This document shows positions 1-64,000 of a DNA stretch of 64,000 nucleotides, one piece after another. Numbering within the stretch: the first letter of the stretch is position 1; each line of letters begins with the position of its first letter. A program made the translations under genes and the position numbers. The notes under the pieces were generated by a model. That model did no database searches and was not told the origin of the DNA. It saw only the letters and a program-made list of their open reading frames with translations. Origin of the DNA: a virus; the IMG/VR virus record IMGVR_UViG_3300023174_004998, positions 32,551-96,550 of that record. One strand, 5' to 3'.

Positions 1-1529
1 CTACCATTCCAATAAGTGGCCGCAGTCTGGGCCAACACAGCATTAGCTGATGCGGTACTCATATACGGCCATTTCTGTTTGATTAGATCCACGGCGGCCT
101 GCGCTGTCAGCGTGGCCTGCGAGCCCATTTGACTCATGTACACAGCCATCTTTTTGTCATTGTTGGCTTCGTACACAATCATAGTCACTAGATACATCTT
201 GCCATCAGGTGCCTGGAAAATGTTTACTGTGCTGTTGGCTTCATTGGCACCATTGCCCAAGCTGGCGGTCATGGATGCGGCCTGTTTCAAAAAGTCTGTG
301 AATATTTTTTGATGAGCGGCTACATATTTTCCGTCAGAGCTTTTTAGCAGTACCTGTGTGCTGTTATGATTACCTGAAAAGTCCCACGCACTGACCAAGA
401 TATCTGTGCGACCATCACCATTGACATCAAGAAACTTGGGATTGTATGTAGAATAGGTGTTGGTATCGTAGTTGACCAGAGTAGTTGAAGTTACGTCTGT
501 GAATGTGCCACCACCTTGATTGCTTAAAAATTGTATGGCACTACGTTTAACAGTGTAGTCAAACGGACGACTGAAAACTATGACATCAGGACGTCCGTCT
601 GTGTTAAAATCATGCGATACCACACGCACATTGTGATCCAACAATGGTGCCGGGAGATCACCAACATAGTTGTAATTTAGTTGTCCACCTACAATGGTGT
701 ATGAATACATCTTTGTGGTACGAGCATCGCTACAAGCTGGGTTTACAACATTACAAGCATTGTCAGTGACAATGATTTGTTTCTGCCCGTTTTGTAAAAA
801 ATCATCTGCTACAATACTAGAACCACCCCATCGCAAATCGCCAGCATTGCCTCTACTGTCAATGTAAGGTGTAAAGTTGTTTACTCGATTGTTGATAGCC
901 AATGTGGTGTTAGGCCCATAGTCCACAAACAATAAATCTTTAAATCCGTCTCCGTTCATGTCTGCAATGGCACTGTCATGCGCCCAGACATTGGTCAACG
1001 GAATAGAGATACGATTGAAGTGAGAGCCTTGGTTAGAAAAAACATAACCCGGGCCGTAATGTCTCATGTCAGTGCTGGGTGCTACCAACATGTCTTGTCG
1101 CCCTGTGTTAAACAAGTCGGCAAATTTTACACTGGGTTCTGTGCCTAGGATTTCGTTGATACCTCCTGGAAACCATTGTGCTGTTCGGTCAACCAAGGTG
1201 CCGCCTTCCCAGGCCAGCAGTGTAAGTTTACTATTGCTCCAGGTTTCAGGAGTGGCATATTGCGTCTGTCGTCCTGCTAGTATAATGTCATTGCCACTAC
1301 CGGTGATGTTGGCATTGAAGGTATCAAATACCGGAGCCGCACCATCTACTTTGGTCAGTGGATCTATAGCAGTGGCCACTCTCACAGGAGTATGGTATGG
1401 AACTTCTGATCTTAAGTAGCCACCACCGGAGCCTCCACTGCCACCTCCTCCGCCACCCCCTCCACAACCAGAGAGAGCGACTGCAAAAGCAGAGATAGAA
1501 ACTGATAGTATAGTTCTTTTGAACTCCAT
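1..1529 (-). CDS. FG-GAP/VCBS-repeat lipoprotein (3' end beyond window edge; not in ORF track)
   Basis: Hand translation from ATG 1529: MEFKRTILSVSISAFAVALSGC-GGGGGGGGSGG (lipobox LSGC, Gly linker); repeated DxNxDGxxD motifs (DMNGDGFKD, DFNTDGRPD, DVNGDGRTD); frame open to position 1. Confidence 0.8.
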   Translation of the reverse strand, partial: MEFKRTILSVSISAFAVALSGCGGGGGGGGSGGSGGGYLRSEVPYHTPVRVATAIDPLTKVDGAAPVFDTFNANITGSGNDIILAGRQTQYATPETWSNSKLTLLAWEGGTLVDRTAQWFPGGINEILGTEPSVKFADLFNTGRQDMLVAPSTDMRHYGPGYVFSNQGSHFNRISIPLTNVWAHDSAIADMNGDGFKDLLFVDYGPNTTLAINNRVNNFTPYIDSRGNAGDLRWGGSSIVADDFLQNGQKQIIVTDNACNVVNPACSDARTTKMYSYTIVGGQLNYNYVGDLPAPLLDHNVRVVSHDFNTDGRPDVIVFSRPFDYTVKRSAIQFLSNQGGGTFTDVTSTTLVNYDTNTYSTYNPKFLDVNGDGRTDILVSAWDFSGNHNSTQVLLKSSDGKYVAAHQKIFTDFLKQAASMTASLGNGANEANSTVNIFQAPDGKMYLVTMIVYEANNDKKMAVYMSQMGSQATLTAQAAVDLIKQKWPYMSTASANAVLAQTAATYWNG

Positions 1530-1530
1530 A

Positions 1531-1590
1531 AAAACCCAGACTAGTTGAACTGTAAGCAGTATAACAAAGTCTGGATTTCTAAACAACTCA
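1531..1590 (-). promoter_or_regulatory. Hairpin (AAATCCAGACT...AGTCTGGGTTTT) overlapping a sigma70-like promoter TTGTTT-N17-TATACT
   Basis: Inverted repeat followed by a U-run on the minus strand; the -10 box lies in the loop. Confidence 0.5.
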
Positions 1591-1600
1591 ACTGTGGTTT

Positions 1601-1762
1601 TTATACAACAGAATTGGTATTGGATTTTCTCTCTTTGTGTTTGGCCAAGGCATCTGCACTGCGTTGTTGGAAGTCCACCATGCTGTGGTAACCCATCTGA
1701 TAACAAGGGCAATGATTACCCAAAATCTTACGGGCTAGCCAAATTCTAAATTTCTTAACCAT
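1601..1762 (-). CDS. small hypothetical protein (53 aa, MVKKFRIWLARKILGNHCPC...)
   Basis: Hand-translated ORF filling the gap, same strand as neighbours. Confidence 0.5.
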   Translation of the reverse strand: MVKKFRIWLARKILGNHCPCYQMGYHSMVDFQQRSADALAKHKERKSNTNSVV

Positions 1763-1845
1763 ATCTTAATCTTATGAAAAAAAGTGTTGGATCATTGCAA
1801 CGAACATGATCCACCATACATAAATTTCGTGTAATATGCGATCAA

Positions 1846-2667
1846 TCATCGTGGTGCAAACTCCTGTTGTAATTTGATATTGTCCATGAACTCTTTTTTG
1901 GTTGCAGGATCTGCTTGGAATACACCTTTTAATACTGTGGTCTGTGTCAAACTGGAGTGAGCCATGATGCCGCGATTCTCACAGCATCCGTGCGTGGCCT
2001 GTATGTACACACCTACGTTTTCGCTGTCTGTGGCTTTCATTATTTCCCTGGCGATGTCGTTACATAGTTCTTCTTGAAGTGTGCCACGACGAGCACACCA
2101 CTGAGCGATCCTAGTATATTTAGACAAGCCAATAAGTTTATTTGCGGCGATGATTCCGATGTAAGCAACACCAGACACAGGCTGATGATGATGACTGCAC
2201 ATAGAACGCAGTTCGCTACGAACAACAAGCATACCTTCATATCTATCTTGGCTATCATTTGGAAAAGCTGTTGCATCTGGTGCTGGATCATATCGACCTC
2301 CCATAATTTCGTTGTAATACATCTTGGCCAAGCGACGTGCTGTGCCTTTTGAGTTTGGATCGTTTTCACGATCAATCAGCAAACGATCAAGCACCAGTTC
2401 AAATGCTTCTGTTGCTTCATCAATTAAGATTTTTTTGTCTGCTTCACTGACATAGTCGCTAATGTTATCCCCGGCCCAGAAGCGTTTCTTATCACGTTTC
2501 ATTTTAAAACGAATAGCATCGCCTAAGTATGCTTCTTGATATCCGCCGTCGCCGGACATGGCGCCTATCCCAGTTTCTATTACTGCATCTTCATAGCCAG
2601 GATGATACGGTGCTTCGTCTACTATTTTTTTAGAATTTTCTAGATCTTCTGATGTAAATGTTGTCAA
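1846..2667 (-). CDS. folE: GTP cyclohydrolase I
   Basis: SMCSHH, GLSKYTR, LQEEL and HGCCENRG motifs; TTG start with GGAG SD. Confidence 0.95.
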   Translation of the reverse strand: MTTFTSEDLENSKKIVDEAPYHPGYEDAVIETGIGAMSGDGGYQEAYLGDAIRFKMKRDKKRFWAGDNISDYVSEADKKILIDEATEAFELVLDRLLIDRENDPNSKGTARRLAKMYYNEIMGGRYDPAPDATAFPNDSQDRYEGMLVVRSELRSMCSHHHQPVSGVAYIGIIAANKLIGLSKYTRIAQWCARRGTLQEELCNDIAREIMKATDSENVGVYIQATHGCCENRGIMAHSSLTQTTVLKGVFQADPATKKEFMDNIKLQQEFAPR

Positions 2668-2722
2668 TTTATTTCTCCGAGTTAGGGTCGAGGATGACCA
2701 GTCTTGTTGCTATTGTAACAGT

Positions 2723-2728
2723 TATTTA
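2723..2728 (-). promoter_or_regulatory. T4-like late promoter core TAAATA upstream of folE
   Basis: Motif recurs upstream of many genes in the window. Confidence 0.5.
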
Positions 2729-2736
2729 GATTTTTA

Positions 2737-3315
2737 TCAAGTCTTAATTGGAATATTTCTACAGTCAGGATAAACTCCGGGTTGTGAGTTTGGCTTAATA
2801 TCAGGCAGTAGTTCTAGTCCTTTAACGCATAATTCCAAAGTAGGGCAGTAGTGGTATCCAAGTATTAGATCGGTTTCAGTTTCCCACGGTATGCGCAGGT
2901 CTCTACCATCTGACCGTTGCCGGCTCATCACACGATATGCTTCTGGGTCATCCAACAAGATAGCACCTACCTTGCCCAACTGTAAGGGTTTGGTCCAGCC
3001 AAAGCTCAAACACTGCATGGTTCCTGGATTGTACATGTTGCGTTCCAATCTCCGAGCACTGTCCCAAATTCTTGTACCATAAAATTGATATTCGCCTGTC
3101 CATTTTTCAGTAATCATTTCATACTCAATATCAAGGTGATGCATGAGCATGGGAACACTGAGATAGGTATATGCTGTAAATTTAGTTTTTTTGACGCCAT
3201 CATATCGCATACACAATTCAAGAGCATGAGTACACCCGTCGGTCAAGACCACATATGGTGCTCCGGTGTAGTCAGCCAAGGCAGATTCAAAATCAAACAG
3301 TGCCTTGAAACTCAT
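2737..3315 (-). CDS. compact DegT/DnrJ/EryC1/StrS-family PLP-dependent sugar aminotransferase
   Basis: FESALADYTGAPYVVLTDGCTHAL, WDSAR, SFGWTK (PLP Lys), GAILLDD. Confidence 0.8.
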   Translation of the reverse strand: MSFKALFDFESALADYTGAPYVVLTDGCTHALELCMRYDGVKKTKFTAYTYLSVPMLMHHLDIEYEMITEKWTGEYQFYGTRIWDSARRLERNMYNPGTMQCLSFGWTKPLQLGKVGAILLDDPEAYRVMSRQRSDGRDLRIPWETETDLILGYHYCPTLELCVKGLELLPDIKPNSQPGVYPDCRNIPIKT

Positions 3316-4258
3316 CTAGTGTACCAAGCCCAGGCATGTTGAACCATGTGCTCCAAAGAAAATTTAGGAGCCCATCCTAGGGAATTAAATCGATCTGCGG
3401 ATGCGGTAAGCACAGCTGGATCTCCTGCACGAACTGGACCAATTTCCAGATCAACACGCTGTCCTGTTATTTTTTCAGCCATGTTGATGATATCGCGATT
3501 ACTGAATCCTTGGTTGGTTCCTAGGTTAAAAATACCAACAGGAACATCAGGGTTCATGGCCATGACATGTGCGTCGGCAAGATCCTCCACATGTATATAA
3601 TCTCTGATGCAAGTGCCATCTGGTGTGGAATAACTGTCACCGTAGAGAGTAAACGTTTTCCCATCTCTAATACTTTCAAGTACTCGAGCAATGATGTGTG
3701 TGGCTCCAGGTGCTTGTCCATGTCGTCCTTGACTATCAGCACCGCAGGCATTGAAATAACGGAATGCCACAAAATCTAAGCCGTATGCTGTGGCATAACT
3801 TTTCATCATGAATTCAACCATGAGTTTACTTTCACCGTAGGGACTGATAGGAATAGCAGGATCTTCTTCCTGGCACGGAGTCATGATAGGTTCACCATAT
3901 GTGGCCGCACTTGAGCTGAATATTACTCGAACATTTTTGTGATGATTTGCAATTAAAAAATCCAATAGAGTTTTGGTCTTGACAAAATTGTTGTGATAGT
4001 ATTCTTCTGGATTCATTACACTGGGACCAACCAAACTGGTTCCAGCACAGTGAATGATAGCATCTGGGCAAAATAACTTAATGGCATCCAGTCCTAGCTC
4101 GCTGGCAAAGTCTCCTGTGTGCCACGAGCATGGTACTGCTATCAAGTTGCCCGGAGGCATCACACGATCCATGGCAAGTACATCATGCCCAGCATCTACT
4201 AATTTGATAGAGTTTCGCCGCCAATATACCCTGCGGCTCCGGTGACCACGACCTTCAT
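3312..4258 (-). pseudogene. galE: UDP-glucose 4-epimerase with a 1-nt frameshift near 4209 (real lesion or sequence error)
   Basis: ATG 4258 gives MKVVVTGAAGYIGGETL then TAG (4199-4201); the rest (IKLVDAGHDV..., SSSAATYG, YGESK, FRYFNACGA, CIRDYIHV) is in another frame. Confidence 0.85.
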
Positions 4259-5454
4259 TGTTCGATCTTCACTACAGGATACTTGGCATGAGCCACATGG
4301 TCACGATATCGAGCACCACTACGCAACCACTTCTCGCCAGAGCCTTCAAGAATGTCAACAATACGATCCACAGTGCCGTTGTTCCAGTCTGATATCAACC
4401 CCATGTTGTGGTGTGGCTTTTCCAGCAACAAGGCCAGTTTGTTGAATGGGTCATCTTCGCTCCAAGGGATATAGAGCCTATCAGGGTCATTTGCAAAAGT
4501 TTCAGGGAAACTGCGATAAGCAGGATATAGAACATTGGCTCCGAGTGTATCTGCTTCACTGACAGTGTTTGAGACCCAATCTTGTAAAGCACAGTTGAAC
4601 AGCACACGAGTATCATTAAGGAGAGCATAGTAGTCATTCTTTGAAAGATTTTCAAAAATCTGTAGTGTGCCTTCATCGCTCATCTTACGGGCACGTTTGA
4701 CATAGTCGGGATTGTTTGAGCGTAACGGTCCGCCGGAAAACACAGCAAAGCTGACATCCTTGTAGACTTTCTGATATTCTTCAGCCAAGTCCATAAAGAA
4801 GCCAGGTTGTTTTTCTTGATCGAATCTAGCGGCAAAGCCCACACGTTTTTGTCGTTGTTCAAATGGTCGGATATTTTCCTTGCCACCAATGCGTTCCAGC
4901 ACTTCTTCCTTGCCAAATGCCAGGCCTGAGATGTTATAGATAGGTGCCTTCCACCCTGCGATACGCATGTGTGCTACCATTTCTTCATTGGTAGCTAACA
5001 CGCCAGTCACAAAGCAGTTGACCATTTTTTCATACGTCGACATCCATTCTGCCATGCCCCAAACATGAACGAAGTCATCAGGATCAATGGCCTGAGCAAG
5101 ACAGCGAACAAAAATACGAGGACGCTGGCTAGGATCCACTTGATCGAGAATATAAGGTAGGCTCTCGATACCGGGCTGAAACATGTCTTCAAAGTAGATA
5201 ACATCTTCATTGGTGACTTCTCCATTGCGCATCATTTGTACCAGATTCATCATTTGGCTCATACCAAAGTAACTGCGGCCGTGTGCATCTAGAACTTGGC
5301 CAACACTGATGCTCTGTGTGTTGTCAATAGTATTGCCAGGCACATAAACTACTTCGAGTCCTCGACGATCAAACACACGTCGATTCCACTCAGTTAGTTG
5401 TAGAGTGTATCGAGCTTCATAACTCTCTAAACCCATGTAAAATAATTTTCTCAT
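4255..5454 (-). CDS. GT-B fold glycosyltransferase
   Basis: C-terminal FAARFDQEKQP ... LSKNDYYALL ... SNTVSEA ... YPAYRSFPE, typical of GT4-like nucleotide-sugar binding domains. Confidence 0.75.
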   Translation of the reverse strand: MRKLFYMGLESYEARYTLQLTEWNRRVFDRRGLEVVYVPGNTIDNTQSISVGQVLDAHGRSYFGMSQMMNLVQMMRNGEVTNEDVIYFEDMFQPGIESLPYILDQVDPSQRPRIFVRCLAQAIDPDDFVHVWGMAEWMSTYEKMVNCFVTGVLATNEEMVAHMRIAGWKAPIYNISGLAFGKEEVLERIGGKENIRPFEQRQKRVGFAARFDQEKQPGFFMDLAEEYQKVYKDVSFAVFSGGPLRSNNPDYVKRARKMSDEGTLQIFENLSKNDYYALLNDTRVLFNCALQDWVSNTVSEADTLGANVLYPAYRSFPETFANDPDRLYIPWSEDDPFNKLALLLEKPHHNMGLISDWNNGTVDRIVDILEGSGEKWLRSGARYRDHVAHAKYPVVKIEQ

Positions 5455-5819
5455 GAAAGATATTCCTTGAATTTTTCTTCGTACACTCGATAGTCAATTT
5501 TTGTAATTTTAATATTTTTTTCCAAAGAAAGCATATCTAATGCCCAATCTAATGCCAAAATGCTGGGGTCATAAACAAACTGGTCACCGTCTTTCAAAGT
5601 ATGGTCATTGAAGATATCCGCTAAACTAGCCAGTACATTTCCTATAAACCAAATCTGATCAATGGGCGAACAATAAACTCCAGTGGGGATGTTTTCAGAA
5701 TCTGGAAAGATTTCGTACACTGCATCTTCAGTCTGTCCCTTGAAAAGTTGTCTTAAATTTTTTACTATTTTTTTATGTAGTATATAATTTTTTAGATCAT
5801 GTATGTAATAATAATTCAT
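5451..5819 (-). CDS. hypothetical protein (AT-rich)
   Basis: ORF with SD, ATGA coupling. Confidence 0.6.
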   Translation of the reverse strand: MNYYYIHDLKNYILHKKIVKNLRQLFKGQTEDAVYEIFPDSENIPTGVYCSPIDQIWFIGNVLASLADIFNDHTLKDGDQFVYDPSILALDWALDMLSLEKNIKITKIDYRVYEEKFKEYLS

Positions 5820-5848
5820 TGTTACCTTTCGGTTTTTGTTTTAATGAA

Positions 5849-6115
5849 TCACCGACGATCTACACGAGGACGTCGATCATCTCGACGGAAGTCTGGTCGG
5901 TAGCCTGCAAATCTGCGGCTATCCTCAGTCCACATATTTTTGGGTTCTTTGCCCGCTTCCAACTTACGGAACTGCTGGAACGGATATGACCGATTGTTGT
6001 AAAGATCTGCTGGATCATAGCGATAGCCATAGTCCACACAGAAGTTGAGATACTTGTCGAGGTCTTCCCAGACAGCACGACTACGAGGATTGGGTTTGAA
6101 CAGGGTTCGGCCCAT
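5849..6115 (-). CDS. hypothetical protein
   Basis: ORF with AGGA SD. Confidence 0.7.
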   Translation of the reverse strand: MGRTLFKPNPRSRAVWEDLDKYLNFCVDYGYRYDPADLYNNRSYPFQQFRKLEAGKEPKNMWTEDSRRFAGYRPDFRRDDRRPRVDRR

Positions 6116-6126
6116 ATTAGTTTCCT

Positions 6127-6576
6127 TTAAATAACAATTGAAAGATTAGGACGGTGAGTATTATACTTAATGAGGCAGCCGTTCTCACCATCTTCGGCCA
6201 CTTCAATCCACACTGCACGACCGGGATAACGGCCTGCAATTTGTAGATACAGATCGTCTGCGATCATCTCGCAAGACTTCCAGTCAAGTTCTAAAACGGA
6301 ACTTTGACCATTATACAGCGACTCGAGCCATCGTTTAAACTGGATGAACTCGATGTCCCGGTCATTGTGGAACACATCGATCCACACCCGGAAATGAAAA
6401 ATGTGCCTATGAGGACTAGCAAGAAACGAAACATCATACTCTCCCGCGGTGCATAACGCTGGGTCTGTAGCCGCCGCAGGATATTTATGGATACCCTCTT
6501 TGCGGAATGTGATCCAGATCTTGCGCTCTGCACTTTGCATGATCCGATCTATGGTTTCTCTTTCGCTGGCAATCAT
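6127..6576 (-). CDS. QueD-like T-fold protein (LxxxHRHxF variant, DpdL-like)
   Basis: EGIH ... FLASPHRHIFHF ... IEFIQFKR ... SCEMIA ... EVAEDGENG; lacks the canonical CxxxHGH; start moved to the ATGA overlap. Confidence 0.75.
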   Translation of the reverse strand: MIASERETIDRIMQSAERKIWITFRKEGIHKYPAAATDPALCTAGEYDVSFLASPHRHIFHFRVWIDVFHNDRDIEFIQFKRWLESLYNGQSSVLELDWKSCEMIADDLYLQIAGRYPGRAVWIEVAEDGENGCLIKYNTHRPNLSIVI

Positions 6577-6800
6577 TCTGCGTTCCTCATTTCTTGAATC
6601 CACTCATCCACACGAGCTTCGGCTTCGGGTTGGCTCATAGCTGGTACTGTGATACGATATGGTGTTCCTGGTCTATGACTGATATCGTAGCGTATAGTTC
6701 CACTTAGAATCATATCGTTTTCGTCACGTAACACAGTGAATTCCTGTAAGTGCTGAGCACGATAAATTGCTTGTTCTGCTAGTTCTTTAACGTCATTCAT
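6573..6800 (-). CDS. hypothetical protein
   Basis: ORF with SD, ATGA coupling. Confidence 0.65.
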   Translation of the reverse strand: MNDVKELAEQAIYRAQHLQEFTVLRDENDMILSGTIRYDISHRPGTPYRITVPAMSQPEAEARVDEWIQEMRNAE

Positions 6801-7312
6801 TTTGATTCCTTTTGTTGGAATGGCCAATCAGTTGATGGAGTTAGTGGAGTGGGTGATACATTTTCTTCTATAGTCTCATTATACGCATCTTCGTCTACTA
6901 AGTCAATCTTTACAGGACCTAAAATGGCAACATGATCGTCTTCAATTTCCCAATTATGATCGCCGTCGTACAACCAAGCAGTACCGCAACGACCATCCTC
7001 GTCTTCTTGATCCCAACGCAGTATGGCTTCAATTTCTTCTTTTTCCTCATCAGTAAAGTCATCATCAAACTCTACCCAAATACCACATAAATCATCAAGT
7101 TCACATCCCCAACCTACATCAGGACGACAATGCACACGATCCATTTCAGTATCATACACTGGGTCATCCTCTTCGCGAAAACCCTGCCCCCAACGCCAAG
7201 TCTCTGTGACCTGGAACCCACGAATGCTACCATCTTTTTTGCGTTCGAACACATCTACAAAGTATTCAACTGATTTCTTTTCCAGTGGAGTAATACGATA
7301 TAGTTTTGCCAT
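6797..7312 (-). CDS. acidic hypothetical protein
   Basis: ORF MAKLYRITPLEKKS..., start right after upstream stop. Confidence 0.65.
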   Translation of the reverse strand: MAKLYRITPLEKKSVEYFVDVFERKKDGSIRGFQVTETWRWGQGFREEDDPVYDTEMDRVHCRPDVGWGCELDDLCGIWVEFDDDFTDEEKEEIEAILRWDQEDEDGRCGTAWLYDGDHNWEIEDDHVAILGPVKIDLVDEDAYNETIEENVSPTPLTPSTDWPFQQKESK

Positions 7313-7313
7313 G

Positions 7314-7826
7314 TTATAGTACCTTGTCTTGAGTATATTTAGACCAGTCAGTAAACACCGAACGTTTTTGTAAAGCATGCAGACTGTGGCACCACACACC
7401 AGGATTAGTTGCACGGAAATCCTTGTCATCAATCTTGAGTGTGGCATTATATCCAAACTGTTGGATATAAGGTAGCTTGACACTGATCATTGGGATAAAG
7501 TTATGATATTCTACCAAAGCACTTTCTAACAAACCTTCTGCTTGGTTAACATCAAGATCTAGTGTGCAAAGACAATCAGCATCCAAACACGGGCGAATCA
7601 TTCCTTCCCAACTTCTCCAACCATCACCATCATTGGTATCCAACTTTGGAAAACTCTGATTGGCTCCAAAGTAGATATGTGTGCAATCATTGGCCAGGGC
7701 CATATCCATCACAGTGTCAGCATCTTGTACACCTACCACAAACAAAGTTTTTTGTCCGTATGCAGGAGAATGTTCTACTTCTGTGCCTACAAAGAAGTCT
7801 ACTGTTTCGTGTCCAGGTCTATCCAT
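7314..7826 (-). CDS. hypothetical protein in the DNA-modification cluster
   Basis: MDRPGHETVDFFVGTEVEHSP..., HIYFGANQSF; AGGA SD. Confidence 0.7.
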   Translation of the reverse strand: MDRPGHETVDFFVGTEVEHSPAYGQKTLFVVGVQDADTVMDMALANDCTHIYFGANQSFPKLDTNDGDGWRSWEGMIRPCLDADCLCTLDLDVNQAEGLLESALVEYHNFIPMISVKLPYIQQFGYNATLKIDDKDFRATNPGVWCHSLHALQKRSVFTDWSKYTQDKVL

Positions 7827-8274
7827 TTTTATTCCTATGAGTTTCACACAGAGTTGAGATCCATCCTTGGCCGCCTGTGGTGCCAGGGTTACCACATTGT
7901 TCACAGGTAACAGCACTCATACTTTCCGCCATACGTACCATACCGTCAATGATATCATCGCCGCCTGTGTAGTAAAAACGCAGTGTGCCAAACTTTTCTT
8001 TGACTTGATCCAGCGTTACTTGCGGAATAGCATCAGGAACTGGTCTCATATCTTCTGGTGGTGCGGTACTGTTAAATCTAATAGCCCAGCCACGTTGTTT
8101 TTCTTTCCAATCAATGTGATGTTGAATATTGCCCATGAGACTGTCTAGTATTTGAAACCAGCCATCGCCACATTCAAAACCCCAACACATGCAGGTTTCG
8201 GTCATAGGCTTGTTGCGATTGACCAGCATCTTGGGATACTTTTCACACAACAGTTTGTCCAGTTCTTGTTTCAT
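7819..8274 (-). CDS. hypothetical phage protein with C-terminal Cys motif
   Basis: GFECGDGW, QVKEKFGTLRFY, CEQCG...LCETH. Confidence 0.7.
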   Translation of the reverse strand: MKQELDKLLCEKYPKMLVNRNKPMTETCMCWGFECGDGWFQILDSLMGNIQHHIDWKEKQRGWAIRFNSTAPPEDMRPVPDAIPQVTLDQVKEKFGTLRFYYTGGDDIIDGMVRMAESMSAVTCEQCGNPGTTGGQGWISTLCETHRNKNG

Positions 8275-9815
8275 TACACTTGATTTTCTAGTTGGTCTAG
8301 CAAGGTTTCATCAAATTCTTCTACAGGCACAACTTCTTCTTCGACATCAAATAAGTTATTAAACATAGTGTGAGCATTGGTAGCACGTTTACCAGTAAAG
8401 CCTCTTGTGCCCACTACCCTTTCCCATATTGTAGCATACTCATCAATTATTGCCAAGCTCTTTTGGCGATCACGGGCGGCAAACACTCGATCTATAATAG
8501 GGCGTACATCAAAGTCTGGGTTGATTGGGTGAACCATCATGTCTGGTGACTCGCCTGCATCGTAGCGTCGATTGGCTTCTTGCACTGCTCGAATATGGTG
8601 CCAAACATTATGTCCCATCATCAGTGCGTAACTAAAACTATCCCATGAAGTACGACCTTCTTTGCCAATCTTATTTAGGTCACCAGGTTTGTAGATACAA
8701 ACATCTTTGATGGCCATTCTGGCAGAAATCGGTGAGTCTTCAAACACATCATGTATGTTATCCTGTAACACAGCATCTCTAAAGGTGCGATTGTCTGTAG
8801 CATACTTTTTGTCATCAGCTGTGGGGCTCATCATGTACGACCACTTGCCACGATTGGCTGTACGAAGTTGAGTATAGATCTGTCCGTTGGCAGTGGCCAG
8901 GAACGGTGATGCACAGTCAAACGATATAGTAAAGTTGGCATTGTGATATTTGCGGATAGCACGTTGAATGTCTGTGAGTAGCACAGCCCACTCTAGTTTT
9001 GATGTGCCCAAGAAGTGCATCCAATCGTGTACACCTTTTTCCAACAATCCATCGTGTATCAAATGCACCAAGCGTTTGAGAACCAAGTGTACATCACACA
9101 TGTTCTGACCTCCCATGCCCCAGCCGTTGAAATGCTTGTTTGGGTACTTGTTGGGATCTGAATAGTGTTTCATGAGATCATACCAATGATCAGCTTCGGC
9201 ATGATTACCACCTTGTAATACGTTTAAGATCTTGGTGTCACCGTAGCGATTGGCAATCCAGAACTCGTTGTTGTATTGTGTAGCTGTCACAGCATCTTCA
9301 TAGCTGTGAATACCCGACGCCTTGGCTGCCACTGGATCACGAAATGTCCATGTAGGAATATCCATGGTCATGCCATAAGTGGATATGCCCATTTGCCATT
9401 TAAGAACTTTCTCTCGTTGTTGCTCTGACTTTTTATCTGTAGGGTCTGCCCAACGACCAGGCCACACACCTTTGGCAATCTGGAATCCGCCTGAGTCTGC
9501 TAACATAATAGTGTTAGGATCTCTGTTGCGAACCATGTCTTCTTTGGCATCAAACTTGTTCAAGTCTAAATTGGCGTGTCCAGCTGAATACAACGACCAA
9601 CGATATGGAAACAAGGCCTTGGTTGGATTGAGCCAGTTCATACTTTCCATGTCACCAATTCCCGATGGTAGGCGGCCCGGGTCAAGACCTACTCCGTGTC
9701 GCTCACGTCCAATGTATCCAGCATAAAAACTGCTGATAGCAGGAAGAAACACAGCATAGTCGCTTTGTTTAGCAGTTAAATTGTCCTGTACTAGTTGTTC
9801 TGGTTCTCTGTCCAT
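8274..9815 (-). CDS. tRNA-guanine transglycosylase-like protein (DpdA-like DNA base-exchange enzyme)
   Basis: DSGGFQ, MTMDIP, VLQG, GMGG, HFLG, FDCASPF and C-terminal HN motifs of the TGT fold; linked to folE and QueD-like genes. Confidence 0.85.
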   Translation of the reverse strand: MDREPEQLVQDNLTAKQSDYAVFLPAISSFYAGYIGRERHGVGLDPGRLPSGIGDMESMNWLNPTKALFPYRWSLYSAGHANLDLNKFDAKEDMVRNRDPNTIMLADSGGFQIAKGVWPGRWADPTDKKSEQQREKVLKWQMGISTYGMTMDIPTWTFRDPVAAKASGIHSYEDAVTATQYNNEFWIANRYGDTKILNVLQGGNHAEADHWYDLMKHYSDPNKYPNKHFNGWGMGGQNMCDVHLVLKRLVHLIHDGLLEKGVHDWMHFLGTSKLEWAVLLTDIQRAIRKYHNANFTISFDCASPFLATANGQIYTQLRTANRGKWSYMMSPTADDKKYATDNRTFRDAVLQDNIHDVFEDSPISARMAIKDVCIYKPGDLNKIGKEGRTSWDSFSYALMMGHNVWHHIRAVQEANRRYDAGESPDMMVHPINPDFDVRPIIDRVFAARDRQKSLAIIDEYATIWERVVGTRGFTGKRATNAHTMFNNLFDVEEEVVPVEEFDETLLDQLENQV

Positions 9816-10438
9816 TTGTGGTTCTTTGCTCGTGTTATCAATCTGTATCCGCCGTGGTCTATAGGAGCCCACACAAAAAAATCATCGTGTACTTGTTGAG
9901 TAGTTGGCGGTTGCTTGTCCTCAGTTTGTATGCTCCAGTCAGGGAAAATATGAAATCTATGATTGGGTATTTCTACCAAGGTATTCACACCCAACGGTCC
10001 ATAGTGAACACATTTGCCCCACGCACTTCCTAAAATAATCCAATCTTGTACTTCTGGCCAATAGTAATGCCCTTGATGTATAAAAGTTTCTCTTCTACTT
10101 AGGTGCACCGTTTGTTGATCAAATAATTTGTCATGTATGAGTCGAGTTGTGTGACACTCACCGGCATTTTTAATCAAATCAAACAGGGCATTATCATTGA
10201 CCTGACTGTTGATAGTATCAGCGGCCCAATGATAGTTCTTAAGTGTATTATAAATGCTTTTATCTGAATAGTCAATGACTATATTGGTTGTACAGTTTAC
10301 TACACCAGCAATGGGATATTGAGCCAATTGAGTCAGAGCATTTTGATAAAACTCATTGTTGGTGTCATCCTGCCAAACGTCAATGCAAAGCACTCCCCAA
10401 ACCGGAGGTGCTTTGTATCGTACTACATCTCTAATCAC
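9791..10438 (-). CDS. hypothetical protein (possible isochorismatase-like fold)
   Basis: VLCIDVW and ILGSAWGKCV motifs; weak. Confidence 0.55.
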   Translation of the reverse strand: MIRDVVRYKAPPVWGVLCIDVWQDDTNNEFYQNALTQLAQYPIAGVVNCTTNIVIDYSDKSIYNTLKNYHWAADTINSQVNDNALFDLIKNAGECHTTRLIHDKLFDQQTVHLSRRETFIHQGHYYWPEVQDWIILGSAWGKCVHYGPLGVNTLVEIPNHRFHIFPDWSIQTEDKQPPTTQQVHDDFFVWAPIDHGGYRLITRAKNHKWTENQNN

Positions 10439-11166
10439 TTGCTGAGTGCTGGAAGGATATAATCATAAACAGCAATACCGCTGTCAACTGTGATCTTTGT
10501 AGCACCATCATCACTGATACGCACAGTTTTGTCTCCTGTGAGATTCATGATAGAAATAAACTGTGACACTGGCCATAACCAAGGGCGGGTAAGTTTACCT
10601 GATACGCCTGGTTGAAACACAAAGTCACCTGCGTGTGTGCTATGATCGCCAAAGAAAAACTTCAAGTCGCCGTTTTCTGTCTTGGCCATGAAGTTTGGAG
10701 TCTCTGCGTTGGCCTGTGCCTGCATCTTGAGACGTTGAATAGCGGCCACTGTGGGCTCAAACTCCACTGCCCATGGCACCGGTTTCATTTTAAATTGTTT
10801 GAGCTGTTCTGCAACAACTTCTGACACCATGAAACGATAGTCGTTCTTGAAGTCGCCGACCTTGTTTTCAAAGTGTAAGCCCACTGGACTATCAACACCG
10901 TTGCGGTTTTGCCGGGTCACTGTGATTTGTGCATCTTCTTTGTACTCTTGTAAGTTTAACAAGATTTTGAGCTTGCCAAGATTTGGCATACCAAATGTGC
11001 CAATGAAGTCTGCCACTGGCGTGGCAAACTTGGCCTGCAATACCACGCTCTTGTCTGTGGCTACACCATCAATGGTGGTCTCTTTGTCTGTGCCTGTGAT
11101 CTTGATCAATTCAATACACCCAAGATCATAAGTGTGTTCTACTAAATCTAATAAATTATCTCTCAT
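10435..11166 (-). CDS. DNA sliding clamp (T4 gp45-like)
   Basis: Size 243 aa, GTFGMPNLGKLKILL pattern, next to PolB, clamp loader in window. Confidence 0.7.
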   Translation of the reverse strand: MRDNLLDLVEHTYDLGCIELIKITGTDKETTIDGVATDKSVVLQAKFATPVADFIGTFGMPNLGKLKILLNLQEYKEDAQITVTRQNRNGVDSPVGLHFENKVGDFKNDYRFMVSEVVAEQLKQFKMKPVPWAVEFEPTVAAIQRLKMQAQANAETPNFMAKTENGDLKFFFGDHSTHAGDFVFQPGVSGKLTRPWLWPVSQFISIMNLTGDKTVRISDDGATKITVDSGIAVYDYILPALSK

Positions 11167-11178
11167 CGTTTTCTCCTA

Positions 11179-12123
11179 TTAAATGCTTGATATTCTGCCT
11201 AGTGTTTGCCCGCCTCGTAAACTGGTTTTAGTTCCGGACTTCTGTAACTCCAACCAACTTACATTATTTTCCAAATCAAAACTTGATGCTATTCTAAAAC
11301 CAATTTTTTCAGCCATGGCCTTGACACGTTTGCCTGGTGTATAACAATAATACGAATTTTCAAAATTGTCAACCCCTATTGGATAATCGCAATTATTGTA
11401 AGTGAATATCACCATACCTCCGGGTCTAAGCAATAGATGTATTTCTTTGAGATACCGTTCAATCAACTCCAGAGGACGGAAGTTAAAAAAATCCACAGCC
11501 ACAATCAATCCAAATTGATGTTGTGGAAGTTGATGAAATATACGTTTCTCATTTTCTTTGACAGTGTAGTATCTTACCCGAGTTTGATATTCCGGGGTCC
11601 ACATCTTCTTGACATTTTTAAATAATTCTGGATCAGTGTCTACCAGGTACAATGGATCACACGCAGTGAGATGTTGAGAAATATCACCGTATGCCGGTCT
11701 TATTTCCATGGCTGGCCATTTCCAATGCCCAAGATCTCTAATCCTGCCAGAGAAGAAGTCCAGTGTTTCTTGTTGATATAAAAGTTTCTTAAAGTTGTGT
11801 CTATCTAAAATATAGTCAGCAGAGTCGTTGACGCCTTCTTGATAAACTGTTTGACTTTTAGCATAGTATGGTTCCTCTACACTTTTAACAAAGCCATCCA
11901 GAGCTTGTTTAAATCGCTGTATGTCCTGATCAATGGTGTCGAGTGTGTCTAATGCTAATTTTTTATTGTCCTTCATAGCGGTCTTGATGTTGTCAAAATC
12001 TATATTTTGCACATCAAGGTCAGTGATTACATGTTGTAGTAGGCTTTCAATTTCATCGTAGACATGCTTGACACTGAGATTGTCAACCATGAACTTATAG
12101 GTGATTAGTCGGCTGAGTTTCAT
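11179..12123 (-). CDS. class I SAM-dependent methyltransferase-like protein
   Basis: YLVDTD, QFGLIVAVDFFNF, YLKEIHLLLRPGGMVIFTY. Confidence 0.7.
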   Translation of the reverse strand: MKLSRLITYKFMVDNLSVKHVYDEIESLLQHVITDLDVQNIDFDNIKTAMKDNKKLALDTLDTIDQDIQRFKQALDGFVKSVEEPYYAKSQTVYQEGVNDSADYILDRHNFKKLLYQQETLDFFSGRIRDLGHWKWPAMEIRPAYGDISQHLTACDPLYLVDTDPELFKNVKKMWTPEYQTRVRYYTVKENEKRIFHQLPQHQFGLIVAVDFFNFRPLELIERYLKEIHLLLRPGGMVIFTYNNCDYPIGVDNFENSYYCYTPGKRVKAMAEKIGFRIASSFDLENNVSWLELQKSGTKTSLRGGQTLGRISSI

Positions 12124-14780
12124 TCAAATGTAAACAATGATTGGAAAGTGTTTGTTGTGTTGGTAGCTGATCCTAGATCCCATTCTAACACTCCCAACAA
12201 GTTGTTGATCTTTTGATCTACCACAGTGGCTTCCATTTCTGCATCGTCAAATGGCAATTCTTTAAACCATTGCGGCAAGTGCATCTCATCTGTGGGGTAG
12301 CCAATTGAAGTCCATCCCAGGGCATTGCTCTTGAGTTTGCATACAATGGTCTTCATACCATCAACGATTTGCAATGAATAGTTATCGCTGTTCATCCGAC
12401 GCATGTTGTTCCAGTTCATGGCTGCTCGCACATGTCCAGGCATGTTGGCACGACCTTCACGTTCTTCTTTCTTTTGATACTGAGTGAGATTGTTTACACG
12501 TTTGGGACTACCCTTCTCCCAACCTGGCCGCTCGGTAAATTCGTATTTGAATTTGCGTATAATTTCAATGATCTCATCTCGTTGACTACCGTTGAGCACA
12601 CGCTCTAACAAGTCCCACAAAAAGTCTTGAATGACTTTGGGTGTATCGGATCTCTTTAAATCCAAGCCCATGGCTTTGATTGATCCTGTTTTTCCATCAA
12701 CGTCCTTGCGCTTGCCTTCTTTGTCATAGATATTGACGGCATAACGTTTCTTGGTAATGAATAAACTGCGACCTGCTACAAGTTCACGACCGCCTTTGAT
12801 AATTGAACCCATTTCTCTAGGGCAATGAAATGCTCGCTCCATGAAGCCTGGAAAACTATCGTTGACTTGATCAGCAATACTGTCGTAGAGTTGTACGCAC
12901 ATTTCTTTTGACCATTCCATGCGACCTTCTTTGACTTCTTTAGACAATACTGGCCAGGCACTAAAGTATACAGAATCTGTGTCACCATAGATGATAGCTT
13001 CGCCTACGTGATCATACTTGCCAGTGATACATTCGTTGACATAGGCATCCATGTGATAGGCAATGGCACGTCCTGTCAGCGTGGTTGATTGTCCAATGCG
13101 TTTGTCAAAGAATCTACAACCAGGGTTCAAGATGGCACCATACAGTGAATTCAAGTTAATCTTCTTGACCAACTGACGCTTGTCCCAAAACTCTTGCTCT
13201 GCTTTATCTGTAGATTCTTTTAGTTTGGCCTGTAGTTCTTTGCGTTCTCTATACCAACGTGCCAGCAAGCCGGGAATAACACCTTCACTTTCAAAGGTAA
13301 AGATTGTGCCATTGGCCGACAGGATCCAAGGCTGATTGCTATCAAAGATCATCTTCCATACTTCTGGAGCAGAGTGTACAGTTTCTTCTCCATCCTGCCA
13401 GTCTATGGTGATCTCTGTGCCACGTTGTTGTTCCATCACTGCTGTGTATTCAAGGCTTCCAAACAAACCTTCCCAGGCCGCCGCAAAGCTGGACCCAGAG
13501 TTCATTTTGTCCCGGATATACCTATCAGTCATTGTTGGCCGGAGTTGTCCGATAATGGTTTCTGGCGCCATGTTAAGGGCTCTAATAGCCGAGGGATACA
13601 GCGAGTTGATGTCAATGGCACCGACCCATTCGTGGATGCCTTTTTTGGGATAAGCAACATAGGCACCTGCGGCTTGTGTATCTTCATCTGTGAGTCTCTC
13701 TTTGCGGTTGGGAACTACTAGTCCACGTTCGTGGGCTTCATTGATGATGGCCTGTTCAGTTACAGCCACAGCACCCATGGTTGTTTGCAACAACACAGTG
13801 TTGGCATGTGCTAGTTCGTTGGCAAGGTCTAGAAATCGTAACTTTTTGTCCAAGCGGGCAAGCAACATGGTGTCCTGCCTGTTGTAGTCGATGAATGTCT
13901 TGAAGTTTTGATTGTATAGCTGATCCAGCGTTCCCTCAAACTGAGTTTTTCTCTCTCCAAGCTCATGATCGCCGATGGCATCCAGCGAGTAGGAATGACG
14001 TTCTTCATATGTGTATTTCCTATAAAGTTGCATATAGTCCATGTGTACTCGACCAATCAAGTCAAAGGTCAAGTTTTCTGCACCAAAGCGTTCAAAGGTG
14101 CGTTGCTTGGGAAATTGATTCCACAAACACATGCGACGTGTGTCGTCTTTGCTGAGTACACGAGTGATACGTTGTACTGTATACGGTATATCAAAGCCCT
14201 CTGAGTTCCAGCCACTCAACACATCTGCATCGTCGATGAGATCCAAGAACGTGTTCAACATGTCCTCTTCACGATCAAACAGCATGGTATTTTCAAACTG
14301 GCCAGCGATCTCTTTGGCAGTTTCTGCGCTCATTGACTTGGGAGGAATTACCAAGGTAACCAACTGGTCCAACCAATCAAGATACAGAGATATAGCAGTG
14401 ATAGGGTTGAATGGATCGTCAGGCTTGGAGAATCCACGCTCGGGGTCAAAGTCTACCTCAATGTCAAAGAAACATGTTTGCAGTCGAGGTGCATCCTGGC
14501 CTTTGTAGTTGTCTTCAAAGCATCGAAACACAGGATTGATATCCGACTCATAGATACCTTTGCCTGATTGTATGCGTAGTTCTTTGCGGAACTCTTTGTT
14601 GTTGCGGGTGGAAAATCTTGAAACAGGGTTGCCGTAGATACTACGGAACTTGCCTCGAGGATCATCATAGTAGAACACGTATGTGGCTGGGTACTCGCGA
14701 TACTCGCGAAGACCATTCCGGCGTTCTACTACATGAATGCGATCGTGTTCACGATCAAATAGTGCGTCTACGTAACTCAT
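12120..14780 (-). CDS. family B DNA polymerase
   Basis: Exo DIEV, GWNSEGFDIPY, YNRQD; pol DINSLYPS, KINLNSLYG, YGDTDS, KKRY. Confidence 0.97.
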   Translation of the reverse strand: MSYVDALFDREHDRIHVVERRNGLREYREYPATYVFYYDDPRGKFRSIYGNPVSRFSTRNNKEFRKELRIQSGKGIYESDINPVFRCFEDNYKGQDAPRLQTCFFDIEVDFDPERGFSKPDDPFNPITAISLYLDWLDQLVTLVIPPKSMSAETAKEIAGQFENTMLFDREEDMLNTFLDLIDDADVLSGWNSEGFDIPYTVQRITRVLSKDDTRRMCLWNQFPKQRTFERFGAENLTFDLIGRVHMDYMQLYRKYTYEERHSYSLDAIGDHELGERKTQFEGTLDQLYNQNFKTFIDYNRQDTMLLARLDKKLRFLDLANELAHANTVLLQTTMGAVAVTEQAIINEAHERGLVVPNRKERLTDEDTQAAGAYVAYPKKGIHEWVGAIDINSLYPSAIRALNMAPETIIGQLRPTMTDRYIRDKMNSGSSFAAAWEGLFGSLEYTAVMEQQRGTEITIDWQDGEETVHSAPEVWKMIFDSNQPWILSANGTIFTFESEGVIPGLLARWYRERKELQAKLKESTDKAEQEFWDKRQLVKKINLNSLYGAILNPGCRFFDKRIGQSTTLTGRAIAYHMDAYVNECITGKYDHVGEAIIYGDTDSVYFSAWPVLSKEVKEGRMEWSKEMCVQLYDSIADQVNDSFPGFMERAFHCPREMGSIIKGGRELVAGRSLFITKKRYAVNIYDKEGKRKDVDGKTGSIKAMGLDLKRSDTPKVIQDFLWDLLERVLNGSQRDEIIEIIRKFKYEFTERPGWEKGSPKRVNNLTQYQKKEEREGRANMPGHVRAAMNWNNMRRMNSDNYSLQIVDGMKTIVCKLKSNALGWTSIGYPTDEMHLPQWFKELPFDDAEMEATVVDQKINNLLGVLEWDLGSATNTTNTFQSLFTFE

Positions 14781-14790
14781 TTTTCTCCAG

Positions 14791-14858
14791 GTGGCTTATG
14801 GCCCACTCATGCCGTTCTTCATGCCCGTGTCGTGGGCGAGGCGCTGTTGTGATAACAG
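14791..14858 (-). promoter_or_regulatory. GC-rich structured leader of the polymerase gene (candidate translational operator)
   Basis: Stems CUGUU/AACAG and GCCC/GGGC (or GCCCAC/GUGGGC) just 5' of the GGAG SD. Confidence 0.4.
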
Positions 14859-14861
14859 TAA

Positions 14862-15122
14862 TTATAGAGTTTTGCCGACAGTGGTCAAAATTGTTTCCAA
14901 CAAAGCATGGTCTTGTTGCTCGCGACCAAATTCAGCCTTGTGTGCCAACTTGATGGCTTTTTTGAGAATGTTGGGTTTGATATCCATTTCTTCTGCCACA
15001 GCCTTGATAGTGTCACTGAGTCCACCATTGAGTGTTTCGATCTCGTGCATGACCTGCATGCCTTCGTTGATGATCTGTGTAAGTTTGGCTTTTTGTTCGC
15101 CTGAAAAAACTCGATTGTCCAT
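14862..15122 (-). CDS. T4 DsbA-like dsDNA-binding protein
   Basis: 86-aa helical protein, pattern KLTQIINE...DTIKAVAEEMDIKPNILKKAIKLAHK. Confidence 0.7.
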   Translation of the reverse strand: MDNRVFSGEQKAKLTQIINEGMQVMHEIETLNGGLSDTIKAVAEEMDIKPNILKKAIKLAHKAEFGREQQDHALLETILTTVGKTL

Positions 15123-15146
15123 GTTTAAAAATCTCCTTGTTCAGCT

Positions 15147-15175
15147 ATTATATAACAGATCTTTTGGAAAGTCAA
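15147..15175 (-). promoter_or_regulatory. sigma70-type early promoter TTGACT-N17-TATAAT
   Basis: Near-consensus, heads the dsbA-pol-clamp-modification operon. Confidence 0.85.
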
Positions 15176-15190
15176 ACAGTTTTGGTAAAG

Positions 15191-15278
15191 ATGCTCACTT
15201 TTGACTTACTAACGGGTAGCGAATCCTTTTCAGTCAGGCCAGCAGCCGGCCACGCACCATAGCGGTCCTAAGGTGTGT
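15191..15278 (-). ncRNA. candidate structured RNA (three stems plus possible pseudoknot), family unknown
   Basis: ACACACC/GGUGCGU, GGCC/GGCC, UGACU/AGUCA; 3' tail GUGAGCA complementary to loop sequences. Confidence 0.4.
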
Positions 15279-15914
15279 TCATGCCCATGCCACCATTTTG
15301 AATCTTTCTTGGGGTATGCCAAAGTAATTGCATTTCCAATCACTCTGTGCAAAGAAATCCAAATGATGCCATTGGTCTTTGTGCTTCAGTATATCTCGAC
15401 CGGCCTGTTGCCAATTGATACTGTTTATTTTTTGTTCCATCTTTTGTCGAACTGCATCCACTTCTACAAAATCAAAACCGTCGTATTCCCAATGTAGAAC
15501 TTCAAACGCATTGCCTTCACGATCCACCCAGTCTATAGAAAAGTCTAGTCCCCATTTTGGCCTTAACTGTATGAGCTTGTGGCACAAGGGCATTTGCTCA
15601 CTCCACTGTAGAAGTTGTTCTCGCGCCCGATCGGCATATCCCTTGCGTTCAAATAGATAGCTGTGATTCAACACAGCACCTTCTATGCGATGGCCTTGTT
15701 CAAACCAAGGTGTCTTGATAGCATGCCGATGTTCTCTATGATTGAAGAATTTGGTTTTATTGCAGTTGGCAAATCTCTTTTCCAACGGACAAAGATCAAA
15801 TCCATTTTGATCAAACAGTGCAAAGTCTTCGACCAATGGCACAAACAGCATAGAGTCAGTGGCTGAATGCCAATACCCATCTGGGTCAAACTTATTGTTG
15901 GTCAGGCGTAGCAT
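15279..15914 (-). CDS. hypothetical protein
   Basis: Long ORF; start uncertain (15914 or 15959). Confidence 0.65.
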   Translation of the reverse strand: MLRLTNNKFDPDGYWHSATDSMLFVPLVEDFALFDQNGFDLCPLEKRFANCNKTKFFNHREHRHAIKTPWFEQGHRIEGAVLNHSYLFERKGYADRAREQLLQWSEQMPLCHKLIQLRPKWGLDFSIDWVDREGNAFEVLHWEYDGFDFVEVDAVRQKMEQKINSINWQQAGRDILKHKDQWHHLDFFAQSDWKCNYFGIPQERFKMVAWA

Positions 15915-16425
15915 TTCTTGGTGTAGGATACCTAGTGGCACTGGGTCGGGTGGGATCATGCTGATAGTTGCAGGCAGGATTGAGCCAGGCAGTGAGTCGG
16001 TCTTCTATGGCCTTGAGTTCTTGTTTCAACTGTGCCTGATTACCGTGTTGTGCCACAGTGGTTATGGGATAGAAACGTAGTTGTACATCTTTTAAATCAT
16101 TGATACCATACCCAGCCGCGGCAAATCGATCGGCAAACTGTTTCCAGTTGTGCATCTGTGCAGCCGAAGTACATTGATCCAATAACTTCTGGATGTGTTT
16201 GTGCCAACGTGCTGTGAAGTTGTCAGCGGCGGCAATGCCCACATAGAAGTAGCCCCAGTCAGGATGTTTCCAAACATAGATGCCCGACTTCTTTGTTTCT
16301 GCTGGACGGTCATTGCGCAGACGTATGGTCAAGCCAGGACGGCCTTCTCGCTGTTTGACCAAGGAATAGATATCGTAGAAATTGTAGGTAACACTACGAC
16401 CCAATTGTATTTCGTTCAATCTCAT
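15892..16425 (-). CDS. GIY-YIG-family nuclease-like protein with MRLNEI leader
   Basis: SGIYVW...FYVGIA...RWHKH...E...N motifs. Confidence 0.75.
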   Translation of the reverse strand: MRLNEIQLGRSVTYNFYDIYSLVKQREGRPGLTIRLRNDRPAETKKSGIYVWKHPDWGYFYVGIAAADNFTARWHKHIQKLLDQCTSAAQMHNWKQFADRFAAAGYGINDLKDVQLRFYPITTVAQHGNQAQLKQELKAIEDRLTAWLNPACNYQHDPTRPSATRYPTPRNATPDQQ

Positions 16426-16493
16426 ACTGGTGAGTAAGGGTTGCGATGACGATCATAACCATCGTCTTCTGGATACACTGGATATTCGTTCAT
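16422..16493 (-). CDS. 23-aa micro-ORF MNEYPVYPEDDGYDRHRNPYSPV
   Basis: Fills the gap exactly, preceded by AGGA, TGA overlaps next ATG. Confidence 0.55.
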   Translation of the reverse strand: MNEYPVYPEDDGYDRHRNPYSPV

Positions 16494-16494
16494 G

Positions 16495-17127
16495 TTATCT
16501 TCCTGCATTGCGTATGGCTGCACCGTTGTTGAAACTCTGGCTCCAGGAGTTAGCAGTACGATTACCTTTGCGAGCACTCCACTCGTAGCCTGCACGATGC
16601 CCTGAACAGTCTTTGGTGCATTGACTGCCTTTGAACATCAGCTCGTTTAGCTGTTCTTCTGTAAGACTTTCATCTAGTTCGTCATCCCCAAACTCCATGT
16701 GGTCATATGGGCCCCAGGGTTTGCCTGTACGACTATCTAGTTCACCTGATTCGTCACCGTGTTCATAGTAGTCATCGCTGTAGATTTCCACACCATCGAA
16801 TGTGCCATTGTAGCCAATGTTAAACCTGCGTGTGACACCGTCAGGACAAACAATGCCACGTTGTAACAATCGTTCTATGTCTTCTTGACTCTTGATACCT
16901 TTTTGCAAGTTGCCAGTATCATACACACCGTTGTACCAAGCTGATGCTAGAGTTCTAAAATAGTCTCCAGAATCACTGCCGCCTCCGGGTGCAAACTCAT
17001 TTAAGTCTTCGTTCTTCTTGCGACCTTGGCAATGAGCACGTTGGCTGAAACCTTTGGGGTTAGAGCAATCTATAGAGCGTTTGTATTTCCGGCTCCATTT
17101 TTCTGAGATGAATTCTTCAGCTCTCAT
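16495..17127 (-). CDS. putative internal head protein, multi-module (MRAEEFISE leader)
   Basis: Leader; modules KWSRKYKRSIDC.., EFAPGGG.., ELMFKGSQCTKDCSGH separated by LxE. Confidence 0.7.
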   Translation of the reverse strand: MRAEEFISEKWSRKYKRSIDCSNPKGFSQRAHCQGRKKNEDLNEFAPGGGSDSGDYFRTLASAWYNGVYDTGNLQKGIKSQEDIERLLQRGIVCPDGVTRRFNIGYNGTFDGVEIYSDDYYEHGDESGELDSRTGKPWGPYDHMEFGDDELDESLTEEQLNELMFKGSQCTKDCSGHRAGYEWSARKGNRTANSWSQSFNNGAAIRNAGR

Positions 17128-17531
17128 TTGGTCACCGGTCCACCTTCGACCCAAGCATCGCAGGTGCGCTTGGCTGCACACTTAAATTTTAGAAACTTGC
17201 AATATCCTAGATCGCCAGCATCTATGGTGTCATGTGGATCTGACCCTGGTTCACTGCCAATGCCCCTGGCTATACAATCCAGCATGTCAGGACTCATATC
17301 AAAGGCCGCACAGTTGCCACAGCGGTTGTTCTTTACTGATTCAATATCGTTGGTGTTCCAACGGTCGGCCAGTTCAGCCCAGTATTCTTCATTGGGCTCG
17401 TTGGGATTTAGCGGACCATAGTGATATTCATCTATGGCCTTTTGACGATTCTTGAGATTGAGATCAATGCTCTGCGTGGCTGGTGGACAGCCTTTTTCTA
17501 GAGCTTCTAACAAGTTGATATAGTTTCTCAT
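17124..17531 (-). CDS. Cys-rich (HiPIP-like pattern) putative internal protein
   Basis: MRNYINLLE leader; RCGNC...GYC...CAAKRTCDAW. Confidence 0.65.
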   Translation of the reverse strand: MRNYINLLEALEKGCPPATQSIDLNLKNRQKAIDEYHYGPLNPNEPNEEYWAELADRWNTNDIESVKNNRCGNCAAFDMSPDMLDCIARGIGSEPGSDPHDTIDAGDLGYCKFLKFKCAAKRTCDAWVEGGPVTK

Positions 17532-18136
17532 TTTGTTGATTTAGCTTCAGCACGGTCTTGTGCTTTGAGAGGTAAACTTACAGGGTATTGATAACAAGCT
17601 TCTGGGTTACCCTGACCAGCTTCGGTCAAGAATGATGTAGCTGCCGGAACTTGTCCCGATGGGCATGAACACACAGCAATGCCATCAGCACCTTTGACAC
17701 AGTTCCAACTGAAACAGTTGCTGGACTTGGCGCCAAGATTCAAACTGGCATCACACTTTTGTACAGTGGCTTTTTGTTTCCATGGTAATGAACTAAAGTT
17801 GCTGGCTTCTTGTGGGTAAAACAGTTTGGGAGCAAACAAACTCCAAACATTTTTATCACTAGTAGGCGCACATGAACCTTTCATATTGCCAGCTGAGGTA
17901 TCAGCAATAGCATGGCCTTTGAGTATGGGGCAACGGCATTCTACTTCAGGATATGGCACACCATTGTTGCCAGTGATCATTTTTGGTGTTCCATCTTTGT
18001 TCATGACTGGTTTGCAAGTGCTGGCGGCACACAGCGCATATTCGCCATCACAGAGTGTAATACCAGCAGTGGGCAATTGAGCCAACACAGGGGTTGACAG
18101 CATTATGAATGCTACTATTGCTAATAATTGTTTCAT
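17528..18136 (-). CDS. secreted Cys-rich protein
   Basis: Signal peptide MKQLLAIVAFIMLSTPVLA; many Cys. Confidence 0.7.
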   Translation of the reverse strand: MKQLLAIVAFIMLSTPVLAQLPTAGITLCDGEYALCAASTCKPVMNKDGTPKMITGNNGVPYPEVECRCPILKGHAIADTSAGNMKGSCAPTSDKNVWSLFAPKLFYPQEASNFSSLPWKQKATVQKCDASLNLGAKSSNCFSWNCVKGADGIAVCSCPSGQVPAATSFLTEAGQGNPEACYQYPVSLPLKAQDRAEAKSTK

Positions 18137-18149
18137 TGTTTTCCTTTGA

Positions 18150-18251
18150 TTAAGTTTTTAATAACTGCTTGAGTTTGTCCAACGCGGCATTGAAGTTCTC
18201 TGCTATTATTGTAAATGCTTGTCCTTCTACAGTAAAGTTATATGTTCTCAT
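18150..18251 (-). CDS. 33-aa micro-ORF MRTYNFTVEGQAFTII...
   Basis: Hand translation, fills gap, GGAG upstream. Confidence 0.5.
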   Translation of the reverse strand: MRTYNFTVEGQAFTIIAENFNAALDKLKQLLKT

Positions 18252-18252
18252 T

Positions 18253-18783
18253 TCATGCTCCTTTGTTTTTGATCCAGTCATCTGGAGTCTTGTTGTGCTT
18301 GGCTACAAAACGATCATGTAGCTGTTTGGCAGTTATTTTTGATTTTTTAGCGATGGACTGCATCATGTGATCAATGGCATCGTAACTGGTGGGATTTTTT
18401 AAAACCTTTTCTAAATCCTTGACCTCGTCTTCACGCACCCGGGTAGCTACGTTCTTAGCTGGGCCTCGGCGTTCGGGATTGGGATCTTCTCTACGCTTCT
18501 TGGCCGCGGCTGATGCACGTTTCTTTTTGCCCAGTGCATAGGCCTTGGATCTTGGCAAACACTTGGGTTTACCTTCCGAATCATCGCCACGGGCACAGTC
18601 GCCACGAATCTTGCCATCGGGCCCAAAGCGTACCCATTTTTCCTTGAACCACTTCTTGAGATCCTCTTCCATTTGCTGTTCGCTCACAGGCACACAGTTA
18701 GGCACCATGCGGTCACCTTTTTTCTTCATGCCTGCTTGACGATATCCAGTCCAGCAAGCTTCGAGGATTTCTTGATATCTCAT
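18253..18783 (-). CDS. putative internal head protein of short basic modules (MRYQEILE leader)
   Basis: ACWTGY...PNCVP; EDLKKWFKEKWV...KPKCLP; third module ...KHNKTPDDW. Confidence 0.7.
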   Translation of the reverse strand: MRYQEILEACWTGYRQAGMKKKGDRMVPNCVPVSEQQMEEDLKKWFKEKWVRFGPDGKIRGDCARGDDSEGKPKCLPRSKAYALGKKKRASAAAKKRREDPNPERRGPAKNVATRVREDEVKDLEKVLKNPTSYDAIDHMMQSIAKKSKITAKQLHDRFVAKHNKTPDDWIKNKGA

Positions 18784-21700
18784 TTTTTCTTACCGCCATT
18801 GCCCCAGTTGTCAGCACCTTTTTTACGACACTGTACTAAAGCACCTGAAGCATAGGCACTGGGCCAAACTTTGTAACGTGATTTAACTTTATTGTAGCAA
18901 GCGTCTTGTTTTTCATCCAACTGGTCTTCGCCCAGTTCTATGTCACGACGATCTTTGGCTCTTTTCTTAGCATAGTCGGTTTGTGGATTCTTTGGTTGAC
19001 GTGCAACTGGTTTGCCGGCATCTACATCACGTTCACGAGCACGACGCTTTTGATAATCAGTTTGACCTTCCGCCACACCTTGCTGACTCAGTGCTTGACG
19101 TGCTTGTTTCAAGCGCACCAAGGCAGTGCTTTCACCTAACATTGAATCTTCGTCTTCACGATACACGGCCTTCTTCATGGCCAAGAACTTTTGCAGTGCT
19201 GCCAAGTCTTTGGTGTATTTGTCTTTGAGATCTTGGAATTGACGATCTGTTTCTGGCACAGGATACAGTTCTTCCATTTCAATATCTGCTTGCAGGCCAG
19301 GGTAGATACCGCCACGCACATTCTGTGCCTTTAAGAACAGCTTGTCGATCTGTTCTTTCATCTGGATTAACTCATCCAACAATGCTATGTGACGTCTAAG
19401 ACTTAGAAATTCTTCATGACGTTGAGTACGTTGAGCATTTGATGGACGACCACGACGTGGTCCAGCAGGTGTATTGAGATCAACTGCGGCCGGCGCTGGC
19501 TGTGCAGGTTGTTGTAGACTGCGCAACACTGACATGGCCTTGTCATTGAGTGCTTCTTTGATGTAGCCTTGCTTGATACCAACTTTGAGCAAATCGCCAA
19601 TACGTTGTTGTATCGCGGCCTTGGCTTCTGGATCACTCATCAGCGCGATGTCTTTTTGTAGTTCACGCATCACACGCATTTTTTCTGCCCAGTCGCTCAC
19701 AGTCGTGATGGCATTGTATCCTGAACGATTTAAATCTTCAGTTTCACGTATCTTGATACCTTGGCTTTGTGCGCGGCCTTCTAACTCAGCAATCTTCAAA
19801 CGGATGGCTTCTTTCTCACCAGGAGAAGCATTGGCCATCTGACGGAATAGTCGATCACGTGCATTTAAAAACTCTTCACGTTGTTTATTGCTACCGCCTG
19901 GTGTGGGTTGTGCAATGTTGAACTTGTCCATGCGTTGATTTTCACGTGCGATACCAGTCCAGTTAATAGTACCTGTGGGCCAGCGTACACCAATTTCCAT
20001 GGAAGGATATTTCTTCTTTAGAGCTTGTGCATGAGCAAAGGCTTTGTTGGAACTGTGGTGCTGTTTGAGATCACTGACAATACCATCCTTGCGACGTACC
20101 ACACGGAAGTCGCCCACTGGTTCTTCTTCCCCAGCTGATTGTTCTCTGCGTTTGAAATTTTGTGAAGCCTGCTGACCCGCTTTCCATTGCTGTTCAATGT
20201 CTAGGTCTTTGAAACGACCTTCTTCAACATAGTCTTCCTCATCAGCATAGTCATTGTATTTGACATTGGAAGCATGAAACGCATGTTTACCAAAATTGTA
20301 GAGATCCACTATGACAAAGTGCTTGTCACGGCCAAAGCCTGAGACATCACCAGTCTTGCCAGCATGCTCTACGTTGCCACCAATGATCACAGGATCACCA
20401 ATGTGTAATTCTTCATTGCTTTCGTTCATACCAACTGCTTTGCCAAAATCTCCCATGTCTACTCCTTGCAGTGCGGCTGCCATTGGGTCCACTGCGGCAT
20501 CTGATTTTTTCTTTCGAGCACGACTGATAGGAATCACTTTTCCATCATCCTTGGGTATTTCCACATACGGTGGTGCCTGTATCACAGTTGGTTCAGCGAT
20601 TTTCTTGGGAGCGGTTTTCTTGGGAGCGGCTTTCTTACGAACTGCTGGTTTCTTTTTCTTCTCAGGAGCAGGCTGTGCCACGTCTGTTGGTTGTTGCTGT
20701 GGTTGAGTAGCAACTTCTGGTTCTGCGGGTTTCTCTGCGGCCTTTGGTTGTGTTGCTTGCGGTTCTTCAGGTTTCACAGCAGGCTTGGCCGGAACTTCAG
20801 GAGCAGTTTTGGCTACCACTGGTTCTGGTTGTTGTTTGAGTTGTTGTATTTCTTGATCTTGTTGTTGCACCACAGCGGCCAACTGTTGCATCTGTTGATC
20901 TTGAGAATCGTTGTCTTTGCGTAGTTGATCAATTTCAGCTTGTGCGGCCTGCGATTTTTCTAATTCGTCCTGTACAAAGGCTTCAATGTCACTGCCGGCC
21001 GCACTTTGACGAGCACGGGCCAGCTGGAAAGCTCTGGCCACTCGGGGATTTACCATGCTCTTACGATCTAATTCTGTTATTTCAGAATTTTTTTTTTGAG
21101 CTTCAGCTTCTTTGATTTTGGGAGTGCCCATGCCAGGCAGATCCATCTGGCCTGGAGGAACAGGTTCTGTGCCTGGTGCAACATAGGCAGGAACTTTCTT
21201 AGGCATCATACCTTTGGCACGCAATTTGTCAATGTAGTCAACCATGGCCAACTTGTCACCAAATGTATTAAGAATGATGTTGACTTTTTGCTGTGGCTTC
21301 ATACGGCCAAAGTCTTTTAATATAGCATAGATCTGCGAACGATAAAGAGTAAGAGGGCGATCGCCAGCAAATTCGAATTCACTGTAGGGCTTGTTTTCCA
21401 TGTAGTCTTTGATCATGCGTTCCCAATTGATCTTGCCTGCTGTTTGTGTAGTAGGACGATCTGGATTGGCCATGGCGATCTCTTCTACAGCTTGATCTTC
21501 TTCCATCTGTCCGGGCATGGTATCACCTGTGACACCACGTTCGCCAGGAATACTACCTTGGAAATTCTTTTGTTTGTCAATGAGTTGACGCAGTTGTTTC
21601 ATGTGCTGATCAAACTTCACAGGATCTGCAAGATGATTCAAGAACTCTTCCTGACGACCTGCTTTGTTAAATGCTTTGTACTTGGCAAATATCCAACGTG

Positions 21701-21836
21701 TTTCCATTGGATCTAGAGTGATTGTTTCACCGCCAATGTTGAGTACAGCATCCTGTCCTGATTGGGAGGCCTGCATCAAGGCTCGTAAATTATCGTAGCC
21801 TGTGGTAGTATCTTCGATCAAGTTCAGTAAATTCAT
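18780..21836 (-). CDS. 1018-aa modular putative internal polyprotein
   Basis: MNLLNLIE leader; coiled coil, KOW/SH3-like and other segments separated by IKE/MNE/VEE/IRE/VAE/LDE. Confidence 0.7.
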   Translation of the reverse strand: MNLLNLIEDTTTGYDNLRALMQASQSGQDAVLNIGGETITLDPMETRWIFAKYKAFNKAGRQEEFLNHLADPVKFDQHMKQLRQLIDKQKNFQGSIPGERGVTGDTMPGQMEEDQAVEEIAMANPDRPTTQTAGKINWERMIKDYMENKPYSEFEFAGDRPLTLYRSQIYAILKDFGRMKPQQKVNIILNTFGDKLAMVDYIDKLRAKGMMPKKVPAYVAPGTEPVPPGQMDLPGMGTPKIKEAEAQKKNSEITELDRKSMVNPRVARAFQLARARQSAAGSDIEAFVQDELEKSQAAQAEIDQLRKDNDSQDQQMQQLAAVVQQQDQEIQQLKQQPEPVVAKTAPEVPAKPAVKPEEPQATQPKAAEKPAEPEVATQPQQQPTDVAQPAPEKKKKPAVRKKAAPKKTAPKKIAEPTVIQAPPYVEIPKDDGKVIPISRARKKKSDAAVDPMAAALQGVDMGDFGKAVGMNESNEELHIGDPVIIGGNVEHAGKTGDVSGFGRDKHFVIVDLYNFGKHAFHASNVKYNDYADEEDYVEEGRFKDLDIEQQWKAGQQASQNFKRREQSAGEEEPVGDFRVVRRKDGIVSDLKQHHSSNKAFAHAQALKKKYPSMEIGVRWPTGTINWTGIARENQRMDKFNIAQPTPGGSNKQREEFLNARDRLFRQMANASPGEKEAIRLKIAELEGRAQSQGIKIRETEDLNRSGYNAITTVSDWAEKMRVMRELQKDIALMSDPEAKAAIQQRIGDLLKVGIKQGYIKEALNDKAMSVLRSLQQPAQPAPAAVDLNTPAGPRRGRPSNAQRTQRHEEFLSLRRHIALLDELIQMKEQIDKLFLKAQNVRGGIYPGLQADIEMEELYPVPETDRQFQDLKDKYTKDLAALQKFLAMKKAVYREDEDSMLGESTALVRLKQARQALSQQGVAEGQTDYQKRRARERDVDAGKPVARQPKNPQTDYAKKRAKDRRDIELGEDQLDEKQDACYNKVKSRYKVWPSAYASGALVQCRKKGADNWGNGGKKK

Positions 21837-22654
21837 TATTGTTCTTCCAAGTAATCTTCGTTTTGTGTTGTACGCATACGACGTCTGTTGAGATACATCT
21901 CACAGGCCATCACAGCATGATCCAGGCTTTCAAACTTTGCTGAATGCGGTTTATTCTTTATGGTAATACGGAAACCATCATCTTCGTTTCCGTGTATCTT
22001 GATTTCTTTACCATCATCAGTGACGATGGTTTTCACAGCAGAAGTGATCTTGTCAATGTCCTGCGGTACTTTGTCTTTGAGATCAGAGTCTGATTTGATT
22101 TCTTTTGATAGATCAGATAGATAGTCGCCCAGTTTCTTTTTTACAGTGGAGATGACATCCTCAGTGGCCTTGGCTTCCGACAAACTTGAACCGGCCAGTA
22201 TTTGTTCAACACTGCGCACATAGGCTGATACATCACTGCTGCCAATTTCGTCTACATCGCCCACAAACTCAGCAACATCACGTGCGGCATCCATCACTGC
22301 CTGTGGACCATAACGGCCCAACAAACTGGTGTGTTGCATCATGATACGATGCAAGATAGCACGTTCTACTGGGTTGTCATTATCTTCGCTTTCCAAAAAT
22401 GATTTGGTATCTGGATCCACACCATCAGGAGTCTCATCTGCTCCAGTGTCACCTACTTCGCTACCCCAACCTGTTTCGTCCCCTTCGCCAACCAAATAAC
22501 CTTGTGTGGCGTTCTTGCCAGGATATGGGCCTGACAACTGTGGTGACGTGTTACGAGGCTTAAACAACGCAGGTAATTGCTTGACGCTTTTTTGTGCGGC
22601 GTCAATGCTTTCTATGCGATTGAACGATTCAAGTATCTTGCGTAGGTCTGCCAT
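21836..22654 (-). CDS. modular putative internal protein (MADLRKILE leader)
   Basis: Start after Dps stop; internal LxE junctions. Confidence 0.65.
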   Translation of the reverse strand: MADLRKILESFNRIESIDAAQKSVKQLPALFKPRNTSPQLSGPYPGKNATQGYLVGEGDETGWGSEVGDTGADETPDGVDPDTKSFLESEDNDNPVERAILHRIMMQHTSLLGRYGPQAVMDAARDVAEFVGDVDEIGSSDVSAYVRSVEQILAGSSLSEAKATEDVISTVKKKLGDYLSDLSKEIKSDSDLKDKVPQDIDKITSAVKTIVTDDGKEIKIHGNEDDGFRITIKNKPHSAKFESLDHAVMACEMYLNRRRMRTTQNEDYLEEQ

Positions 22655-22656
22655 GA

Positions 22657-23097
22657 TTATGCTCTTGCGTCTTTTAAGAAACTCTTGAGTTGCCATGCAT
22701 ACTTGCCATGACTGTCTTGACGTTCTGCCATGAAGTTGGCAATGTCCTCACGTCCTTCGGCCTGTGCGACTTGAAATACTTGCATCACAATGCTCTTCAT
22801 TGTTTCTGTATCTGCCAATAATTCTTCTAACATTAGTCGAGCACGTGGAATCTTTGTCTGTCCAGGAATTTGACTGAGTTCATTGAAACGCTCTAGGCTG
22901 CCTGGTGCATAGTCTTCCAAGGTGCGAATGTACTCAGCAATCTTGTCTACAGCACCATATGCATCTGCATAGATTTCAGCAAAAAATTCGTGCAATTGAG
23001 CAAAGTCTGGACCTTCCACATTCCAGTGGAACATCTGTGCTTTTAAGTAATAAGCAAAATTACTGGCTAATAGAGTTTTCAAATCGTCTGACAGCAT
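22657..23097 (-). CDS. dps: Dps/ferritin-like DNA-protecting protein
   Basis: FHWNVEGPDFAQLHEFF, DKIAEYIRTL, KYAWQL. Confidence 0.92.
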   Translation of the reverse strand: MLSDDLKTLLASNFAYYLKAQMFHWNVEGPDFAQLHEFFAEIYADAYGAVDKIAEYIRTLEDYAPGSLERFNELSQIPGQTKIPRARLMLEELLADTETMKSIVMQVFQVAQAEGREDIANFMAERQDSHGKYAWQLKSFLKDARA

Positions 23098-23242
23098 TGG
23101 GTTTCTTCTTTCTAGAATTCTTTTTATATTTATCCGCAGGCACTATAGGCTGGGTTCTTGACAACACAGCACCCATGGGCATGGCAACAGTGGCTATGCC
23201 GCCGCTAACCGTGGTTTCTGCTATAAATTCATGCGCTCTCAT
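23060..23242 (-). CDS. small basic putative internal protein (MRAHEFIAE leader)
   Basis: Leader, ETTVSGGIATVAMPMG, Lys-rich tail. Confidence 0.65.
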   Translation of the reverse strand: MRAHEFIAETTVSGGIATVAMPMGAVLSRTQPIVPADKYKKNSRKKKPNAVRRFENSISQ

Positions 23243-23528
23243 TGACGATCTCAAAGGTTTTTGAGTCAATGACTTGTGCAGGGCCATTGGATACTTTTAA
23301 GTTGCGTATTTTAAATTGACAGTCTGGATCGCCAAGATTATCTACTCTTATAGTGTATTTTCCTGGTGGCGCATCTAGAGATATATTTTCTTCAAGATAC
23401 TGTGTACCGCCCCAGATATAGGTACGCTCTGTGAATAGCTCATGATTCACATATAATCGATAAACTGGGGGCACCTTTTTCCAATCACAAAAAAGGTCTA
23501 GGTTTACTTTTACAAAATGTTTACGCAT
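23229..23528 (-). CDS. hypothetical beta-rich protein
   Basis: ATG 5 nt after TAAATA (23534-23539). Confidence 0.65.
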   Translation of the reverse strand: MRKHFVKVNLDLFCDWKKVPPVYRLYVNHELFTERTYIWGGTQYLEENISLDAPPGKYTIRVDNLGDPDCQFKIRNLKVSNGPAQVIDSKTFEIVNESA

Positions 23529-23556
23529 ACAGATATTTACCGCATGCGTAATTGTG

Positions 23557-24297
23557 TCATTTATGAAAGTTGTCGTACCAGCTGGCTTGCCTACTGAGTT
23601 GTATACCACGTTGGCGTTCAGCTTTGTTGCCTGATTTTTTCATTTTGTTGGCTTTGGCTCGCAGGCGCTTTAGATCTGTTTGACTTAACTTTTCTCCAGA
23701 ACCCTTGCCCAAATAGGCAGCGGCTTTGCGTTTGATGCTACCTGGGCGGCTACCGGGCTTGGCAGCTCCGGTAAAATCTTCCACGGTATTGAGATAGGAT
23801 ACAAGTGTTTCGTTCATGCCAGACTCCTGAAAAATAGGACCTTGAACAGTGTTACCACGCTGTCCAACAATGACTTGATTAAGGTGTTGTGCCCATTCTG
23901 GATTTGCATCAAAATGGCGTCGACGTAGTCCCAAAGGAAATAAATGTACTTCCACAGGATCGTCACCTTCGCTTTGCAGTATGGCCATCATTCTATGGCG
24001 GCCATCATGCCCAACTACTCTAGCTGGTTTAGATAAATTGTTTGATTCCCAGCCCTCGGGTATGTCTATTTCCAAGAACGGTGCGCCAATGCCTTCTGTA
24101 TCTTTGTGTTGTTTGACATATTCTACAGCTTCTTGATCTTGTGGAGTATTGGGCATGGGCAATGCCAACTTTAAGAAAGTACTGGGACGCATGGCTACTC
24201 GCAGTCCAAAGTAGTCAATTTCTTGATTCTTGGGAACACTACCAATGCCTGATTGGTTGTTGATCTTGTATTCGTCAATAAACTCGTGGGATCTCAT
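23557..24297 (-). CDS. ParB/Srx-like domain plus basic module (MRSHEFIDE leader)
   Basis: GIGAPFL...VVGHDGRHRMMAI...VEVH; C-terminal KPGSRPGSIKR module. Confidence 0.7.
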   Translation of the reverse strand: MRSHEFIDEYKINNQSGIGSVPKNQEIDYFGLRVAMRPSTFLKLALPMPNTPQDQEAVEYVKQHKDTEGIGAPFLEIDIPEGWESNNLSKPARVVGHDGRHRMMAILQSEGDDPVEVHLFPLGLRRRHFDANPEWAQHLNQVIVGQRGNTVQGPIFQESGMNETLVSYLNTVEDFTGAAKPGSRPGSIKRKAAAYLGKGSGEKLSQTDLKRLRAKANKMKKSGNKAERQRGIQLSRQASWYDNFHK

Positions 24298-24614
24298 TAG
24301 CGCACCCGTAACACAGGATTGCGCCCGTGGTAGTTTTCGTTGTGATACACAGTATTCAACAACAGCTTGTTGGGATCAAAGGCCGACCTCATCATGCCAA
24401 GATGTATGTTGTGGTGACTGTCAAAAACATTGAACTGTGTGTTAGGTTCCAACTCTTTGATGTGTCTGCGAGCACGATCTAATCTGTTGAGTATGCCTAC
24501 GATTATGGGCATAGAGATTCCACGCTTTTCAGCACGATTGTCCAAGTGCGGACTCACACGTATGCGGAATCCACCTGCGTTGAGATCTTCAGTGACAAAT
24601 TCTTGAGCTTTCAA
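24297..24614 (-). CDS. small putative internal protein, possible RNase-toxin-like fold (MKAQEFVTE leader)
   Basis: SPHLDNRAEKRGI...LLLNTVY resembles DUF4258/BrnT-like patterns; TTG start. Confidence 0.55.
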   Translation of the reverse strand: MKAQEFVTEDLNAGGFRIRVSPHLDNRAEKRGISMPIIVGILNRLDRARRHIKELEPNTQFNVFDSHHNIHLGMMRSAFDPNKLLLNTVYHNENYHGRNPVLRVR

Positions 24615-24793
24615 CGCACTCTCCTGATGGCACCAATGTGATGATCTTCTATACCATACTGTGCTTTCAATAACTGGCGTGCTTCTGCTTGATTGTGAGC
24701 ATACACTGACACTTCAATCCTACCTGTGTAGTTGGGATTGCTGATGGTAATTTTAGCCAACCAACGGTGTCCTGTGAGTTCTTTTGCTCGCAT
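24611..24793 (-). CDS. small hypothetical protein (MRAKEL leader)
   Basis: VYAHNQAEARQLLKAQYG. Confidence 0.6.
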   Translation of the reverse strand: MRAKELTGHRWLAKITISNPNYTGRIEVSVYAHNQAEARQLLKAQYGIEDHHIGAIRRVR

Positions 24794-24806
24794 AATGTAT
24801 TACTTA

Positions 24807-25697
24807 TTAGTTTGTCTCAAAGTTCTTTTGAACGCGATATGTTTCGTCCGGGAACTTGGCCAAGTAAGCGTCAATCATGTGATCGAAACTACTGCCAAAT
24901 CTGGCTTTCAAACTTTTCAAGCTCACTGCCTGATCTTTTTCGTTCATGAACTGACCTGTTTGTTCGTTGTTGATGATATAGTCTTCACCACGATCGTGAT
25001 ATATTTCCAAATAATCACTGTCATTGTACACAGGCAGATCGCCAATGCTGTAGTCAAACCACAGCTGATACTTTTCACCTGGATGTTGAGGTTGTTGCGG
25101 TACAACTATCAGCAGGGGTGTGTTTTCAGCATAGTTGTTGAAATAGTTCTTGCCTTTGGTTGCCGCTGTACACCAGCGTGTGCCTTGCCCATAGTAACAG
25201 GCCGCGGCTTGATCGTAGGGCATGATCACTCGAACTTGCTGATCCTGATATATTTCTTCAGCCTGTCCTTTGTCTTTTAACTCAGGTGCTTCGGGATCTG
25301 GATATTCATCCATCACACTCATGAAGTCACCAAAGTTACTGTAGCCCAAGATATCATTTCTGGGTGCTGGTATTTTTTTTCTGCGAGTTAATACATAGAA
25401 CTTTTCCAAATATTCACGCACCTGTGTGAGTACATCTTCAAGAAATGTTTCACCTTTGATGTAGGTACGAGCCAACCAAGGCATGTACTGTTTGTTGGGT
25501 GAAGGGTCTGCCAGTTCCAACATGCGGATCAAAGCTTCTATAGTATCATCGTCGCTGTCTTGTGGGCCAAGATCACGACCCAGTACTCTGCGTATGCGGC
25601 CCGGCCCTTCTCTACGGAATGTGTTCAGCACTTGAGTTCCCAGGCGTTGCTTGGTTATGTCACGGCTGTATTCTAATAGGAATTCCTGGGCTCTCAT
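24807..25697 (-). CDS. putative internal protein with ACYYGxGTRWCTA (PcfJ-like) domain (MRAQEFLLE leader)
   Basis: ADPSPNKQYMPW, AACYYGQGTRWCTAA, KYQL, FMNEKD. Confidence 0.65.
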   Translation of the reverse strand: MRAQEFLLEYSRDITKQRLGTQVLNTFRREGPGRIRRVLGRDLGPQDSDDDTIEALIRMLELADPSPNKQYMPWLARTYIKGETFLEDVLTQVREYLEKFYVLTRRKKIPAPRNDILGYSNFGDFMSVMDEYPDPEAPELKDKGQAEEIYQDQQVRVIMPYDQAAACYYGQGTRWCTAATKGKNYFNNYAENTPLLIVVPQQPQHPGEKYQLWFDYSIGDLPVYNDSDYLEIYHDRGEDYIINNEQTGQFMNEKDQAVSLKSLKARFGSSFDHMIDAYLAKFPDETYRVQKNFETN

Positions 25698-25894
25698 TTC
25701 TTTCGCCCCGATTTCATATTGGCACACCAATGGTACATCTTGGCACGTTCGCCAGAAGCATTTTTAGCACGTCGACGTAGATCAGTTACACTGCCCGAGC
25801 AACTGGCACCTGCACGTTTTACACGGCCTGGGCGACTTTTTCCTTTGACCCGACCGTCGGCAAAGTTTTCCGTTACAAATTCATGTGCTCTCAT
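25694..25894 (-). CDS. small basic putative internal protein (MRAHEFVTE leader)
   Basis: ENFADGRVKGKSRPGRVKRAGASC...HWCANMKSGRKK. Confidence 0.7.
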   Translation of the reverse strand: MRAHEFVTENFADGRVKGKSRPGRVKRAGASCSGSVTDLRRRAKNASGERAKMYHWCANMKSGRKK

Positions 25895-26667
25895 AAACTA
25901 AAAGGATCCATTATAACTAAATGACCATCGCTTCTACGGCGCAGGTTTTCTATGTTGCTCAAATCTAACGGTGCATGACCGCCCAAGGCGTCAATGAGAT
26001 CTTCAGTGGCCATGAGCAACCCTTGGACTTCGTCGTCATCCAACTCAGGAGGCATTGGGTTATTCTGTTGATAAGCATCAGCATATCCACGTGCCGCCGC
26101 GTTCATCAAATCTTCAAGGTATTCCAATGTGGCTTCTTCATTGGCCACATAGTCCAGATATTCCATTTCATACACAAAATAAGTTTCACCGTTGAGAGAG
26201 AATTCACCTGTGTTGTAGATACGAGGATAGTAGGGATTGCGCTGATTGCGTAGGAAAAACGCTACATAATCTCGAACAATCTTTTCACGTTCAGGATCAC
26301 CAATGCCCAGCACTTTGACCACTGTGTTCCTAGGACTGACAAATGCCATCTGATCGCGGCCTTCGCCAGCAAACTGATACCCACGTTTGAAAAAGTAGTC
26401 TTCAATGTGTTGGCTGACTGTGAGTTCGTCATCAGCGTTGATTTCTGTAAGTCCTTTTTTCTTGGCAAAGTCAATTTGACGCAACATGGCATTGATGTCT
26501 ACTGGATCACGCCCACGTACTTTTAAATCTGTTTCTAAGTCCTGTGGTGATGGATCATCTTTTCTCAGCATGCCTGGGTGGCGAGCAAGACTGGGCCTTT
26601 TAGTAGTAGGCGGCACAATGGGGGTGACAGGAGTTATGACTTCAGTTACAAACTCTTGGGCTCTCAT
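25891..26667 (-). CDS. protein-kinase-like effector (MRAQEFVTE leader)
   Basis: GEGRDQMAF, VVKV, YPRIY, YEMEYL, DLSNIENL, LVIMDP. Confidence 0.7.
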   Translation of the reverse strand: MRAQEFVTEVITPVTPIVPPTTKRPSLARHPGMLRKDDPSPQDLETDLKVRGRDPVDINAMLRQIDFAKKKGLTEINADDELTVSQHIEDYFFKRGYQFAGEGRDQMAFVSPRNTVVKVLGIGDPEREKIVRDYVAFFLRNQRNPYYPRIYNTGEFSLNGETYFVYEMEYLDYVANEEATLEYLEDLMNAAARGYADAYQQNNPMPPELDDDEVQGLLMATEDLIDALGGHAPLDLSNIENLRRRSDGHLVIMDPFSL

Positions 26668-27257
26668 GATCCCATCCACCGTGCTATCATTGTGGTGCGA
26701 GCACTTGAATACACACCAGTGCCACGTCGAGTGCTACGCATGCTTCGGCTACCAGGTTCTACAGGAAATGTAAAACGAGTCCAAGTTTTGTTTTGATCTA
26801 CTACGTTGTCTCCAGGCCGTGGACGATATTCTGGAGTGCGTTCCATGGTATAGCCTTTGACTTCTACTCCTGGTATGGAGTTTAACATAAGCCACATGGC
26901 TTGTCCGTGCTTGGTTTGTGTGTCTCCAGCTTCCAATGTAAGTTTGAGTATGTTGAGAGCAATACCATACAGAGCCTTGCCCAATCCTCGACCACGATAG
27001 TCAGGATCTGTGGCCACAGTTTCCACTTGCCAGGTTTTCAATGGATCAAGAGTTGCGCCAAGATCCAGTTCCGCAACCAGGGTGTCACCGTCAAAGATCA
27101 TGATTTCCATAAATTCAGGATCTTTTTTGTTTACAGCATAGGTATAGCCACTGCCGCCTGGCAAAGGTTTTTTCTTTATTTTATAGTCAGGTTGTCTCAA
27201 TGTGTCTTTGTCACCAAAGTCACCTTGTGGTATGCGGGCTATTTCGTAAAATCTCAT
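26664..27257 (-). CDS. GNAT acetyltransferase (MRFYEI leader)
   Basis: VATDPDYRGRGLGKALY, QTKHGQAMW. Confidence 0.85.
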   Translation of the reverse strand: MRFYEIARIPQGDFGDKDTLRQPDYKIKKKPLPGGSGYTYAVNKKDPEFMEIMIFDGDTLVAELDLGATLDPLKTWQVETVATDPDYRGRGLGKALYGIALNILKLTLEAGDTQTKHGQAMWLMLNSIPGVEVKGYTMERTPEYRPRPGDNVVDQNKTWTRFTFPVEPGSRSMRSTRRGTGVYSSARTTMIARWMGS

Positions 27258-30200
27258 ATCATCACCGGTAATACATCCAAGGCACCAGAGTAGTTGTTTT
27301 CTCTGGCCCACATTGATGCTATCCTGTTGGCATCACCTTGATTGTTGCCCGCTCCACTGAATCTATACAGTTCACGGCCAGCACCATCTACAACTTGCCA
27401 CTGCCCAGAAAATTGATTACCAAATGGTGCACCACTGGATTGAGGGAAGTTTTGTGCAACATCTGGTTCAATGTCTTGCACATGGCGTCGAAGCTCTGCA
27501 GACCAATCACCTATTCCTCCTGCAGGTTGCGGTTCACCTATTCTAGCTTTTAAATCTCGAGAGTCTTGAGCATTGTCTGCGGCTCGCTTGACATCCTGTG
27601 GTTGAATTTCTAAATCGTCAGCATTCTCAAAGTCGTGAAGTACAGCCACTCGGGCTAATAGTTTTTGTGCTTGATCTTGATCAACACGCAGTATACTATC
27701 AATCACACGACCTGTGGGTTTGTAAACAACATCCCAATTGCTTTTTTGTTTGGGTTCTTTGATGCGCTTGGCCATTTGAGCGCGAGCACTTAACTTTTTC
27801 TCTGGCTCAGGAGTGTTGTCGGGTCTGCGATATACCTCGTAATCGTCAGAAAGTCGATCTCCGTATTCGGCCTGGACCTTTTCTTTGGCACGATCAATGT
27901 CACCAGCTCTAACAGTCAGTATGATGTCACCGTAGCTATCCATGACATCAAACCAAGGTTGTTTTAACCGCACATCCAACTGACGTGGGTCGTTGCTGTA
28001 TTTTCTGGTATATTGATCGTATGCAGTATCGTAGTCACGAGCATAAAATGTATCAATGATTCCATCAGGACTATTTTTATTAGCCATGTCGTAGACTTCG
28101 TATTCTTGTTTGCCAGTGGTAGGTATTTCTTTTTGTAGTACAGTATCAGCCCACTGTTTCTTGAGTTGTTCTTTGTCAATGGTACCTGCTGAGTATTCAG
28201 AAAACAGTTTCAGTGCGTCATTCTGCGCACCTGGTGATATTAACTTGTAGAGTTTTTTAGCATACTCTCGGCGCTCAAGATCTGGACGGCTGGCAATGTA
28301 CATGGCACGAGCAAAACGCAACATGGTATCTTTGATATCGTCCCATTCGCCACGACTCTCCATGGAGAGATAATCGCCACCCGGTGATCGGAATTCAATA
28401 TAGCCATCCTGTATGTGCGCCGATGTGTATTTGCTAGTACCCACACCTTGCTGAACATAACGAGCAGCCAACTCAATGAGATTCTTCTGTACTAACTCCA
28501 ATGCGCCCATTGGATCTGTTTTGGCTTCTGTGAGGTCGCCACGATTTCTAGCACCCTGTATGTTTTGTTTGAGTTTGCCCATGGCCGAAGCCGCATAGGT
28601 ATTCGAAGCACGACCAAACTTGTCCAGTATGTACTCGTCACCCATGAACAGCACTAATTTAACATAGTCAACATCTCCGCCCACATAGGGTATAGATATG
28701 CCCATGTGCAGGCCTGTGCTGGAGTTGGTGTAGGCATCAGCTTCGTTTTGTGCCCACTCTATTACGTCTTTGAGCTTGTCAATGGTTTCCAACAATGGCA
28801 TAGGTGGACTAACAATTTCCAGCCCCATGTCGTCGCCGTCATCAGGATCTAAACTACCGTCGGGTTCAATGATCCAGCGACCTTCTTTGCGTGTGGTTGA
28901 GTGATAGTTTCCGCTGACTTTGACTTCCATGCCCACCGCTTGTTGAAGACTATCGCCAATTTCACTCCAGTCACGGTCTCCACCTCCGGATCCACCTCCG
29001 GTCCAGTAAGGCCAGTCAAGAGTATTTGAGTTGGCAATATCGCTCATGTAACCATAGCGATCGCGCAAGAAATCACGCTCATCGTAGTCACCTGAGTCTC
29101 GCATCATTTCAAAATAGTATTCGCGAGCATTGTCATAGTATTCGCCTTGGCTCTCTACTTCACTAATGACTTCAGTTTCAAAATCTTCATGTGCGGCATC
29201 TGAGGCTTCTTGATACTTTTGATACAATTCGTTTTGTTTGGCATAAGCTGTTTGATCACTGCTTCTTGTAAATCTTGGTGCATCCTCGCCAGCTTGTAAT
29301 ATTGCTTGTGAATCATCGTCGGGAAACAGTTCATCTATTTTGTCAGCAATGCGTTTTTCACGTTCTTCGTCATCACTCCAGACATTGGTTTCCATGTAGT
29401 CTCGGACTTGATCTTCAGCGTTTTCGCTCCAAGACTCTGCAATTTGTTCATCTGCCCATTCAACAAATTCTTCAAAAAGTGTGTCGCGCAGATCTCGAGC
29501 ACCGCGACCACTTAGACCATAACCCCAGTCATCGTTGGAAAAGAAGTCTATGACATGATCAATATCGTCTGCACGTTCATCATAGTCATAGTCCGGCTCC
29601 ATATCACCTTCGTCATCGTCACGCTTGGTATCACGGAAGATCAATTCAGCTTCAAAGCCAGCACGTATGCCTTGTGCTTCAGGACTACGAGCCCAGGCTT
29701 CCAAGGTGCCGGTGTTCATCCTTACTTCGTTTATGGGTTCAAATTCGCCAGACTCTTTGAATTCTTTCAGGGCATTGGCCAAGTTCTTCATCAACAAGTC
29801 AGGACGACCTTGACTGTCTGTTTGCAAGCCTAATTTATTGGCTTCCTTGCCCAACTGTCCAGGTTTGATGTCCACTGTGAGTGCTGTTTTAAATCTTGGA
29901 TCTCGGGCCTGTTTCTTTGTGGGAATATAACCTGATGCATTTTCACGCACAGGTGCAGGACCTTGTATCACAACCACAGCACGGAACTGACCACCTAGGT
30001 CATCGGCTTCATGTTCTACAGGGCGCCATTCGCCTATGGAAATAGGACCATATCTTCGGTTAGCGTCTGCGTAAGCGGCGTTGAGTGCGGCTTGATAAGC
30101 GTCTTCACGTGTACGTCCAATGCCGTTGGCTGCCACACGTTCACCTTGTGCTTGTGGTCCACCCCAGATGCGTTTTCCACCCACACGTATTTCTTGATTG

Positions 30201-32650
30201 CCACGTGCTAGATCTCTTGCTATGCCTTTTAATTCTTCTTCGGCTCCTGCCTTGGTAAAGGTCTTGGGAGCATTGTATATCACACGCCCTAGATCATACG
30301 CAGGGCTCTGTGCTTTGGCAGCAGGCGATCCCAGGGCCATGGCTCCAGCCACAGCGGCAGTGCCCAGAGCTTTGCCTAGGCCTTCGTCTAGATCATCCAA
30401 TCTCCGTTGCCATTCTATTTCTTCTGGTGTACGAGGATCTTTCCAGTCGGGATTTTTTGTCAAATCCTGTAGTTCATAGGTATTAGCGCCCATTGGAACC
30501 AAGCCCAGGTACTGATGACTGTTGGGGGCCAAAAACGTTTGATCACTGCGCCAGCCACCTTGTTCCATGCCTTTGGCAGTTTTATACCAGGGTCGCCAAC
30601 TATACTTAAACCTGACCAGGTTGCGTCCATCAATAATCTGTTGAGAAACAACCTGTCTGAGCACTGCCTGTGTGCGGTATTGAGTATTTTGCTCTCTATC
30701 AGCCCAGGGATACCATACAATCTTGGCCTTTTTCTTCAACAAGGCACGTATCTGATCCCCCAAGGGATTGTGCAAGTCTGCTTCAGTGCGTTTTCTGGGA
30801 TGCCAGCTATCATCGTCGTCTTCGTCCTCCCAACGATCGCCATCATTTTTTGGTGGCTTGATCGGAGGTGATATTGATCCACCGCCTGGAGCAAATTCGG
30901 ACAAGTTCTGTTGACGATACATCTGATACATTTTTACATAGTCTTGTTCTTGTCGAGTCAACGGACGACCTAATTTGACCTTAGCAATTATGAATCGATA
31001 GTATTGTTCAGCATCGCGATCTTTACTGACAGGAGTGGCAATAGTCTCACCCACGTTGTAGGTAGGATCAGTCTTTTGTCGTGGCATACCTGCGGGCTGG
31101 TTGGGATCCACAGGGTCAATGTCTGTAGTATCAAGTCCTAATCTTTTTAAATGGTCGATATACTTGTGTTCGGTATTTTCATCACCAAAACTTACAATGG
31201 TACTAGGTGGCCCTTTACCAAACTCGCTGGGGTCAACTTGATCTAGATTGGCAATGTGTTTGCCAAGTTTATACCAGTCGTACACATCTGAAACATCCAC
31301 ACGCACTGTGCCTCGGGGCATGGTGGGTTTGAATTCTGGGCCAGGCGGAGTCTGATCACCATATTGTGCGGCCACGCTGTCACCATCTTCGCTCACAGTG
31401 CTGGCAAAGAACTCAGGATATTTGTTTTGAAAATGGCGCATGATAATACCTGCTTCGGTATTGGCTTCATTTTCGTAGGGGCTTCCTGTGCGACCTGCTG
31501 TGTCAGGCATTGATTTGCCCAGGCGTTCGTGCTGACGATAGTGCGTCAACTCATGTGCCAAGGTACGCAGTATGTCCATGACATGACGATCTTTGGTTTC
31601 CACTTCCACAGTTTTGTGATCATCTACATAGTGACCCATGGAGTGGATGTCGTGGCTGAGTTCACCTTTGCGTAACTTGATTTTGGGAAGTTGTTTTAAT
31701 TTCAAATACTTGGCAGCAAAGTGTACAAAACGACGTACCACCTTGTCCAATGGAATCGCTTTCTTTTCAACATTTACTGTGGATTCTTTTACTGACTCAC
31801 CGCCACCACCATCACCACCGCCATCACCACCGCCATCTGTGGCAGCATCGGTTTGTCCATAATAATGATAGCCTGGATAATAGTATCCGCCGAAGGCGCC
31901 GTACTTAAATGTTTTCTTCTTCTTCTTTTTCTTTCGGCGCTCATCAAGACTGAGTTTGGTATCTTCGAGAGCAGCCTTGTGATCAAATATCTTTTGTATC
32001 AAGCCCTGTTTACGCAGTATTTTATAAGCAAGATTTTCTGGACCAAATTCACCATGCTTGTCTAAGCCTGCTTGACGATATTTCTTCAAGGTATCTGTGA
32101 TGTGTGTGACTCGATCTAGGTCATTGGTGGATAATGCAAGCTCAATCAGTTTCTTTAATTTTTCGTATTTTTGTTGTGTGGATTTCTCGTCGAGATTGCC
32201 CCGGCGCTGAACAGGAATACGATTCCAGTCATTGTCAATGATGCTATACTCGCCCAGGCTACGCACAGGTTTGTTCGAGTCTTGAACATAGAGCTCAACG
32301 TCATAGCCTCTGATTTTTATATCGTGTTGATCGTTGTATTGATATTTTTTAGCATTAAAAAGCTCTTGATAAACATCGTCAGGATTGAGCCGGCTGAAAT
32401 CAACTAATAAGTGTAGGTCAATGTCGGAATGAGGAGTATAAGAGAAAGCGGCGTTGGAGCCACTCACAGTGATATCTTCTATGGCCAGATCATCGATGCC
32501 CATAAAGGTCTTAAAATCATCAGCGATTTTAAGCAGGGCATCGCGCACTTCGGGGCGCATGGTCTTGCCGTCCCAAAGTGCTGGATTAAGCTCAGTGTGA
32601 AACTTTACCGCGTCTGACAGGCGGTAGCTGTCTAATTCGTAGATGTCCAT
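27254..32650 (-). CDS. 1798-aa polyvalent protein: Pol-beta nucleotidyltransferase, zincin-like HExxH, several small modules, amidoligase (COOH-NH2 ligase) domain
   Basis: SGSNAAFSYTPHSDIDLH/VELY; TLAHELTH...ENEAN; GFEAE...EPDGSL...LEIVSPP...NSSTGLH...KY...IEFR. Confidence 0.85.
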   Translation of the reverse strand: MDIYELDSYRLSDAVKFHTELNPALWDGKTMRPEVRDALLKIADDFKTFMGIDDLAIEDITVSGSNAAFSYTPHSDIDLHLLVDFSRLNPDDVYQELFNAKKYQYNDQHDIKIRGYDVELYVQDSNKPVRSLGEYSIIDNDWNRIPVQRRGNLDEKSTQQKYEKLKKLIELALSTNDLDRVTHITDTLKKYRQAGLDKHGEFGPENLAYKILRKQGLIQKIFDHKAALEDTKLSLDERRKKKKKKKTFKYGAFGGYYYPGYHYYGQTDAATDGGGDGGGDGGGGESVKESTVNVEKKAIPLDKVVRRFVHFAAKYLKLKQLPKIKLRKGELSHDIHSMGHYVDDHKTVEVETKDRHVMDILRTLAHELTHYRQHERLGKSMPDTAGRTGSPYENEANTEAGIIMRHFQNKYPEFFASTVSEDGDSVAAQYGDQTPPGPEFKPTMPRGTVRVDVSDVYDWYKLGKHIANLDQVDPSEFGKGPPSTIVSFGDENTEHKYIDHLKRLGLDTTDIDPVDPNQPAGMPRQKTDPTYNVGETIATPVSKDRDAEQYYRFIIAKVKLGRPLTRQEQDYVKMYQMYRQQNLSEFAPGGGSISPPIKPPKNDGDRWEDEDDDDSWHPRKRTEADLHNPLGDQIRALLKKKAKIVWYPWADREQNTQYRTQAVLRQVVSQQIIDGRNLVRFKYSWRPWYKTAKGMEQGGWRSDQTFLAPNSHQYLGLVPMGANTYELQDLTKNPDWKDPRTPEEIEWQRRLDDLDEGLGKALGTAAVAGAMALGSPAAKAQSPAYDLGRVIYNAPKTFTKAGAEEELKGIARDLARGNQEIRVGGKRIWGGPQAQGERVAANGIGRTREDAYQAALNAAYADANRRYGPISIGEWRPVEHEADDLGGQFRAVVVIQGPAPVRENASGYIPTKKQARDPRFKTALTVDIKPGQLGKEANKLGLQTDSQGRPDLLMKNLANALKEFKESGEFEPINEVRMNTGTLEAWARSPEAQGIRAGFEAELIFRDTKRDDDEGDMEPDYDYDERADDIDHVIDFFSNDDWGYGLSGRGARDLRDTLFEEFVEWADEQIAESWSENAEDQVRDYMETNVWSDDEEREKRIADKIDELFPDDDSQAILQAGEDAPRFTRSSDQTAYAKQNELYQKYQEASDAAHEDFETEVISEVESQGEYYDNAREYYFEMMRDSGDYDERDFLRDRYGYMSDIANSNTLDWPYWTGGGSGGGDRDWSEIGDSLQQAVGMEVKVSGNYHSTTRKEGRWIIEPDGSLDPDDGDDMGLEIVSPPMPLLETIDKLKDVIEWAQNEADAYTNSSTGLHMGISIPYVGGDVDYVKLVLFMGDEYILDKFGRASNTYAASAMGKLKQNIQGARNRGDLTEAKTDPMGALELVQKNLIELAARYVQQGVGTSKYTSAHIQDGYIEFRSPGGDYLSMESRGEWDDIKDTMLRFARAMYIASRPDLERREYAKKLYKLISPGAQNDALKLFSEYSAGTIDKEQLKKQWADTVLQKEIPTTGKQEYEVYDMANKNSPDGIIDTFYARDYDTAYDQYTRKYSNDPRQLDVRLKQPWFDVMDSYGDIILTVRAGDIDRAKEKVQAEYGDRLSDDYEVYRRPDNTPEPEKKLSARAQMAKRIKEPKQKSNWDVVYKPTGRVIDSILRVDQDQAQKLLARVAVLHDFENADDLEIQPQDVKRAADNAQDSRDLKARIGEPQPAGGIGDWSAELRRHVQDIEPDVAQNFPQSSGAPFGNQFSGQWQVVDGAGRELYRFSGAGNNQGDANRIASMWARENNYSGALDVLPVMI

Positions 32651-32661
32651 CGTACATCTAT

Positions 32662-33624
32662 TTATTTAGATTTAGCTTTGGCCTTTTTTGTTGAAGGGTT
32701 GGTTTTTGCCACTACTTTGGCAGCAGGTTGTGGTGCCGGAACCTTGACAGTTTCATAGTTTGAAAAATCACTGGTCATGGGCTGATTGGCCTGCTGTGCT
32801 TGTTGTGCTTGCTGTTGTGCGGCCACTACCATTTGTCCTGCATCATGTTCCTTTTTCAAGGCTTCATACAGGGCTGGTTGTGTGGCATAATCAAACACAT
32901 AGGTTCCTGTGTGTTTCAGCAACACACGCTTGTCTACCCAAACTTCGCCACCAAAGTCACGCCAGTTTTCACAGAAAGTCCAGTCTTCTGAATAGTAACG
33001 GTTCTCACGAACTGCTGTGTCAAAGTAGGTCTTCATGTGTGGATCAAGTTCTTTGGGCAAGCCAATGTCATTGGCAAATGTTTTGACTGCAGGATGACGA
33101 TTTAGTTTTTCAAACACATGGCGCTTGATCAACATAAAGCCTGTGCCTGTTTTTGATACTTCTTGTAGCGGACCGTCTTCTTTGGCACCTTCAAAACCAT
33201 TTACTACCCACTTAACGGGCATGGTCTTCATTGGGTATAAACCACCAATGACGTCTTTGTCAGCATTGAGCATGACCAACAAGTGCCATGGCTCCCAGCC
33301 AATGTCAGCATCAATGAACATCAAGTGGGTGGATGTTGGTGTGTTGAGGAATTTGGCAACTAGAGTATTTCTAGCACGTGAAATCAATGACTCATTGGTC
33401 ATGGTTTCTATAGTCCAATCCAAGCCCAATTGACGGCAAGTGTTTGACCATTTGATATAGCTCATGAATGTGCTTTCTGTGAGCATGCCTCCATAGCAGG
33501 GCATACAAATATGCACACGCTGTTGGCGCAAATAATCAATGTTTACTTGAATCTGTTGTTGGCCAGGCTGAGCCTGTTCTTGTGGAGCCTGTTCAGGCTG
33601 TTGTGGGTTTTGTTGTTCGGACAT
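32662..33624 (-). CDS. GT-A fold glycosyltransferase
   Basis: CMPCYGG, ESLISRARN, HLMFIDADI (DxD), GTGFMLIKR, SEDWTFC. Confidence 0.85.
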   Translation of the reverse strand: MSEQQNPQQPEQAPQEQAQPGQQQIQVNIDYLRQQRVHICMPCYGGMLTESTFMSYIKWSNTCRQLGLDWTIETMTNESLISRARNTLVAKFLNTPTSTHLMFIDADIGWEPWHLLVMLNADKDVIGGLYPMKTMPVKWVVNGFEGAKEDGPLQEVSKTGTGFMLIKRHVFEKLNRHPAVKTFANDIGLPKELDPHMKTYFDTAVRENRYYSEDWTFCENWRDFGGEVWVDKRVLLKHTGTYVFDYATQPALYEALKKEHDAGQMVVAAQQQAQQAQQANQPMTSDFSNYETVKVPAPQPAAKVVAKTNPSTKKAKAKSK

Positions 33625-33675
33625 GTTTTCCTCTGAAATAATGTGCGTATATTTAGTTTACTATTATACGACAAA

Positions 33676-34857
33676 TTATTTCATTGGGTCAATGATAGTG
33701 TTCCAATTTGTGACATTATGGATAAGCCGCATACCGCCGTTGTCCATACGCAAGCGATAGCCCAGGCGTTGCAGTTCTTGACGCAATGGTGCCAATCTAG
33801 GACCTGGATTCTGCACAGTTTCATCCTTGGCTATGTCAATGATTTTGGTGGCCAATTGATGTGCTTGATCTACATCGGGTGGAGCTGAACGGTCTGCAGG
33901 GAATTGTACCACATCACCTTCTTCAATGTAGTCGGGATTTTCATCCAGGGCAACCTTGCTCATGTCAACTTCTTTGCCACGTGCCAAGGGTCTACGACCT
34001 TGTTTTTGCATGAAACGCTCGTATTCTGCCAGGGCGTCTACCAAACTCTTGACCACACCACCCTGGTACAGCACATACTGTAGACCCGAGTAGTTTTTGC
34101 CTTTGACCATGTTGACCATTTCAGCAAATTTACGAGCAAGGTTATTGACCATGCTGGATTCGTCCCAGGTGCCCATGCCACCATCGGGTATGATCTGATG
34201 TCCTGCATCGGGATCATTGACCAACACAGCTTCGTCTACAGCCTTTTCTGGCACAGCACCCATGACAGTATCTAGTATTTCTACTACTTTTGCTACCTTG
34301 ACGTCATTGTCTGCGGCCAGTGGGTACAGCACACGCACCAAATTGGCTTTTTGTTCTGCTGTCATGCCAGGCCATTTTGCACGTATTTCTGTAGCTGATG
34401 TCATGCCTGCACCAAATTGCACAGTGGGCAAGTAGGTCATGTAAGCATGATTTTTCATGGGCTCAAGGCCCGTGCGCTTGTAGGGTTGCAGATAAGGACT
34501 CAGTCCTTTGCGAGGACCACGTGTGATAATCTGTCCAGGTTGTCCAGGCTGTGGATTTTGATCGCGATCTTTTTCACTGCGAACAAAGATCAACTGTGTT
34601 TCTGCAGGGTCAAAATGCTGAGTAATTTCTTCAGCACTGAAAGGTGATCGTACTTGAATAAATCTATTGCCTGGAATACCTGCTTGTTGTGCCAGGAATT
34701 TTTTTGTTTTAAAAGGAAATGGGCGACCGGTGGTGTCGTCTGTGGCCGCTACATAGACTTCTGCTGAAGGAAATGCTTCACGTGCGGCATCATACAAGGC
34801 TTTGTGTCCTGCATGATAAGGGTGGAATCCACCAGGAATGATCACTAATTTTTTCAT
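33676..34857 (-). CDS. HxGH cytidylyltransferase-like (HUP) protein with C-terminal modules
   Basis: PGGFHPYHAGH, RPFPF, TSATEIR; VDE/LDE/IEE junctions after the catalytic domain. Confidence 0.8.
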   Translation of the reverse strand: MKKLVIIPGGFHPYHAGHKALYDAAREAFPSAEVYVAATDDTTGRPFPFKTKKFLAQQAGIPGNRFIQVRSPFSAEEITQHFDPAETQLIFVRSEKDRDQNPQPGQPGQIITRGPRKGLSPYLQPYKRTGLEPMKNHAYMTYLPTVQFGAGMTSATEIRAKWPGMTAEQKANLVRVLYPLAADNDVKVAKVVEILDTVMGAVPEKAVDEAVLVNDPDAGHQIIPDGGMGTWDESSMVNNLARKFAEMVNMVKGKNYSGLQYVLYQGGVVKSLVDALAEYERFMQKQGRRPLARGKEVDMSKVALDENPDYIEEGDVVQFPADRSAPPDVDQAHQLATKIIDIAKDETVQNPGPRLAPLRQELQRLGYRLRMDNGGMRLIHNVTNWNTIIDPMK

Positions 34858-34873
34858 ACCAGTATTTATGGAT

Positions 34874-35320
34874 TTACATGTTCTCTAACAGCCAGAGGTA
34901 AACTGGTGTAGAAAATTTCAATTGGGCATGACCGTTGCACCCAAAATTCCCATAAAAAGGATGCACAGCTATGGTTTCAATACCGTTGGTGCTGTGTACA
35001 TATTCTGCCTTTTCATACAGCAATTGATCAATCTTTATATCATCCAAACATATATTAGAAATATTGATCAATGCATCAGATATGATTGATCCATCTTCAT
35101 TGATTTTGGTGTGCTCGTTGGATTTGTTTTTGTTTTTATTTTTAAATTTTATTTTAAAGGAGTGATTTCCATCTTCAACTTCAAATTCATGTTCAACATG
35201 ATGGGTACCCGGTGCAATTAAACTATCAAAGAATTTTGCTTTGTCAATCCATAATTCTATGCCCAGATTATGAAATTCAGAGGGATTGACAATATCTAAA
35301 CTTAATTTAATTTTTTCCAT
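34874..35320 (-). CDS. hypothetical protein (AT-rich)
   Basis: ORF ending PVYLWLLENM. Confidence 0.65.
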   Translation of the reverse strand: MEKIKLSLDIVNPSEFHNLGIELWIDKAKFFDSLIAPGTHHVEHEFEVEDGNHSFKIKFKNKNKNKSNEHTKINEDGSIISDALINISNICLDDIKIDQLLYEKAEYVHSTNGIETIAVHPFYGNFGCNGHAQLKFSTPVYLWLLENM

Positions 35321-35677
35321 TTAATAGGTAAGTGTGACTGAATTGATAGTGCCGCTGGTAAATTCTCGCACTCGGATGCGCATCCAAGTAAAGTTGCCTT
35401 TGACTGACAAGCTAAGGTTGTATGTGCCTGGGCCCACGCCCTGTATTGCAAACCAGGCATCATCGTTGCCGGGATCGGCATCTAGAGTGGCCTGTATATC
35501 CATCACACCAACAAAACCGTTGGTGTTAAACATCAAGCTCTGGACACCTGCGGGCTGGCGATAGTAGCCCACGGCTTTTTGTCGCTCTCCAGCCCAGTCC
35601 TCGGAGCTGCCATCATAATTGCCAGATGGGGTTCCGTGTACTGTTGTGGGTATCAGTACTAAATCTTGAGTTTTCAT
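35321..35677 (-). CDS. hypothetical beta-rich protein (possibly virion)
   Basis: ORF, coupled starts/stops. Confidence 0.65.
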   Translation of the reverse strand: MKTQDLVLIPTTVHGTPSGNYDGSSEDWAGERQKAVGYYRQPAGVQSLMFNTNGFVGVMDIQATLDADPGNDDAWFAIQGVGPGTYNLSLSVKGNFTWMRIRVREFTSGTINSVTLTY

Positions 35678-35838
35678 TCTGTTGCAATCTCAACCAGCAC
35701 CGCTTGCCCAGCCAATTCTTGGATTACTGCTTCCAAGCTGGTCACTGTTTCTGGACTCATAATGGGTGCGGCTTGTTCTGAGTCTTTGAGCAATTTGCTG
35801 ACTTTGACTACAATGATTTCTTCGTGTAATTTTGCCAT
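35674..35838 (-). CDS. small hypothetical protein (54 aa, MAKLHEEIIVVKVSKL...)
   Basis: Hand translation; TAAATA upstream; ATGA overlap downstream. Confidence 0.65.
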   Translation of the reverse strand: MAKLHEEIIVVKVSKLLKDSEQAAPIMSPETVTSLEAVIQELAGQAVLVEIATE

Positions 35839-35844
35839 AGTGTA

Positions 35845-36507
35845 TTATTTATCGCGTAGGAGTTTTAGGGTTTTTCTTATGGCCCTGGGCAAAATAAGCC
35901 CCAGCATCATGATAATGCCCCGTCCGTTGTGATCAATAAATGCGTTGTCATTGATATAATGATGTTTTTGACTGCCAGACAGGAATCTTTTTAACCCAGG
36001 ACCAATGCGTATGTCTGTTTGATTGGCTAAAAAATTACGCAGAGATTCTTTTTGTTCCGCTGTCATGCGCCCTGCAAAGAAATAACTACGCCATTCGTGT
36101 TCGCTGGATTTTATTAAAATACTGTCTCTGGGTATGTCCAGCTTGACTTGTTTCATGCTGGCAGGTGTTAGATATTCTAACTGTTCCATTTCTCTCAACA
36201 TGGTCAAATCACTGCTGTACACATAGCCCCAGTCATTGTAAATTACCAATTTGTAGTCCTGTTTGGCCAACAAGTAATCACACAGAGTATGACAGTTGGT
36301 GCGATTCTCTGCGGTAATCTCACCACGGTTCCCACGCCAACTTCCTCCAAAGTTTGGATTCCTAGACCGCCAGTTTGATCTGTAATCTAACTCGCGATCA
36401 ATATAAGCATGGTCAAGTTCACGCAGAGCACTCATTTCTTCAAGTTTGAAATTGAAGCAGTACTCATACTGGTCAAAGAACAGTCGATCTTTGCTGACAG
36501 TTTTCAT
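35845..36507 (-). CDS. hypothetical protein
   Basis: ORF following clpA. Confidence 0.65.
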   Translation of the reverse strand: MKTVSKDRLFFDQYEYCFNFKLEEMSALRELDHAYIDRELDYRSNWRSRNPNFGGSWRGNRGEITAENRTNCHTLCDYLLAKQDYKLVIYNDWGYVYSSDLTMLREMEQLEYLTPASMKQVKLDIPRDSILIKSSEHEWRSYFFAGRMTAEQKESLRNFLANQTDIRIGPGLKRFLSGSQKHHYINDNAFIDHNGRGIIMMLGLILPRAIRKTLKLLRDK

Positions 36508-36508
36508 A

Positions 36509-38782
36509 TTAAGACGTCGGTTGGTCAAGGACTATGATTCCATCTTTGTCCACCACACCAGGTGTGGTGTTATCTGTGGCATGAGAAAACACCACAGCGT
36601 CATTGTTCCAGTCAACTGTGACTGCACAATCTTTCAGTCGCTCAAACAAGATTTTCTTACTCAGCGGTACTTTGATTAACTCATCAATTTTGCGACTCAG
36701 CGGACGAGCACCCATTTTGGGATCATAGCCCACGGTGACCAAATGATCGATCATGGCTTCTGTCAGTGCCAGGTTGATCTTCTTTTCAACCAAACTGCGC
36801 TTGAGTTCATCCACAAACTTGACCACTACTTTCTTGATTGACAGCGTATCCAGTTTGTTGAACTTGCAGATCATGTCCAAACGATTGCGTAGCTCGGGCT
36901 TGAAGTAGTCTTTGACAGCACGATCCTCTTCGCCACTCTTGTCTAGGCTCTGTCCAAAGCCAATGTTGTTGTTTTCGTTGTCGCGGGCACCCAAGTTTGA
37001 AGTCATGATAATGATGCAGTTTTTGACATCTACTTTTTTACCGTTGCTACCTGTGATGGTACCTTCGTCCATCATCTGCAAGAAGATATTGGCCACATCA
37101 GGGTGTGCCTTTTCAACTTCATCGAACAGCAACACTGAGAATGGATGCTTGCTCAAGTCATTGATCAGTTTGCCGCCGCCCAGCTGGCTGTCATCGTAGC
37201 CCACAAAGCCCGGAGGCGCACCCAACAACGAACTCACTGTGTGGCGATCTTGATATTCACTCATGTCATAGCGCAGGAGATGCATGTCTAGATTCTCTGC
37301 CAGGAGTTTGGCCAGTTCTGTTTTACCTGTACCAGTGGGCCCTAGGAACAAGAAACAGCCCACAGGACGACGTTGGCTGGCAATACCTGCATAGTTGACA
37401 TAGATGCGTTCCAGCACAGAGTCAACCACAGAATCTTGTCCGTACAGTCGTTGCTTGATGTTTGACTCCAACTCCATGACCTTGGCATTGACATCATTCT
37501 TCACACGATCTGCTGGAATACTGGTCACTCGGCCCACTTGATCCTGGATCATTTCTGCCGTGATCGTGACTTTACCTTGGTCCTTCACCCGCTCTCTAGC
37601 ACACGATGCATCAATGAGGTCAATGGATTTGTCTGGATTCTTTTTGTCGTAGAGATAACGTGTGGCCAATTCCACTGCACGGTCAATGGCCTTGGCATCA
37701 ATTGCGACATTGTGAAACTCTTCCAGTCTAGGTTGCAGACCTTGCAAGATACGCACAGTGGTTGCCGCATCTGGCTCGTCAATGCTCACACGATAGAACC
37801 TACGCATCAAGGCACGGTCCTTTTCAAAGCTCTCGTAGTATTCTTCCCAGGTGGTTGACGCAATGACTTTGAGTATGCCTTTGGTTATGGCAGGCTTGAT
37901 CATGTTGGCAAAGTCCAGTGTGGACGACCCTGACGATCCTGCACCGCGCATGGTGTGTGCTTCGTCAATGAACAGCACTACATTCTTTTTCTGTTCCAAG
38001 GCCATGATAACTGATTTGAGCTTTTCTTCGAACTCTCCACGGTACTTGGATCCAGCCAGCAAGCTACCAATTTCCAGGCTCCATACTTCATGATCTTTGA
38101 GGAACTCGGGCACTTGTTTCGAGTGAATCATTGTGGCCAGGCCTTCAGCAATGGCAGTTTTGCCCACGCCAGGATCTCCCACCATGAGCACGTTGGCTTT
38201 GAACTTCTTGGCCAGCACAGTGATAATTTCATTGAGTTCTGTTGACCGCCCAATCAAGGGTTCTAGTTTGTTCTCGCTGGCCCGGGCACTGAGATTGATA
38301 CAGTGTTCTTCCAGGATTTCGTCTGCTTGATCGTCTGTGAGCAGACCATCCTTGTTATTGTAGTTGGCTTGCCAGAATTCAATGAACGTCTTTTTCTCAA
38401 TGCCGTACTTGAGAAAATAATAGTGTGCATGGCTGTTGCTTTCATTCATGATGGCCAACCATAGATCTATGGTTGTGACCTGTCTGCGCCCTGTAAACAA
38501 CACCTGTGTCAGCGCACGATTAAACACACGTTCTAGTGCATTGGTCTTCTTGGGGTCTTTGTCTCGTTCCATAGACAAGTGGACCATGGAGTCAATGTAG
38601 GCTTCAAGATCGCCATCCAGTTCCGCGACCATGGCGCCAAACTTTACCAATACTGCATTGAAGGGAGCATGCCGTATCAAGGCCAAGGCCAGGTGTTCTA
38701 GAGTCACATACTCGTGATGTTTGATACGGGCCAGTTTCTGCGCCTGGGCCAGTATCTGTTCGATTTCAGGATTCTGTTGCAT
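36509..38782 (-). CDS. clpA: ATP-dependent Clp protease ATPase subunit (ClpA-type)
   Basis: Clp N domain, two AAA modules (GDPGVGKT/FIDEAH; GPTGTGKT/DMSEY/FDEVEKAH), IGF loop, no M-domain. Confidence 0.9.
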   Translation of the reverse strand: MQQNPEIEQILAQAQKLARIKHHEYVTLEHLALALIRHAPFNAVLVKFGAMVAELDGDLEAYIDSMVHLSMERDKDPKKTNALERVFNRALTQVLFTGRRQVTTIDLWLAIMNESNSHAHYYFLKYGIEKKTFIEFWQANYNNKDGLLTDDQADEILEEHCINLSARASENKLEPLIGRSTELNEIITVLAKKFKANVLMVGDPGVGKTAIAEGLATMIHSKQVPEFLKDHEVWSLEIGSLLAGSKYRGEFEEKLKSVIMALEQKKNVVLFIDEAHTMRGAGSSGSSTLDFANMIKPAITKGILKVIASTTWEEYYESFEKDRALMRRFYRVSIDEPDAATTVRILQGLQPRLEEFHNVAIDAKAIDRAVELATRYLYDKKNPDKSIDLIDASCARERVKDQGKVTITAEMIQDQVGRVTSIPADRVKNDVNAKVMELESNIKQRLYGQDSVVDSVLERIYVNYAGIASQRRPVGCFLFLGPTGTGKTELAKLLAENLDMHLLRYDMSEYQDRHTVSSLLGAPPGFVGYDDSQLGGGKLINDLSKHPFSVLLFDEVEKAHPDVANIFLQMMDEGTITGSNGKKVDVKNCIIIMTSNLGARDNENNNIGFGQSLDKSGEEDRAVKDYFKPELRNRLDMICKFNKLDTLSIKKVVVKFVDELKRSLVEKKINLALTEAMIDHLVTVGYDPKMGARPLSRKIDELIKVPLSKKILFERLKDCAVTVDWNNDAVVFSHATDNTTPGVVDKDGIIVLDQPTS

Positions 38783-39215
38783 GTTGCTCCTTTGCTCTAT
38801 CGTGCATGGTTATTCCATCTAAATGATCTAACTCGTGCTGGAAACATCTTGCTTCCAGCCCTTGTAATTGTTCTTCAATCCAGGTGCCCTGTGCGTTTTG
38901 GTAACGCACAGAAACAGCACTGGGTCTCTTTATTTTACACTCATCTTGGGGAAAACTCAAGCATCCTTCGATGTATTCGGTTAAATCAGCACTGCTATCT
39001 GTGATTTCTGGATTGAAACAGGCTCTTTGGATCTGATCAATCTCCATGACAAACAGTCTCCGGCTTACTCCTATCTGTGGAGCAGCCAACCCAATACCGT
39101 TGTTCTTTTTCATCAGCGAAAACATCTGAGTGGCCAAAAATGAATTCTGTGCTGGATGATCAAAGTCCGCAAAGGGTTTGGCAGGTCGGTACAAAACTTT
39201 GTTAGTGAGTTTCAT
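38766..39215 (-). CDS. def: peptide deformylase
   Basis: GIGLAAPQIG, EGCLS, QHELDHLDG. Confidence 0.95.
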   Translation of the reverse strand: MKLTNKVLYRPAKPFADFDHPAQNSFLATQMFSLMKKNNGIGLAAPQIGVSRRLFVMEIDQIQRACFNPEITDSSADLTEYIEGCLSFPQDECKIKRPSAVSVRYQNAQGTWIEEQLQGLEARCFQHELDHLDGITMHDRAKEQHATES

Positions 39216-39219
39216 AAAA

Positions 39220-40023
39220 TTATTTATTGGCCTGTCTTTTGTTCAATACGTCAATGATTTCATCGGGAATATCATCAGGCAACACGGCCTGTAGTTTGAC
39301 TATAAGGTCTCCGGTGGTGTGTCCTTCTCGATCTATACCGCGGCCACGACCTCTTAACATGGTACCTGGTCGAGTGCGTGGCGGAACAGTCAACACCAGA
39401 TCTCGTCCTTGAATGTCGCTGAGTTTTAATTCAGTTCCTGTGATCAAGTCCCAAAAATCCACAGGACGTTCACAGTAAAGATCTAATCCGTTGCGTTGCC
39501 AGTCTGGATGCCCGTGTACACGATAGTTCACTATGAGATCATGACCGCCTGGCGCCAATTTGGGATACCGCACATTTTCATTGTCTTGTATGCCCTTGGG
39601 TATGTGTATCTCCAGTGTTATGTTACCTTGTGGTGTACCCACGCTGACAGTCCTAGGTCCGCCTGTAACAGCATCTACCAAGGGTATCCATATACTCACA
39701 CGTTGATTTCTTTGTGTTTGCTGTTGTCTAGGGCCCATGCGAGCACCAAACATTTCAAATATACTATCAAAATCAAAAGGTCCCCCGGCTCCATGGAACG
39801 GACTGCCATTGACATTGATACGCACATGCGGATGTGGATTATCGTATTGTTGCTTTTTTTGTGGGTCGCCCAAGGTAGCATAGGCTTCTTGTATGGCCTG
39901 GAACTTGACTTGATCACCGCCGCGGTCAGGATGATGCTTCATGGCCGCTTTGCGGTATGCTCGTTTTATTTCATCATCAGTGGCGTTGCGCTGTACACCC
40001 AGCGTTTGGTAATAGTCTATCAT
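39220..40023 (-). CDS. DnaJ/CbpA-like co-chaperone
   Basis: J domain with HPD, G/F region, C-terminal domain, no zinc finger. Confidence 0.9.
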
Positions 40024-40030
40024 ACAAAAG

Positions 40031-40078
40031 AAAAAGGCAGTATAACTTAATTATACTACCTTTTTTGGGCAAAAGCAA
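40031..40078 (-). terminator. hairpin AAAAGGTAGTATAA/TTATACTGCCTTTTT with embedded promoter TTGCTT-N17-TATAAT
   Basis: Inverted repeat with U-tract between the lysis genes and dnaJ. Confidence 0.6.
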
Positions 40079-40080
40079 GA

Positions 40081-40299
40081 TTATTTTTTATCTGGTACTG
40101 CTGTACCTTCGTGCTTTTTATGCTGTTTTACTTCTTTGCAATTCTGTCTTGGCGAACCGTCTTTGTTTTTCAGTGGCTTGCCTTCTTTGTCTTTGACATC
40201 CACGCAGACTTTTTTGGTTTCGGGTTTTTTGTCATCGGCTGCCTGGGCTGGGTATGCCACGGCCAATGCCAGACCTGCCGCAAATATAATATGTTTCAT
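40081..40299 (-). CDS. small secreted basic protein
   Basis: Signal peptide, two Cys, Lys-rich. Confidence 0.7.
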   Translation of the reverse strand: MKHIIFAAGLALAVAYPAQAADDKKPETKKVCVDVKDKEGKPLKNKDGSPRQNCKEVKQHKKHEGTAVPDKK

Positions 40300-40302
40300 A
40301 GA

Positions 40303-40419
40303 TTATCCTTTTTTAAACAGGCCCAGGACCTTGGCCTGGATTGTTTTTGCAAAATCAGGTTGGGGGAAGTTCCAACCTATAAATGCTCCTAGTGCTAACC
40401 AAAATATAGTTTCTAACAT
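40303..40419 (-). CDS. 38-aa membrane peptide MLETIFWLALGAFIGWNFPQP...
   Basis: Hand translation, AAGGAG SD. Confidence 0.65.
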   Translation of the reverse strand: MLETIFWLALGAFIGWNFPQPDFAKTIQAKVLGLFKKG

Positions 40420-40437
40420 TGTTATTCTCCTTTGTTG

Positions 40438-40914
40438 TTATCTTTCTGGGAACGGTGGCTGTACTGGTGCTGGCTTGCCGCCAAAGCCCGGGGTAACTGG
40501 TGCTCCAAAGCTGGGTGCTGGTGTGCTCACTGCTGGGCTGCCAAAGCCAGGAGCAGTGCTCACAGTGTTGCCACCTAGCGGTGCACCACCAAAGCTGGGT
40601 GCTGGTGTAGCAGTGGGCGGTAATGTTGCACCGGCTTTGTCATTGAGTTTTTCCTGTGTACGACCATATGCGGCAATACCAAGGATGGCGCCCATGGCCA
40701 TGTGGAACAGGCCTGCACCTTGTAGTGTGATCGGGCTCCATTGTGTTTCCACACGGCCCCCACCTATGACTTGTACCAGGCTCCATAAGATGGGAAATGC
40801 CACAAAGTCAGCCATACACACCAACATGTACATCCACCCCATGGCTGGACGCCATTTTGAATTCATCCAGTCTTCGTTCTTTTTTGCGCTTTCGCTTTTG
40901 ACTTCTTCTGACAT
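40438..40914 (-). CDS. holin (3TM / GTA-type holin-like)
   Basis: WMNSKWRPAMGW, hydrophobic segments, YGRTQEK; next to endolysin. Confidence 0.75.
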   Translation of the reverse strand: MSEEVKSESAKKNEDWMNSKWRPAMGWMYMLVCMADFVAFPILWSLVQVIGGGRVETQWSPITLQGAGLFHMAMGAILGIAAYGRTQEKLNDKAGATLPPTATPAPSFGGAPLGGNTVSTAPGFGSPAVSTPAPSFGAPVTPGFGGKPAPVQPPFPER

Positions 40915-40932
40915 ATCTAGCTCCTTCTAAAT

Positions 40933-41544
40933 TTATTTTGTGATATCGTTATATATTTTTTGTTGTGCTCGATACCATTCCTGCCACGCTTTTAATTTTT
41001 CTGCGTTTTCGTGGCAGGCTCCGTAGTTTTCAATGACTCTGTCGAGGAGCCTACTGGCTTCAACTCCCGAGGGGGTTCCATCAGTTGCGGCGGAACGCTG
41101 GGGAACTTCATTGCGACTGGCACTGTCGTGCAAGCTGACAGTGCTACGAGGCAAACTGCACTGAGCATCCAGTTGCTTGCCCGCGACTTCTTTGACAATT
41201 TCTCTGTTGATATAAACATTTTCTTTGACTACCTTTATCTTTTCAACTATTTTAGTTTCGATCACAGTGTTCACTTGTTGTGATTTCTCTTCGGCAATTC
41301 GAACTCGTTCTTTCATTTCGGCTATCATTTCTCTGTAGCCTATACCACCATAAAAATAAGCGGCAACAACAAGAGCTGCCACACCTGCCAACTCTGCGGG
41401 CAATCGATAACGACCCATGAGCGGTATCCAGCTGACCAACTTGCTGGCCACATACAGTACAACACCTGCCGCAAACAATAGATAAGTGACCCAGACGAAT
41501 ATACTGTCAGGAATCAACTGCAACATCCATTGTAACTGCCACAT
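40933..41544 (-). CDS. inner-membrane spanin (Rz-like)
   Basis: N-terminal TM segments, coiled coil, Cys; in lysis cassette. Confidence 0.7.
   Translation of the reverse strand: MWQLQWMLQLIPDSIFVWVTYLLFAAGVVLYVASKLVSWIPLMGRYRLPAELAGVAALVVAAYFYGGIGYREMIAEMKERVRIAEEKSQQVNTVIETKIVEKIKVVKENVYINREIVKEVAGKQLDAQCSLPRSTVSLHDSASRNEVPQRSAATDGTPSGVEASRLLDRVIENYGACHENAEKLKAWQEWYRAQQKIYNDITK
40992..41219 (-). CDS. outer-membrane spanin lipoprotein (Rz1-like), nested in another frame
   Basis: Lipobox LVALSAC followed by Pro-rich TTVPVAMKFPSVPPQLMEPP; alternative start 41168. Confidence 0.7.
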   Translation of the reverse strand: MFISTEKLSKKSRASNWMLSAVCLVALSACTTVPVAMKFPSVPPQLMEPPRELKPVGSSTESLKTTEPATKTQKN

Positions 41545-41545
41545 T

Positions 41546-42172
41546 TTAGACGCCTAACACATGCTTGGCATGCTCGTAGTGTTTCTTTCGATCTTCCAGC
41601 CCAATGGTACCGCCGTTGATGCGTTTGGTCATTGTTAAGATATCATCCTTGTCAGCATACTGATTGAGGTTGTTGGTTTCCCAGAACCAACAGGCTGATT
41701 GCACAGCACCTTCAAAAGTTTGCAGGTACTCAGCGGCTTCTTCCACTGGGATGTCAAGACTGCCAGCAAAAAAAGCATAGTTGTCACGCCCGGTGAGCTG
41801 TATCAGTCCACGACCACAATAGCGGAAACCATCACCGGATATTTCGTCACCGTTGCCCATGCGATTGGCGTACACGCGATTGGCAATGGCTTCTTGTTTG
41901 TTGTGCAAGTTGGCATAGTGATTTGCGGTGGCATCGTCAGGAAAATACTTGGGAAATACTTTACGCAGTGTTGCGGCTTTGTAGTTTAAGTTTTCTTTAA
42001 GGAACACAAATCCGCCTGACTCGTGAGCACACTGAGCTATAAAAGCAGCCACACGTTGTGGAGTGTCTATTCCGTACTCAGGCAGTATTTCATTGAGTGC
42101 TTCGCACCAATGATCCAAGTAGGGATTTTTAGGTATAAGTTGTGCTAATTGATCTCTTGTTATAACAGACAT
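41546..42172 (-). CDS. GH19 chitinase-like endolysin
   Basis: AAFIAQCAHESGGF, ENLNY, YCGRGLIQLTG, SACWFW, TKRINGG. Confidence 0.92.
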   Translation of the reverse strand: MSVITRDQLAQLIPKNPYLDHWCEALNEILPEYGIDTPQRVAAFIAQCAHESGGFVFLKENLNYKAATLRKVFPKYFPDDATANHYANLHNKQEAIANRVYANRMGNGDEISGDGFRYCGRGLIQLTGRDNYAFFAGSLDIPVEEAAEYLQTFEGAVQSACWFWETNNLNQYADKDDILTMTKRINGGTIGLEDRKKHYEHAKHVLGV

Positions 42173-42198
42173 TGTTTTACTCCTTGTTGTATATTTAG

Positions 42199-43308
42199 TT
42201 AAAAACTGGGTTGGTATAGGCCAGCATGGTTTTGACTGCGTAAACGGTTGATTTCCAGATTGTAGAGTTCGCCTTTTTCCCAAAGGTCTGGATCATAAAC
42301 ATGGGTTTTAATATTGTCAGATAGCCGTGTCAAGATTTCAACTGTGGGCTCGTGATCTTCTAACTCAATCAAGGCATCAATGTAGCGCCAGGCTGAGTCA
42401 GTCAATACCCAAGGCCAATTTATGGGATTGAGATAGTCAGGGTAATTGCACAGTTGTATGAACTGTGTGCGACCATTGGGCCTATGGTAATTTTTTCTAA
42501 TGTCTCTAGTAAAGGCCAGCAGTGGACCAAGTTGGAAAAGATTTAATCTTGAAATCACTGTGGAAAAATTTAAACTGTGACCATGCTCGGCCAACCAGCG
42601 TATGTTGTGTTCTACTTGTGCCCAGTCAGTGCCATGCCGTATAATTTCAGCTGTGGGACCTACAGCGTCAATACTCACTGTGAAATTTACATTGGGCATG
42701 TCTCGAGCAATCTCCAACCAGTAATGATCACGGAAGCTACCATTGGTAATAATCTGTATATTTGTATCCAGTTTGGCAGTGCGTACAAGGTCAATGATTT
42801 CTCGTACTTCGGGCAACAAGGTAGGTTCACCACCTGTGAACATCAATCTTTTTATCTGTGGCAAGTGACTGACAATCCAGTTCTTGTCGCTTACTGTGGC
42901 TGTTTTTTCTGGTGGTACTTGGTATAAGAATTGTAAAAATTCTGAACGTTTGACATCGGCAGCAATGCCATTGCTGAAGAAAGGTTCGCAGGTGCGACAT
43001 TTGAAATTACAAACATTGCTGGATCGATAATCTATGTAATCTATCTCAGTGCTGTGGACTGGCTCTTCGTAGTCCTTTAGTGCGCCAAGACGAGTGCTGG
43101 TGCCTTGCTGTTGTTCGTTGCGAATGCACTGAGCACAGCCAGGATCCACTGTGCCCGACAGTATGTTTTGTTGTATCTGTTTTAATTCGTTTCCGGCAAT
43201 CCATTGATCTATAGAGACATTGGTCACACGGGTGTAGCTACAACAAGGCTTTACACCTCGGGGTTCTACAAATACATGTCGGAAAGGTAACGGGCAGTAG
43301 GTACTCAC
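42199..43308 (-). CDS. radical SAM protein with N-terminal twitch/SPASM-like Cys domain
   Basis: CPLPF...PCC...CAQC; CNFKCRTC; FTGGEP; ITNG; VSIDA. Confidence 0.88.
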   Translation of the reverse strand: MSTYCPLPFRHVFVEPRGVKPCCSYTRVTNVSIDQWIAGNELKQIQQNILSGTVDPGCAQCIRNEQQQGTSTRLGALKDYEEPVHSTEIDYIDYRSSNVCNFKCRTCEPFFSNGIAADVKRSEFLQFLYQVPPEKTATVSDKNWIVSHLPQIKRLMFTGGEPTLLPEVREIIDLVRTAKLDTNIQIITNGSFRDHYWLEIARDMPNVNFTVSIDAVGPTAEIIRHGTDWAQVEHNIRWLAEHGHSLNFSTVISRLNLFQLGPLLAFTRDIRKNYHRPNGRTQFIQLCNYPDYLNPINWPWVLTDSAWRYIDALIELEDHEPTVEILTRLSDNIKTHVYDPDLWEKGELYNLEINRLRSQNHAGLYQPSF

Positions 43309-43315
43309 CCACTAT

Positions 43316-43855
43316 TTACAGTAGGCCGGCGGCTGCTTGTAAACTTTTGATGTCAGGTTCGCGATCGTAGATCTGTTTCACTGGAATGCCTGATGCGGCT
43401 CGCATTTCATTGAGTTCACTGTCGACTTTTTTGCGATATTCGCCGGGTGAGCCAGGAACTTGTTGATTGTAGGCTTCCACTGACCAAGGTGTGTCTTTGC
43501 CACGATAGTGCATGGTCCATTGACTGGAATTTTCATATTCGGTCAGCGTGGAAAAATCTTCCAATATCTCATTGAGTTTTTCTCCGGTACTGGATCTGCG
43601 TTTCATTTCAACATAGACAAGATAACGATTGGGCTTGATTTCACCAGGACTCATGTCTGCATCTATCACAAAGTCATAGCCCTTTTCAAACCAGTTGACC
43701 AGGTCTTTGGCAGCCTGTTGATCACGCACAAAAAAGCTGGCCACAACTATTTCTTCATCGTCGCCCATCTTTGATGAAAACTCATCGATGTGTATGGTGG
43801 GCTTCATCATGCCCAGCATGTCTTTAAAGTGTAGGCCTTCAGATAGCTGGGGCAT
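43316..43855 (-). CDS. hypothetical phage protein
   Basis: IHIDEFSSKMG...FEKGYDFVIDAD. Confidence 0.7.
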   Translation of the reverse strand: MPQLSEGLHFKDMLGMMKPTIHIDEFSSKMGDDEEIVVASFFVRDQQAAKDLVNWFEKGYDFVIDADMSPGEIKPNRYLVYVEMKRRSSTGEKLNEILEDFSTLTEYENSSQWTMHYRGKDTPWSVEAYNQQVPGSPGEYRKKVDSELNEMRAASGIPVKQIYDREPDIKSLQAAAGLL

Positions 43856-44438
43856 TTGGTAATCCTCCAGGAGCCTGTAGTTGAGCTTGTGCGGCTTGTG
43901 CATTGCCAGCATCTTGATATTGTTCTTGATCTAGATCTTGTTCATAGGCTTGATCCAGTTCTTCAAGATCCACGGTTTGATCTTCCAGTTCAATACTACC
44001 AGTTTTGATGTCATTCATTAGATGCTTGGGCATGACGATTTCCACCAACCATACAGGTTTTTCAGTGAGTCTAGCAGTGTGTGTACCTGGCTGATAATCG
44101 TCAGGTTTACGTATTTTCATTGGAACTTTGATCTTGGTCTTTTTGAAGCGTACATCGCAATCAAAAGGCAGTAATCTGCGAGCACCACGTGGGTCAGGCA
44201 TGAGTTCACCGGGCCACATGAATATACAGCCCACTTTGTATTTGCCAATGTCTGGACCTGCCACTAGCTCGCCTAGATCCCAGTTTTTAAAAGCATAGAT
44301 ATCTAGTTCGTCCAGCACACGTTCAAAGTCCAACAGCGTGGACAAGCTACCGTCTGACAGATAAAGATCGCGGATGTTTTCAGCCACTAACCAGTAGTCT
44401 TGATCGTCTTTGAAGATTTTTTCGTCTTTTAATTCCAT
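43839..44438 (-). CDS. hypothetical phage protein
   Basis: LLDFERVLDELDIYAFKNW...MPDPRG; ATG 5 nt after TAAATA. Confidence 0.7.
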   Translation of the reverse strand: MELKDEKIFKDDQDYWLVAENIRDLYLSDGSLSTLLDFERVLDELDIYAFKNWDLGELVAGPDIGKYKVGCIFMWPGELMPDPRGARRLLPFDCDVRFKKTKIKVPMKIRKPDDYQPGTHTARLTEKPVWLVEIVMPKHLMNDIKTGSIELEDQTVDLEELDQAYEQDLDQEQYQDAGNAQAAQAQLQAPGGLPNAPAI

Positions 44439-44618
44439 GCAAGTATTTACCTGGCTACGTGTTTTGTGTTTTTTTGCGAGACCTTAGGTCTGAGTGGAGC
44501 CTAATACTTAGCATCAATATTTCTGAATTCTGTCTTGTTTTATGGCCCGAAACAAACACCTAAATATCTATGTCAGATCAAGCTGACAAAAAACAAAATG
44601 TTCAAAGGAGAATCAACA

Positions 44619-45350
44619 TTGAGTAGAGCAAGAGGAGCGAAAGCTCAGAAACGTATTCACACCCAAGAAAACACCATCAACTTCAATCAAGCACTAAAAA
44701 CACAGCTCAGACAAATTGAGCTCGTACCAAAAACCCGCAATCAAGAATCCCTTATATTAAACCTGTTAGATCCCACCCAGCACATAGTGGTGGCTGTGGG
44801 TCCTGCCGGAACGGGCAAGACTTATTTGGCCATGCAAGCGGCCATCAAGGCTCTCAAAACAGGTCAATGCGAAAGGATAGTTCTTACCCGTCCTGCGGTA
44901 GGTGTAGAAGATGAACGTCATGGATTCCTGCCCGGAGATTTAATCTCAAAAATGGAGCCTTGGACCAGACCACTCTTGGATGTGTTGCGTGAGTATTACA
45001 ATCCCCGCGAAATCGTCAAAATGATGGACGACCAGATCATAGAAATATCCCCGCTGGCTTACATGCGAGGACGCACTTTCAAATCTAGTTGGATCATTGC
45101 TGACGAGATGCAAAATGCAACTCCAGGACAAATGAAAATGCTTTTGAGTCGGATTGGATCCGGGTCAAAGATAGTGGTTACGGGAGACGTTGAACAGACC
45201 GATCGCACAGCGAAAGAAAATGGCCTACTAGATCTCTGTGAGAGACTGAAAGCGCAAAACGCAAATGGCCTATGTGTCAACACACTAGGAAAACGGGATA
45301 TCCAACGTCACCCAATTATTGATACTGTGCTAGGACTTTATGCAGAATAG
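44619..45350 (+). CDS. phoH: PhoH-family ATPase
   Basis: GPAGTGKT, RPAV, GFLPG, PLAYMRGRTF, DEMQN, GDVEQ; TTG start after AAGGAG; TAAATA at 44561. Confidence 0.92.
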   Translation: MSRARGAKAQKRIHTQENTINFNQALKTQLRQIELVPKTRNQESLILNLLDPTQHIVVAVGPAGTGKTYLAMQAAIKALKTGQCERIVLTRPAVGVEDERHGFLPGDLISKMEPWTRPLLDVLREYYNPREIVKMMDDQIIEISPLAYMRGRTFKSSWIIADEMQNATPGQMKMLLSRIGSGSKIVVTGDVEQTDRTAKENGLLDLCERLKAQNANGLCVNTLGKRDIQRHPIIDTVLGLYAE

Positions 45351-45952
45351 GAGGAGCCAGTAACCTGGCGGAATATTTCTGCCCAGTTTTTGCAAACTGT
45401 AATACCTGGGTGGTCGTTGTTCATGTTGTGACCATGCTCTAGTAGGATAGGCCGTAGGCCAGCTTTGTATCCTGCTACAGCATTCTCAGTCTTGTCCTCG
45501 ACCCACCAGCATCCAGTGCCTTCATATTCTTCCAAGGCGTCGTCCTTGTGGGCACCAGTGTCAAGACAGACTATGCGTTCAAATGCTGTGGCGCCATAGA
45601 TCTTGTGCAGGTTCATCTCTCTCAGCTTCTGGGCATTGGGATCCATGCTGAGACTGGTGATACAGTGAAACCTATATCCATATTCTTCATGCAGTCTTTT
45701 TACATAGTACACTGAATCACGCAAGGCCGGCAAGAACCCAATGGCCGCCGATTCGTTGAACAGTTTGATTAGTTTGCGTACCTGCTCTTTTGGTATGTCA
45801 TAGCGTATGGCCATGTCATAGTTGAGTTTTGAACCTGGTACTTCTTGAAATCCATGCTCTTGCATCCAAACATTGAATGCCCACTCCCAATCGAGCAGTA
45901 CACCGTCGCAGTCAACTAGGATCAGCTGGTTTAGGTTTTTCCACTTTTTCAT
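45338..45952 (-). CDS. HAD-superfamily phosphatase (5'-nucleotidase-like)
   Basis: DCDGVLLDW, ITS, K, WVEDK. Confidence 0.85.
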   Translation of the reverse strand: MKKWKNLNQLILVDCDGVLLDWEWAFNVWMQEHGFQEVPGSKLNYDMAIRYDIPKEQVRKLIKLFNESAAIGFLPALRDSVYYVKRLHEEYGYRFHCITSLSMDPNAQKLREMNLHKIYGATAFERIVCLDTGAHKDDALEEYEGTGCWWVEDKTENAVAGYKAGLRPILLEHGHNMNNDHPGITVCKNWAEIFRQVTGSSYSA

Positions 45953-45959
45953 ATAACTT

Positions 45960-45988
45960 ATTATACTACCAATCTGTTTTGCAGTCAA
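45960..45988 (-). promoter_or_regulatory. sigma70 promoter TTGACT-N17-TATAAT
   Basis: Near-consensus; ATG 7 nt downstream of the -10 box, no SD. Confidence 0.8.
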
Positions 45989-46015
45989 CCGCTGTACAGT
46001 TAGTTAAATACTTTT

Positions 46016-47470
46016 ATGATTGATTTGGTTATTATTTCGGTGCCTGGTGTGGTCAGCAGATTACCTCCGGCAGCTCCAGCATTGCTCAAAGCCAGTGTAG
46101 AATCTGCTGGGTTTAGTTGCCGTACCATCGATTATAGCATTCGACTTTATCAAGAAGACGTAGACATTGATGCGTTAGAAACATATTTCAGCACAGGACT
46201 CAACACAGAATGCAAACCCATTGCTGAAAAAATAATTGAAACCTGGGTGAAAGATTTGTTAAGTTTCAATCCTAGGTATATAGGAATCAGCGTATTCACA
46301 TATCAAAATCGTATAGCCACTGAATTATTTTGTCAGGCAATACGAAAAGTTTCAGATGCAAAAATAGTGTTGGGAGGCCAAGGACTCAGCGACGGTGGCA
46401 TAGAAGGCGCCTGTGGTTTTGGCAAAAAGATGACTGATAAAAATCTCGCCGACTTTTACATTCGCAGTGAAGGAGAAGTTAGTTTAGTTGAACTGCTCAA
46501 AAATAATACCACGTATCCAGGTATCAATTCAAATTCTTTCAAACAGATTGATGATCTAGATTCATTGCCCTTTCCAAACTATGACGACTATGAAATTGAT
46601 CAATACAAATCTCCAATACTGCCAATAACTGGCAGTCGAGGTTGCGTGAGATCCTGTTCTTTCTGTGACATACACGAACATTGGAAGTACCGATATCGCA
46701 GTGGGCAAAGCATGGCCGACGAGATAATATATCTCAATCAACGATACTCAGTGAATAATTTTAATTTTACAGACAGCTTGATCAACGGAAATCTTAGAGA
46801 ATTTAAAAAATTTACAAAGATACTTGCTGAATATAATTCCAACCGGACGCAAAAAATCACTTGGAACAGTCAGTTCATTGTGAGATCAGACAAAGAAGTC
46901 AATGAAGAGTATTGGAAAGATGCTGCCAATTCAGGAGCAAAAAATCTGTATATTGGAGTTGAGACTGGCAGTGATTCTGTGAGACATCACATGAATAAAA
47001 AATTTAACAATCAAGATCTTGACTACACTATGAAAATGCTTGAGAAGTACAAGATTACATGTACATTTTTGATGATAGTAGGATACCCTACAGAAACAGA
47101 TCAAGACTTTCAGGAAACACTGGATATGTTTACAAAGTACAAATATCTAGCACCGCATATCATTGTTGATATCAACGTTGGTAGCACAATGAGCATATTG
47201 CCCGGGACTCCTTTGTATTACCAAGCCGACGAGTTAAACCTTGAGTTAGACAAGTACGAAAACAATTGGGTAGCACTTGACAATCCTGATCTGACCTTGG
47301 ACAAACGATTAGAGCGTCGAGCCAAATTAAAACAACACCTATTGGATTCTGGTTATCATCTACGTCGAGATTCAACTGAGCACATGATGCAAATCTTAGA
47401 TGACAAAAAAGAAATGTTTAAAAAACGTTTAGAACTTAAAAAAATAATAAAAATTAAAAATATTTCTTAA
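46016..47470 (+). CDS. cobalamin-binding radical SAM protein (class B-like)
   Basis: B12-binding domain (GISVF, IVLGG, EGE); SRGCVRSCSFC; GVETGS; IVGYPTET. Confidence 0.88.
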   Translation: MIDLVIISVPGVVSRLPPAAPALLKASVESAGFSCRTIDYSIRLYQEDVDIDALETYFSTGLNTECKPIAEKIIETWVKDLLSFNPRYIGISVFTYQNRIATELFCQAIRKVSDAKIVLGGQGLSDGGIEGACGFGKKMTDKNLADFYIRSEGEVSLVELLKNNTTYPGINSNSFKQIDDLDSLPFPNYDDYEIDQYKSPILPITGSRGCVRSCSFCDIHEHWKYRYRSGQSMADEIIYLNQRYSVNNFNFTDSLINGNLREFKKFTKILAEYNSNRTQKITWNSQFIVRSDKEVNEEYWKDAANSGAKNLYIGVETGSDSVRHHMNKKFNNQDLDYTMKMLEKYKITCTFLMIVGYPTETDQDFQETLDMFTKYKYLAPHIIVDINVGSTMSILPGTPLYYQADELNLELDKYENNWVALDNPDLTLDKRLERRAKLKQHLLDSGYHLRRDSTEHMMQILDDKKEMFKKRLELKKIIKIKNIS

Positions 47471-47742
47471 TTATCATTGGTTGGCGGTAGTGCATGTCCA
47501 TTTTCTTGAAACATGCGTTCAATGGTAGCTGTATAATGTTTGTAATAGTAACTGACAATGGTATCCCAGTCTTTGGCACCAGTGATGCCGCCGAGACTAC
47601 ACAGCAAAACTTTTTGATCTTTGAAATCCAAAATCACACTTGACGTTTGCCAATCTTTAGACTTGAGTCTCTTAGAGATGGCCATGACTTCATCAATCTT
47701 GCCCGACGGTTTGGTATAATAGGTAAACAGTAAATATCTCAT
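47467..47742 (-). CDS. hypothetical protein
   Basis: ORF. Confidence 0.65.
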   Translation of the reverse strand: MRYLLFTYYTKPSGKIDEVMAISKRLKSKDWQTSSVILDFKDQKVLLCSLGGITGAKDWDTIVSYYYKHYTATIERMFQENGHALPPTNDN

Positions 47743-47743
47743 G

Positions 47744-48478
47744 TCATTCCAATGGTTTTTCGTTAGGTACAGCTAGTAAATCAAAAATTTCAGTTGTTTC
47801 AATGTTATAGTGGCTGTAGATATACTTTTCATTGTGCCCTTTTACAATTGATCTTAGATGATAATTATGTTCTTTAAAAAAATTGTACACATCAATTGGA
47901 CGAATTGAATAAGCATCGGTTGTCAACATTCCCGAAAACTCAAACATAATGTAAGGGCGGTGTTTTTTAATAAAATCACTGCCTGCTCTAATTATTTTTA
48001 AATCGTGTCCTTCTGCATCAATTTTAACAAATGGTATTTGAAATTTTTCAGGGATGCTGAGTTGATCCATGGTAGTAACACTGCATCGAACTGTGTTGTA
48101 ATTGACATTATCAAATCCAAATATAGACTTGTCTAAAAAATTTGTCCCAGCGTTGTCTGTTTTTTTGTGTACAAAAAAATCACTTTCGCCAACATAGTCG
48201 CTTAAGGCCTGATCCCAGATCACTATGTTTGTGTTGTTTTTAAATCGATCGCATAGATACTGATATGTTGTAGGAGCTGGGTCAAATGCCCAGATCTCAT
48301 CATCAGATGAAATATGCTTTTTAATTTGATCTGTGATGTCACCTACGTTGGCACCAATGTCTATCCACAAAGTGGGGCCACTGTATTGCTTTTTTAAATC
48401 ATAACAAAATCTGGATACCCATTCTCTTTGATCTACCTGGTAAGTATCAATATCAGTGTAGTTGGGAATCCAATACAA
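47744..48478 (-). CDS. FkbM-family methyltransferase
   Basis: IDIGANVG, ALSD, VKIDAEGHD, PYIMFE. Confidence 0.88.
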   Translation of the reverse strand: MYWIPNYTDIDTYQVDQREWVSRFCYDLKKQYSGPTLWIDIGANVGDITDQIKKHISSDDEIWAFDPAPTTYQYLCDRFKNNTNIVIWDQALSDYVGESDFFVHKKTDNAGTNFLDKSIFGFDNVNYNTVRCSVTTMDQLSIPEKFQIPFVKIDAEGHDLKIIRAGSDFIKKHRPYIMFEFSGMLTTDAYSIRPIDVYNFFKEHNYHLRSIVKGHNEKYIYSHYNIETTEIFDLLAVPNEKPLE

Positions 48479-48480
48479 TT

Positions 48481-49398
48481 TTATAATCCTGTTAGTTCTA
48501 CCAAAGTGGCACTGAGATTGATTTCTTGATCAGCTACCAATGGAATATTGACATAGCCATTACGGATAATCACAATGGCCTGATCTTGTTTGTGTACATC
48601 TTTGGTCCAGAGATCTAAATTATCATACATCCAACGGAAAACATCTTCCATTTCTTCAGGACGCACAGTGGAGCATATTAACTTTCTAGCTTCTAAGATC
48701 TTGCCTGCTTTGAACAAATTTACTGCATCAATCTTCCAGTCACGCACTCCACCTTCGTCGCCGTGTGGAGCAGTGAGTTGCCCTTCCTGGCTGTTCATCT
48801 GGCAAAGATTCAAACACTTTCGCATGTCTGGGTATGTTGCTTTGACATAGGTGTCGAGTGTGTCTAAATCAAACTCTACTGACTCTGAGACCAAAACAGT
48901 GGCCATACGTGCTGTAAATTCAGTAACGTCAACACGCTCAATATGAAATCCTTGGCATCTTGAATGAAGTGCGGGGATGACACGATTAGGATAGTTACAA
49001 GTAAGAATAAAACGAGCCGAAGCATGATAGGTCTCCATGACACCACGTAGTGCGGCCTGACCATTGGGACTGATGTAATCAGCCTCGTCTAGCAACACAA
49101 TTTTAAATGCACCAAATGGCATTGTTTGCACAAAGCCCGTGATTTTGTCGCGGATAGTGTCTACAGAGTTTTCACGCGACGCATTGATCTCTAATACATC
49201 ATAGTCATCAATGCCCAAGTTGTTGATCAAGATTTTTGCCAAGGTAGTTTTGCCCACACCCGGCGCACCACTAAACAACAAGTGCGGAATAGATTTAGAT
49301 TTAACCCAACCTGCCACTTGTTGTCGTTGTGCGTCATCGCGGAATACATAACCGTCTAGGTCACGTGGGCGATATTTTTCTGTCCAAAGTTCTTTCAT
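48481..49398 (-). CDS. clamp loader subunit (T4 gp44/RFC-like)
   Basis: WTEKYRP, GAPGVGKTT, EINAS, LLDEAD, SRC. Confidence 0.93.
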   Translation of the reverse strand: MKELWTEKYRPRDLDGYVFRDDAQRQQVAGWVKSKSIPHLLFSGAPGVGKTTLAKILINNLGIDDYDVLEINASRENSVDTIRDKITGFVQTMPFGAFKIVLLDEADYISPNGQAALRGVMETYHASARFILTCNYPNRVIPALHSRCQGFHIERVDVTEFTARMATVLVSESVEFDLDTLDTYVKATYPDMRKCLNLCQMNSQEGQLTAPHGDEGGVRDWKIDAVNLFKAGKILEARKLICSTVRPEEMEDVFRWMYDNLDLWTKDVHKQDQAIVIIRNGYVNIPLVADQEINLSATLVELTGL

Positions 49399-49595
49399 TC
49401 TGCTCTTCCTGTAGTGCAACTATCGCTCCACAATTCTTGTGCCTGCTTGCGATATTGTTCAAGTTCATATTCGTTTAGTTTAACACGATATGCTTCCTCT
49501 GTCAAGGCATGCCAGCCACAACATTTACCCGTTGGGCTCCGGCCGCAACCACAGGATGTTCCGCCATCTTTGATTTGGTCTGCTCTTATTTGCAT
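49395..49595 (-). CDS. CDGSH-type iron-sulfur-like small protein
   Basis: CGCGRSPTGKCCGWH resembles CxCxxS...CDGSH. Confidence 0.65.
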   Translation of the reverse strand: MQIRADQIKDGGTSCGCGRSPTGKCCGWHALTEEAYRVKLNEYELEQYRKQAQELWSDSCTTGRAE

Positions 49596-49636
49596 TATTT
49601 CCTTTAACGTATTAAGTTTTTGATAGTTTTTATTAA

Positions 49637-49665
49637 ATTATAAAATCTTGTACGGTAAATGTCAA
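49637..49665 (-). promoter_or_regulatory. consensus sigma70 promoter TTGACA-N17-TATAAT
   Basis: Exact consensus upstream of the clamp-loader operon. Confidence 0.88.
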
Positions 49666-49672
49666 CATATGA

Positions 49673-49749
49673 GGGATGATGCGGGCATCGACCTTGACGC
49701 CAGGCGCAATCAGGAGTGTAGTATTGCCCGCAGTGTTTACAACGATCCA
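49673..49749 (-). ncRNA. candidate structured RNA downstream of groES
   Basis: GGAU/AUCC, 8-bp UGCGGGCA/UGCCCGCA, inner CCU..UUGCGC/GCGUCAAGG; no U-tract. Confidence 0.35.
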
Positions 49750-50124
49750 TTATCTTCCAGAAACGGCTTCTGACATAGTGTCATCAGATCCTGGGTGTTC
49801 GTCGGAGACCAACAGTATGTCTTTGGGATCTATTTTGCGAATGGTTTTTTTGCCTTCGTTGTCTTCGATGTCCAAACCGCGAGTCCACCGACCGTGTGCT
49901 ACACAAATCCATTGTCCCACTGTGACATCTTGTTGCTCAGGGCCAATTTCGTACACTCGGCCCCAACGTGGTCGAATGCCTTCGGATTTTCCATTGTCGT
50001 TCATCAGAATAATTCCACTGGAAAGCTGTCGCCCAGTGAACTCCATGTCGCACACTAAAATGTTATCGCGCAGAGCTTTGATTTTTTCAATTCGATGTGG
50101 TTCAAATGCGGCTTTGGTATTCAT
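49750..50124 (-). CDS. groES: GroES/Cpn10-like co-chaperonin
   Basis: KALRDNILV, SSGIIL, GRVYEIGP, VTVGQW, KDIL. Confidence 0.8.
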   Translation of the reverse strand: MNTKAAFEPHRIEKIKALRDNILVCDMEFTGRQLSSGIILMNDNGKSEGIRPRWGRVYEIGPEQQDVTVGQWICVAHGRWTRGLDIEDNEGKKTIRKIDPKDILLVSDEHPGSDDTMSEAVSGR

Positions 50125-50579
50125 TAGATTTTATTCACTCCTGATTTTTCTTGAGCTTGTTGTCTTGGGGTTTTCAAAGGTTCTTGTTTGATCTGTCGAG
50201 CCTTGGCAATAGCGGCTGCCAGACCACCTTCTGGCAATCCTGATGTTTCCACCGGTGCTGGCTCTTCAATCACTGGTTCCTGGAATTCTTCAACTTCAGG
50301 CGCTGAAGTTTCTTGTGATAACACATCTGCTTCGGCCATTTCTCTAGCATGTCTACGACTGGTAGGAACTTGAGAATCTGATACGTTGGTAACTTGACGA
50401 TTGTATTGTCGATTTACCTGTTGGTTTCTTGACGCCACAGACCTATTGTTGCTGTCAAGTACATCACCGCGAGCATTGACCCGCATGTTTCCAACTGCAC
50501 GAGTATTTTCGTTTTGCAGTAATAATGCACCAAGATCTACGATCTTTCCTTGTGCAGTTCTATAAACTTTTTTTGTCAT
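50124..50579 (-). CDS. hypothetical late protein
   Basis: YRTAQGKIVD...AVGNMRVNARGD; AAGGAG SD; TAAATA at 50605. Confidence 0.7.
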   Translation of the reverse strand: MTKKVYRTAQGKIVDLGALLLQNENTRAVGNMRVNARGDVLDSNNRSVASRNQQVNRQYNRQVTNVSDSQVPTSRRHAREMAEADVLSQETSAPEVEEFQEPVIEEPAPVETSGLPEGGLAAAIAKARQIKQEPLKTPRQQAQEKSGVNKI

Positions 50580-50607
50580 TTGACACTCCTTGGATATGTT
50601 GGTGTAT

Positions 50608-51126
50608 TTAACGCAAGAATTCTCTAGCATCTAAATCATAATACATGGAATTGATCCTGTGTACACCCAACAAATACAGCACATAACTGGCTACCGAACT
50701 ACCTCGCCCAACTCCCCAAATCACATGATTTTCTTGCATGACATCCACTAGATATTTTAGATATCGTAGCAAATTGAACAAATCACGCTCTTGGAATAAC
50801 AATAACTCTTCGCCTACTCGCTGTAGCTCAACATCAGTTTTGCATAAGTTTAACACATGAGACGCAATGTCTAATTGCTTGTACTCATCGGGCATGTACC
50901 ATGTGCTCTGGCAAAGATGATCATAGGCTTCTTGAGTGAGATCATCTTTCGCCGGTTGACAGTATTCCAAAAAGGTTGGCACATTTTCCAGTATATGCGC
51001 CATGCTTTCAAGATCGATCTTGTCCACCAGCATGCCTTGAAACACAGCGAGATCATGCCCCTGCATCAAAAGATTGCAGACATCATCTTCTGTGTATATT
51101 TGTTCACCAAACTTATTCTTTATCAT
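50608..51126 (-). CDS. stand-alone fragment homologous to DNA polymerase III alpha (DnaE) palm region
   Basis: RVGEEL...YLVD...WGVGRGSSVASYVLYLLGVHRIN...EFL. Confidence 0.8.
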   Translation of the reverse strand: MIKNKFGEQIYTEDDVCNLLMQGHDLAVFQGMLVDKIDLESMAHILENVPTFLEYCQPAKDDLTQEAYDHLCQSTWYMPDEYKQLDIASHVLNLCKTDVELQRVGEELLLFQERDLFNLLRYLKYLVDVMQENHVIWGVGRGSSVASYVLYLLGVHRINSMYYDLDAREFLR

Positions 51127-51706
51127 CTTTGCGAAATGCTACCACAATGTTTTCTTTGTCGTTTTCTTCTTGGTCCCAGTTTAGTTCAAGACTTGGCCAG
51201 TTAGCAGTTTTGGTAGCAATACTGACCACTTTGCCCGCTGTTGGTTTGACGTCAGAACAAACAGGATCAGATGAATTCCACCAACCGCGTTCTTGAAAAG
51301 GGCCAATGGTTTCTGTTTCTGTTTGACTGTAAGTGATATTTTCTCCCAGTTCAGAACTGAGTTTTAGTTGTGTCATCAGTATCCGACCTTCCATTACCGA
51401 ATCTAACTTAGAGTATAACATCATCCCAATGATCTGGTCAACGGGTTGTTCGGGCAAACTTACCGTTCTCAACCCAGCGGCTTCTAGGCGTTTGATCGCG
51501 GCCTTTTCTCGACTGTCAACAAAAACAGAATTCTGCATTTGCACAAACAAAATATATTTGAGTCTTTCCAGTGCAATGTTTTGTTCTCTATGATCCTTGG
51601 TTCCTGTTACCATTTCACATCGCACCGAATAGCAGTTAAACATTACCTGGTCATTCCAGTAAACTGCTGATAGAAATTCTGCTGGGTATTCTATTTTGAC
51701 GTTCAT
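51113..51706 (-). CDS. hypothetical protein
   Basis: ORF. Confidence 0.65.
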   Translation of the reverse strand: MNVKIEYPAEFLSAVYWNDQVMFNCYSVRCEMVTGTKDHREQNIALERLKYILFVQMQNSVFVDSREKAAIKRLEAAGLRTVSLPEQPVDQIIGMMLYSKLDSVMEGRILMTQLKLSSELGENITYSQTETETIGPFQERGWWNSSDPVCSDVKPTAGKVVSIATKTANWPSLELNWDQEENDKENIVVAFRKDDKE

Positions 51707-51933
51707 GATATTTTGATTTTGTCGTTGAAATTCTGTTGTGCTTCTTCGTACTGCTTCTGCTGTTTTTCTCTCAATTTATTTTGATAACTTTCAATGGCCA
51801 TTCTTATTTGATTGCAAAGTTGACTGTTGCCTGAGCGATAGGCAATGTTAAGTTTGGTATGCAACTCGTTGACTTTTTCAAGAAGCTGGTCAGGAGTTAG
51901 GTCATCTAAATTACTAATGAGAGGATGTTCCAC
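51703..51933 (-). CDS. small helical hypothetical protein
   Basis: ORF, GTG start. Confidence 0.65.
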   Translation of the reverse strand: MEHPLISNLDDLTPDQLLEKVNELHTKLNIAYRSGNSQLCNQIRMAIESYQNKLREKQQKQYEEAQQNFNDKIKIS

Positions 51934-52374
51934 TTATAGGTCTCCAGGTTTTCTATTTTCTGAATAGTAGGGATCAAATGTACCACCGGGGTATCGACTT
52001 TCTAGTTTGCGTACATTTTCAGCTATGACATCATTGGGATCAAGATTGAGTGCTCTGCAAGCATTGATCCAATACCACATGATATCTCCCAGCTCACGTT
52101 TCATGTGAAACACAGCTTCTTCATTGAGTGCTTTGCCCTGGAAGAAAATCTTTTTGGGAATCTCGCAAAATTCCCCTGTTTCGGCTGCCATACCCAAGGC
52201 ACCAGTGAGCAACAGCGACACATTGACGTCTGGACCCTGAGTCATTACACCATCTACAACTTCATGATTGGTGTTGATTCTATCCAGGGTGTCGGTAAAC
52301 ACGTCTAAGTCATTGCTGGCTGGGCTGGTTACCGTTTCAACAAATTTGGTATATCGATTTAAATCAATTTGCAT
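51934..52374 (-). CDS. MazG-like nucleotide pyrophosphohydrolase
   Basis: LGMAAETGEFCE..KK...ELGDIMWY...NVRKLESRY. Confidence 0.88.
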   Translation of the reverse strand: MQIDLNRYTKFVETVTSPASNDLDVFTDTLDRINTNHEVVDGVMTQGPDVNVSLLLTGALGMAAETGEFCEIPKKIFFQGKALNEEAVFHMKRELGDIMWYWINACRALNLDPNDVIAENVRKLESRYPGGTFDPYYSENRKPGDL

Positions 52375-52378
52375 AAAT

Positions 52379-52424
52379 GAAAACTCCTCTACACTATATT
52401 AGCATAGAGGAGTGACGTTGTCAA
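52379..52424 (-). terminator. hairpin ACTCCTCTA/TAGAGGAGT-TTT with embedded promoter TTGACA-N17-TAATAT; the 3' arm is the SD of the MazG-like gene
   Basis: Perfect 9-bp inverted repeat, -10 box in the loop. Confidence 0.65.
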
Positions 52425-52433
52425 TGATTTTGG

Positions 52434-53339
52434 TTAAGCAACAACAGGGTAAACATCAGTGACATCTGGTCCGGTACTGGTGCAATACCAAGTTCCACCA
52501 ATATAAGTCAGCGTTGCTGATTGGCCTTGTCCGGTAAAGGTCACATTGCCTGCGGCAGCATTTTTCCATCCTGCTGAGGCCACTGTGAGCACTTGCGTGG
52601 TTGGCGATGCATTGCCACAAATTACCAATTTGGTTTGCCCAGTGTAGCCATTGGCTATGTTACCTGCCCAGCTGCCACTCTTGTTGATAATGGAAGTGGT
52701 TGTTGCCAGGCTCAAACTGATATTGGATGTGAGTGTTTCCAGTGATGGCAAATAGATTGGATCAGAGTTGCGGCTGAGATCTTCCACGGCTATGGTGGAG
52801 CCACCATCGCTGGTTGAAAACTTCAAGCTATAAGTACCGGCACGGTTGTAAGTTATCACATTGCTGGCATAGCCCTGCAACGTGGCGGTACCAATGCTTA
52901 CTGCGGCAGGTATGGTCACTGTGTAAGGTGTAGAACCTTGTGTGAGTTGTACTGTCCACTCTGCGTAGTTTCCTGCGCTGGGTATGTTTACAAATGCCAA
53001 ACTGATGTTGCCTGTGAGTTGGCCAATTTTGTAATAACTGCCTGCAGAAAAATCTATATTGATTGTTCCAGTAGTATCTGTTGGTGCGATGCGAGTATAT
53101 CGTGTACCTTGCAGTTTTGCATTTTTAATTACAGAACCGCCCATGTCATTGTCTAGGGTAGTTCCAGTCAAGGCAGCTTTCAATACTACTTTGGATTGCA
53201 GATCGTCAATTTCGTCGGCTGCGAATTCAAAGTTGGTTTTGATGTTCGTGAAATTATCACGAAATCCTTGAGAATCGTTGTCCTGACCTGCTACTGGGTA
53301 CGCAGTATCTATGTTGTTTGGGTTGATATTTGATGACAT
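52434..53339 (-). CDS. virion structural protein (tail/baseplate)
   Basis: YPVAGQDNDSQGFRDNF N-terminal motif; beta-rich C-terminus; late promoter. Confidence 0.7.
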   Translation of the reverse strand: MSSNINPNNIDTAYPVAGQDNDSQGFRDNFTNIKTNFEFAADEIDDLQSKVVLKAALTGTTLDNDMGGSVIKNAKLQGTRYTRIAPTDTTGTINIDFSAGSYYKIGQLTGNISLAFVNIPSAGNYAEWTVQLTQGSTPYTVTIPAAVSIGTATLQGYASNVITYNRAGTYSLKFSTSDGGSTIAVEDLSRNSDPIYLPSLETLTSNISLSLATTTSIINKSGSWAGNIANGYTGQTKLVICGNASPTTQVLTVASAGWKNAAAGNVTFTGQGQSATLTYIGGTWYCTSTGPDVTDVYPVVA

Positions 53340-53399
53340 TTTTAGTCCTAGTTTAATAGGTATATTTACCTAGAATTGCGTTAGGTAGTAAGTTATCCA

Positions 53400-56279
53400 T
53401 CACTGTGGAGATCCACCTAAAATATTGTATTTTGGATACACTAGATGTTTGTTGTAAACATCAGTTAATCCATAATTGTCCTCGGGCACGATAAACACTG
53501 TACTGCCGCCATCAAATATAGTTTGCTGGCTGGCTGTTTCAGGTATCAAGCTCCAGGTAATACGTGACAGGCCTGTGGTGGGTGCCGCTGGCAAGTACAA
53601 CTCAGTGTTTGCAAACTGATCTCCACGTGTGACCACCAGAAAATCATAGGTTGTATAGGTTTCCAGCAATTCCAAAGACACATAATTTCCGCCAATTACA
53701 TTCATTCGATATCGAGCCAATCGATCAATTGTGGGTAGCACAATTGGCGCTTCGTCAAATTCAGCGTCATCAAATGGTTGTTGATCATAGGTTGCAGGGT
53801 AATCAGAGAAAGCTTCAGCGTCAGTCATACCATTGGGGAAGTCTTCCTGTTTTTGGAATATCAAAGTACGTCCATTTAGTTGCTGTCCATTGGCTCCATC
53901 AATGCCGCCCAGGGCCGCTATGCGTTGTAGTGTTTGATTGTTGATATCTACATAGGCCAACTGTGTGGCATAATCTACATCGCCTTGATAAACCAAATTT
54001 GAAGGACGAGTCACGCGATCAAATGTTGTGGCTTCAGCAGGTGACGGATTCCATGACTTGGTCACTGGATCCCAATTGATGCTGTATTGACGGTCAAGGA
54101 TATATCGATCAACCATGAAATCAATGAGGTTTAATCTCTCTCCCCATTGGGTTCGTATATTGTAGGCCAACTGTTCGCCTTTGCCTGGTTGGCAGTATGC
54201 AATAACACAGGCTTTTGTAAACCCTAAAACACGACCATTGGCCTGTCTAGAAGTCATCCATAGCGGAAGTACCTGAGAGTACTGTCCCACTGTGTCAATG
54301 ACTTGATCTCTCATCTCAACAAGACTGTTGGGATATACTTTGTCTATGGTGCCCGGTCCATCAGGGTTGGGTATGGGGAATGCAGTGGGCACTGTTTGTG
54401 GAGGACTTTCTCCTGCACTGTTGACTCCAGAATCCTGTACTTCGCTGTAAACAACTTCATAGACTACATCGCCTGTGTTTGCTCGGCGAGCCTGGGCTAC
54501 TTTAAACTCTCCCAGCACCAACTGCTTGCGGAAATGATTGAGCTCCAGTGCCTGGACATATTGTTCTATAGTTGAGCTGGTCAACCCAAACGCATGTTGA
54601 TAAATGATACGTGTGGGCAAAGCAAAGTAAGGATCATCAGGTCGATACAAAAAGCTAGGTTGTATGATGTCTTGGTTCTGCAACAGGCTGTCAAGTAATT
54701 GTCGATCAGCTTCTCCAGGCATGGCCTGTATGTAGAGACTTTCGTAGGGTTCGTTGTACACCCGTTTGACTCTAATAGAAAAAGTCTTAAACACAGATAC
54801 CAACCCATCCTGACTGTAGGCGTTTACTGTAAAAGTAAATGTTGAATCAAAGGTGGTTTCTCTTGTTATTAGTCTGGTTATTTGTTCTTTGTCAAAGGTA
54901 GTGGTTCCGCCGTCAAGCGCAAAAGTATTAAAGCTCACACGACCTGCAATGTTGCCCGAAGGTAAGAGTTGTAGGCCTTGCGGTAATTTATTGTAAACTC
55001 CCAGTCCTTCTTCAAAGGTTGGGTAGCCTTCGTAGCCACCAGGTTTGAATTGATAAAACAGCTGACGGCCACTGGCATTCACTGCTTGTATCTGTAGCAG
55101 ACTTATAGCGCCGTTTTCGATCACACCAAGGTCACTGGGGGTGAGCCAGGTCACGGCAGTTTCTACGTCACCTATGGTAGTGATGCTGTAAGGATATGCC
55201 GGAGAGATTATAGTTGGGTTATCACGTTTATAAACATAGATTGAAAAGTTAAATGCAGTCTCTGTGGCGCCTTGATTGGGCAAGTACCCATACAACCATC
55301 CAGTGGTTTGATCCAAGGAAAGCCCTGGGGGCAAATCTGATGAATCACCCAGGGCGATTTCGTATTCCAAGGCATCGCCATCAAGATCAATGGCTTGGAA
55401 CTGATAGGCAAAGAAGTTGGAATGTCGATACGTTCCAATGTTTCCATTTGTGGGATAATTTGTGATAAATGGTGTGCGTTGTGGCAACACATCAGCAGTG
55501 ATGTATTCGTACACAGGAGGCACATAGTGATCTATTTGCACTGCAAAGTCAACCAAAAAGTCTGTGGTATCAGCAGTCATGGAATCTTTTGAAATCACAA
55601 ACATCTCATAGGTTCGCTGTGTGCGGTCTTTGCCATCAGAAATCTGCAAAGTAAATTCGTAGTTTTTGCTGATTGAACGTGAACTAAAGTCCCAAGGAAA
55701 CTGATCGTAAGAAGTTCCTGCTCGATCGTAGCCTGCAATAGCAGTGTCGGGTAACGGAGCCACTGGGGTTATGTAACCCGAAATCAATCCTGAATTATCA
55801 ATGGTGAGTCCAGGAGGCAGTTCGCCATCTTCCAGAGTTAGTGTAATGCGATCGCCAGGATCTTGATCCGTGAATTGAATCTGATAGTTCACTGTGGTTC
55901 CGTCATAGAACAATCCAAGACCGCCTGAGGGTGTGACAAATCTTGGAAGATCCTGCCCTGACACTGTGATGCTAAAGGTACGGTCAGCTAGACGTATAAT
56001 TCCGCCAGGAACTTCCACATAGGCTCGAACAGCAAAACGACTGGTGACATTTTCACTGACTTCAACAGGCACACCTTGAACTTTGGCAAAGGCCTGTGGC
56101 ACACCCTCGACAGTGCCATTGGTTTTGACTTGTATGCCTTCGGGCAGGCTACCAGCTATGAGCTTGTATTTGACTATACCTCCGTCGGGGTCCACTGCCA
56201 CAACAGGTGTAGAAAAAAACAAACCTTCAGCAACTGTGCCTAGGTCACCTGGTGGAGAAATCCATACTGGTTGTGCCAT
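53400..56279 (-). CDS. large virion protein with putative Ig-like (LPxGL) repeats; baseplate-like
   Basis: Repeated GxLPxGL...G.I.G, TTFD motifs. Confidence 0.7.
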   Translation of the reverse strand: MAQPVWISPPGDLGTVAEGLFFSTPVVAVDPDGGIVKYKLIAGSLPEGIQVKTNGTVEGVPQAFAKVQGVPVEVSENVTSRFAVRAYVEVPGGIIRLADRTFSITVSGQDLPRFVTPSGGLGLFYDGTTVNYQIQFTDQDPGDRITLTLEDGELPPGLTIDNSGLISGYITPVAPLPDTAIAGYDRAGTSYDQFPWDFSSRSISKNYEFTLQISDGKDRTQRTYEMFVISKDSMTADTTDFLVDFAVQIDHYVPPVYEYITADVLPQRTPFITNYPTNGNIGTYRHSNFFAYQFQAIDLDGDALEYEIALGDSSDLPPGLSLDQTTGWLYGYLPNQGATETAFNFSIYVYKRDNPTIISPAYPYSITTIGDVETAVTWLTPSDLGVIENGAISLLQIQAVNASGRQLFYQFKPGGYEGYPTFEEGLGVYNKLPQGLQLLPSGNIAGRVSFNTFALDGGTTTFDKEQITRLITRETTFDSTFTFTVNAYSQDGLVSVFKTFSIRVKRVYNEPYESLYIQAMPGEADRQLLDSLLQNQDIIQPSFLYRPDDPYFALPTRIIYQHAFGLTSSTIEQYVQALELNHFRKQLVLGEFKVAQARRANTGDVVYEVVYSEVQDSGVNSAGESPPQTVPTAFPIPNPDGPGTIDKVYPNSLVEMRDQVIDTVGQYSQVLPLWMTSRQANGRVLGFTKACVIAYCQPGKGEQLAYNIRTQWGERLNLIDFMVDRYILDRQYSINWDPVTKSWNPSPAEATTFDRVTRPSNLVYQGDVDYATQLAYVDINNQTLQRIAALGGIDGANGQQLNGRTLIFQKQEDFPNGMTDAEAFSDYPATYDQQPFDDAEFDEAPIVLPTIDRLARYRMNVIGGNYVSLELLETYTTYDFLVVTRGDQFANTELYLPAAPTTGLSRITWSLIPETASQQTIFDGGSTVFIVPEDNYGLTDVYNKHLVYPKYNILGGSPQ

Positions 56280-56282
56280 GTT

Positions 56283-56546
56283 TTACCAACTTGTGTCAAG
56301 CTGAATTCTGCCCCAGATCACTGACGATCCGTCATAATTTTGGAAGCAGACATAAAGATACCCTGAATCATAGGCCAGCTGTCCTTCGCTGTCGCCCACA
56401 GATCCTGAGCTGATTACTGGAGCATTGTTACTGATAAATGTGTTTAAATATGCAAAATTATTGTTGCATTTTTCAAAAGCCACACGTATGCCATCACCAG
56501 TTCCGTCGTTGGGTGTCGTTCCTACGTTGATTACTTCTATCGCCAT
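56283..56546 (-). CDS. small virion protein with T4 gp9/gp10-like N-terminal motif
   Basis: INVGTTPNDGTGDGIRVAFEKCNNNF. Confidence 0.7.
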   Translation of the reverse strand: MAIEVINVGTTPNDGTGDGIRVAFEKCNNNFAYLNTFISNNAPVISSGSVGDSEGQLAYDSGYLYVCFQNYDGSSVIWGRIQLDTSW

Positions 56547-56610
56547 TATTCATACCTCGCTTTACGATATTTATGGCTTTTACTGTGATGCTAATTCTGC
56601 TGAGATCACA

Positions 56611-56638
56611 AAAAAACCCGCACACAGTACGGGTTTTC
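56611..56638. terminator. rho-independent terminator AAAACCCG-N9-CGGGTTTT
   Basis: GC stem flanked by A and T tracts. Confidence 0.75.
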
Positions 56639-56653
56639 GTTGGAACAAAGTGC

Positions 56654-58927
56654 TTATCCTATGTACCAATTTGTGCCATCTGACCACACAGGTACAGCAT
56701 TGCCAGCACCACCAACTGCTAAATTGCCCCAGGTTCTAGTGTCAGCATCTGTGACAAAGGTTCTTGCTCCCATGCCAGCATTGGCTGCCAAGTTTAAAGT
56801 GGCAACAGTGACAGGGTTGGTTTTGGTATAGCCTTCATCAACCACGATATTTCCAATGACCTGATGTAGGTCACCAGTGGCGTAGATACGCACAACTTCT
56901 TGCTGTACAGTGGTATTTGGTGCTGTAGTGTTAAAAGCAATAAATGAGCCGTGATTGCTGGGACTCCAGTTACCCAGGGCGCCCATTGTGATTTGAGCTG
57001 CCGGGTTAGTTAGAACACTGCCATCGTAGCCTTTGCCGGTGAATATGGCCAGGCGATCTTGGTTTTGCACAGCCTGAGGAGCTGTGGGTGTGCCTCGGCT
57101 AAATGTGCCTGTAAATGCACCACCAAGAGAAGCATTATTTCCAAAGGTATCAACTTCAATGCGGTTGAAACTGTTGGCTTCGTCACCCACTACTCGCAAC
57201 AATGCACCTGTGGTATTTCCTGAAATGGTTACTGTACCGTTGCCATCAGGGTGAATATTGATATTGCCGTTGCTGCCAAGTGGCGTTTCAATGTATCCGT
57301 TGGCAGGTATTTCTAAATTACCAGTGACATCAAATGTCCACTGTGCAGTATTGCCTACATAGTCATCAGCATTGATCACTATATTACCAGTAGATTCCAG
57401 TTTTACATACTTTGCGTCAGCGCCAAAGTATTGATCAAAGAAAGCATTGTTGCCTGTGTCCAAGTGTATGTGGGTGACATAATCACCACCACGCACACGT
57501 AGATATTGTAGATTACCTGGGCTGTCTGCGCCTGGAGCCAAATACAAGCCACTTCCGCCGCTTGTGTCGCCGGTACCTATGACAATGTTGTCATCAAATG
57601 TGACATTGCCTGTGTTTACAGGCCCACCACTGAATGGATCACCGTTGGCATAGTTGATGCTTGCGGTGTTACTCGGTAGAGTCAGGTTGCCATTTGCACC
57701 AAATGTCCAGTTGTTGGCACCGGTATACAACTCAATGCCGCCACCACCGGTGTTGTAGATAGAAACTGGTTGTGTGGTTGAACCTTCTTGGCCTGGTATG
57801 GTAATACCAGTATTGCCTTCAATAGCCGGGTCAATACGGATACCAACCGCACCACTCACACCATTGCCGCTGAATTCACCAATGGTCCACTGGCCATCTA
57901 GCCAGGCACCTATGTTGCCCATACCAAAACGTTGTGATGCAATGGGCCAACTGGATCCACTGTTGTCTGGGAAAGTTAGTGTTCCAGTGTTGTCAAAGGT
58001 CCAGTTTTTTGATCCTATTGCAACAATTACGTTGCCGTATTTGGCTTGACCGTTGCCCGATATACCACCATTGATTTGAACATCGCCACCTTGACCGGTC
58101 GTGCCATACCCACCATTGATACTAAAAAGGCCACCATCAGTTTGACCTGTACCGCCAGCGAGACTAATTTGTCCACCGTATCCGTTAGCACTATATCCAC
58201 CGCCAATTGTTATGTCTCCACCGTAATTAAATCCATCTCCACCGGCAATGTTTACATAACCACCGCCACCAGCTGATACATTGTCAGCATCACCTGCGTA
58301 AATCTTAATGTCACCGCCATTGGTTTCAGCATCACCAGCCCACAAGTAAACATCACCGCCTTCGCCGGTACCATTACCGCGTTGGCCTTGAATGATCAGG
58401 CGTTGTGCATTTACGTTTGCGGCTGGGGTAGGGCCTGTGATAATGGCTTGTTGTCCTGCATCACCAAATTGTAGCACCTGACCTGATTGAACACCGCCGT
58501 TGTGTAAGTCAACTGTCAATGTTGGGAATTTTGTGGTACCGTTGGTATTAAATGCAAATTGAGCATTACCATAGTCTAAACTAACAAAAAATCCGTCTTC
58601 GCCGTTGATGTACATAGTTTGGCTGTAGGATCCAGTGTTACCTGCTTCTTCCAAGTATGTAAACTCAGGGCCGCCGTCTGGACCGCCATATAGATGTGGA
58701 TACCCGTCATTGTCAACAGTTGCATTGTTGCCATCAAATATCCAGTTGCCAATGTTGGCAGCGCCGCCACTGGCCATGAATGGCAAATCGTTCCAGACAG
58801 TGATACCGTCACCCACTTTCCATGTTAGTGTGTCGGTTACAATACCGGCTTCGCCCAGTGCTAATACTGGATTGGCGGCACTCCAGTTTGCCGCTGTATC
58901 TCTGCGTAGTTTAATAAGTGTTGACAT
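56654..58927 (-). CDS. tail fibre protein with Mtd-like N-terminal domain
   Basis: IKLRRDTAANW...NPVLALGE...KVGDG...WNDLPF; Gly-rich GGDIxIxGG repeats; WTFDxxGxL repeats. Confidence 0.8.
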   Translation of the reverse strand: MSTLIKLRRDTAANWSAANPVLALGEAGIVTDTLTWKVGDGITVWNDLPFMASGGAANIGNWIFDGNNATVDNDGYPHLYGGPDGGPEFTYLEEAGNTGSYSQTMYINGEDGFFVSLDYGNAQFAFNTNGTTKFPTLTVDLHNGGVQSGQVLQFGDAGQQAIITGPTPAANVNAQRLIIQGQRGNGTGEGGDVYLWAGDAETNGGDIKIYAGDADNVSAGGGGYVNIAGGDGFNYGGDITIGGGYSANGYGGQISLAGGTGQTDGGLFSINGGYGTTGQGGDVQINGGISGNGQAKYGNVIVAIGSKNWTFDNTGTLTFPDNSGSSWPIASQRFGMGNIGAWLDGQWTIGEFSGNGVSGAVGIRIDPAIEGNTGITIPGQEGSTTQPVSIYNTGGGGIELYTGANNWTFGANGNLTLPSNTASINYANGDPFSGGPVNTGNVTFDDNIVIGTGDTSGGSGLYLAPGADSPGNLQYLRVRGGDYVTHIHLDTGNNAFFDQYFGADAKYVKLESTGNIVINADDYVGNTAQWTFDVTGNLEIPANGYIETPLGSNGNINIHPDGNGTVTISGNTTGALLRVVGDEANSFNRIEVDTFGNNASLGGAFTGTFSRGTPTAPQAVQNQDRLAIFTGKGYDGSVLTNPAAQITMGALGNWSPSNHGSFIAFNTTAPNTTVQQEVVRIYATGDLHQVIGNIVVDEGYTKTNPVTVATLNLAANAGMGARTFVTDADTRTWGNLAVGGAGNAVPVWSDGTNWYIG
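56657..56713 (-). repeat. C-terminal module (GGAGNAVPVWSDGTNWYIG) duplicated at 59924-59980
   Basis: Near-identical ~57-bp stretches with synonymous differences. Confidence 0.85.
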
Positions 58928-59131
58928 TTAAGCTGTGCCTCCGTTGAGTATGCCATCAACCAAGGGATCATACACAAAATCCGCAAATTGGTTGTCTGCT
59001 ACAAATTGTGCCGAGCCTGATTCTATGGCAGTGGCTGAACTCCAGTAACTTCCCATCCATGTGTAGATCACGGCGTTGCTGGGCACATATACTTGCCCCA
59101 GTGTGGGATTTGCTGGCATTTGAATGTTCAT
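58928..59131 (-). CDS. small virion-associated protein
   Basis: MPANPTLGQVY...YTWMGSYW; AGGA SD, TAAATA at 59151. Confidence 0.65.
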   Translation of the reverse strand: MNIQMPANPTLGQVYVPSNAVIYTWMGSYWSSATAIESGSAQFVADNQFADFVYDPLVDGILNGGTA

Positions 59132-59184
59132 ATCTATTTCCTGTATCTTGTATTTACCGTTTTTTAGTATTGTGTTCCGTGGGT

Positions 59185-59916
59185 TTATAACCCAAATCTT
59201 GCGCGATAGAAGTTGAAGTTTTGAGCAATTTCTGCGCCGCTTAGTGCTGAGTTGTAGACATTGACAATGGCCAACCCGCCGCCCCACAACCCACCTGGAT
59301 CCCAACGAGTCATCAAACCATAGCCAATTGCAGGATTGGCGGCACCGCCTGGTGGTTCTGTAGCAGTTCGTACCAGGGTGTTGTTTACATACAGGTTGAG
59401 AGTGGTGCCATCGAATGTGCCCACAATTTGATACCATGCTCCGGGTGAGAGTGAATACGACGGAGTACCGTGGAAGCCACCACCGTACCACCAGGCATTT
59501 AACTCACTGTCAGCCCCGCTGCCATTGCCCCAACCCAGTCCAAGATTGATAGTGCCGCCCGCATATTGATATTCTGTGAATATGTTGGGTCCAGAAGAAG
59601 TGTTGGTTCCATCATAGTAGTGCCACACTTCAATACTCCAGTTAGCTAGTGTGCCCAAGGTTGAGTAACTTCGTGCATATTGACCACTGCTGGGCGTAAA
59701 CTGTATGTATCCACCATTGGCACTGTTATAGGTAGGACCATTTATCAGTGTAAACGGCATTGATCCCACTGTGTCAGTCCAGACAGTGCCTGTGCCGGGA
59801 TAACTGGCAGGATTGCCAGCGTCAAGACTCAAGACTTGATTAGTCAACGGCCCCACTGATGGTGCTAATGTAATACCTGCACCTAGTGTGATTCCTGAAC
59901 CTACTGTTATGGTCAT
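59185..59916 (-). CDS. LamG/concanavalin A-like lectin domain virion protein
   Basis: LDAGNPASYPGTGTVWTD, WYQIVGTFDG..LYVN, YNSALS..EIAQNF...RFGL. Confidence 0.85.
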   Translation of the reverse strand: MTITVGSGITLGAGITLAPSVGPLTNQVLSLDAGNPASYPGTGTVWTDTVGSMPFTLINGPTYNSANGGYIQFTPSSGQYARSYSTLGTLANWSIEVWHYYDGTNTSSGPNIFTEYQYAGGTINLGLGWGNGSGADSELNAWWYGGGFHGTPSYSLSPGAWYQIVGTFDGTTLNLYVNNTLVRTATEPPGGAANPAIGYGLMTRWDPGGLWGGGLAIVNVYNSALSGAEIAQNFNFYRARFGL

Positions 59917-59920
59917 GGCA

Positions 59921-62900
59921 TTAACCTATGTACCAATTCGTTCCATCTGACCACACAGGCACAGCATTGCCGGCACCACCTGATACCTGTGCTCCAAAGT
60001 TACCTGCGGCTGCCAAGTTGGCATCATTGACAAATGCCCGACCTCCGGCCAGAGCAGTTAAGTTGGCAAGTGCAACCGGAGCAGTTATAACTCCATGGGC
60101 TGTTACATTTCCTGGCATTGTCAAGTTGCCAGTATTAGTAAAGTTCCAGTTGTATGTTCCGGCTGTGCGTAGAGTTAGATTAGCACCTTGAGTAAACATA
60201 CCAGTACCACTAGCATTACGCAAGTCAACATCTGGCGTATAAACATCATTGACTTTGAAGTTTTGTGGACTAGCTACAGTGCCAGACAATAATGTATTGT
60301 CACTTAATAAAGTAAATCTTGCTGTGTTATTAGCTAGAGCACCTTGAATAAGATTGGCACTAACTACATTGGCACCAGTGATGTTGCCGCCAGTCATGGT
60401 GATATCACCGCCCGATCCTGTGGTAACAACATTGCCAGCCGTGATGTTGCCGGTGGCAGTGACAGCAATGGCTGATACACTACTGAATCCTGACAGGTAA
60501 GGTGCTGGACTTGCTCCTGATCCAACAATTCCTGTGGTCATGATGATGTTGCCAGGAACGGTTAAATTACCAGTGTCGTCAAAGTTCCAAACTTGTGGAG
60601 TTGCGCCATCGTCTGTTCGAATAGAAACTTCACCATCATTACCAACAAAAACATTGGCACCTGTATCGCGTCCGATGACAATTGAATTATCATTGCTGGC
60701 AATGTGAATATCTGGGCCACCGGTTAGATAAATGTCTAAGTATGAACTGGCCGAAGCAGAGTCTGGAGCAATCAGTATATTGCCACTACCAAGTATGTTG
60801 CCAGGAACAGTTAAATTACCGGTGGTATCAAAATCCCATGTACCGCCGGTGGATTGAACATGTACACCAGCTGGGTCAGCCACTACAAAGGATTCGTCGG
60901 CATAATTCATTCTTACATAACCAGCACCACCGTTATTGTTATATAAATCAATACCATTGGTGTAACCACTTCTGCCAATCTGACCAGATGATGCTGGCAA
61001 TGTCAAGATACCTGTGCCATCAAACGTCCATTGGTTGCTGTTGTTGTTGGTATACAGTCGTATGGTCCCTGGTGTACCATTGCCTACCTTATTACCACCA
61101 CGTAGTTGAATGTCGCCCCCATCATAGTTTTGACCAGGGGTATTGGGATTGTCATAGGCATCACCACCACGGATCTGAACATCAAATCCATCTCCGGGTT
61201 GATTACTACTGCGATCACCACCCTGTATCTGTACATCACCCAGGGGTGCTATGATTATATCTTCACCGTCTTGTGCTGTGGTCAGTTTGAGTCCATAGTA
61301 AACGCTACTGATCACGGCATCACTATTGTCATCATCGTAGCCCACATCAATGGCATTGTCAAAAGGATCAATGTTGACATAGGTAGTACCACCGTCTGCG
61401 CCAATGGTCACACCAGGACCAACAAAAGCAATGATGCTGGCAGCCACAGGTGTCACAGGTGCCACAGCTATAGCATTGTAAGTGGTATCAGCATAGTTAG
61501 AATACCAAGGCAATGGTTGGAACTGATCCACCCATTTTTCACCGTTGCTCAAGCCCCACACTCCGCCGGGGAAGTTTAGGCTAGCACCTTCGTTGCCAGG
61601 ACCACCCATGACCAATAACAGTTGATCGGGCGTGGCCAAGTTGACTTGCAGTTCCCATTGTATGGCAGGATAGTTTTCTTCACCACTGGTGTCAATACTG
61701 CCTTCATAGCCTATGACAAATATGTCTGTGCCGTCGGCATACCCATAGTAATATTTTTGCAGGCTGAGGTCCATGGCACCCATGTAGATAGCCGGCACTG
61801 GCACTATGCCAGGGCCCACTGAGTGATAGTCATCGTAACTGTCTGGGCCAAATGTCAAGTAGCTGTTGCTGACTAGCCGTACATTGCCTGAGCTGTAGCT
61901 GTTGCCCAAGAACTCAAGAGGAAAGTCAACTGGAATTGAGTAGGAATCGTCATCATCGTCTAGGCCGTCGACCACTGTGAATCCAGGGTTGCTGTTGCCG
62001 TACAAACTGCCGTTGCCATAGGTTACCATGTTGGGAACTAAAGAAACTCCGCCACCACTGACTACATTGCCGCCAACTTCCAACTGATTGTCGCTGTTGA
62101 GTGTGAGGGGTACAGAATTGATGTAAATGGTGTTGTTGCTGACCCAAAGATCTTTCCACTGGAAAGTTTCGCTACCAAGACTATAAACACTATTACCAGC
62201 TGGTATGATGTTGCCCACGTTGGTGACAGTGATATCATCAAAGCTGACATTGCCCACATAAGTTGTAGTATCTGGAACCAGGCTAGGACTCATGTCAATG
62301 AAAGCATTGGCGTACTTGACATAAGCACGGCCGTCCACTGAGTTCCACCATATGCCACCTGTGCTCAAGGTAGGTGCTGTGTTGGAGATAGTGGCACCAA
62401 TGCCTGTGAGTTGGCTACCATTGCCTAAGAAATATCCAGCAGTAATGTTACCCGTGGTTGAGATAGAATTTGCGCCAAATCCATTGGCAAGGAAATTTGA
62501 TACATTGGCATTGCCATACATGCCTGTGAGTTGGCTACCATTGCCTATAAAATAGTTGGCCGCAACGTTGCCTGTAAAGTTGCCATTGATTGCGGCAATG
62601 TTTCCGTAGACTGTGGCACTGCTCACAGCCAGGCTGGTTCCGGTGACAGGGCCGCCTACTTGTAATCCTATGTTTGTGGTCCAGACATTGTTGCCAGATT
62701 CATAAAGCAACGTGGCTATGTCATCGTTGGCACCTACAGTGACGCCCGACCTGTTGGCCGCTGAATCTGTGGTGGCTGTGTTTGCCAACTGTATTGTTTT
62801 GGTGTCAGTGGTTATGTTACCAATTTGTATGGTATTGCCAACCACTGTGAGATTGCCACCAATGTAAGCATCACCTGGAACTGTTAATCCGCTGTTTATT

Positions 62901-63220
62901 GCAAGGTTGTTGGCATCAATGTTGCCAACATACAGCCCGCGCCAGCGATTTGTGGTTGAACCCAAAAACCAAGTGTTATTCGCACCAGGAATAGTGTTGT
63001 TGTTTAGGCGTATGTTGCCCGTACCGTTTGGGCTCAGTGCAAGATCTTGATTGACCTGCAGGGTGGAAATGGTATTTCCCTGTATTCGAACGTTGGAATC
63101 AACGGGTCCTTGCGCCCAGACGTTGGAAAAATTGTCATTTACTTTGTCGAACGCTGTGCGTAGATTGTCGCCTTCTCCATCGTTTGGAGCCGCGCCAATA
63201 TTGATAATCTGCTGGGTCAT
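59921..63220 (-). CDS. long tail fibre protein with gp9/gp10-like N-terminus
   Basis: INIGAAPNDGEGDNLRTAFDKVNDNF; GNI/GNGSQLTG repeats; WxFDxxGNL repeats. Confidence 0.8.
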   Translation of the reverse strand: MTQQIINIGAAPNDGEGDNLRTAFDKVNDNFSNVWAQGPVDSNVRIQGNTISTLQVNQDLALSPNGTGNIRLNNNTIPGANNTWFLGSTTNRWRGLYVGNIDANNLAINSGLTVPGDAYIGGNLTVVGNTIQIGNITTDTKTIQLANTATTDSAANRSGVTVGANDDIATLLYESGNNVWTTNIGLQVGGPVTGTSLAVSSATVYGNIAAINGNFTGNVAANYFIGNGSQLTGMYGNANVSNFLANGFGANSISTTGNITAGYFLGNGSQLTGIGATISNTAPTLSTGGIWWNSVDGRAYVKYANAFIDMSPSLVPDTTTYVGNVSFDDITVTNVGNIIPAGNSVYSLGSETFQWKDLWVSNNTIYINSVPLTLNSDNQLEVGGNVVSGGGVSLVPNMVTYGNGSLYGNSNPGFTVVDGLDDDDDSYSIPVDFPLEFLGNSYSSGNVRLVSNSYLTFGPDSYDDYHSVGPGIVPVPAIYMGAMDLSLQKYYYGYADGTDIFVIGYEGSIDTSGEENYPAIQWELQVNLATPDQLLLVMGGPGNEGASLNFPGGVWGLSNGEKWVDQFQPLPWYSNYADTTYNAIAVAPVTPVAASIIAFVGPGVTIGADGGTTYVNIDPFDNAIDVGYDDDNSDAVISSVYYGLKLTTAQDGEDIIIAPLGDVQIQGGDRSSNQPGDGFDVQIRGGDAYDNPNTPGQNYDGGDIQLRGGNKVGNGTPGTIRLYTNNNSNQWTFDGTGILTLPASSGQIGRSGYTNGIDLYNNNGGAGYVRMNYADESFVVADPAGVHVQSTGGTWDFDTTGNLTVPGNILGSGNILIAPDSASASSYLDIYLTGGPDIHIASNDNSIVIGRDTGANVFVGNDGEVSIRTDDGATPQVWNFDDTGNLTVPGNIIMTTGIVGSGASPAPYLSGFSSVSAIAVTATGNITAGNVVTTGSGGDITMTGGNITGANVVSANLIQGALANNTARFTLLSDNTLLSGTVASPQNFKVNDVYTPDVDLRNASGTGMFTQGANLTLRTAGTYNWNFTNTGNLTMPGNVTAHGVITAPVALANLTALAGGRAFVNDANLAAAGNFGAQVSGGAGNAVPVWSDGTNWYIG
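62401..62547 (-). repeat. 27-bp direct repeat TGCCTGTGAGTTGGCTACCATTGCCTA (62401 and 62521; GNGSQLTG)
   Basis: Exact repeat 120 bp apart in the fibre gene. Confidence 0.85.
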
Positions 63221-63270
63221 CTGCCTATTCCTTTTTACTATTTACCGGAAAAGGCAGTTTGGGAATATTG

Positions 63271-63594
63271 CTAGTAAGGTGAGAAGCTAGATCCGCACCC
63301 ACAAGTAGTGGTTGCATTGGGATTGTTGATCACAAAATTTGAACCCATGACATCGTCTTTGTAGTCTATTTCAGCGCCTTGCAAGTAGCCCCAACTCATT
63401 GAATCTACCAAGATTTTTACGTTGTCGTACTCAAAGTCAAAGTCGTCTTCGTTTTGTGTTTCGTCTAGTGTGAAACCATATTGCATGCCACTACATCCAC
63501 CGCCCTGCACAAATACACGCAGTTTAAGATTGGGATTGTTTTCTTCTGCTAGAATGTCTTTTAATTTTTCTACTGCTGAGGCTTGTACTTGCAT
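63271..63594 (-). CDS. erpA: A-type Fe-S carrier protein (ErpA/IscA/HesB)
   Basis: [17 protein letters not shown]...[14 protein letters not shown]. Confidence 0.92.
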
Positions 63595-63596
63595 GA

Positions 63597-64000
63597 TTAA
63601 GCTATCACTCCGATGCGTTCATTTATAATGTCCCAATTGATAATTTTCCAAATATTATTGAGATAGGCTTCTTTGTCCCATTGGTAATCCAGGGCCCAGG
63701 CATGTTCCCACCAATCAATAAGTAGGGCTATATCTGTACGAACAGCATGATTCTTTATGGTCTTGATATCACCACTGGTGCTCAAATACACCCAACCGGA
63801 TCCTTGGATCTTCATGGCTGTTTCTTTGACAGCATCTTTGAATGCATCAAAGTCCTTGAATTTCATTTCAATGAGTTGTAGGCTGGAACCCTTGGGTCGG
63901 TTTGGGCTTTTAGGAGCCCTAAGCTGAGGGAAGAACATATTGTGTAAAAAACTGCCAGCACGATTAAAATCCGCATTGCCTTCTCCTGCGTTGTAGAGTT
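63597..64000 (-). CDS. Fe/Mn superoxide dismutase (5' part beyond window)
   Basis: [30 protein letters not shown]. Confidence 0.9.

What the first reader, a model, noticed from the sequence alone, without database searches (positions are those of the whole stretch)
15892..34857. Array of capsid-targeting-tagged effector genes: a candidate injected 'toolkit' of ~15 proteins
Seen: otherwise unrelated ORFs share one N-terminal leader: MRAEEFISE (17127), MRAHEFIAE (23242), MRSHEFIDE (24297), MKAQEFVTE (24614), MRAQEFLLE (25697), MRAHEFVTE (25894), MRAQEFVTE (26667). Looser variants are MRYQEILE, MRNYINLLE, MNLLNLIE, MADLRKILE, MRLNEI, MRFYEI and MRAKEL. Known: the T4 internal-protein capsid-targeting sequence is MKTYQEFIAE and is removed by gp21 after Glu. 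Inference: the array is a set of head-packaged, co-injected enzymes (GIY-YIG nuclease, ParB-like, kinase, GNAT, possible RNase, PcfJ-like), a much larger and more enzymatic cargo than T4 IPI-III, likely for counter-defence or host takeover.
Basis: partly seen in the sequence, partly recalled or inferred. Interest (0 to 1): 0.88.

Follow-up and report, generated by a model that had tools for sequence, protein, structure and literature searches.

The report
Capsid-loading tag on giant-phage proteins
An uncultured giant T4-related phage starts at least seven unrelated proteins with a near-copy of the short peptide that phage T4 uses to load proteins into its head. Comparative evidence, plus a published virion proteome of a cultured relative, indicates these are head-packaged cargo cut free by the head-maturation protease.

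Summary
Seven co-directional, otherwise unrelated genes (window 16.5-26.7 kb) begin with M-R/K-A/S-x-E-F-[ILV]-x-E, and nothing else in the 96.5-kb record does. Synonymous sites vary, so the peptide is what is conserved.

- **Spread:** the tag heads hundreds of unrelated proteins in a clade of uncultured 315-372 kb phages. All five near-complete members tested carry a T4 gp21-type (S77) prohead protease.
- **Cut sites:** modules that follow the tag's Glu in one phage sit inside longer proteins in others, always preceded by [LIV]-x-Glu (76 of 76 junctions for the kinase-like module). That is T4's cleavage rule.
- **Experimental anchor:** cultured Ralstonia phage RsoM2USA carries the variant MKTFKQFLSE (T4: MKTYQEFIAE). 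Three of its seven tagged ORFs are among the ten virion proteins named in its published LC-MS/MS analysis, which does not mention the tag.
- **Cargo:** kinase-like, ParB/Srx-like, GNAT and GIY-YIG domains are supported. PcfJ is not supported and the RNase idea was not tested.

"About 15 proteins" is an overcount: 7 are firm, about 7 carry short or degenerate tags, and several array genes are untagged. Packaging, cutting and injection are unmeasured in this clade. This scan has flagged the same kind of system on other DNA. It is a new variant of the T4 internal-protein system.

The parts
16495..17127 (-). 210-aa tagged protein, leader MRAEEFISE. It has three modules: a Cys module (KWSRKYK...), a middle part, and a C-terminal module.
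   Evidence: 24.3 bits. Module borders fall at LNE44 and LDE153/LTE157. The first module is internal after LEE in L009.
23060..23242 (-). 60-aa tagged small basic protein (pI 10.7), leader MRAHEFIAE
   Evidence: 25.8 bits. Orthologues in L001 and G001 keep the leader.
23557..24297 (-). 246-aa tagged protein, leader MRSHEFIDE, with a ParB/Srx-fold core and a basic tail
   Evidence: 85 of 120 database homologues carry the strict leader. Searches support the fold. It is internal after FTE in L001. RsoM2USA ORF385 is a homologue.
24297..24614 (-). 105-aa tagged basic protein, TTG start, leader MKAQEFVTE, function unknown
   Evidence: 23.9 bits. The G001 orthologue starts MRVAEFIAE.
24807..25697 (-). 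296-aa tagged protein, leader MRAQEFLLE, function unknown
   Evidence: 23.0 bits. Matches PHROG families of unknown function. PcfJ is not supported.
25694..25894 (-). 66-aa tagged, very basic Cys module (pI 11.2), leader MRAHEFVTE
   Evidence: In 7 relatives the same module is the C-terminal end of long tagged proteins, preceded by VEE, VKE, LSE or TNE.
25891..26667 (-). 258-aa tagged protein, leader MRAQEFVTE, then a 63-aa linker ending LTE72, then a protein-kinase-like core
   Evidence: 26.8 bits. Searches support the kinase fold. The core is preceded by [LIV]-x-E at 76 of 76 internal junctions.
17124..17531 (-). 135-aa protein with a 9-residue variant leader MRNYINLLE, ending L-L-E at residues 7-9
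   Evidence: Orthologues keep M-R-[DN]-x-I-N-x-[LM]-E. The matrix does not separate it from the null.
18253..18783 (-). 176-aa basic protein with an 8-residue variant leader MRYQEILE
   Evidence: In L006, L007 and L008 its cargo (DLRKWFKEKWV...) carries the strict leader instead. Scores 1.6 bits.
18780..21836 (-). 1018-aa protein starting MNLLNLIE. The C-terminal Cys module follows LGE970/LDE975.
   Evidence: Leader status is uncertain.
21836..22696 (-). 272- or 286-aa acidic protein. The start is either MATQEFL... or MADLRKILE.
   Evidence: Cleavable Glu is not conserved in G001 or G002, so membership is uncertain.
24611..24793 (-). 60-aa basic protein with a degenerate leader MRAKEL and no [LIV]-x-E
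   Evidence: Orthologues in L006 and L009 carry strict leaders MRSKEFITE and MRLREFVTE.
15892..16425 (-). 177-aa GIY-YIG protein with a 5-residue start MRLNE
   Evidence: Pfam GIY-YIG at 23.1 bits against a cut-off of 22.6. Orthologues start MR[LI]xE. Five-residue M-[RK]-[LI]-x-E starts replace the 9-residue tag on kinase-type cargo.
26664..27257 (-). 197-aa GNAT acetyltransferase starting MRFYE
   Evidence: Pfam Acetyltransf_1, E=7e-6. The start is conserved. Tag status is uncertain.
27254..32650 (-). 1798-aa multi-module protein starting MDIYE, a candidate polyprotein. Modules: nucleotidyltransferase-like, zincin motif, amidoligase.
   Evidence: Borders of similarity to relatives fall on VSE421, VGE535, LDE756, VRE903 and INE975.
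32659..32668 (-). Two overlapping TAAATA boxes 14-18 nt upstream of the 1798-aa gene. They resemble a T4 late promoter.
   Evidence: In G002 the same box precedes the portal, sheath, tube and terminase genes and also the array genes.
23127..23132 (-). TAAATA box 35 nt upstream of the Dps-like gene, inside the array

Best explanation
The nine-residue start M-R-A-x-E-F-[ILV]-x-E is this phage clade's version of the T4 capsid-targeting sequence (T4: MKTYQEFIAE).

**Proposed mechanism.**
1. Proteins bearing the tag are made late.
2. The first part of the tag (MRAxEF) draws them into the assembling prohead core.
3. The gp21-type (Peptidase_S77) prohead protease then trims them after the Glu of [ILV]-x-E.
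4. The same cutting motif joins the modules of the longer proteins. The array therefore encodes single-module and polyprotein cargo that is cut into separate pieces inside the head.
5. The pieces stay with the DNA and probably enter the host with it.

**Likely cargo.** The pieces include small basic proteins, a kinase-like enzyme, a ParB/Srx-like domain and probably the GNAT, GIY-YIG and amidoligase/nucleotidyltransferase modules.

**Shown here.**
- The tag exists, is selected at peptide level, and has a restricted distribution.
- The protease is present in relatives.
- The junction rule holds.
- Tagged proteins are found in virions of a cultured relative.

**Inferred.** Targeting, cutting and injection in this clade, and what the cargo does.
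For: 1. **The tag is real and restricted.** It is found only in this array.
2. **Selection acts on the peptide.** Across 50 leaders from 10 contigs, third codon positions carry 0.2-1.0 bit for most residues against about 2 bits at first and second positions of the fixed residues. Conservation stops abruptly after Glu9.
3. **It matches T4 at the residues that matter.** The EF-[ILV]-x-E core lines up with T4's E6-F7-I8-x-E10. T4 mutagenesis tied targeting to residues 4 and 7 and processing to residues 8 and 10 (PMC9026906; PMC8442874).
4. **The protease is present in relatives.** Peptidase_S77 is found in 5 of 5 tag-bearing records that are at least 90% complete. It sits in a T4-ordered head module: portal, 72-aa protein, 275-aa protein, protease, scaffold, capsid protein.
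   - The capsid protein has [LI]-L-E sites around the position that aligns with T4's gp23 cut.
   - The protein in the gp68 position starts MNKFEQLIE.
5. **The junction rule holds.**
   - Modules placed right after the tag in one phage are internal in others. In 25 of 27 such junctions Glu is at P1, mostly with I, L or V at P3.
   - Among 120 database homologues chosen only by similarity to the kinase-like core, 76 of 76 internal junctions read [L41, I21, V14]-x-E, in 51 different upstream contexts. The background frequency of that tripeptide is 1.3%.
   - The junction lies in a low-confidence linker of the structural model.
6. **Targeting and cutting can be separated, as in T4.** The same cargo occurs behind 5-residue MRISE/MKLHE starts and behind uncuttable MRAQELGSG or MRAKEFVAD forms.
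7. **A cultured relative provides protein data.** RsoM2USA has capsid protein 45% and protease 47% identical to G002.
   - Seven of its ORFs start M-x-T-F-K-x-[FY]. One is a homologue of the 246-aa cargo, two genes after the capsid gene.
   - ORF89, ORF132 and ORF438 are among the ten proteins named from LC-MS/MS of virion bands. ORF86 and ORF257 lie in tagged arrays (PMC8504454).
   - An overlap of at least 3 of 7 has hypergeometric P = 2e-4.
8. **Expression is probably late.** TAAATA boxes precede both the array and the structural genes.
9. **The tag is widespread.** A strict DNA pattern finds at least 120 IMG/VR stretches where fewer than 1 is expected. There are 164 tagged ORFs in at least 27 cargo clusters.
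Against: - This record is only 26% complete and has no head genes or protease of its own. The protease link rests on relatives.
- No cleavage, packaging or injection has been measured for any phage that carries this exact tag.
- The RsoM2USA tag is a different variant, and that paper assigned bands partly by mass. Its masses for ORF438 and ORF257 differ from the annotated ORFs.
- [LIV]-x-E is a short motif.
- Half of the looser leaders cannot be told from background by score.
- The array is interrupted by untagged genes: Dps, an exported Cys-rich protein and a 126-aa protein.
- TAAATA boxes also precede non-structural genes.
- The closest cultured relatives by polymerase (Phosso, Atu_ph07, CBB) and XacN1 lack the patterns searched.
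Confidence: 0.8

Rival explanations
1. The tag and the [LIV]-x-E joints are protease sites, but processing happens in the cytoplasm, for example by the zincin module of the 1798-aa protein or by a host protease. The products act in the infected cell and are never packaged.
For: The 1798-aa protein has an HExxH motif and a weak metalloprotease PHROG match. No packaging has been measured in this clade.
Against: - Cutting after Glu with I, L or V at P3 is the known rule of T4 gp21, whose substrates are prohead components (PMC5694885).
- Tagged proteins are virion proteins in RsoM2USA.
- A conserved pair of tagged genes lies in the structural region between the tail genes and the large terminase, next to a virion structural protein, in G001 and G002.
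Confidence: 0.07
2. The tag is a recognition sequence for a modifying enzyme encoded nearby, such as a radical-SAM enzyme, GNAT or amidoligase.
For: These phages carry 14-16 radical-SAM genes each. A GNAT and an amidoligase module sit in the array.
Against: - Radical-SAM-like ORFs occur in only 14 of 91 tag-bearing loci, no more than the genome-wide density.
- This rival explains neither the identical junction rule inside proteins, nor the match to the T4 sequence, nor the virion data.
Confidence: 0.04
3. The shared start is a nucleic-acid signal for translation re-initiation in a tightly coupled operon. Most starts overlap the preceding stop as ATGA.
For: ATGA overlaps occur at most array starts and there is no clear Shine-Dalgarno sequence. 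This explains part of the Arg (AGA) preference at residue 2.
Against: - Synonymous positions vary freely while the amino acids stay fixed.
- The tag also occurs after ordinary ribosome-binding sites and after CGA or CGT Arg codons.
- The same [LIV]-x-E occurs at internal junctions far from any start.
Confidence: 0.02
4. The tag is only a recombination linker left by cassette shuffling, with no function of its own.
For: There is extensive module shuffling exactly at the tag and at the joints.
Against: - A neutral scar would not be kept at amino-acid level across hundreds of proteins and down to 27% cargo identity.
- It would not match T4's functional residues.
- Shuffling at the tag is also what is described for T-even internal-protein loci (PMC3012670).
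Confidence: 0.04

Closest known systems
[quoted passage not shown]
   Same: - A roughly 10-residue N-terminal tag shared by unrelated proteins.
- The same E-F-[IL]-x-E core ending in the protease's [LI]-x-Glu site.
- An S77 protease in a T4-ordered head module.
- Some cargo is small and very basic.
- The targeting part and the cutting part can be separated.
   Different: - The tag is one residue shorter, starting MRA instead of MKTY.
- There are many more tagged genes and far more diverse cargo, including enzyme-sized proteins (kinase-like, ParB/Srx).
- Modules are also strung into long proteins joined by the same cut site.
- The hosts are roughly 320-370 kb phages whose polymerase is closest to Phosso and Atu_ph07.
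- There are no experimental data for this tag.
Variable internal-protein loci of T-even phages, where diverse defence-countering proteins share only the targeting sequence
   Same: Unrelated proteins are exchanged behind one conserved tag, a pattern read as an arms-race toolkit (PMC3012670; PMC9026906).
   Different: - The T-even loci are described as sets of small basic proteins.
- Here the arrays run to 15 kb with multi-domain enzymes and polyproteins.
- The tag also occurs at a second, structural-module site in complete relatives.
Ralstonia jumbo phage RsoM2USA arrays ORF80-90, ORF254-258 and ORF403-405, plus ORF132, ORF385 and ORF438 (tag MKTFKQFLSE and variants)
   Same: - It has a T4-related head module, with capsid protein 45% identical to G002.
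- It carries arrays of tagged genes and 5-residue MKLHE/MKLSE variants.
- ORF385 is homologous to the 246-aa cargo.
- Tagged ORFs were found in virions by LC-MS/MS (PMC8504454).
   Different: - The tag variant is closer to T4's.
- The paper does not mention the tag.
- Only the ten most abundant bands were identified.
- This is my reading of the deposited sequence set against the published list.
Ejection and inner-body proteins of phiKZ-like giant phages (phiKZ, 201phi2-1, SPN3US), processed by gp175/gp245
   Same: Many head-internal proteins are trimmed after Glu by a related prohead protease. Propeptides are proposed to target proteins into the prohead (PMC5694885).
   Different: - Their cut motif is A/S/G-x-E.
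- Their propeptides are mostly more than 100 residues long and are not a short portable tag.
- They belong to a different phage lineage.
Phage P1 Dar system (DarA, DarB, Hdf and others)
   Same: Anti-restriction proteins are packaged in the head and delivered with the DNA (abstracts of PMC9024508 and PMC12810830).
   Different: Loading follows an ordered protein-protein hierarchy, not a shared short N-terminal tag. I did not read these papers beyond the abstracts.

Membership tests
T4-type capsid-targeting sequence / gp21 propeptide system | A short N-terminal peptide shared by otherwise unrelated proteins | tested here: met
   Seven strict leaders with no other similarity between the proteins. 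Across relatives there are 50 leaders and a further 164 in IMG/VR loci.
T4-type capsid-targeting sequence / gp21 propeptide system | The peptide ends in the protease's site, [L/I]-x-Glu, and resembles MKTYQEFIAE | tested here: met
   In a cargo-selected sample, [ILV] occupies position 7 in 99% of leaders and Glu occupies position 9 in 81%. The T4 sequence comes from PMC8442874.
T4-type capsid-targeting sequence / gp21 propeptide system | A gp21-type (Peptidase_S77) prohead protease in the same genome | tested here: inconclusive
   It is absent from this 26%-complete record. It is present in 5 of 5 tag-bearing relatives that are at least 90% complete.
T4-type capsid-targeting sequence / gp21 propeptide system | Tagged proteins are physically present in the head | not testable with these tools
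   Indirect only. Tagged ORF89, ORF132 and ORF438 of cultured RsoM2USA are in its published virion protein list.
T4-type capsid-targeting sequence / gp21 propeptide system | The tag is removed by cleavage after Glu | not testable with these tools
   Comparative support only: 76 of 76 and 25 of 27 module junctions read [LIV]-x-E or x-x-E.
T4-type capsid-targeting sequence / gp21 propeptide system | Late expression together with head genes | tested here: inconclusive
   TAAATA boxes lie upstream of the array and of structural genes, but also upstream of other genes.
Protein kinase-like fold (258-aa cargo) | Kinase fold with a Gly-rich loop, a catalytic Lys and catalytic or metal-binding Asp residues | tested here: met
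   The model has pLDDT 77.7. Foldseek gives 102 matches at E<=1e-3 (all rows listed are kinases or aminoglycoside phosphotransferases), with PknB at 3.3e-5. G101, G103 and K118 are invariant, and D235 and D254 nearly invariant. In a neighbouring ESM cluster, 23% of members carry Phage_T7_kinase. Activity was not tested.
ParB/Srx fold (246-aa cargo) | ParB/sulfiredoxin fold with a DGxHR-type motif | tested here: inconclusive
   The top Foldseek hits are all ParB, Noc or Srx but weak (E 0.05-0.3). VIA Z is 5-6.2 over 80-90 residues. H97, G99, R100 and R102 of the GHDGRHR motif are invariant. There is no Pfam match.
GIY-YIG nuclease (177-aa protein) | Pfam GIY-YIG domain over the curated cut-off | tested here: met
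   PF01541 scores 23.1 bits against a cut-off of 22.6, E=9e-5, and covers only profile positions 2-46 of 78. This is marginal.
GNAT acetyltransferase (197-aa protein) | Pfam Acetyltransf_1 over the cut-off | tested here: met
   PF00583 scores 26.7 bits against a cut-off of 20.7.
PcfJ-like (296-aa cargo) | Match to the Pfam PcfJ model | tested here: not met
   There is no match at E<=1 in a six-frame search of the record and none in hmmscan. The only lead is a 0.90 ESM neighbour in which 33% of members carry PcfJ.

The most novel reading that the evidence does not exclude
A whole clade of 320-370 kb freshwater-type jumbo phages, and more distantly RsoM2USA, uses a plug-in cargo grammar. A 5-10 residue head-address tag plus [LIV]-x-Glu joints lets any module be loaded into the capsid, alone or strung into polyproteins of up to about 1,800 residues. 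The modules seen include a kinase, GNAT, ParB/Srx, nuclease, nucleotidyltransferase and peptidoglycan hydrolases. The head protease cuts the chains apart and the pieces are injected as a ready-made host-takeover and counter-defence kit far richer than T4's three internal proteins.
Probability: 0.5. Interest if true: 0.75.

Novelty: new variant of a known kind. Interest (0 to 1): 0.62.

Why it matters
- **Cargo without proteomics.** If the tag works as in T4, it gives a sequence-only way to read the injected protein cargo of uncultured giant phages. That cargo is the first thing a host cell meets and a likely reservoir of anti-defence and host-takeover enzymes.
- **Shuffled modules explained.** The junction rule would explain why these phages carry long proteins made of shuffled modules.
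- **A possible packaging handle.** The tag is a short, portable candidate for loading foreign proteins into large capsids.
- **Reinterpreted virion proteins.** It reinterprets the unexplained "hypothetical" virion proteins reported for RsoM2USA.
- **What is not new.** The principle has been established for T4 since the 1990s, and T4 reviews already suggest the targeting sequence is an evolutionary way to load varied proteins. The new elements are the extent, the enzyme cargo and the polyprotein form.

Tried and rejected
- **Nucleotide similarity to cultured phages.** None was found.
- **My first DNA pattern on the record.** It used CGN for Arg and found nothing, because the Arg codons are AGA.
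- **The tag in the closest cultured relatives.** Phosso, Atu_ph07 and CBB have no EF-type tag. XacN1 has no T4-type pattern.
- **Literature search for the peptide strings.** It returned only irrelevant hits. No paper describes such tags in T4-related jumbo phages.
- **Pfam and PHROGs on the tagged proteins.** Most have no named family.
- **The 258-aa protein against cultured phages.** No match.
- **PF27024 (Phage_T7_kinase).** It is not in the local Pfam copy.
- **Sequencing-run look-up.** "Lake" comes only from earlier notes of this scan.
- **Radical-SAM linkage.** Tested and rejected.
- **The 1018-aa protein as a polyprotein.** For most of its length, borders of similarity to relatives do not coincide with [ILVM]-x-E sites. 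Only its C-terminal module looks jointed.
- **Complex prediction.** I did not run a protease-tag or scaffold-tag prediction. The T4 partner of the tag is not defined, alignments would be shallow, and enzyme-substrate pairs are poor cases for that test.

Full report
**Where the window lies.** The window is bases 32,551-96,550 of a 96,550-base IMG/VR virus record that CheckV rates 26% complete. Nearly all genes run on the minus strand. The DNA polymerase is closest to the jumbo myoviruses Sinorhizobium phage Phosso (50%), Agrobacterium phage Atu_ph07 (47%) and the CBB/GAP32/121Q group (42%). There is no nucleotide-level match to any cultured phage.

**The observation.**
- No other ORF start in the record has the pattern.
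- Apart from the leader, the seven proteins are unrelated. The one exception is a basic module shared by the 246- and 66-residue proteins.
- Most starts overlap the previous stop as ATGA. This accounts for part of the preference for Arg (AGA) at residue 2 and shows a tightly coupled operon.
- The rest of the tag is not a nucleic-acid signal. Codons for Ala3, x4, Glu5, Phe6, [ILV]7 and x8 vary synonymously within the window.
- Across 50 leaders from ten related contigs, third positions carry 0.2-1.0 bit for most residues while first and second positions of the fixed residues carry about 2 bits. Conservation ends abruptly after Glu9.

**Distribution.**
- A search with the 258-residue protein brought in eleven related loci. 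All carry several co-directional genes with the same leader on different bodies.
- I fetched two long relatives whole: G002 (352,754 bases, terminal repeats, 100% complete) and G001 (315,778 bases, 91%).
- In G002 the leader occurs in one array at 54-74 kb and on a conserved pair of 123- and 129-residue proteins. That pair lies in the structural region between the tail genes and the large terminase, next to a virion structural protein.
- The pentapeptide EF[ILV]xE occurs 7 times at residue 5 of a G002 protein and twice elsewhere in 113,011 residues.
- The 80 loci listed in that call hold 164 tagged ORFs in at least 27 cargo clusters.
- Among 120 database homologues of the 246-residue protein, chosen by the body and not the tag, 85 carry the strict leader and many others carry an 8-residue form.

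**The protease and head module.**
- The window's own record has no Peptidase_S77 match, as expected for a quarter of a genome.
- All five tag-bearing records that are at least 90% complete have one. They are G001, G002, G006, G008 and G009, at 315-372 kb.
- In G002 and G001 the protease sits in the T4 gene order: portal, a 72-residue protein, a 275/287-residue protein, protease, scaffold-like protein, gp23-type capsid protein.
- The capsid protein aligns to mature T4 gp23 so that T4's cut site falls near residue 31. It has conserved [LI]-[LM]-E sites ending at residues 7, 19 and 34.
- The protein in the gp68 position starts MNKFEQLIE, also nine residues ending [L]-I-E.

**The junction rule is the strongest internal evidence.**
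- Modules that begin right after the leader's Glu in one phage occur as internal domains of longer ORFs in others. The residues in front of them are then almost always hydrophobic-x-Glu.
- The basic Cys module of the window's 66-residue protein (MRAHEFVTE|NFADG...) is, in seven relatives, the C-terminal end of long tagged proteins. There it follows VEE, VKE, LSE or TNE.
- The 246-residue body follows FTE inside a 401-residue protein of L001.
- Over all modules tested, 25 of 27 internal junctions have Glu at P1.
- For the kinase-like core I used 120 database homologues picked by core similarity alone.
  - In 34 the core sits directly after the leader.
  - In 76 the core is internal. All 76 have Glu at P1 and Leu (41), Ile (21) or Val (14) at P3, within 51 different upstream octapeptides.
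  - The background frequency of [LIV]-x-E in these proteomes is 1.3%.
- In the window's own 258-residue protein the core is preceded by LTE72, in a stretch of low model confidence. This fits an exposed linker.
- In the 1798-residue protein, borders of similarity to relatives fall on VSE421, VGE535, LDE756, VRE903 and INE975.
- [L/I]-x-Glu is the published cleavage rule of T4 gp21, whose known substrates are prohead components (PMC5694885; PMC9026906).

**Comparison with T4.**
- T4's targeting sequence is MKTYQEFIAE (PMC8442874). The clade consensus is MRAQEF[ILV]TE.
- The review of Black's work reports that targeting depends mainly on residues 4 and 7 and processing on residues 8 and 10. It also reports that Asp at position 10 blocks cutting but not targeting.
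- Aligned on EF-I-x-E, T4's F7, I8 and E10 correspond to the positions that are nearly invariant here. These are F6 at 90%, [ILV]7 at 99% and E9 at 81% in the cargo-selected sample.
- The clade also shows the same separation of the two functions.
  - Some bodies carry MRAxEF or MRAxEL followed by no Glu, or by Asp (MRAQELGSG..., MRAKEFVAD...).
  - Others carry only a 5-residue M-[RK]-[LI]-x-E start (MRISE|, MKLHE|) on the same cargo that elsewhere has the full tag.

**An experimental anchor in a cultured relative.**
- The 246-residue cargo has one homologue among cultured phages, ORF385 of Ralstonia jumbo phage RsoM2USA (33% identity).
- That phage's capsid protein, protease and portal are 45%, 47% and 39% identical to those of G002.
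- ORF385 starts MQTFKQFLSE and lies two genes after the capsid gene.
- The pattern M-x-T-F-K-x-[FY] hits seven ORF starts in that genome: ORF81, 89, 132, 254, 385, 404 and 438, the last at its eighth codon.
- Neighbouring genes carry variants: MNQTFKQFLTE, MKFSDYILE, MRLKQFLME, MKLSE, MKLHE and MSFKTFLE.
- The published characterisation excised the most abundant bands of purified virions and identified them by LC-MS/MS as ORFs 38, 86, 89, 132, 257, 356, 359, 361, 383 and 438 (PMC8504454).
- My masses for ORF89 (28,562 Da), ORF86 (96,426 Da) and ORF132 (76,624 Da) equal the paper's figures, so the numbering agrees.
- Three of the seven tagged ORFs are therefore among ten named virion proteins out of 486 ORFs (hypergeometric P = 2e-4). 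ORF86 and ORF257 lie inside tagged arrays.
- The paper mentions no leader or targeting sequence.
- Caveats: bands were assigned partly by mass, the paper's masses for ORF438 and ORF257 differ from the annotated ORFs, and this is a different tag variant in a fairly distant relative.

**Timing.**
- The hexamer TAAATA is the core of the T4 late promoter TATAAATA (established knowledge). It occurs 30 times on the gene strand of the record, about 19 of them 10-35 bases upstream of a start.
- Those sites include the tail-fibre genes and the 1798-residue gene that heads the array.
- In G002 the box precedes the portal, sheath, tube and terminase genes and also the array genes.
- This fits late expression but is not specific to structural genes.

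**Cargo.**
- Kinase-like core of the 258-residue protein: model pLDDT 77.7. It gives 102 Foldseek matches at E<=1e-3 (all rows listed are protein kinases or aminoglycoside phosphotransferases). The Gly-loop and Lys118 are invariant, and Asp235 and Asp254 nearly so. An ESM-Atlas neighbour cluster has 23% Phage_T7_kinase.
- Core of the 246-residue protein: it models well (pLDDT 81.8, tag residues 1-8 disordered) and resembles sulfiredoxin, ParB, Noc and Osa at Z 5-6.2. H97, G99, R100 and R102 of its GHDGRHR motif are invariant.
  - I rate this assignment as moderate.
  - In other phages this domain is fused to Glyco_hydro_19, a CwlJ-type hydrolase, NUDIX or nucleotidyltransferase domains.
- GNAT and GIY-YIG pass Pfam, the latter barely.
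- The 60- and 66-residue tagged proteins are very basic (pI 10.7 and 11.2), like T4's internal proteins.
- PcfJ is not supported. The RNase idea for the 105-residue protein was not tested.
- Untagged genes inside the stretch include a Dps-like ferritin conserved at this spot in all relatives, a signal-peptide Cys-rich protein found only in this phage, a 126-residue protein, a glycosyltransferase and a nucleotidyltransferase.

**Rivals.**
I tested that here. Radical-SAM-like ORFs occur in 14 of 91 tag loci, no more than the genome-wide density in these phages, which carry 14-16 such genes each.
- A translational signal is excluded by the synonymous variation.
- Cytoplasmic processing cannot be excluded, but it fits neither the protease rule nor the RsoM2USA virion data.

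**Verdict.**
- The reading as a T4-type head-address and propeptide tag is well supported (0.8). Injection and a takeover or counter-defence role are plausible but inferred.
- This scan has already flagged the same kind of system, and this same MRAxEF tag, on other DNA (e1-5826867, e1-5756021, e1-5702602, e1-3862018, e1-1066390 and e1-5841484; e1-5765646 and e1-5989654). Those are unchecked notes and I did not count them as evidence.
- I found no published description of the tag.
- It is a new variant of a known kind: the T4 principle extended to a large uncultured clade, to enzyme-sized cargo and to protease-jointed polyproteins.

Noticed in passing
window 22657-23097 (-): A Dps/ferritin-like gene (Pfam Ferritin, E=1.6e-20) without a tag sits inside the array. 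It is conserved at the same spot in all eight relatives examined and has its own TAAATA box. A DNA-compacting protein in an internal-protein array is suggestive, but its role is unexplained.
   Followed up: partly
window 17528-18136 (-): A 202-aa protein with 12 Cys and a typical signal peptide (MKQLLAIVAFIMLSTPVLA) lies in the middle of the tagged array. It has no homologue in the relatives fetched and is presumably exported, not packaged.
   Followed up: partly
whole record; e.g. window 63244, 56573, 53368, 39226, 35851, 34868, 33655, 32668, 23539, 23132 (-): TAAATA boxes lie 10-35 nt upstream of many starts, often leaving leaders of only 5-10 nt. There are 30 on the gene strand. In G002, 68 of 422 genes have one. 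This is probably the clade's late promoter.
   Followed up: partly
G001 and G002 whole genomes; window 42550 and 46634: These jumbo phages carry 14-16 radical-SAM-domain genes each (5 matches in this record's 96 kb), scattered around the genome.
   Followed up: no
database homologues of window 23557-24297: In other phages the ParB/Srx-like 158-aa core is fused behind the same tag to Glyco_hydro_19, CwlJ-type Hydrolase_2, NUDIX or nucleotidyltransferase domains. Tagged peptidoglycan hydrolases would fit ejected proteins that act in the periplasm.
   Followed up: no
window 16995-17010 and 30880-30900 (approx.), within the 210-aa and 1798-aa proteins: Both proteins contain the same junction L-[NS]-E|FAPGGGS, at LNE44 and LSE585. 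This is a shared linker right after a cut-type site.
   Followed up: partly
G002:263121-263878 and G001:10875-11640: A conserved pair of small tagged proteins (123 and 129/134 aa) lies in the structural region between the tail genes and the large terminase, next to a virion structural protein. They are the best candidates for the clade's core internal proteins.
   Followed up: partly
RsoM2USA MG752970.1: ORF80-90, ORF254-258, ORF403-405: A cultured Ralstonia jumbo phage has three arrays of genes with T4-like tags that its publication does not mention. The published masses for ORF438 (51.69 kDa) and ORF257 (17.57 kDa) are lower than the annotated ORFs (62.4 and 19.65 kDa). This could reflect processing or different gene calls.
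   Followed up: partly
window 27254-32650 (-): The 1798-aa protein combines a nucleotidyltransferase-like N-terminus (phrog_36119), an HExxH zincin motif, a Gly/Asp-rich low-complexity run, a hydrophobic Ala/Gly segment and an Amidoligase_2 domain.
   Followed up: partly

Follow-up and report, generated by a model that had tools for sequence, protein, structure and literature searches.

Head protease-type motifs at the module joints of a putative head-cargo polyprotein from a T4-like jumbo phage

RESULTS

Modules of the 1798-aa protein

The gene at 27254-32650 of the window (the whole stretch of DNA analysed, 64,000 nucleotides) is a real ORF of ~5.4 kb that begins with ATG on the minus strand and codes for a protein of 1798 aa, P0001; its phage is an uncultured, T4-like giant from a lake. 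We consider it likely that P0001 belongs to the head cargo of a T4-like jumbo phage and is a polyprotein that the gp21-family protease cuts at [L/I/V]-x-E. As judged from its sequence, the protein comprises about eight modules in one chain whose joints bear the T4-type head protease motif, and probably the capsid takes up the chain, which is then divided into separate proteins that are injected along with the DNA. A polyprotein had been put forward in an original prediction; the overall reading is supported, both computational checks proposed with it, on domain edges and on orthologues, came out as predicted, and every feature that had been listed for the gene was found in its place (Table 1).

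No close phage DNA relatives of the window were found by megablast. The window is unlikely to belong to the ~330-kb bS21 Bacteroidetes phages (PMC9723584), as their GC content is 31-34% compared with ~45% in the window. At the protein level, there are 940 large homologues, and the C-terminal half is matched by 2366 representatives; the family contains >900 long homologues and >1800 shorter proteins with common modules.

Table 1. Features of P0001 and of the neighbouring gene array (nucleotide positions are those of the window)
Feature	Residues	Positions	Strand	Evidence or remark
Leader-like N-terminus, MDIYE	1-5	32636..32650	-	I3-x-E5 conserved 100%/98%
Pol-beta-type nucleotidyltransferase (NTase), end ...LSLDE237	6-237	31940..32635	-	PHROG 36119, E 6e-39
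Poly-Lys / Tyr-Gly / GGGD spacer, end ES-V-K-E289	238-289	31784..31939	-	pLDDT ~26-28
Zincin-like metallopeptidase, HELTH 366-370, E393/E395	290-421	31388..31783	-	fold and motif
Module 3, alpha/beta, end NVGE535	422-535	31046..31387	-	pLDDT 76-84
Module 4, two helices, end NLSE585	536-585	30896..31045	-	joint conservation
Module 5, begins FAPGGG, ends DDLDE756	586-756	30383..30895	-	rare
Module 6, signal-peptide-like start, then small alpha/beta domain	757-903	29942..30382	-	motif, see text
Module 7 (NASGYIPT...), end EPINE975	904-975	29726..29941	-	homologue order
Amidoligase (glutamine-synthetase fold) with long helical insert, start VRMNTG	976-1500	28151..29725	-	PF12224
Four small beta-beta-alpha repeats (W-x-V-x-D...G...A...A)	1501-1798	27257..28150	-	disordered linker 1705-1744
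Array of genes with MR-x-x-E-[FI]-x-x-E leaders, downstream of P0001		15892..27257	-	regex

A Pol-beta NTase with a GS...DID signature had been placed at aa ~1-235, and its signature (G64-S65 ... D76-I77-D78, with D117/E119) is invariant across 81 sequences. The residues and the NTase fold are those that define the Pol-beta superfamily (hG[GS] ... [DE]h[DE]h plus a third acidic residue). Foldseek matched the module to AadA, ANT(4'), CD-NTase CdnE and MNT (probability 0.5-0.96) and VIA matched it to 2rff (Z 7.2), scores that are modest because the 903-aa model was searched whole. A stand-alone cyanophage homologue ends with ...KLSLS, at the E237 joint. The poly-Lys/Tyr/Gly spacer that follows is present as predicted; its K-run is preceded by L-x-E in 120/136 cases, and E289 is conserved in 95% with a hydrophobic P3 in 91%.

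The HELTH of the predicted zincin-like domain lies at 31541-31555. H366, E367 and H370 are each at least 90% conserved, E393/E395 are conserved as well, and aa 297-412 gave VIA scores of Z 7.5-9.3 to YbeY-like AQ_1354, lugdulysin, Wss1, SPRTN, abylysin and lethal factor. In addition, Foldseek matched the module to 4jiu with probability 1.00, and there is a weak match to phrog_87. The zincin is a near-constant hub of the family.

The amidoligase-type domain predicted at ~29730-28200 is borne out by a glutamine-synthetase-like fold that covers ~aa 979-1473 with pLDDT >90. Pfam Amidoligase_2 (PF12224) matched aa 1231-1319 with 31.5 bits (cut-off 22), and VIA gave Z 9.1-10.7 to ten glutamine synthetases over ~200 aligned residues; for Dop, PafA and glutamate-cysteine ligases, Z was 7.3-8.3. 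Many acidic, His and Arg residues are invariant, E1000, E1002, E1262, E1278, H1315, E1419 and R1421 among them. A search of the family profile against PDB sequences gave no match at E <= 1. The C-terminal repeats probably stay joined to the amidoligase: aa 1501-1798 hold no conserved cut motif, and the linkers between repeats have no consistent one. IGE1706, which borders the disordered linker, was rejected as a further cut site, since relatives have G or D there.

The remaining modules are smaller. No convincing known fold was found for modules 3, 4, 5 and 7, which were searched as parts of the 903-aa model only, so that novelty is not implied. In most relatives, module 7 comes directly after the zincin, and it is duplicated in some. 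In module 6, the predicted hydrophobic GLGKALGTAAVAGAMALG stretch (aa 757-774) is present, aa 831-903 are similar to dodecin, Lpp20 and HP1454 (VIA, Z 6.5-6.8), and an ESM Atlas search gave no usable match. The N-terminal stretch consists of GLGK, an Ala/Gly-rich run and AKA|Q. A new N-terminus formed at E756 would have a Lys-containing start, a 14-residue Ala/Gly/Leu core, Pro and A-x-A|Q, a signal-peptide-like pattern that is conserved in all 17 distinct sequences examined. We tentatively raise the possibility that a head-protease cut at E756 would unmask a Sec signal peptide-like N-terminus, used after injection to export module 6.

Conservation of the joints

All eight proposed sites exist (LDE237, VKE289, VSE421, VGE535, LSE585, LDE756, VRE903 and INE975). 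Their number is unremarkable, as [LIVM]xE is not over-represented in P0001 (25 compared with 23.9 +/- 4.3 in shuffles); what goes beyond chance is their placement and conservation. Module boundaries can be seen directly in the AlphaFold model, in which the edges of domains coincide with the proposed sites and linkers of low pLDDT with all eight of them (stretches 246-297, 418-435, 533-539, 584-717, 750-785, 901-903 and 968-973 cover joints). When an alignment of 85 sequences over aa 1-620 was scanned without bias, 23 Glu columns were at least 75% conserved, and a conserved hydrophobic P3 accompanied only E5, E237, E289, E535 and E585. Large insertions begin straight after E535 (up to 344 alignment columns) and E585 and within 2 residues of E289, and [LV]-A-E585 is present in 82/85 sequences. 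P3 is variable at E421 (A/T/V/I/Q) and at E903 (V or R).

Conservation of the joints irrespective of context was observed directly for several modules, in counts that do not represent independent events since the homologues are related to one another. The Glu ahead of module 3 is kept across contexts with A/T/V/I at P3, module 4 is preceded by Glu in 49/49 cases and by V-x-E in 42 of these, and ASGYIPT of module 7 mostly has [LV]-x-E plus one residue ahead. For module 6, 17 distinct sequences in seven upstream contexts all have [LVM]-x-E ahead, as do 27/27 matches to the GLGK motif. The amidoligase start [VIL]-x-M-S-P follows Glu in 249/267 family members, and P3 is then L (216), I (27) or V (3), giving L/I/V-x-E in 246/249; of the 249 starts, 47 lie at most 30 aa from the N-terminus, behind a leader MRYxx...LDE, and 202 are internal.

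Conserved [LI]-x-E also occurs inside the well-folded amidoligase (E1060, E1262 and E1393), so motif conservation by itself is no proof of cutting. Such internal copies would suit a multidomain enzyme that stays uncut in the cytoplasm or virion, with [LIV]-x-E as a linker or docking (e.g. scaffold-binding) motif, and there is precedent: the N4 virion RNA polymerase is delivered uncut, as are several polyvalent proteins (PMC5512222). We nevertheless regard an uncut enzyme as unlikely. Docking does not account for a motif that closes the short N-terminal leaders of stand-alone modules; furthermore, the motif is retained in the seven upstream contexts, which are unrelated, and it matches the specificity of a protease encoded by the same lineage.

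Module exchange and common leaders

Module shuffling was directly apparent from the comparison of orthologues: modules are gained, lost and reordered exactly at the xxE sites, and [LIV]-x-E is kept whatever stands upstream. More than 30 architectures were found in all, among them NkZ7A, NkZ734AC, NkZ3467AC and NkZ3674AC. About 70 amidoligase genes stand alone, and stand-alone modules carry a short T4-CTS-like leader that closes with the joint motif. Module 5, found in merely 3-4/120 large homologues, is in one relative (L048) a stand-alone 212-aa gene whose leader ends with RVDE before FAPGGG; its end is DDLDE as in P0001, followed by a 20-aa tail, so that both joints are kept.

The common leaders are likewise a direct observation, M-x-x-x-E-[LFI] being present on 99/114 related shorter proteins compared with 5% at internal Met. 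Further domains in these shorter proteins are deaminase, cytidylyltransferase, chitinase/LysM, NUDIX and NT5C. The start of P0001 itself, MDIYEL, fits the first half of the leader, with Tyr in place of the second Glu, and aa 1-5 may have a targeting role. The P0001 gene stands at the head of the leader-bearing array, in which the full leader regex has seven matches, all within 16.5-26.7 kb, with variants besides; a small protein with several joints of its own is encoded at 16495-17127. Between P0001 modules and neighbouring genes, no paralogy was detected beyond the joint itself.

The distribution of joints bears on whether the zincin might cut its own chain before or after delivery, with the head protease uninvolved. 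The intact zincin module, with its conserved residues and supported fold, would allow this, and its place as family hub parallels that of the MPTase of polyvalent proteins (PMC5512222). The joint is also found, however, behind leaders of stand-alone amidoligase, module-5 and neighbouring genes that have no zincin in the chain, the zincin-less family members P0037, P0125 and P0187 keep their joints, and the motif is that of gp21, a protease which the lineage encodes. Self-processing is therefore improbable in our estimation.

Finally, module exchange falls exactly at the joints, as it would if these were kept only as DNA micro-homology with the protein motif a by-product, but this is very unlikely, since three copies of the E-FAPGGG joint differ at synonymous positions (GAA TTT GCT CCA GGC GGT GGA, GAG TTT GCA CCC GGA GGC GGC and GAA TTT GCT CCT GGT GGG GGT) and, of the joint positions, P3 and P1 are retained but P2 is free to vary, a pattern of protein-level selection.

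Head genes, expression signals and a virion homologue

The predicted agreement of the hydrophobic-x-Glu joints with known gp21 specificity holds, and a gp21-family protease (Peptidase_S77) was found directly, together with a T4-type head gene set, in close relatives. Each of the five near-complete relatives (316-355 kb) has one S77 protease (84-96 bits compared with a cut-off of 27), in the gene order protease-scaffold-gp23; the scaffold contains 28 [LIVM]xE motifs and adjoins a gp23-like capsid gene. One of the five, L005, is syntenic with the window. The 96.5-kb fragment of the source phage (26% complete) contains no head genes.

The T4 late promoter TATAAATA had 0 matches, and CTAAATA occurred 8 times compared with 6.0 +/- 2.6 expected, which is not significant; late expression of P0001 is thus not established. 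Two of the CTAAATA copies are found immediately ahead of P0001 and the gene before it.

Virion presence is known for one homologous module, in the cultured Agrobacterium phage Atu_ph07, which is T4-like, of jumbo size and encodes a gp21 homologue. Purified virions yielded 14 unique peptides of its gp196 (AUZ94978.1; 57.93 kDa), at 30.2% coverage (PMC6102473 Table S5). gp196 is 28% identical to the P0001 amidoligase over 299 aa (E 6e-26) and has the leader-plus-joint arrangement of the P0001 lineage, its leader MRWQDISSKKLTE standing ahead of LKMNSS (…KLTE before LKMNSS). Unlike the P0001 domain, it is a stand-alone 500-aa gene and not part of a polyprotein.

DISCUSSION

In the pathway that we propose, the P0001 chain would be made late and taken up into the assembling prohead core, where the gp21-family prohead protease would cut after the Glu of the eight joints and perhaps also after E5. 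The expected pieces would be the Pol-beta nucleotidyltransferase, the basic/aromatic spacer peptide, the zincin metallopeptidase, five further small modules and, last, a ~93-kDa amidoligase still bearing the C-terminal repeats. They would stay inside the capsid until they pass, along with the DNA, into the next host, and the joints would double as seams at which evolution swaps modules. These steps, from capsid targeting of the chain to its cleavage and injection, are inferred, as are the host roles of its enzymes. The predicted count of ~9 effectors is generous: three pieces are recognisable enzymes, and the others include a 52-aa spacer and two pieces of 50-72 aa.

P0001 combines two known things in a new form, the CTS/gp21 cargo processing of T4 and the polyvalent proteins. 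T4 gp21 cleaves after L/I-X-E, and a 10-aa CTS, MKTYQEFIAE, brings cargo into the head (PMC9026906; bioRxiv 10.1101/2021.01.19.427310). The leaders on genes related to P0001 resemble this short N-terminal leader of IPI, IPII, IPIII and Alt, the L/I-x-E of the T4 internal proteins, cut after Glu, corresponds to the P0001 joint motif, and the gp21-family protease, scaffold and gp23-like capsid genes of T4 are found in the P0001 lineage as well. T4 also delivers enzymes to the next host (Alt is an ADP-ribosyltransferase), for which the P0001 cargo may likewise be meant. In contrast, T4 cargo consists of single modules that are cut once or twice at their ends, whereas the P0001 chain would give up to ~10 pieces, its modules are shuffled between relatives and its own leader is a half-match only.

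In phiKZ, 201phi2-1 and SPN3US, many head and ejection proteins are processed by a relative of gp21 that recognises a motif of three residues and cleaves behind its Glu, and one protein often has several such sites. The Ala or Thr at P3 of some P0001 joints is nearer to the phiKZ/SPN3US type than to T4. These cuts remove or fragment propeptides, and release of several enzymes from one precursor is not described there (PMC9026906, PMC10052503). As a counterpoint to our reading, nearly all prohead-protease cuts in the giant phages studied remove propeptides and do not release several enzymes (PMC10052503).

The predicted kinship with polyvalent proteins (Iyer, Burroughs, Anand, de Souza, Aravind 2017, PMC5512222) is upheld by both domain number and zincin hub. 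Polyvalent proteins join 2 to 15 disparate, effector-type domains in one polypeptide of variable architecture, and P0001 has the NTase, zincin, amidoligase and at least five further modules. Their zincin-like MPTase hub (HExxH and a downstream Glu), with Pol-beta NTase among its partners, has its counterpart in HELTH and E393/E395. Delivery with DNA and processing into units have been predicted for polyvalent proteins, as here for P0001; the processing predicted for them is by their own MPTase, whereas the P0001 joints carry a head-protease motif common to leaders. Moreover, the Pol-beta NTase is listed in PMC5512222 among domains unique to the plasmid/conjugative-element type, not the phage type, and an amidoligase partner has 0 occurrences in its text. 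RNA virus polyproteins (picorna-like, potyvirids) resemble P0001 in that one product is cut at short conserved motifs by a virus-encoded protease. Their sequences and protease class are unrelated, and they supply replication machinery, whereas P0001 would be cut as accessory cargo in the capsid precursor of a dsDNA phage.

If P0001 is processed in the proposed way, T4-like jumbo phages follow a polyprotein strategy by which many enzymes are loaded in one targeting event, and the head-maturation protease serves as the releasing enzyme too. Module swaps at a three-residue joint would then explain fast change of the injected arsenal, and the computationally defined polyvalent proteins would gain a concrete processing mechanism. 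Should module 6 carry an export signal, this would be masked in the polyprotein and unmasked in the prohead, and in the new host cell it would send the module to the periplasm or envelope. Protein packaging into T4-type capsids might make use of the joints and leaders. The nucleotidyltransferase, the zincin and the widespread glutamine-synthetase-fold ligase are candidates for first-minute host take-over or counter-defence.

Architecture and predicted folds of P0001

The reading frame of P0001, the putative polyprotein under study, is open throughout its 1798 codons and lies in an IMG/VR virus record of 96.5 kb (completeness estimate 26%), whose final 64 kb make up the window. Each feature listed for P0001 in the original prediction was located where that prediction had placed it, and the eight hydrophobic-x-Glu triplets named there as module boundaries (here, joints) were all present.

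Features of P0001 and of the surrounding window
Feature	Residues of P0001	Nucleotides (strand)	Remarks
P0001		27254-32650 (-)	ATG start
Pol-beta nucleotidyltransferase (NTase)	~12-235		signature G64-S65 ... D76-I-D78
Lys/Tyr/Gly spacer	238-289
Zincin	297-412
HELTH motif	366-370	31541-31555
Module 6		29942-30382 (-)
Hydrophobic GLGK... stretch	757-774
Signal-peptide-like start of module 6	757-785
Folded part of module 6	831-903
Amidoligase	~979-1473		Pfam PF12224, 31.5 bits (cut-off 22)
Beta-beta-alpha repeats	1515-1797	27257-28150 (-)	last 300 aa
Disordered linker	1705-1744
Joints	E237, E289, E421, E535, E585, E756, E903, E975
T4-type family-B DNA polymerase		12120-14780
210-aa gene		16495-17127 (-)	leader MRAEEFISE
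202-aa gene		17528-18136 (-)	signal peptide MKQLLAIVAFIMLSTPVLAQ
CTAAATA before P0001		32663-32669 (-)
CTAAATA before preceding 320-aa gene		33650-33656 (-)
Protein-quality-control gene run		36509-40023 (-)	just upstream of P0001
Radical-SAM protein		42199-43308 (-)	phrog_14086, E 1e-17

Fold searches recognised three enzymes in P0001: a zincin, a Pol-beta NTase and a glutamine-synthetase-fold ligase. The zincin resembles YbeY-like AQ_1354, lugdulysin, Wss1, SPRTN, abylysin and lethal factor (VIA Z 7.5-9.3) and matches 4jiu with a Foldseek probability of 1.00, while the NTase matches AadA, ANT(4'), CD-NTases and MNT in Foldseek and, in addition, PHROG 36119 (E 6e-39). For the ligase, ten glutamine synthetases ranked first (Z 9.1-10.7, ~200 aligned residues), followed by Dop, PafA and glutamate-cysteine ligases (Z 7.3-8.3). 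The C-terminal region consists of four repeats of ~45 aa each with the pattern W-x-V-x-D..G......A...A, the final copy ending GNNQGDANR; repeat copy number after the amidoligase differs among relatives.

Two AlphaFold models were built from family alignments, covering residues 1-903 and 904-1798. In the first, confident blocks alternate with low-confidence stretches at 246-297, 418-435, 533-539, 584-717, 750-785 and 901-903. In the second, a weakly predicted helical piece extends up to 968-973 and is followed by a very confident body (~974-1703), the disordered linker and a last small domain reaching the chain end. All eight proposed boundaries lie in or border low-confidence stretches.

Behind LDE756, module 6 opens with GLGK, a 14-residue Ala/Gly/Leu core, Ser-Pro and A-K-A|Q. 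This start is conserved in 17/17 distinct relatives and, if the chain were cut at E756, module 6 would begin with what looks like a Sec signal peptide. Its folded part shows a weak likeness to the secreted or periplasmic proteins Lpp20 and HP1454, and to dodecin (Z 6.5-6.8).

Modules are shuffled among relatives and joints are retained

The P0001 family comprises 940 proteins of 988-3147 aa; its C-terminal half is represented by 2366 cluster representatives, and the zincin/module-3 region is common to 1843 further, shorter proteins. Comparison of orthologues agreed with the proposed division of the chain, in that modules were permuted, lost, duplicated or stand-alone with their joints retained. 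P0001 has the order NTase, spacer, zincin, modules 3-7, amidoligase and C-terminal repeats; relatives show the architectures NkZ7A, NkZ734AC, NkZ3467AC, NkZ3674AC and NkZ674xAC (digits are module numbers), as well as duplication of module 7. In some, the zincin is bypassed and module 3 follows directly on the spacer or the end of the NTase. Stand-alone amidoligase genes number ~70, and the stand-alone NTase of cyanophage MA01 starts MKKLLSE and ends ...KLSLS, exactly at the E237 joint. Only a handful of long relatives have a module 5; in the genome record L048 it forms a 212-aa gene whose leader ends RVDE before FAPGGG and whose end, DDLDE, is that of P0001. BLAST segment ends from 266 relatives cluster at ~410-430, 530-540, 580, 750, 890-900 and 960-970.

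Over the whole of P0001, [LIVM]xE-type triplets are not enriched (25 versus 23.9 ± 4.3 in shuffles). An alignment of 85 sequences across residues 1-620 contains 23 Glu columns conserved at ≥75%, of which only E5, E237, E289, E535 and E585 are also preceded, at a distance of two positions, by a conserved L/I/V/M. Insertions spanning up to 344 alignment columns begin immediately behind E535 and E585 and no more than 2 residues from E289. When joints were counted from the conserved residues with which each module opens, Glu preceded the amidoligase 249 times (47 closing a leader of <30 aa, 202 internal), with L (216), I (27) or V (3) at P3, the hydrophobic position of the motif. L-x-E precedes the Lys-run after the NTase in 120/136 cases, and module 4 is always preceded by Glu (49/49), with Val at P3 in 42. 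For module 6, [LVM]-x-E was found before all 17 distinct sequences in seven differing upstream contexts, and module 7 mostly follows [LV]-x-E plus one residue. The Glu before module 3 is retained with A, T, V or I at P3; at E421 and E903 the choice of P3 residue is less strict.

One rival reading is that P0001 stays uncut as a multidomain protein. The folded ligase itself contains three conserved [LI]-x-E, so the motif by itself is no proof of cutting. A second is that the joints are recombination seams only. At the DNA level, three copies of the E-FAPGGG joint differ at silent positions, indicating that conservation acts on the protein and not on the DNA.

Head protease, leaders and gene neighbourhood

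Each of the five near-complete relatives (316-355 kb, completeness 91-100%) has a single gene for a ~212-aa protein matching Peptidase_S77 (gp21-family prohead protease) at 84-96 bits. One of them, L005, shows synteny with the window to either side of the P0001 gene, at 60-96% amino acid identity. In the relatives the S77 gene has a gene for an acidic protein on one side and, on the other, one for a scaffold-like protein (28 [LIVM]xE motifs) and then a gp23-like capsid gene, which is the T4 order of head genes. T4 gp21 cuts after L/I-X-E within the prohead, and the 10-residue capsid-targeting sequence MKTYQEFIAE loads the internal proteins as well as foreign ones (PMC9026906; bioRxiv 10.1101/2021.01.19.427310). 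Replacing the P1 Glu by Asp in T4 prevents the cut while leaving targeting intact.

Seven window ORFs open with MR-x-x-E-[FI]-x-x-E; all lie at 16.5-26.7 kb, directly downstream of P0001. Among shorter relatives with a Met start, 99/114 begin M-x-x-(x)-[ED]-[LFIVM], as against 5% at internal Met, and the P0001 start, MDIYEL, matches the first half of this shared leader. The 210-aa gene encodes a small multi-joint protein in which the leader is followed by a Cys-rich piece (KWSRKYKRS...) ending DLNE, then by FAPGGG..., ELDE and QLNE; many shorter relatives also carry the KWSxKYKRSINC piece, preceded by a MLLRELLSE leader. The 202-aa gene, within the leader-bearing array, has an ordinary N-terminal signal peptide and several Cys.

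P0001 and the preceding gene each have a copy of CTAAATA, the core of cyanophage-type late promoters, 13-25 nt upstream; in the window the motif is not significantly enriched (8 versus 6.0 ± 2.6 expected), and 7/8 copies are on the coding strand. The quality-control run encodes a ClpA/ClpB-like double AAA+ protein (phrog_4871, E 2e-231), a peptide-deformylase-like ORF (GIGLAAPQIG) and a DnaJ-like ORF (HPD motif). The radical-SAM gene has no obvious partner genes.

An amidoligase homologue in Atu_ph07 virions

The cultured Agrobacterium phage Atu_ph07, a T4-like jumbo phage, encodes the gp21 homologue gp204. Two genes away from the portal gene, it also encodes an amidoligase homologue of 500 aa (28% identity over 299 aa, E 6e-26) that begins with MRWQDISSKKLTE and then LKMNSS. 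Its computed mass, 57.93 kDa, identifies it as gp196, the 87.30-kDa neighbour being gp197. Since gp196 was detected in purified virions (14 unique peptides, 30.2% coverage; PMC6102473, Table S5), at least one member of the amidoligase-module family that shares this leader and joint is a virion protein. In the stretch Atu_ph07 154929-157431 it adjoins gp195, annotated as a T4-like nucleotidyltransferase, a pairing as in P0001 but in separate genes. gp195 is absent from the virion list, and sequence similarity between it and the P0001 NTase was not detected.

A proposed route for P0001

We consider it probable that the P0001 chain would enter the prohead core, be cut at exposed joints by the S77 protease and have its pieces delivered along with the DNA. 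Self-processing by its own zincin, as proposed for polyvalent proteins (PMC5512222), would fit the apparently active zincin of P0001 but is weakened by stand-alone modules that bear the same joint and have no zincin.

T4 capsid-targeting and gp21 cargo processing and polyvalent proteins are already known separately, as is the cutting of head proteins at several sites in phiKZ-like phages (PMC10052503). Cleavage assays with recombinant protein exist for phiKZ gp175 and SPN3US gp245. In the literature searched, we did not find the combination of a shuffled multi-enzyme chain with head-protease-site seams common to capsid-targeting leaders.

In shorter relatives (P0280-P0389), the zincin/module-3 pair is coupled behind the same leaders to cytidine/dCMP deaminase, cytidylyltransferase, chitinase+LysM, NUDIX, NT5C-type nucleotidase and HAD-like domains. 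These predicted partner domains suggest that the repertoire of capsid cargo may be much wider.
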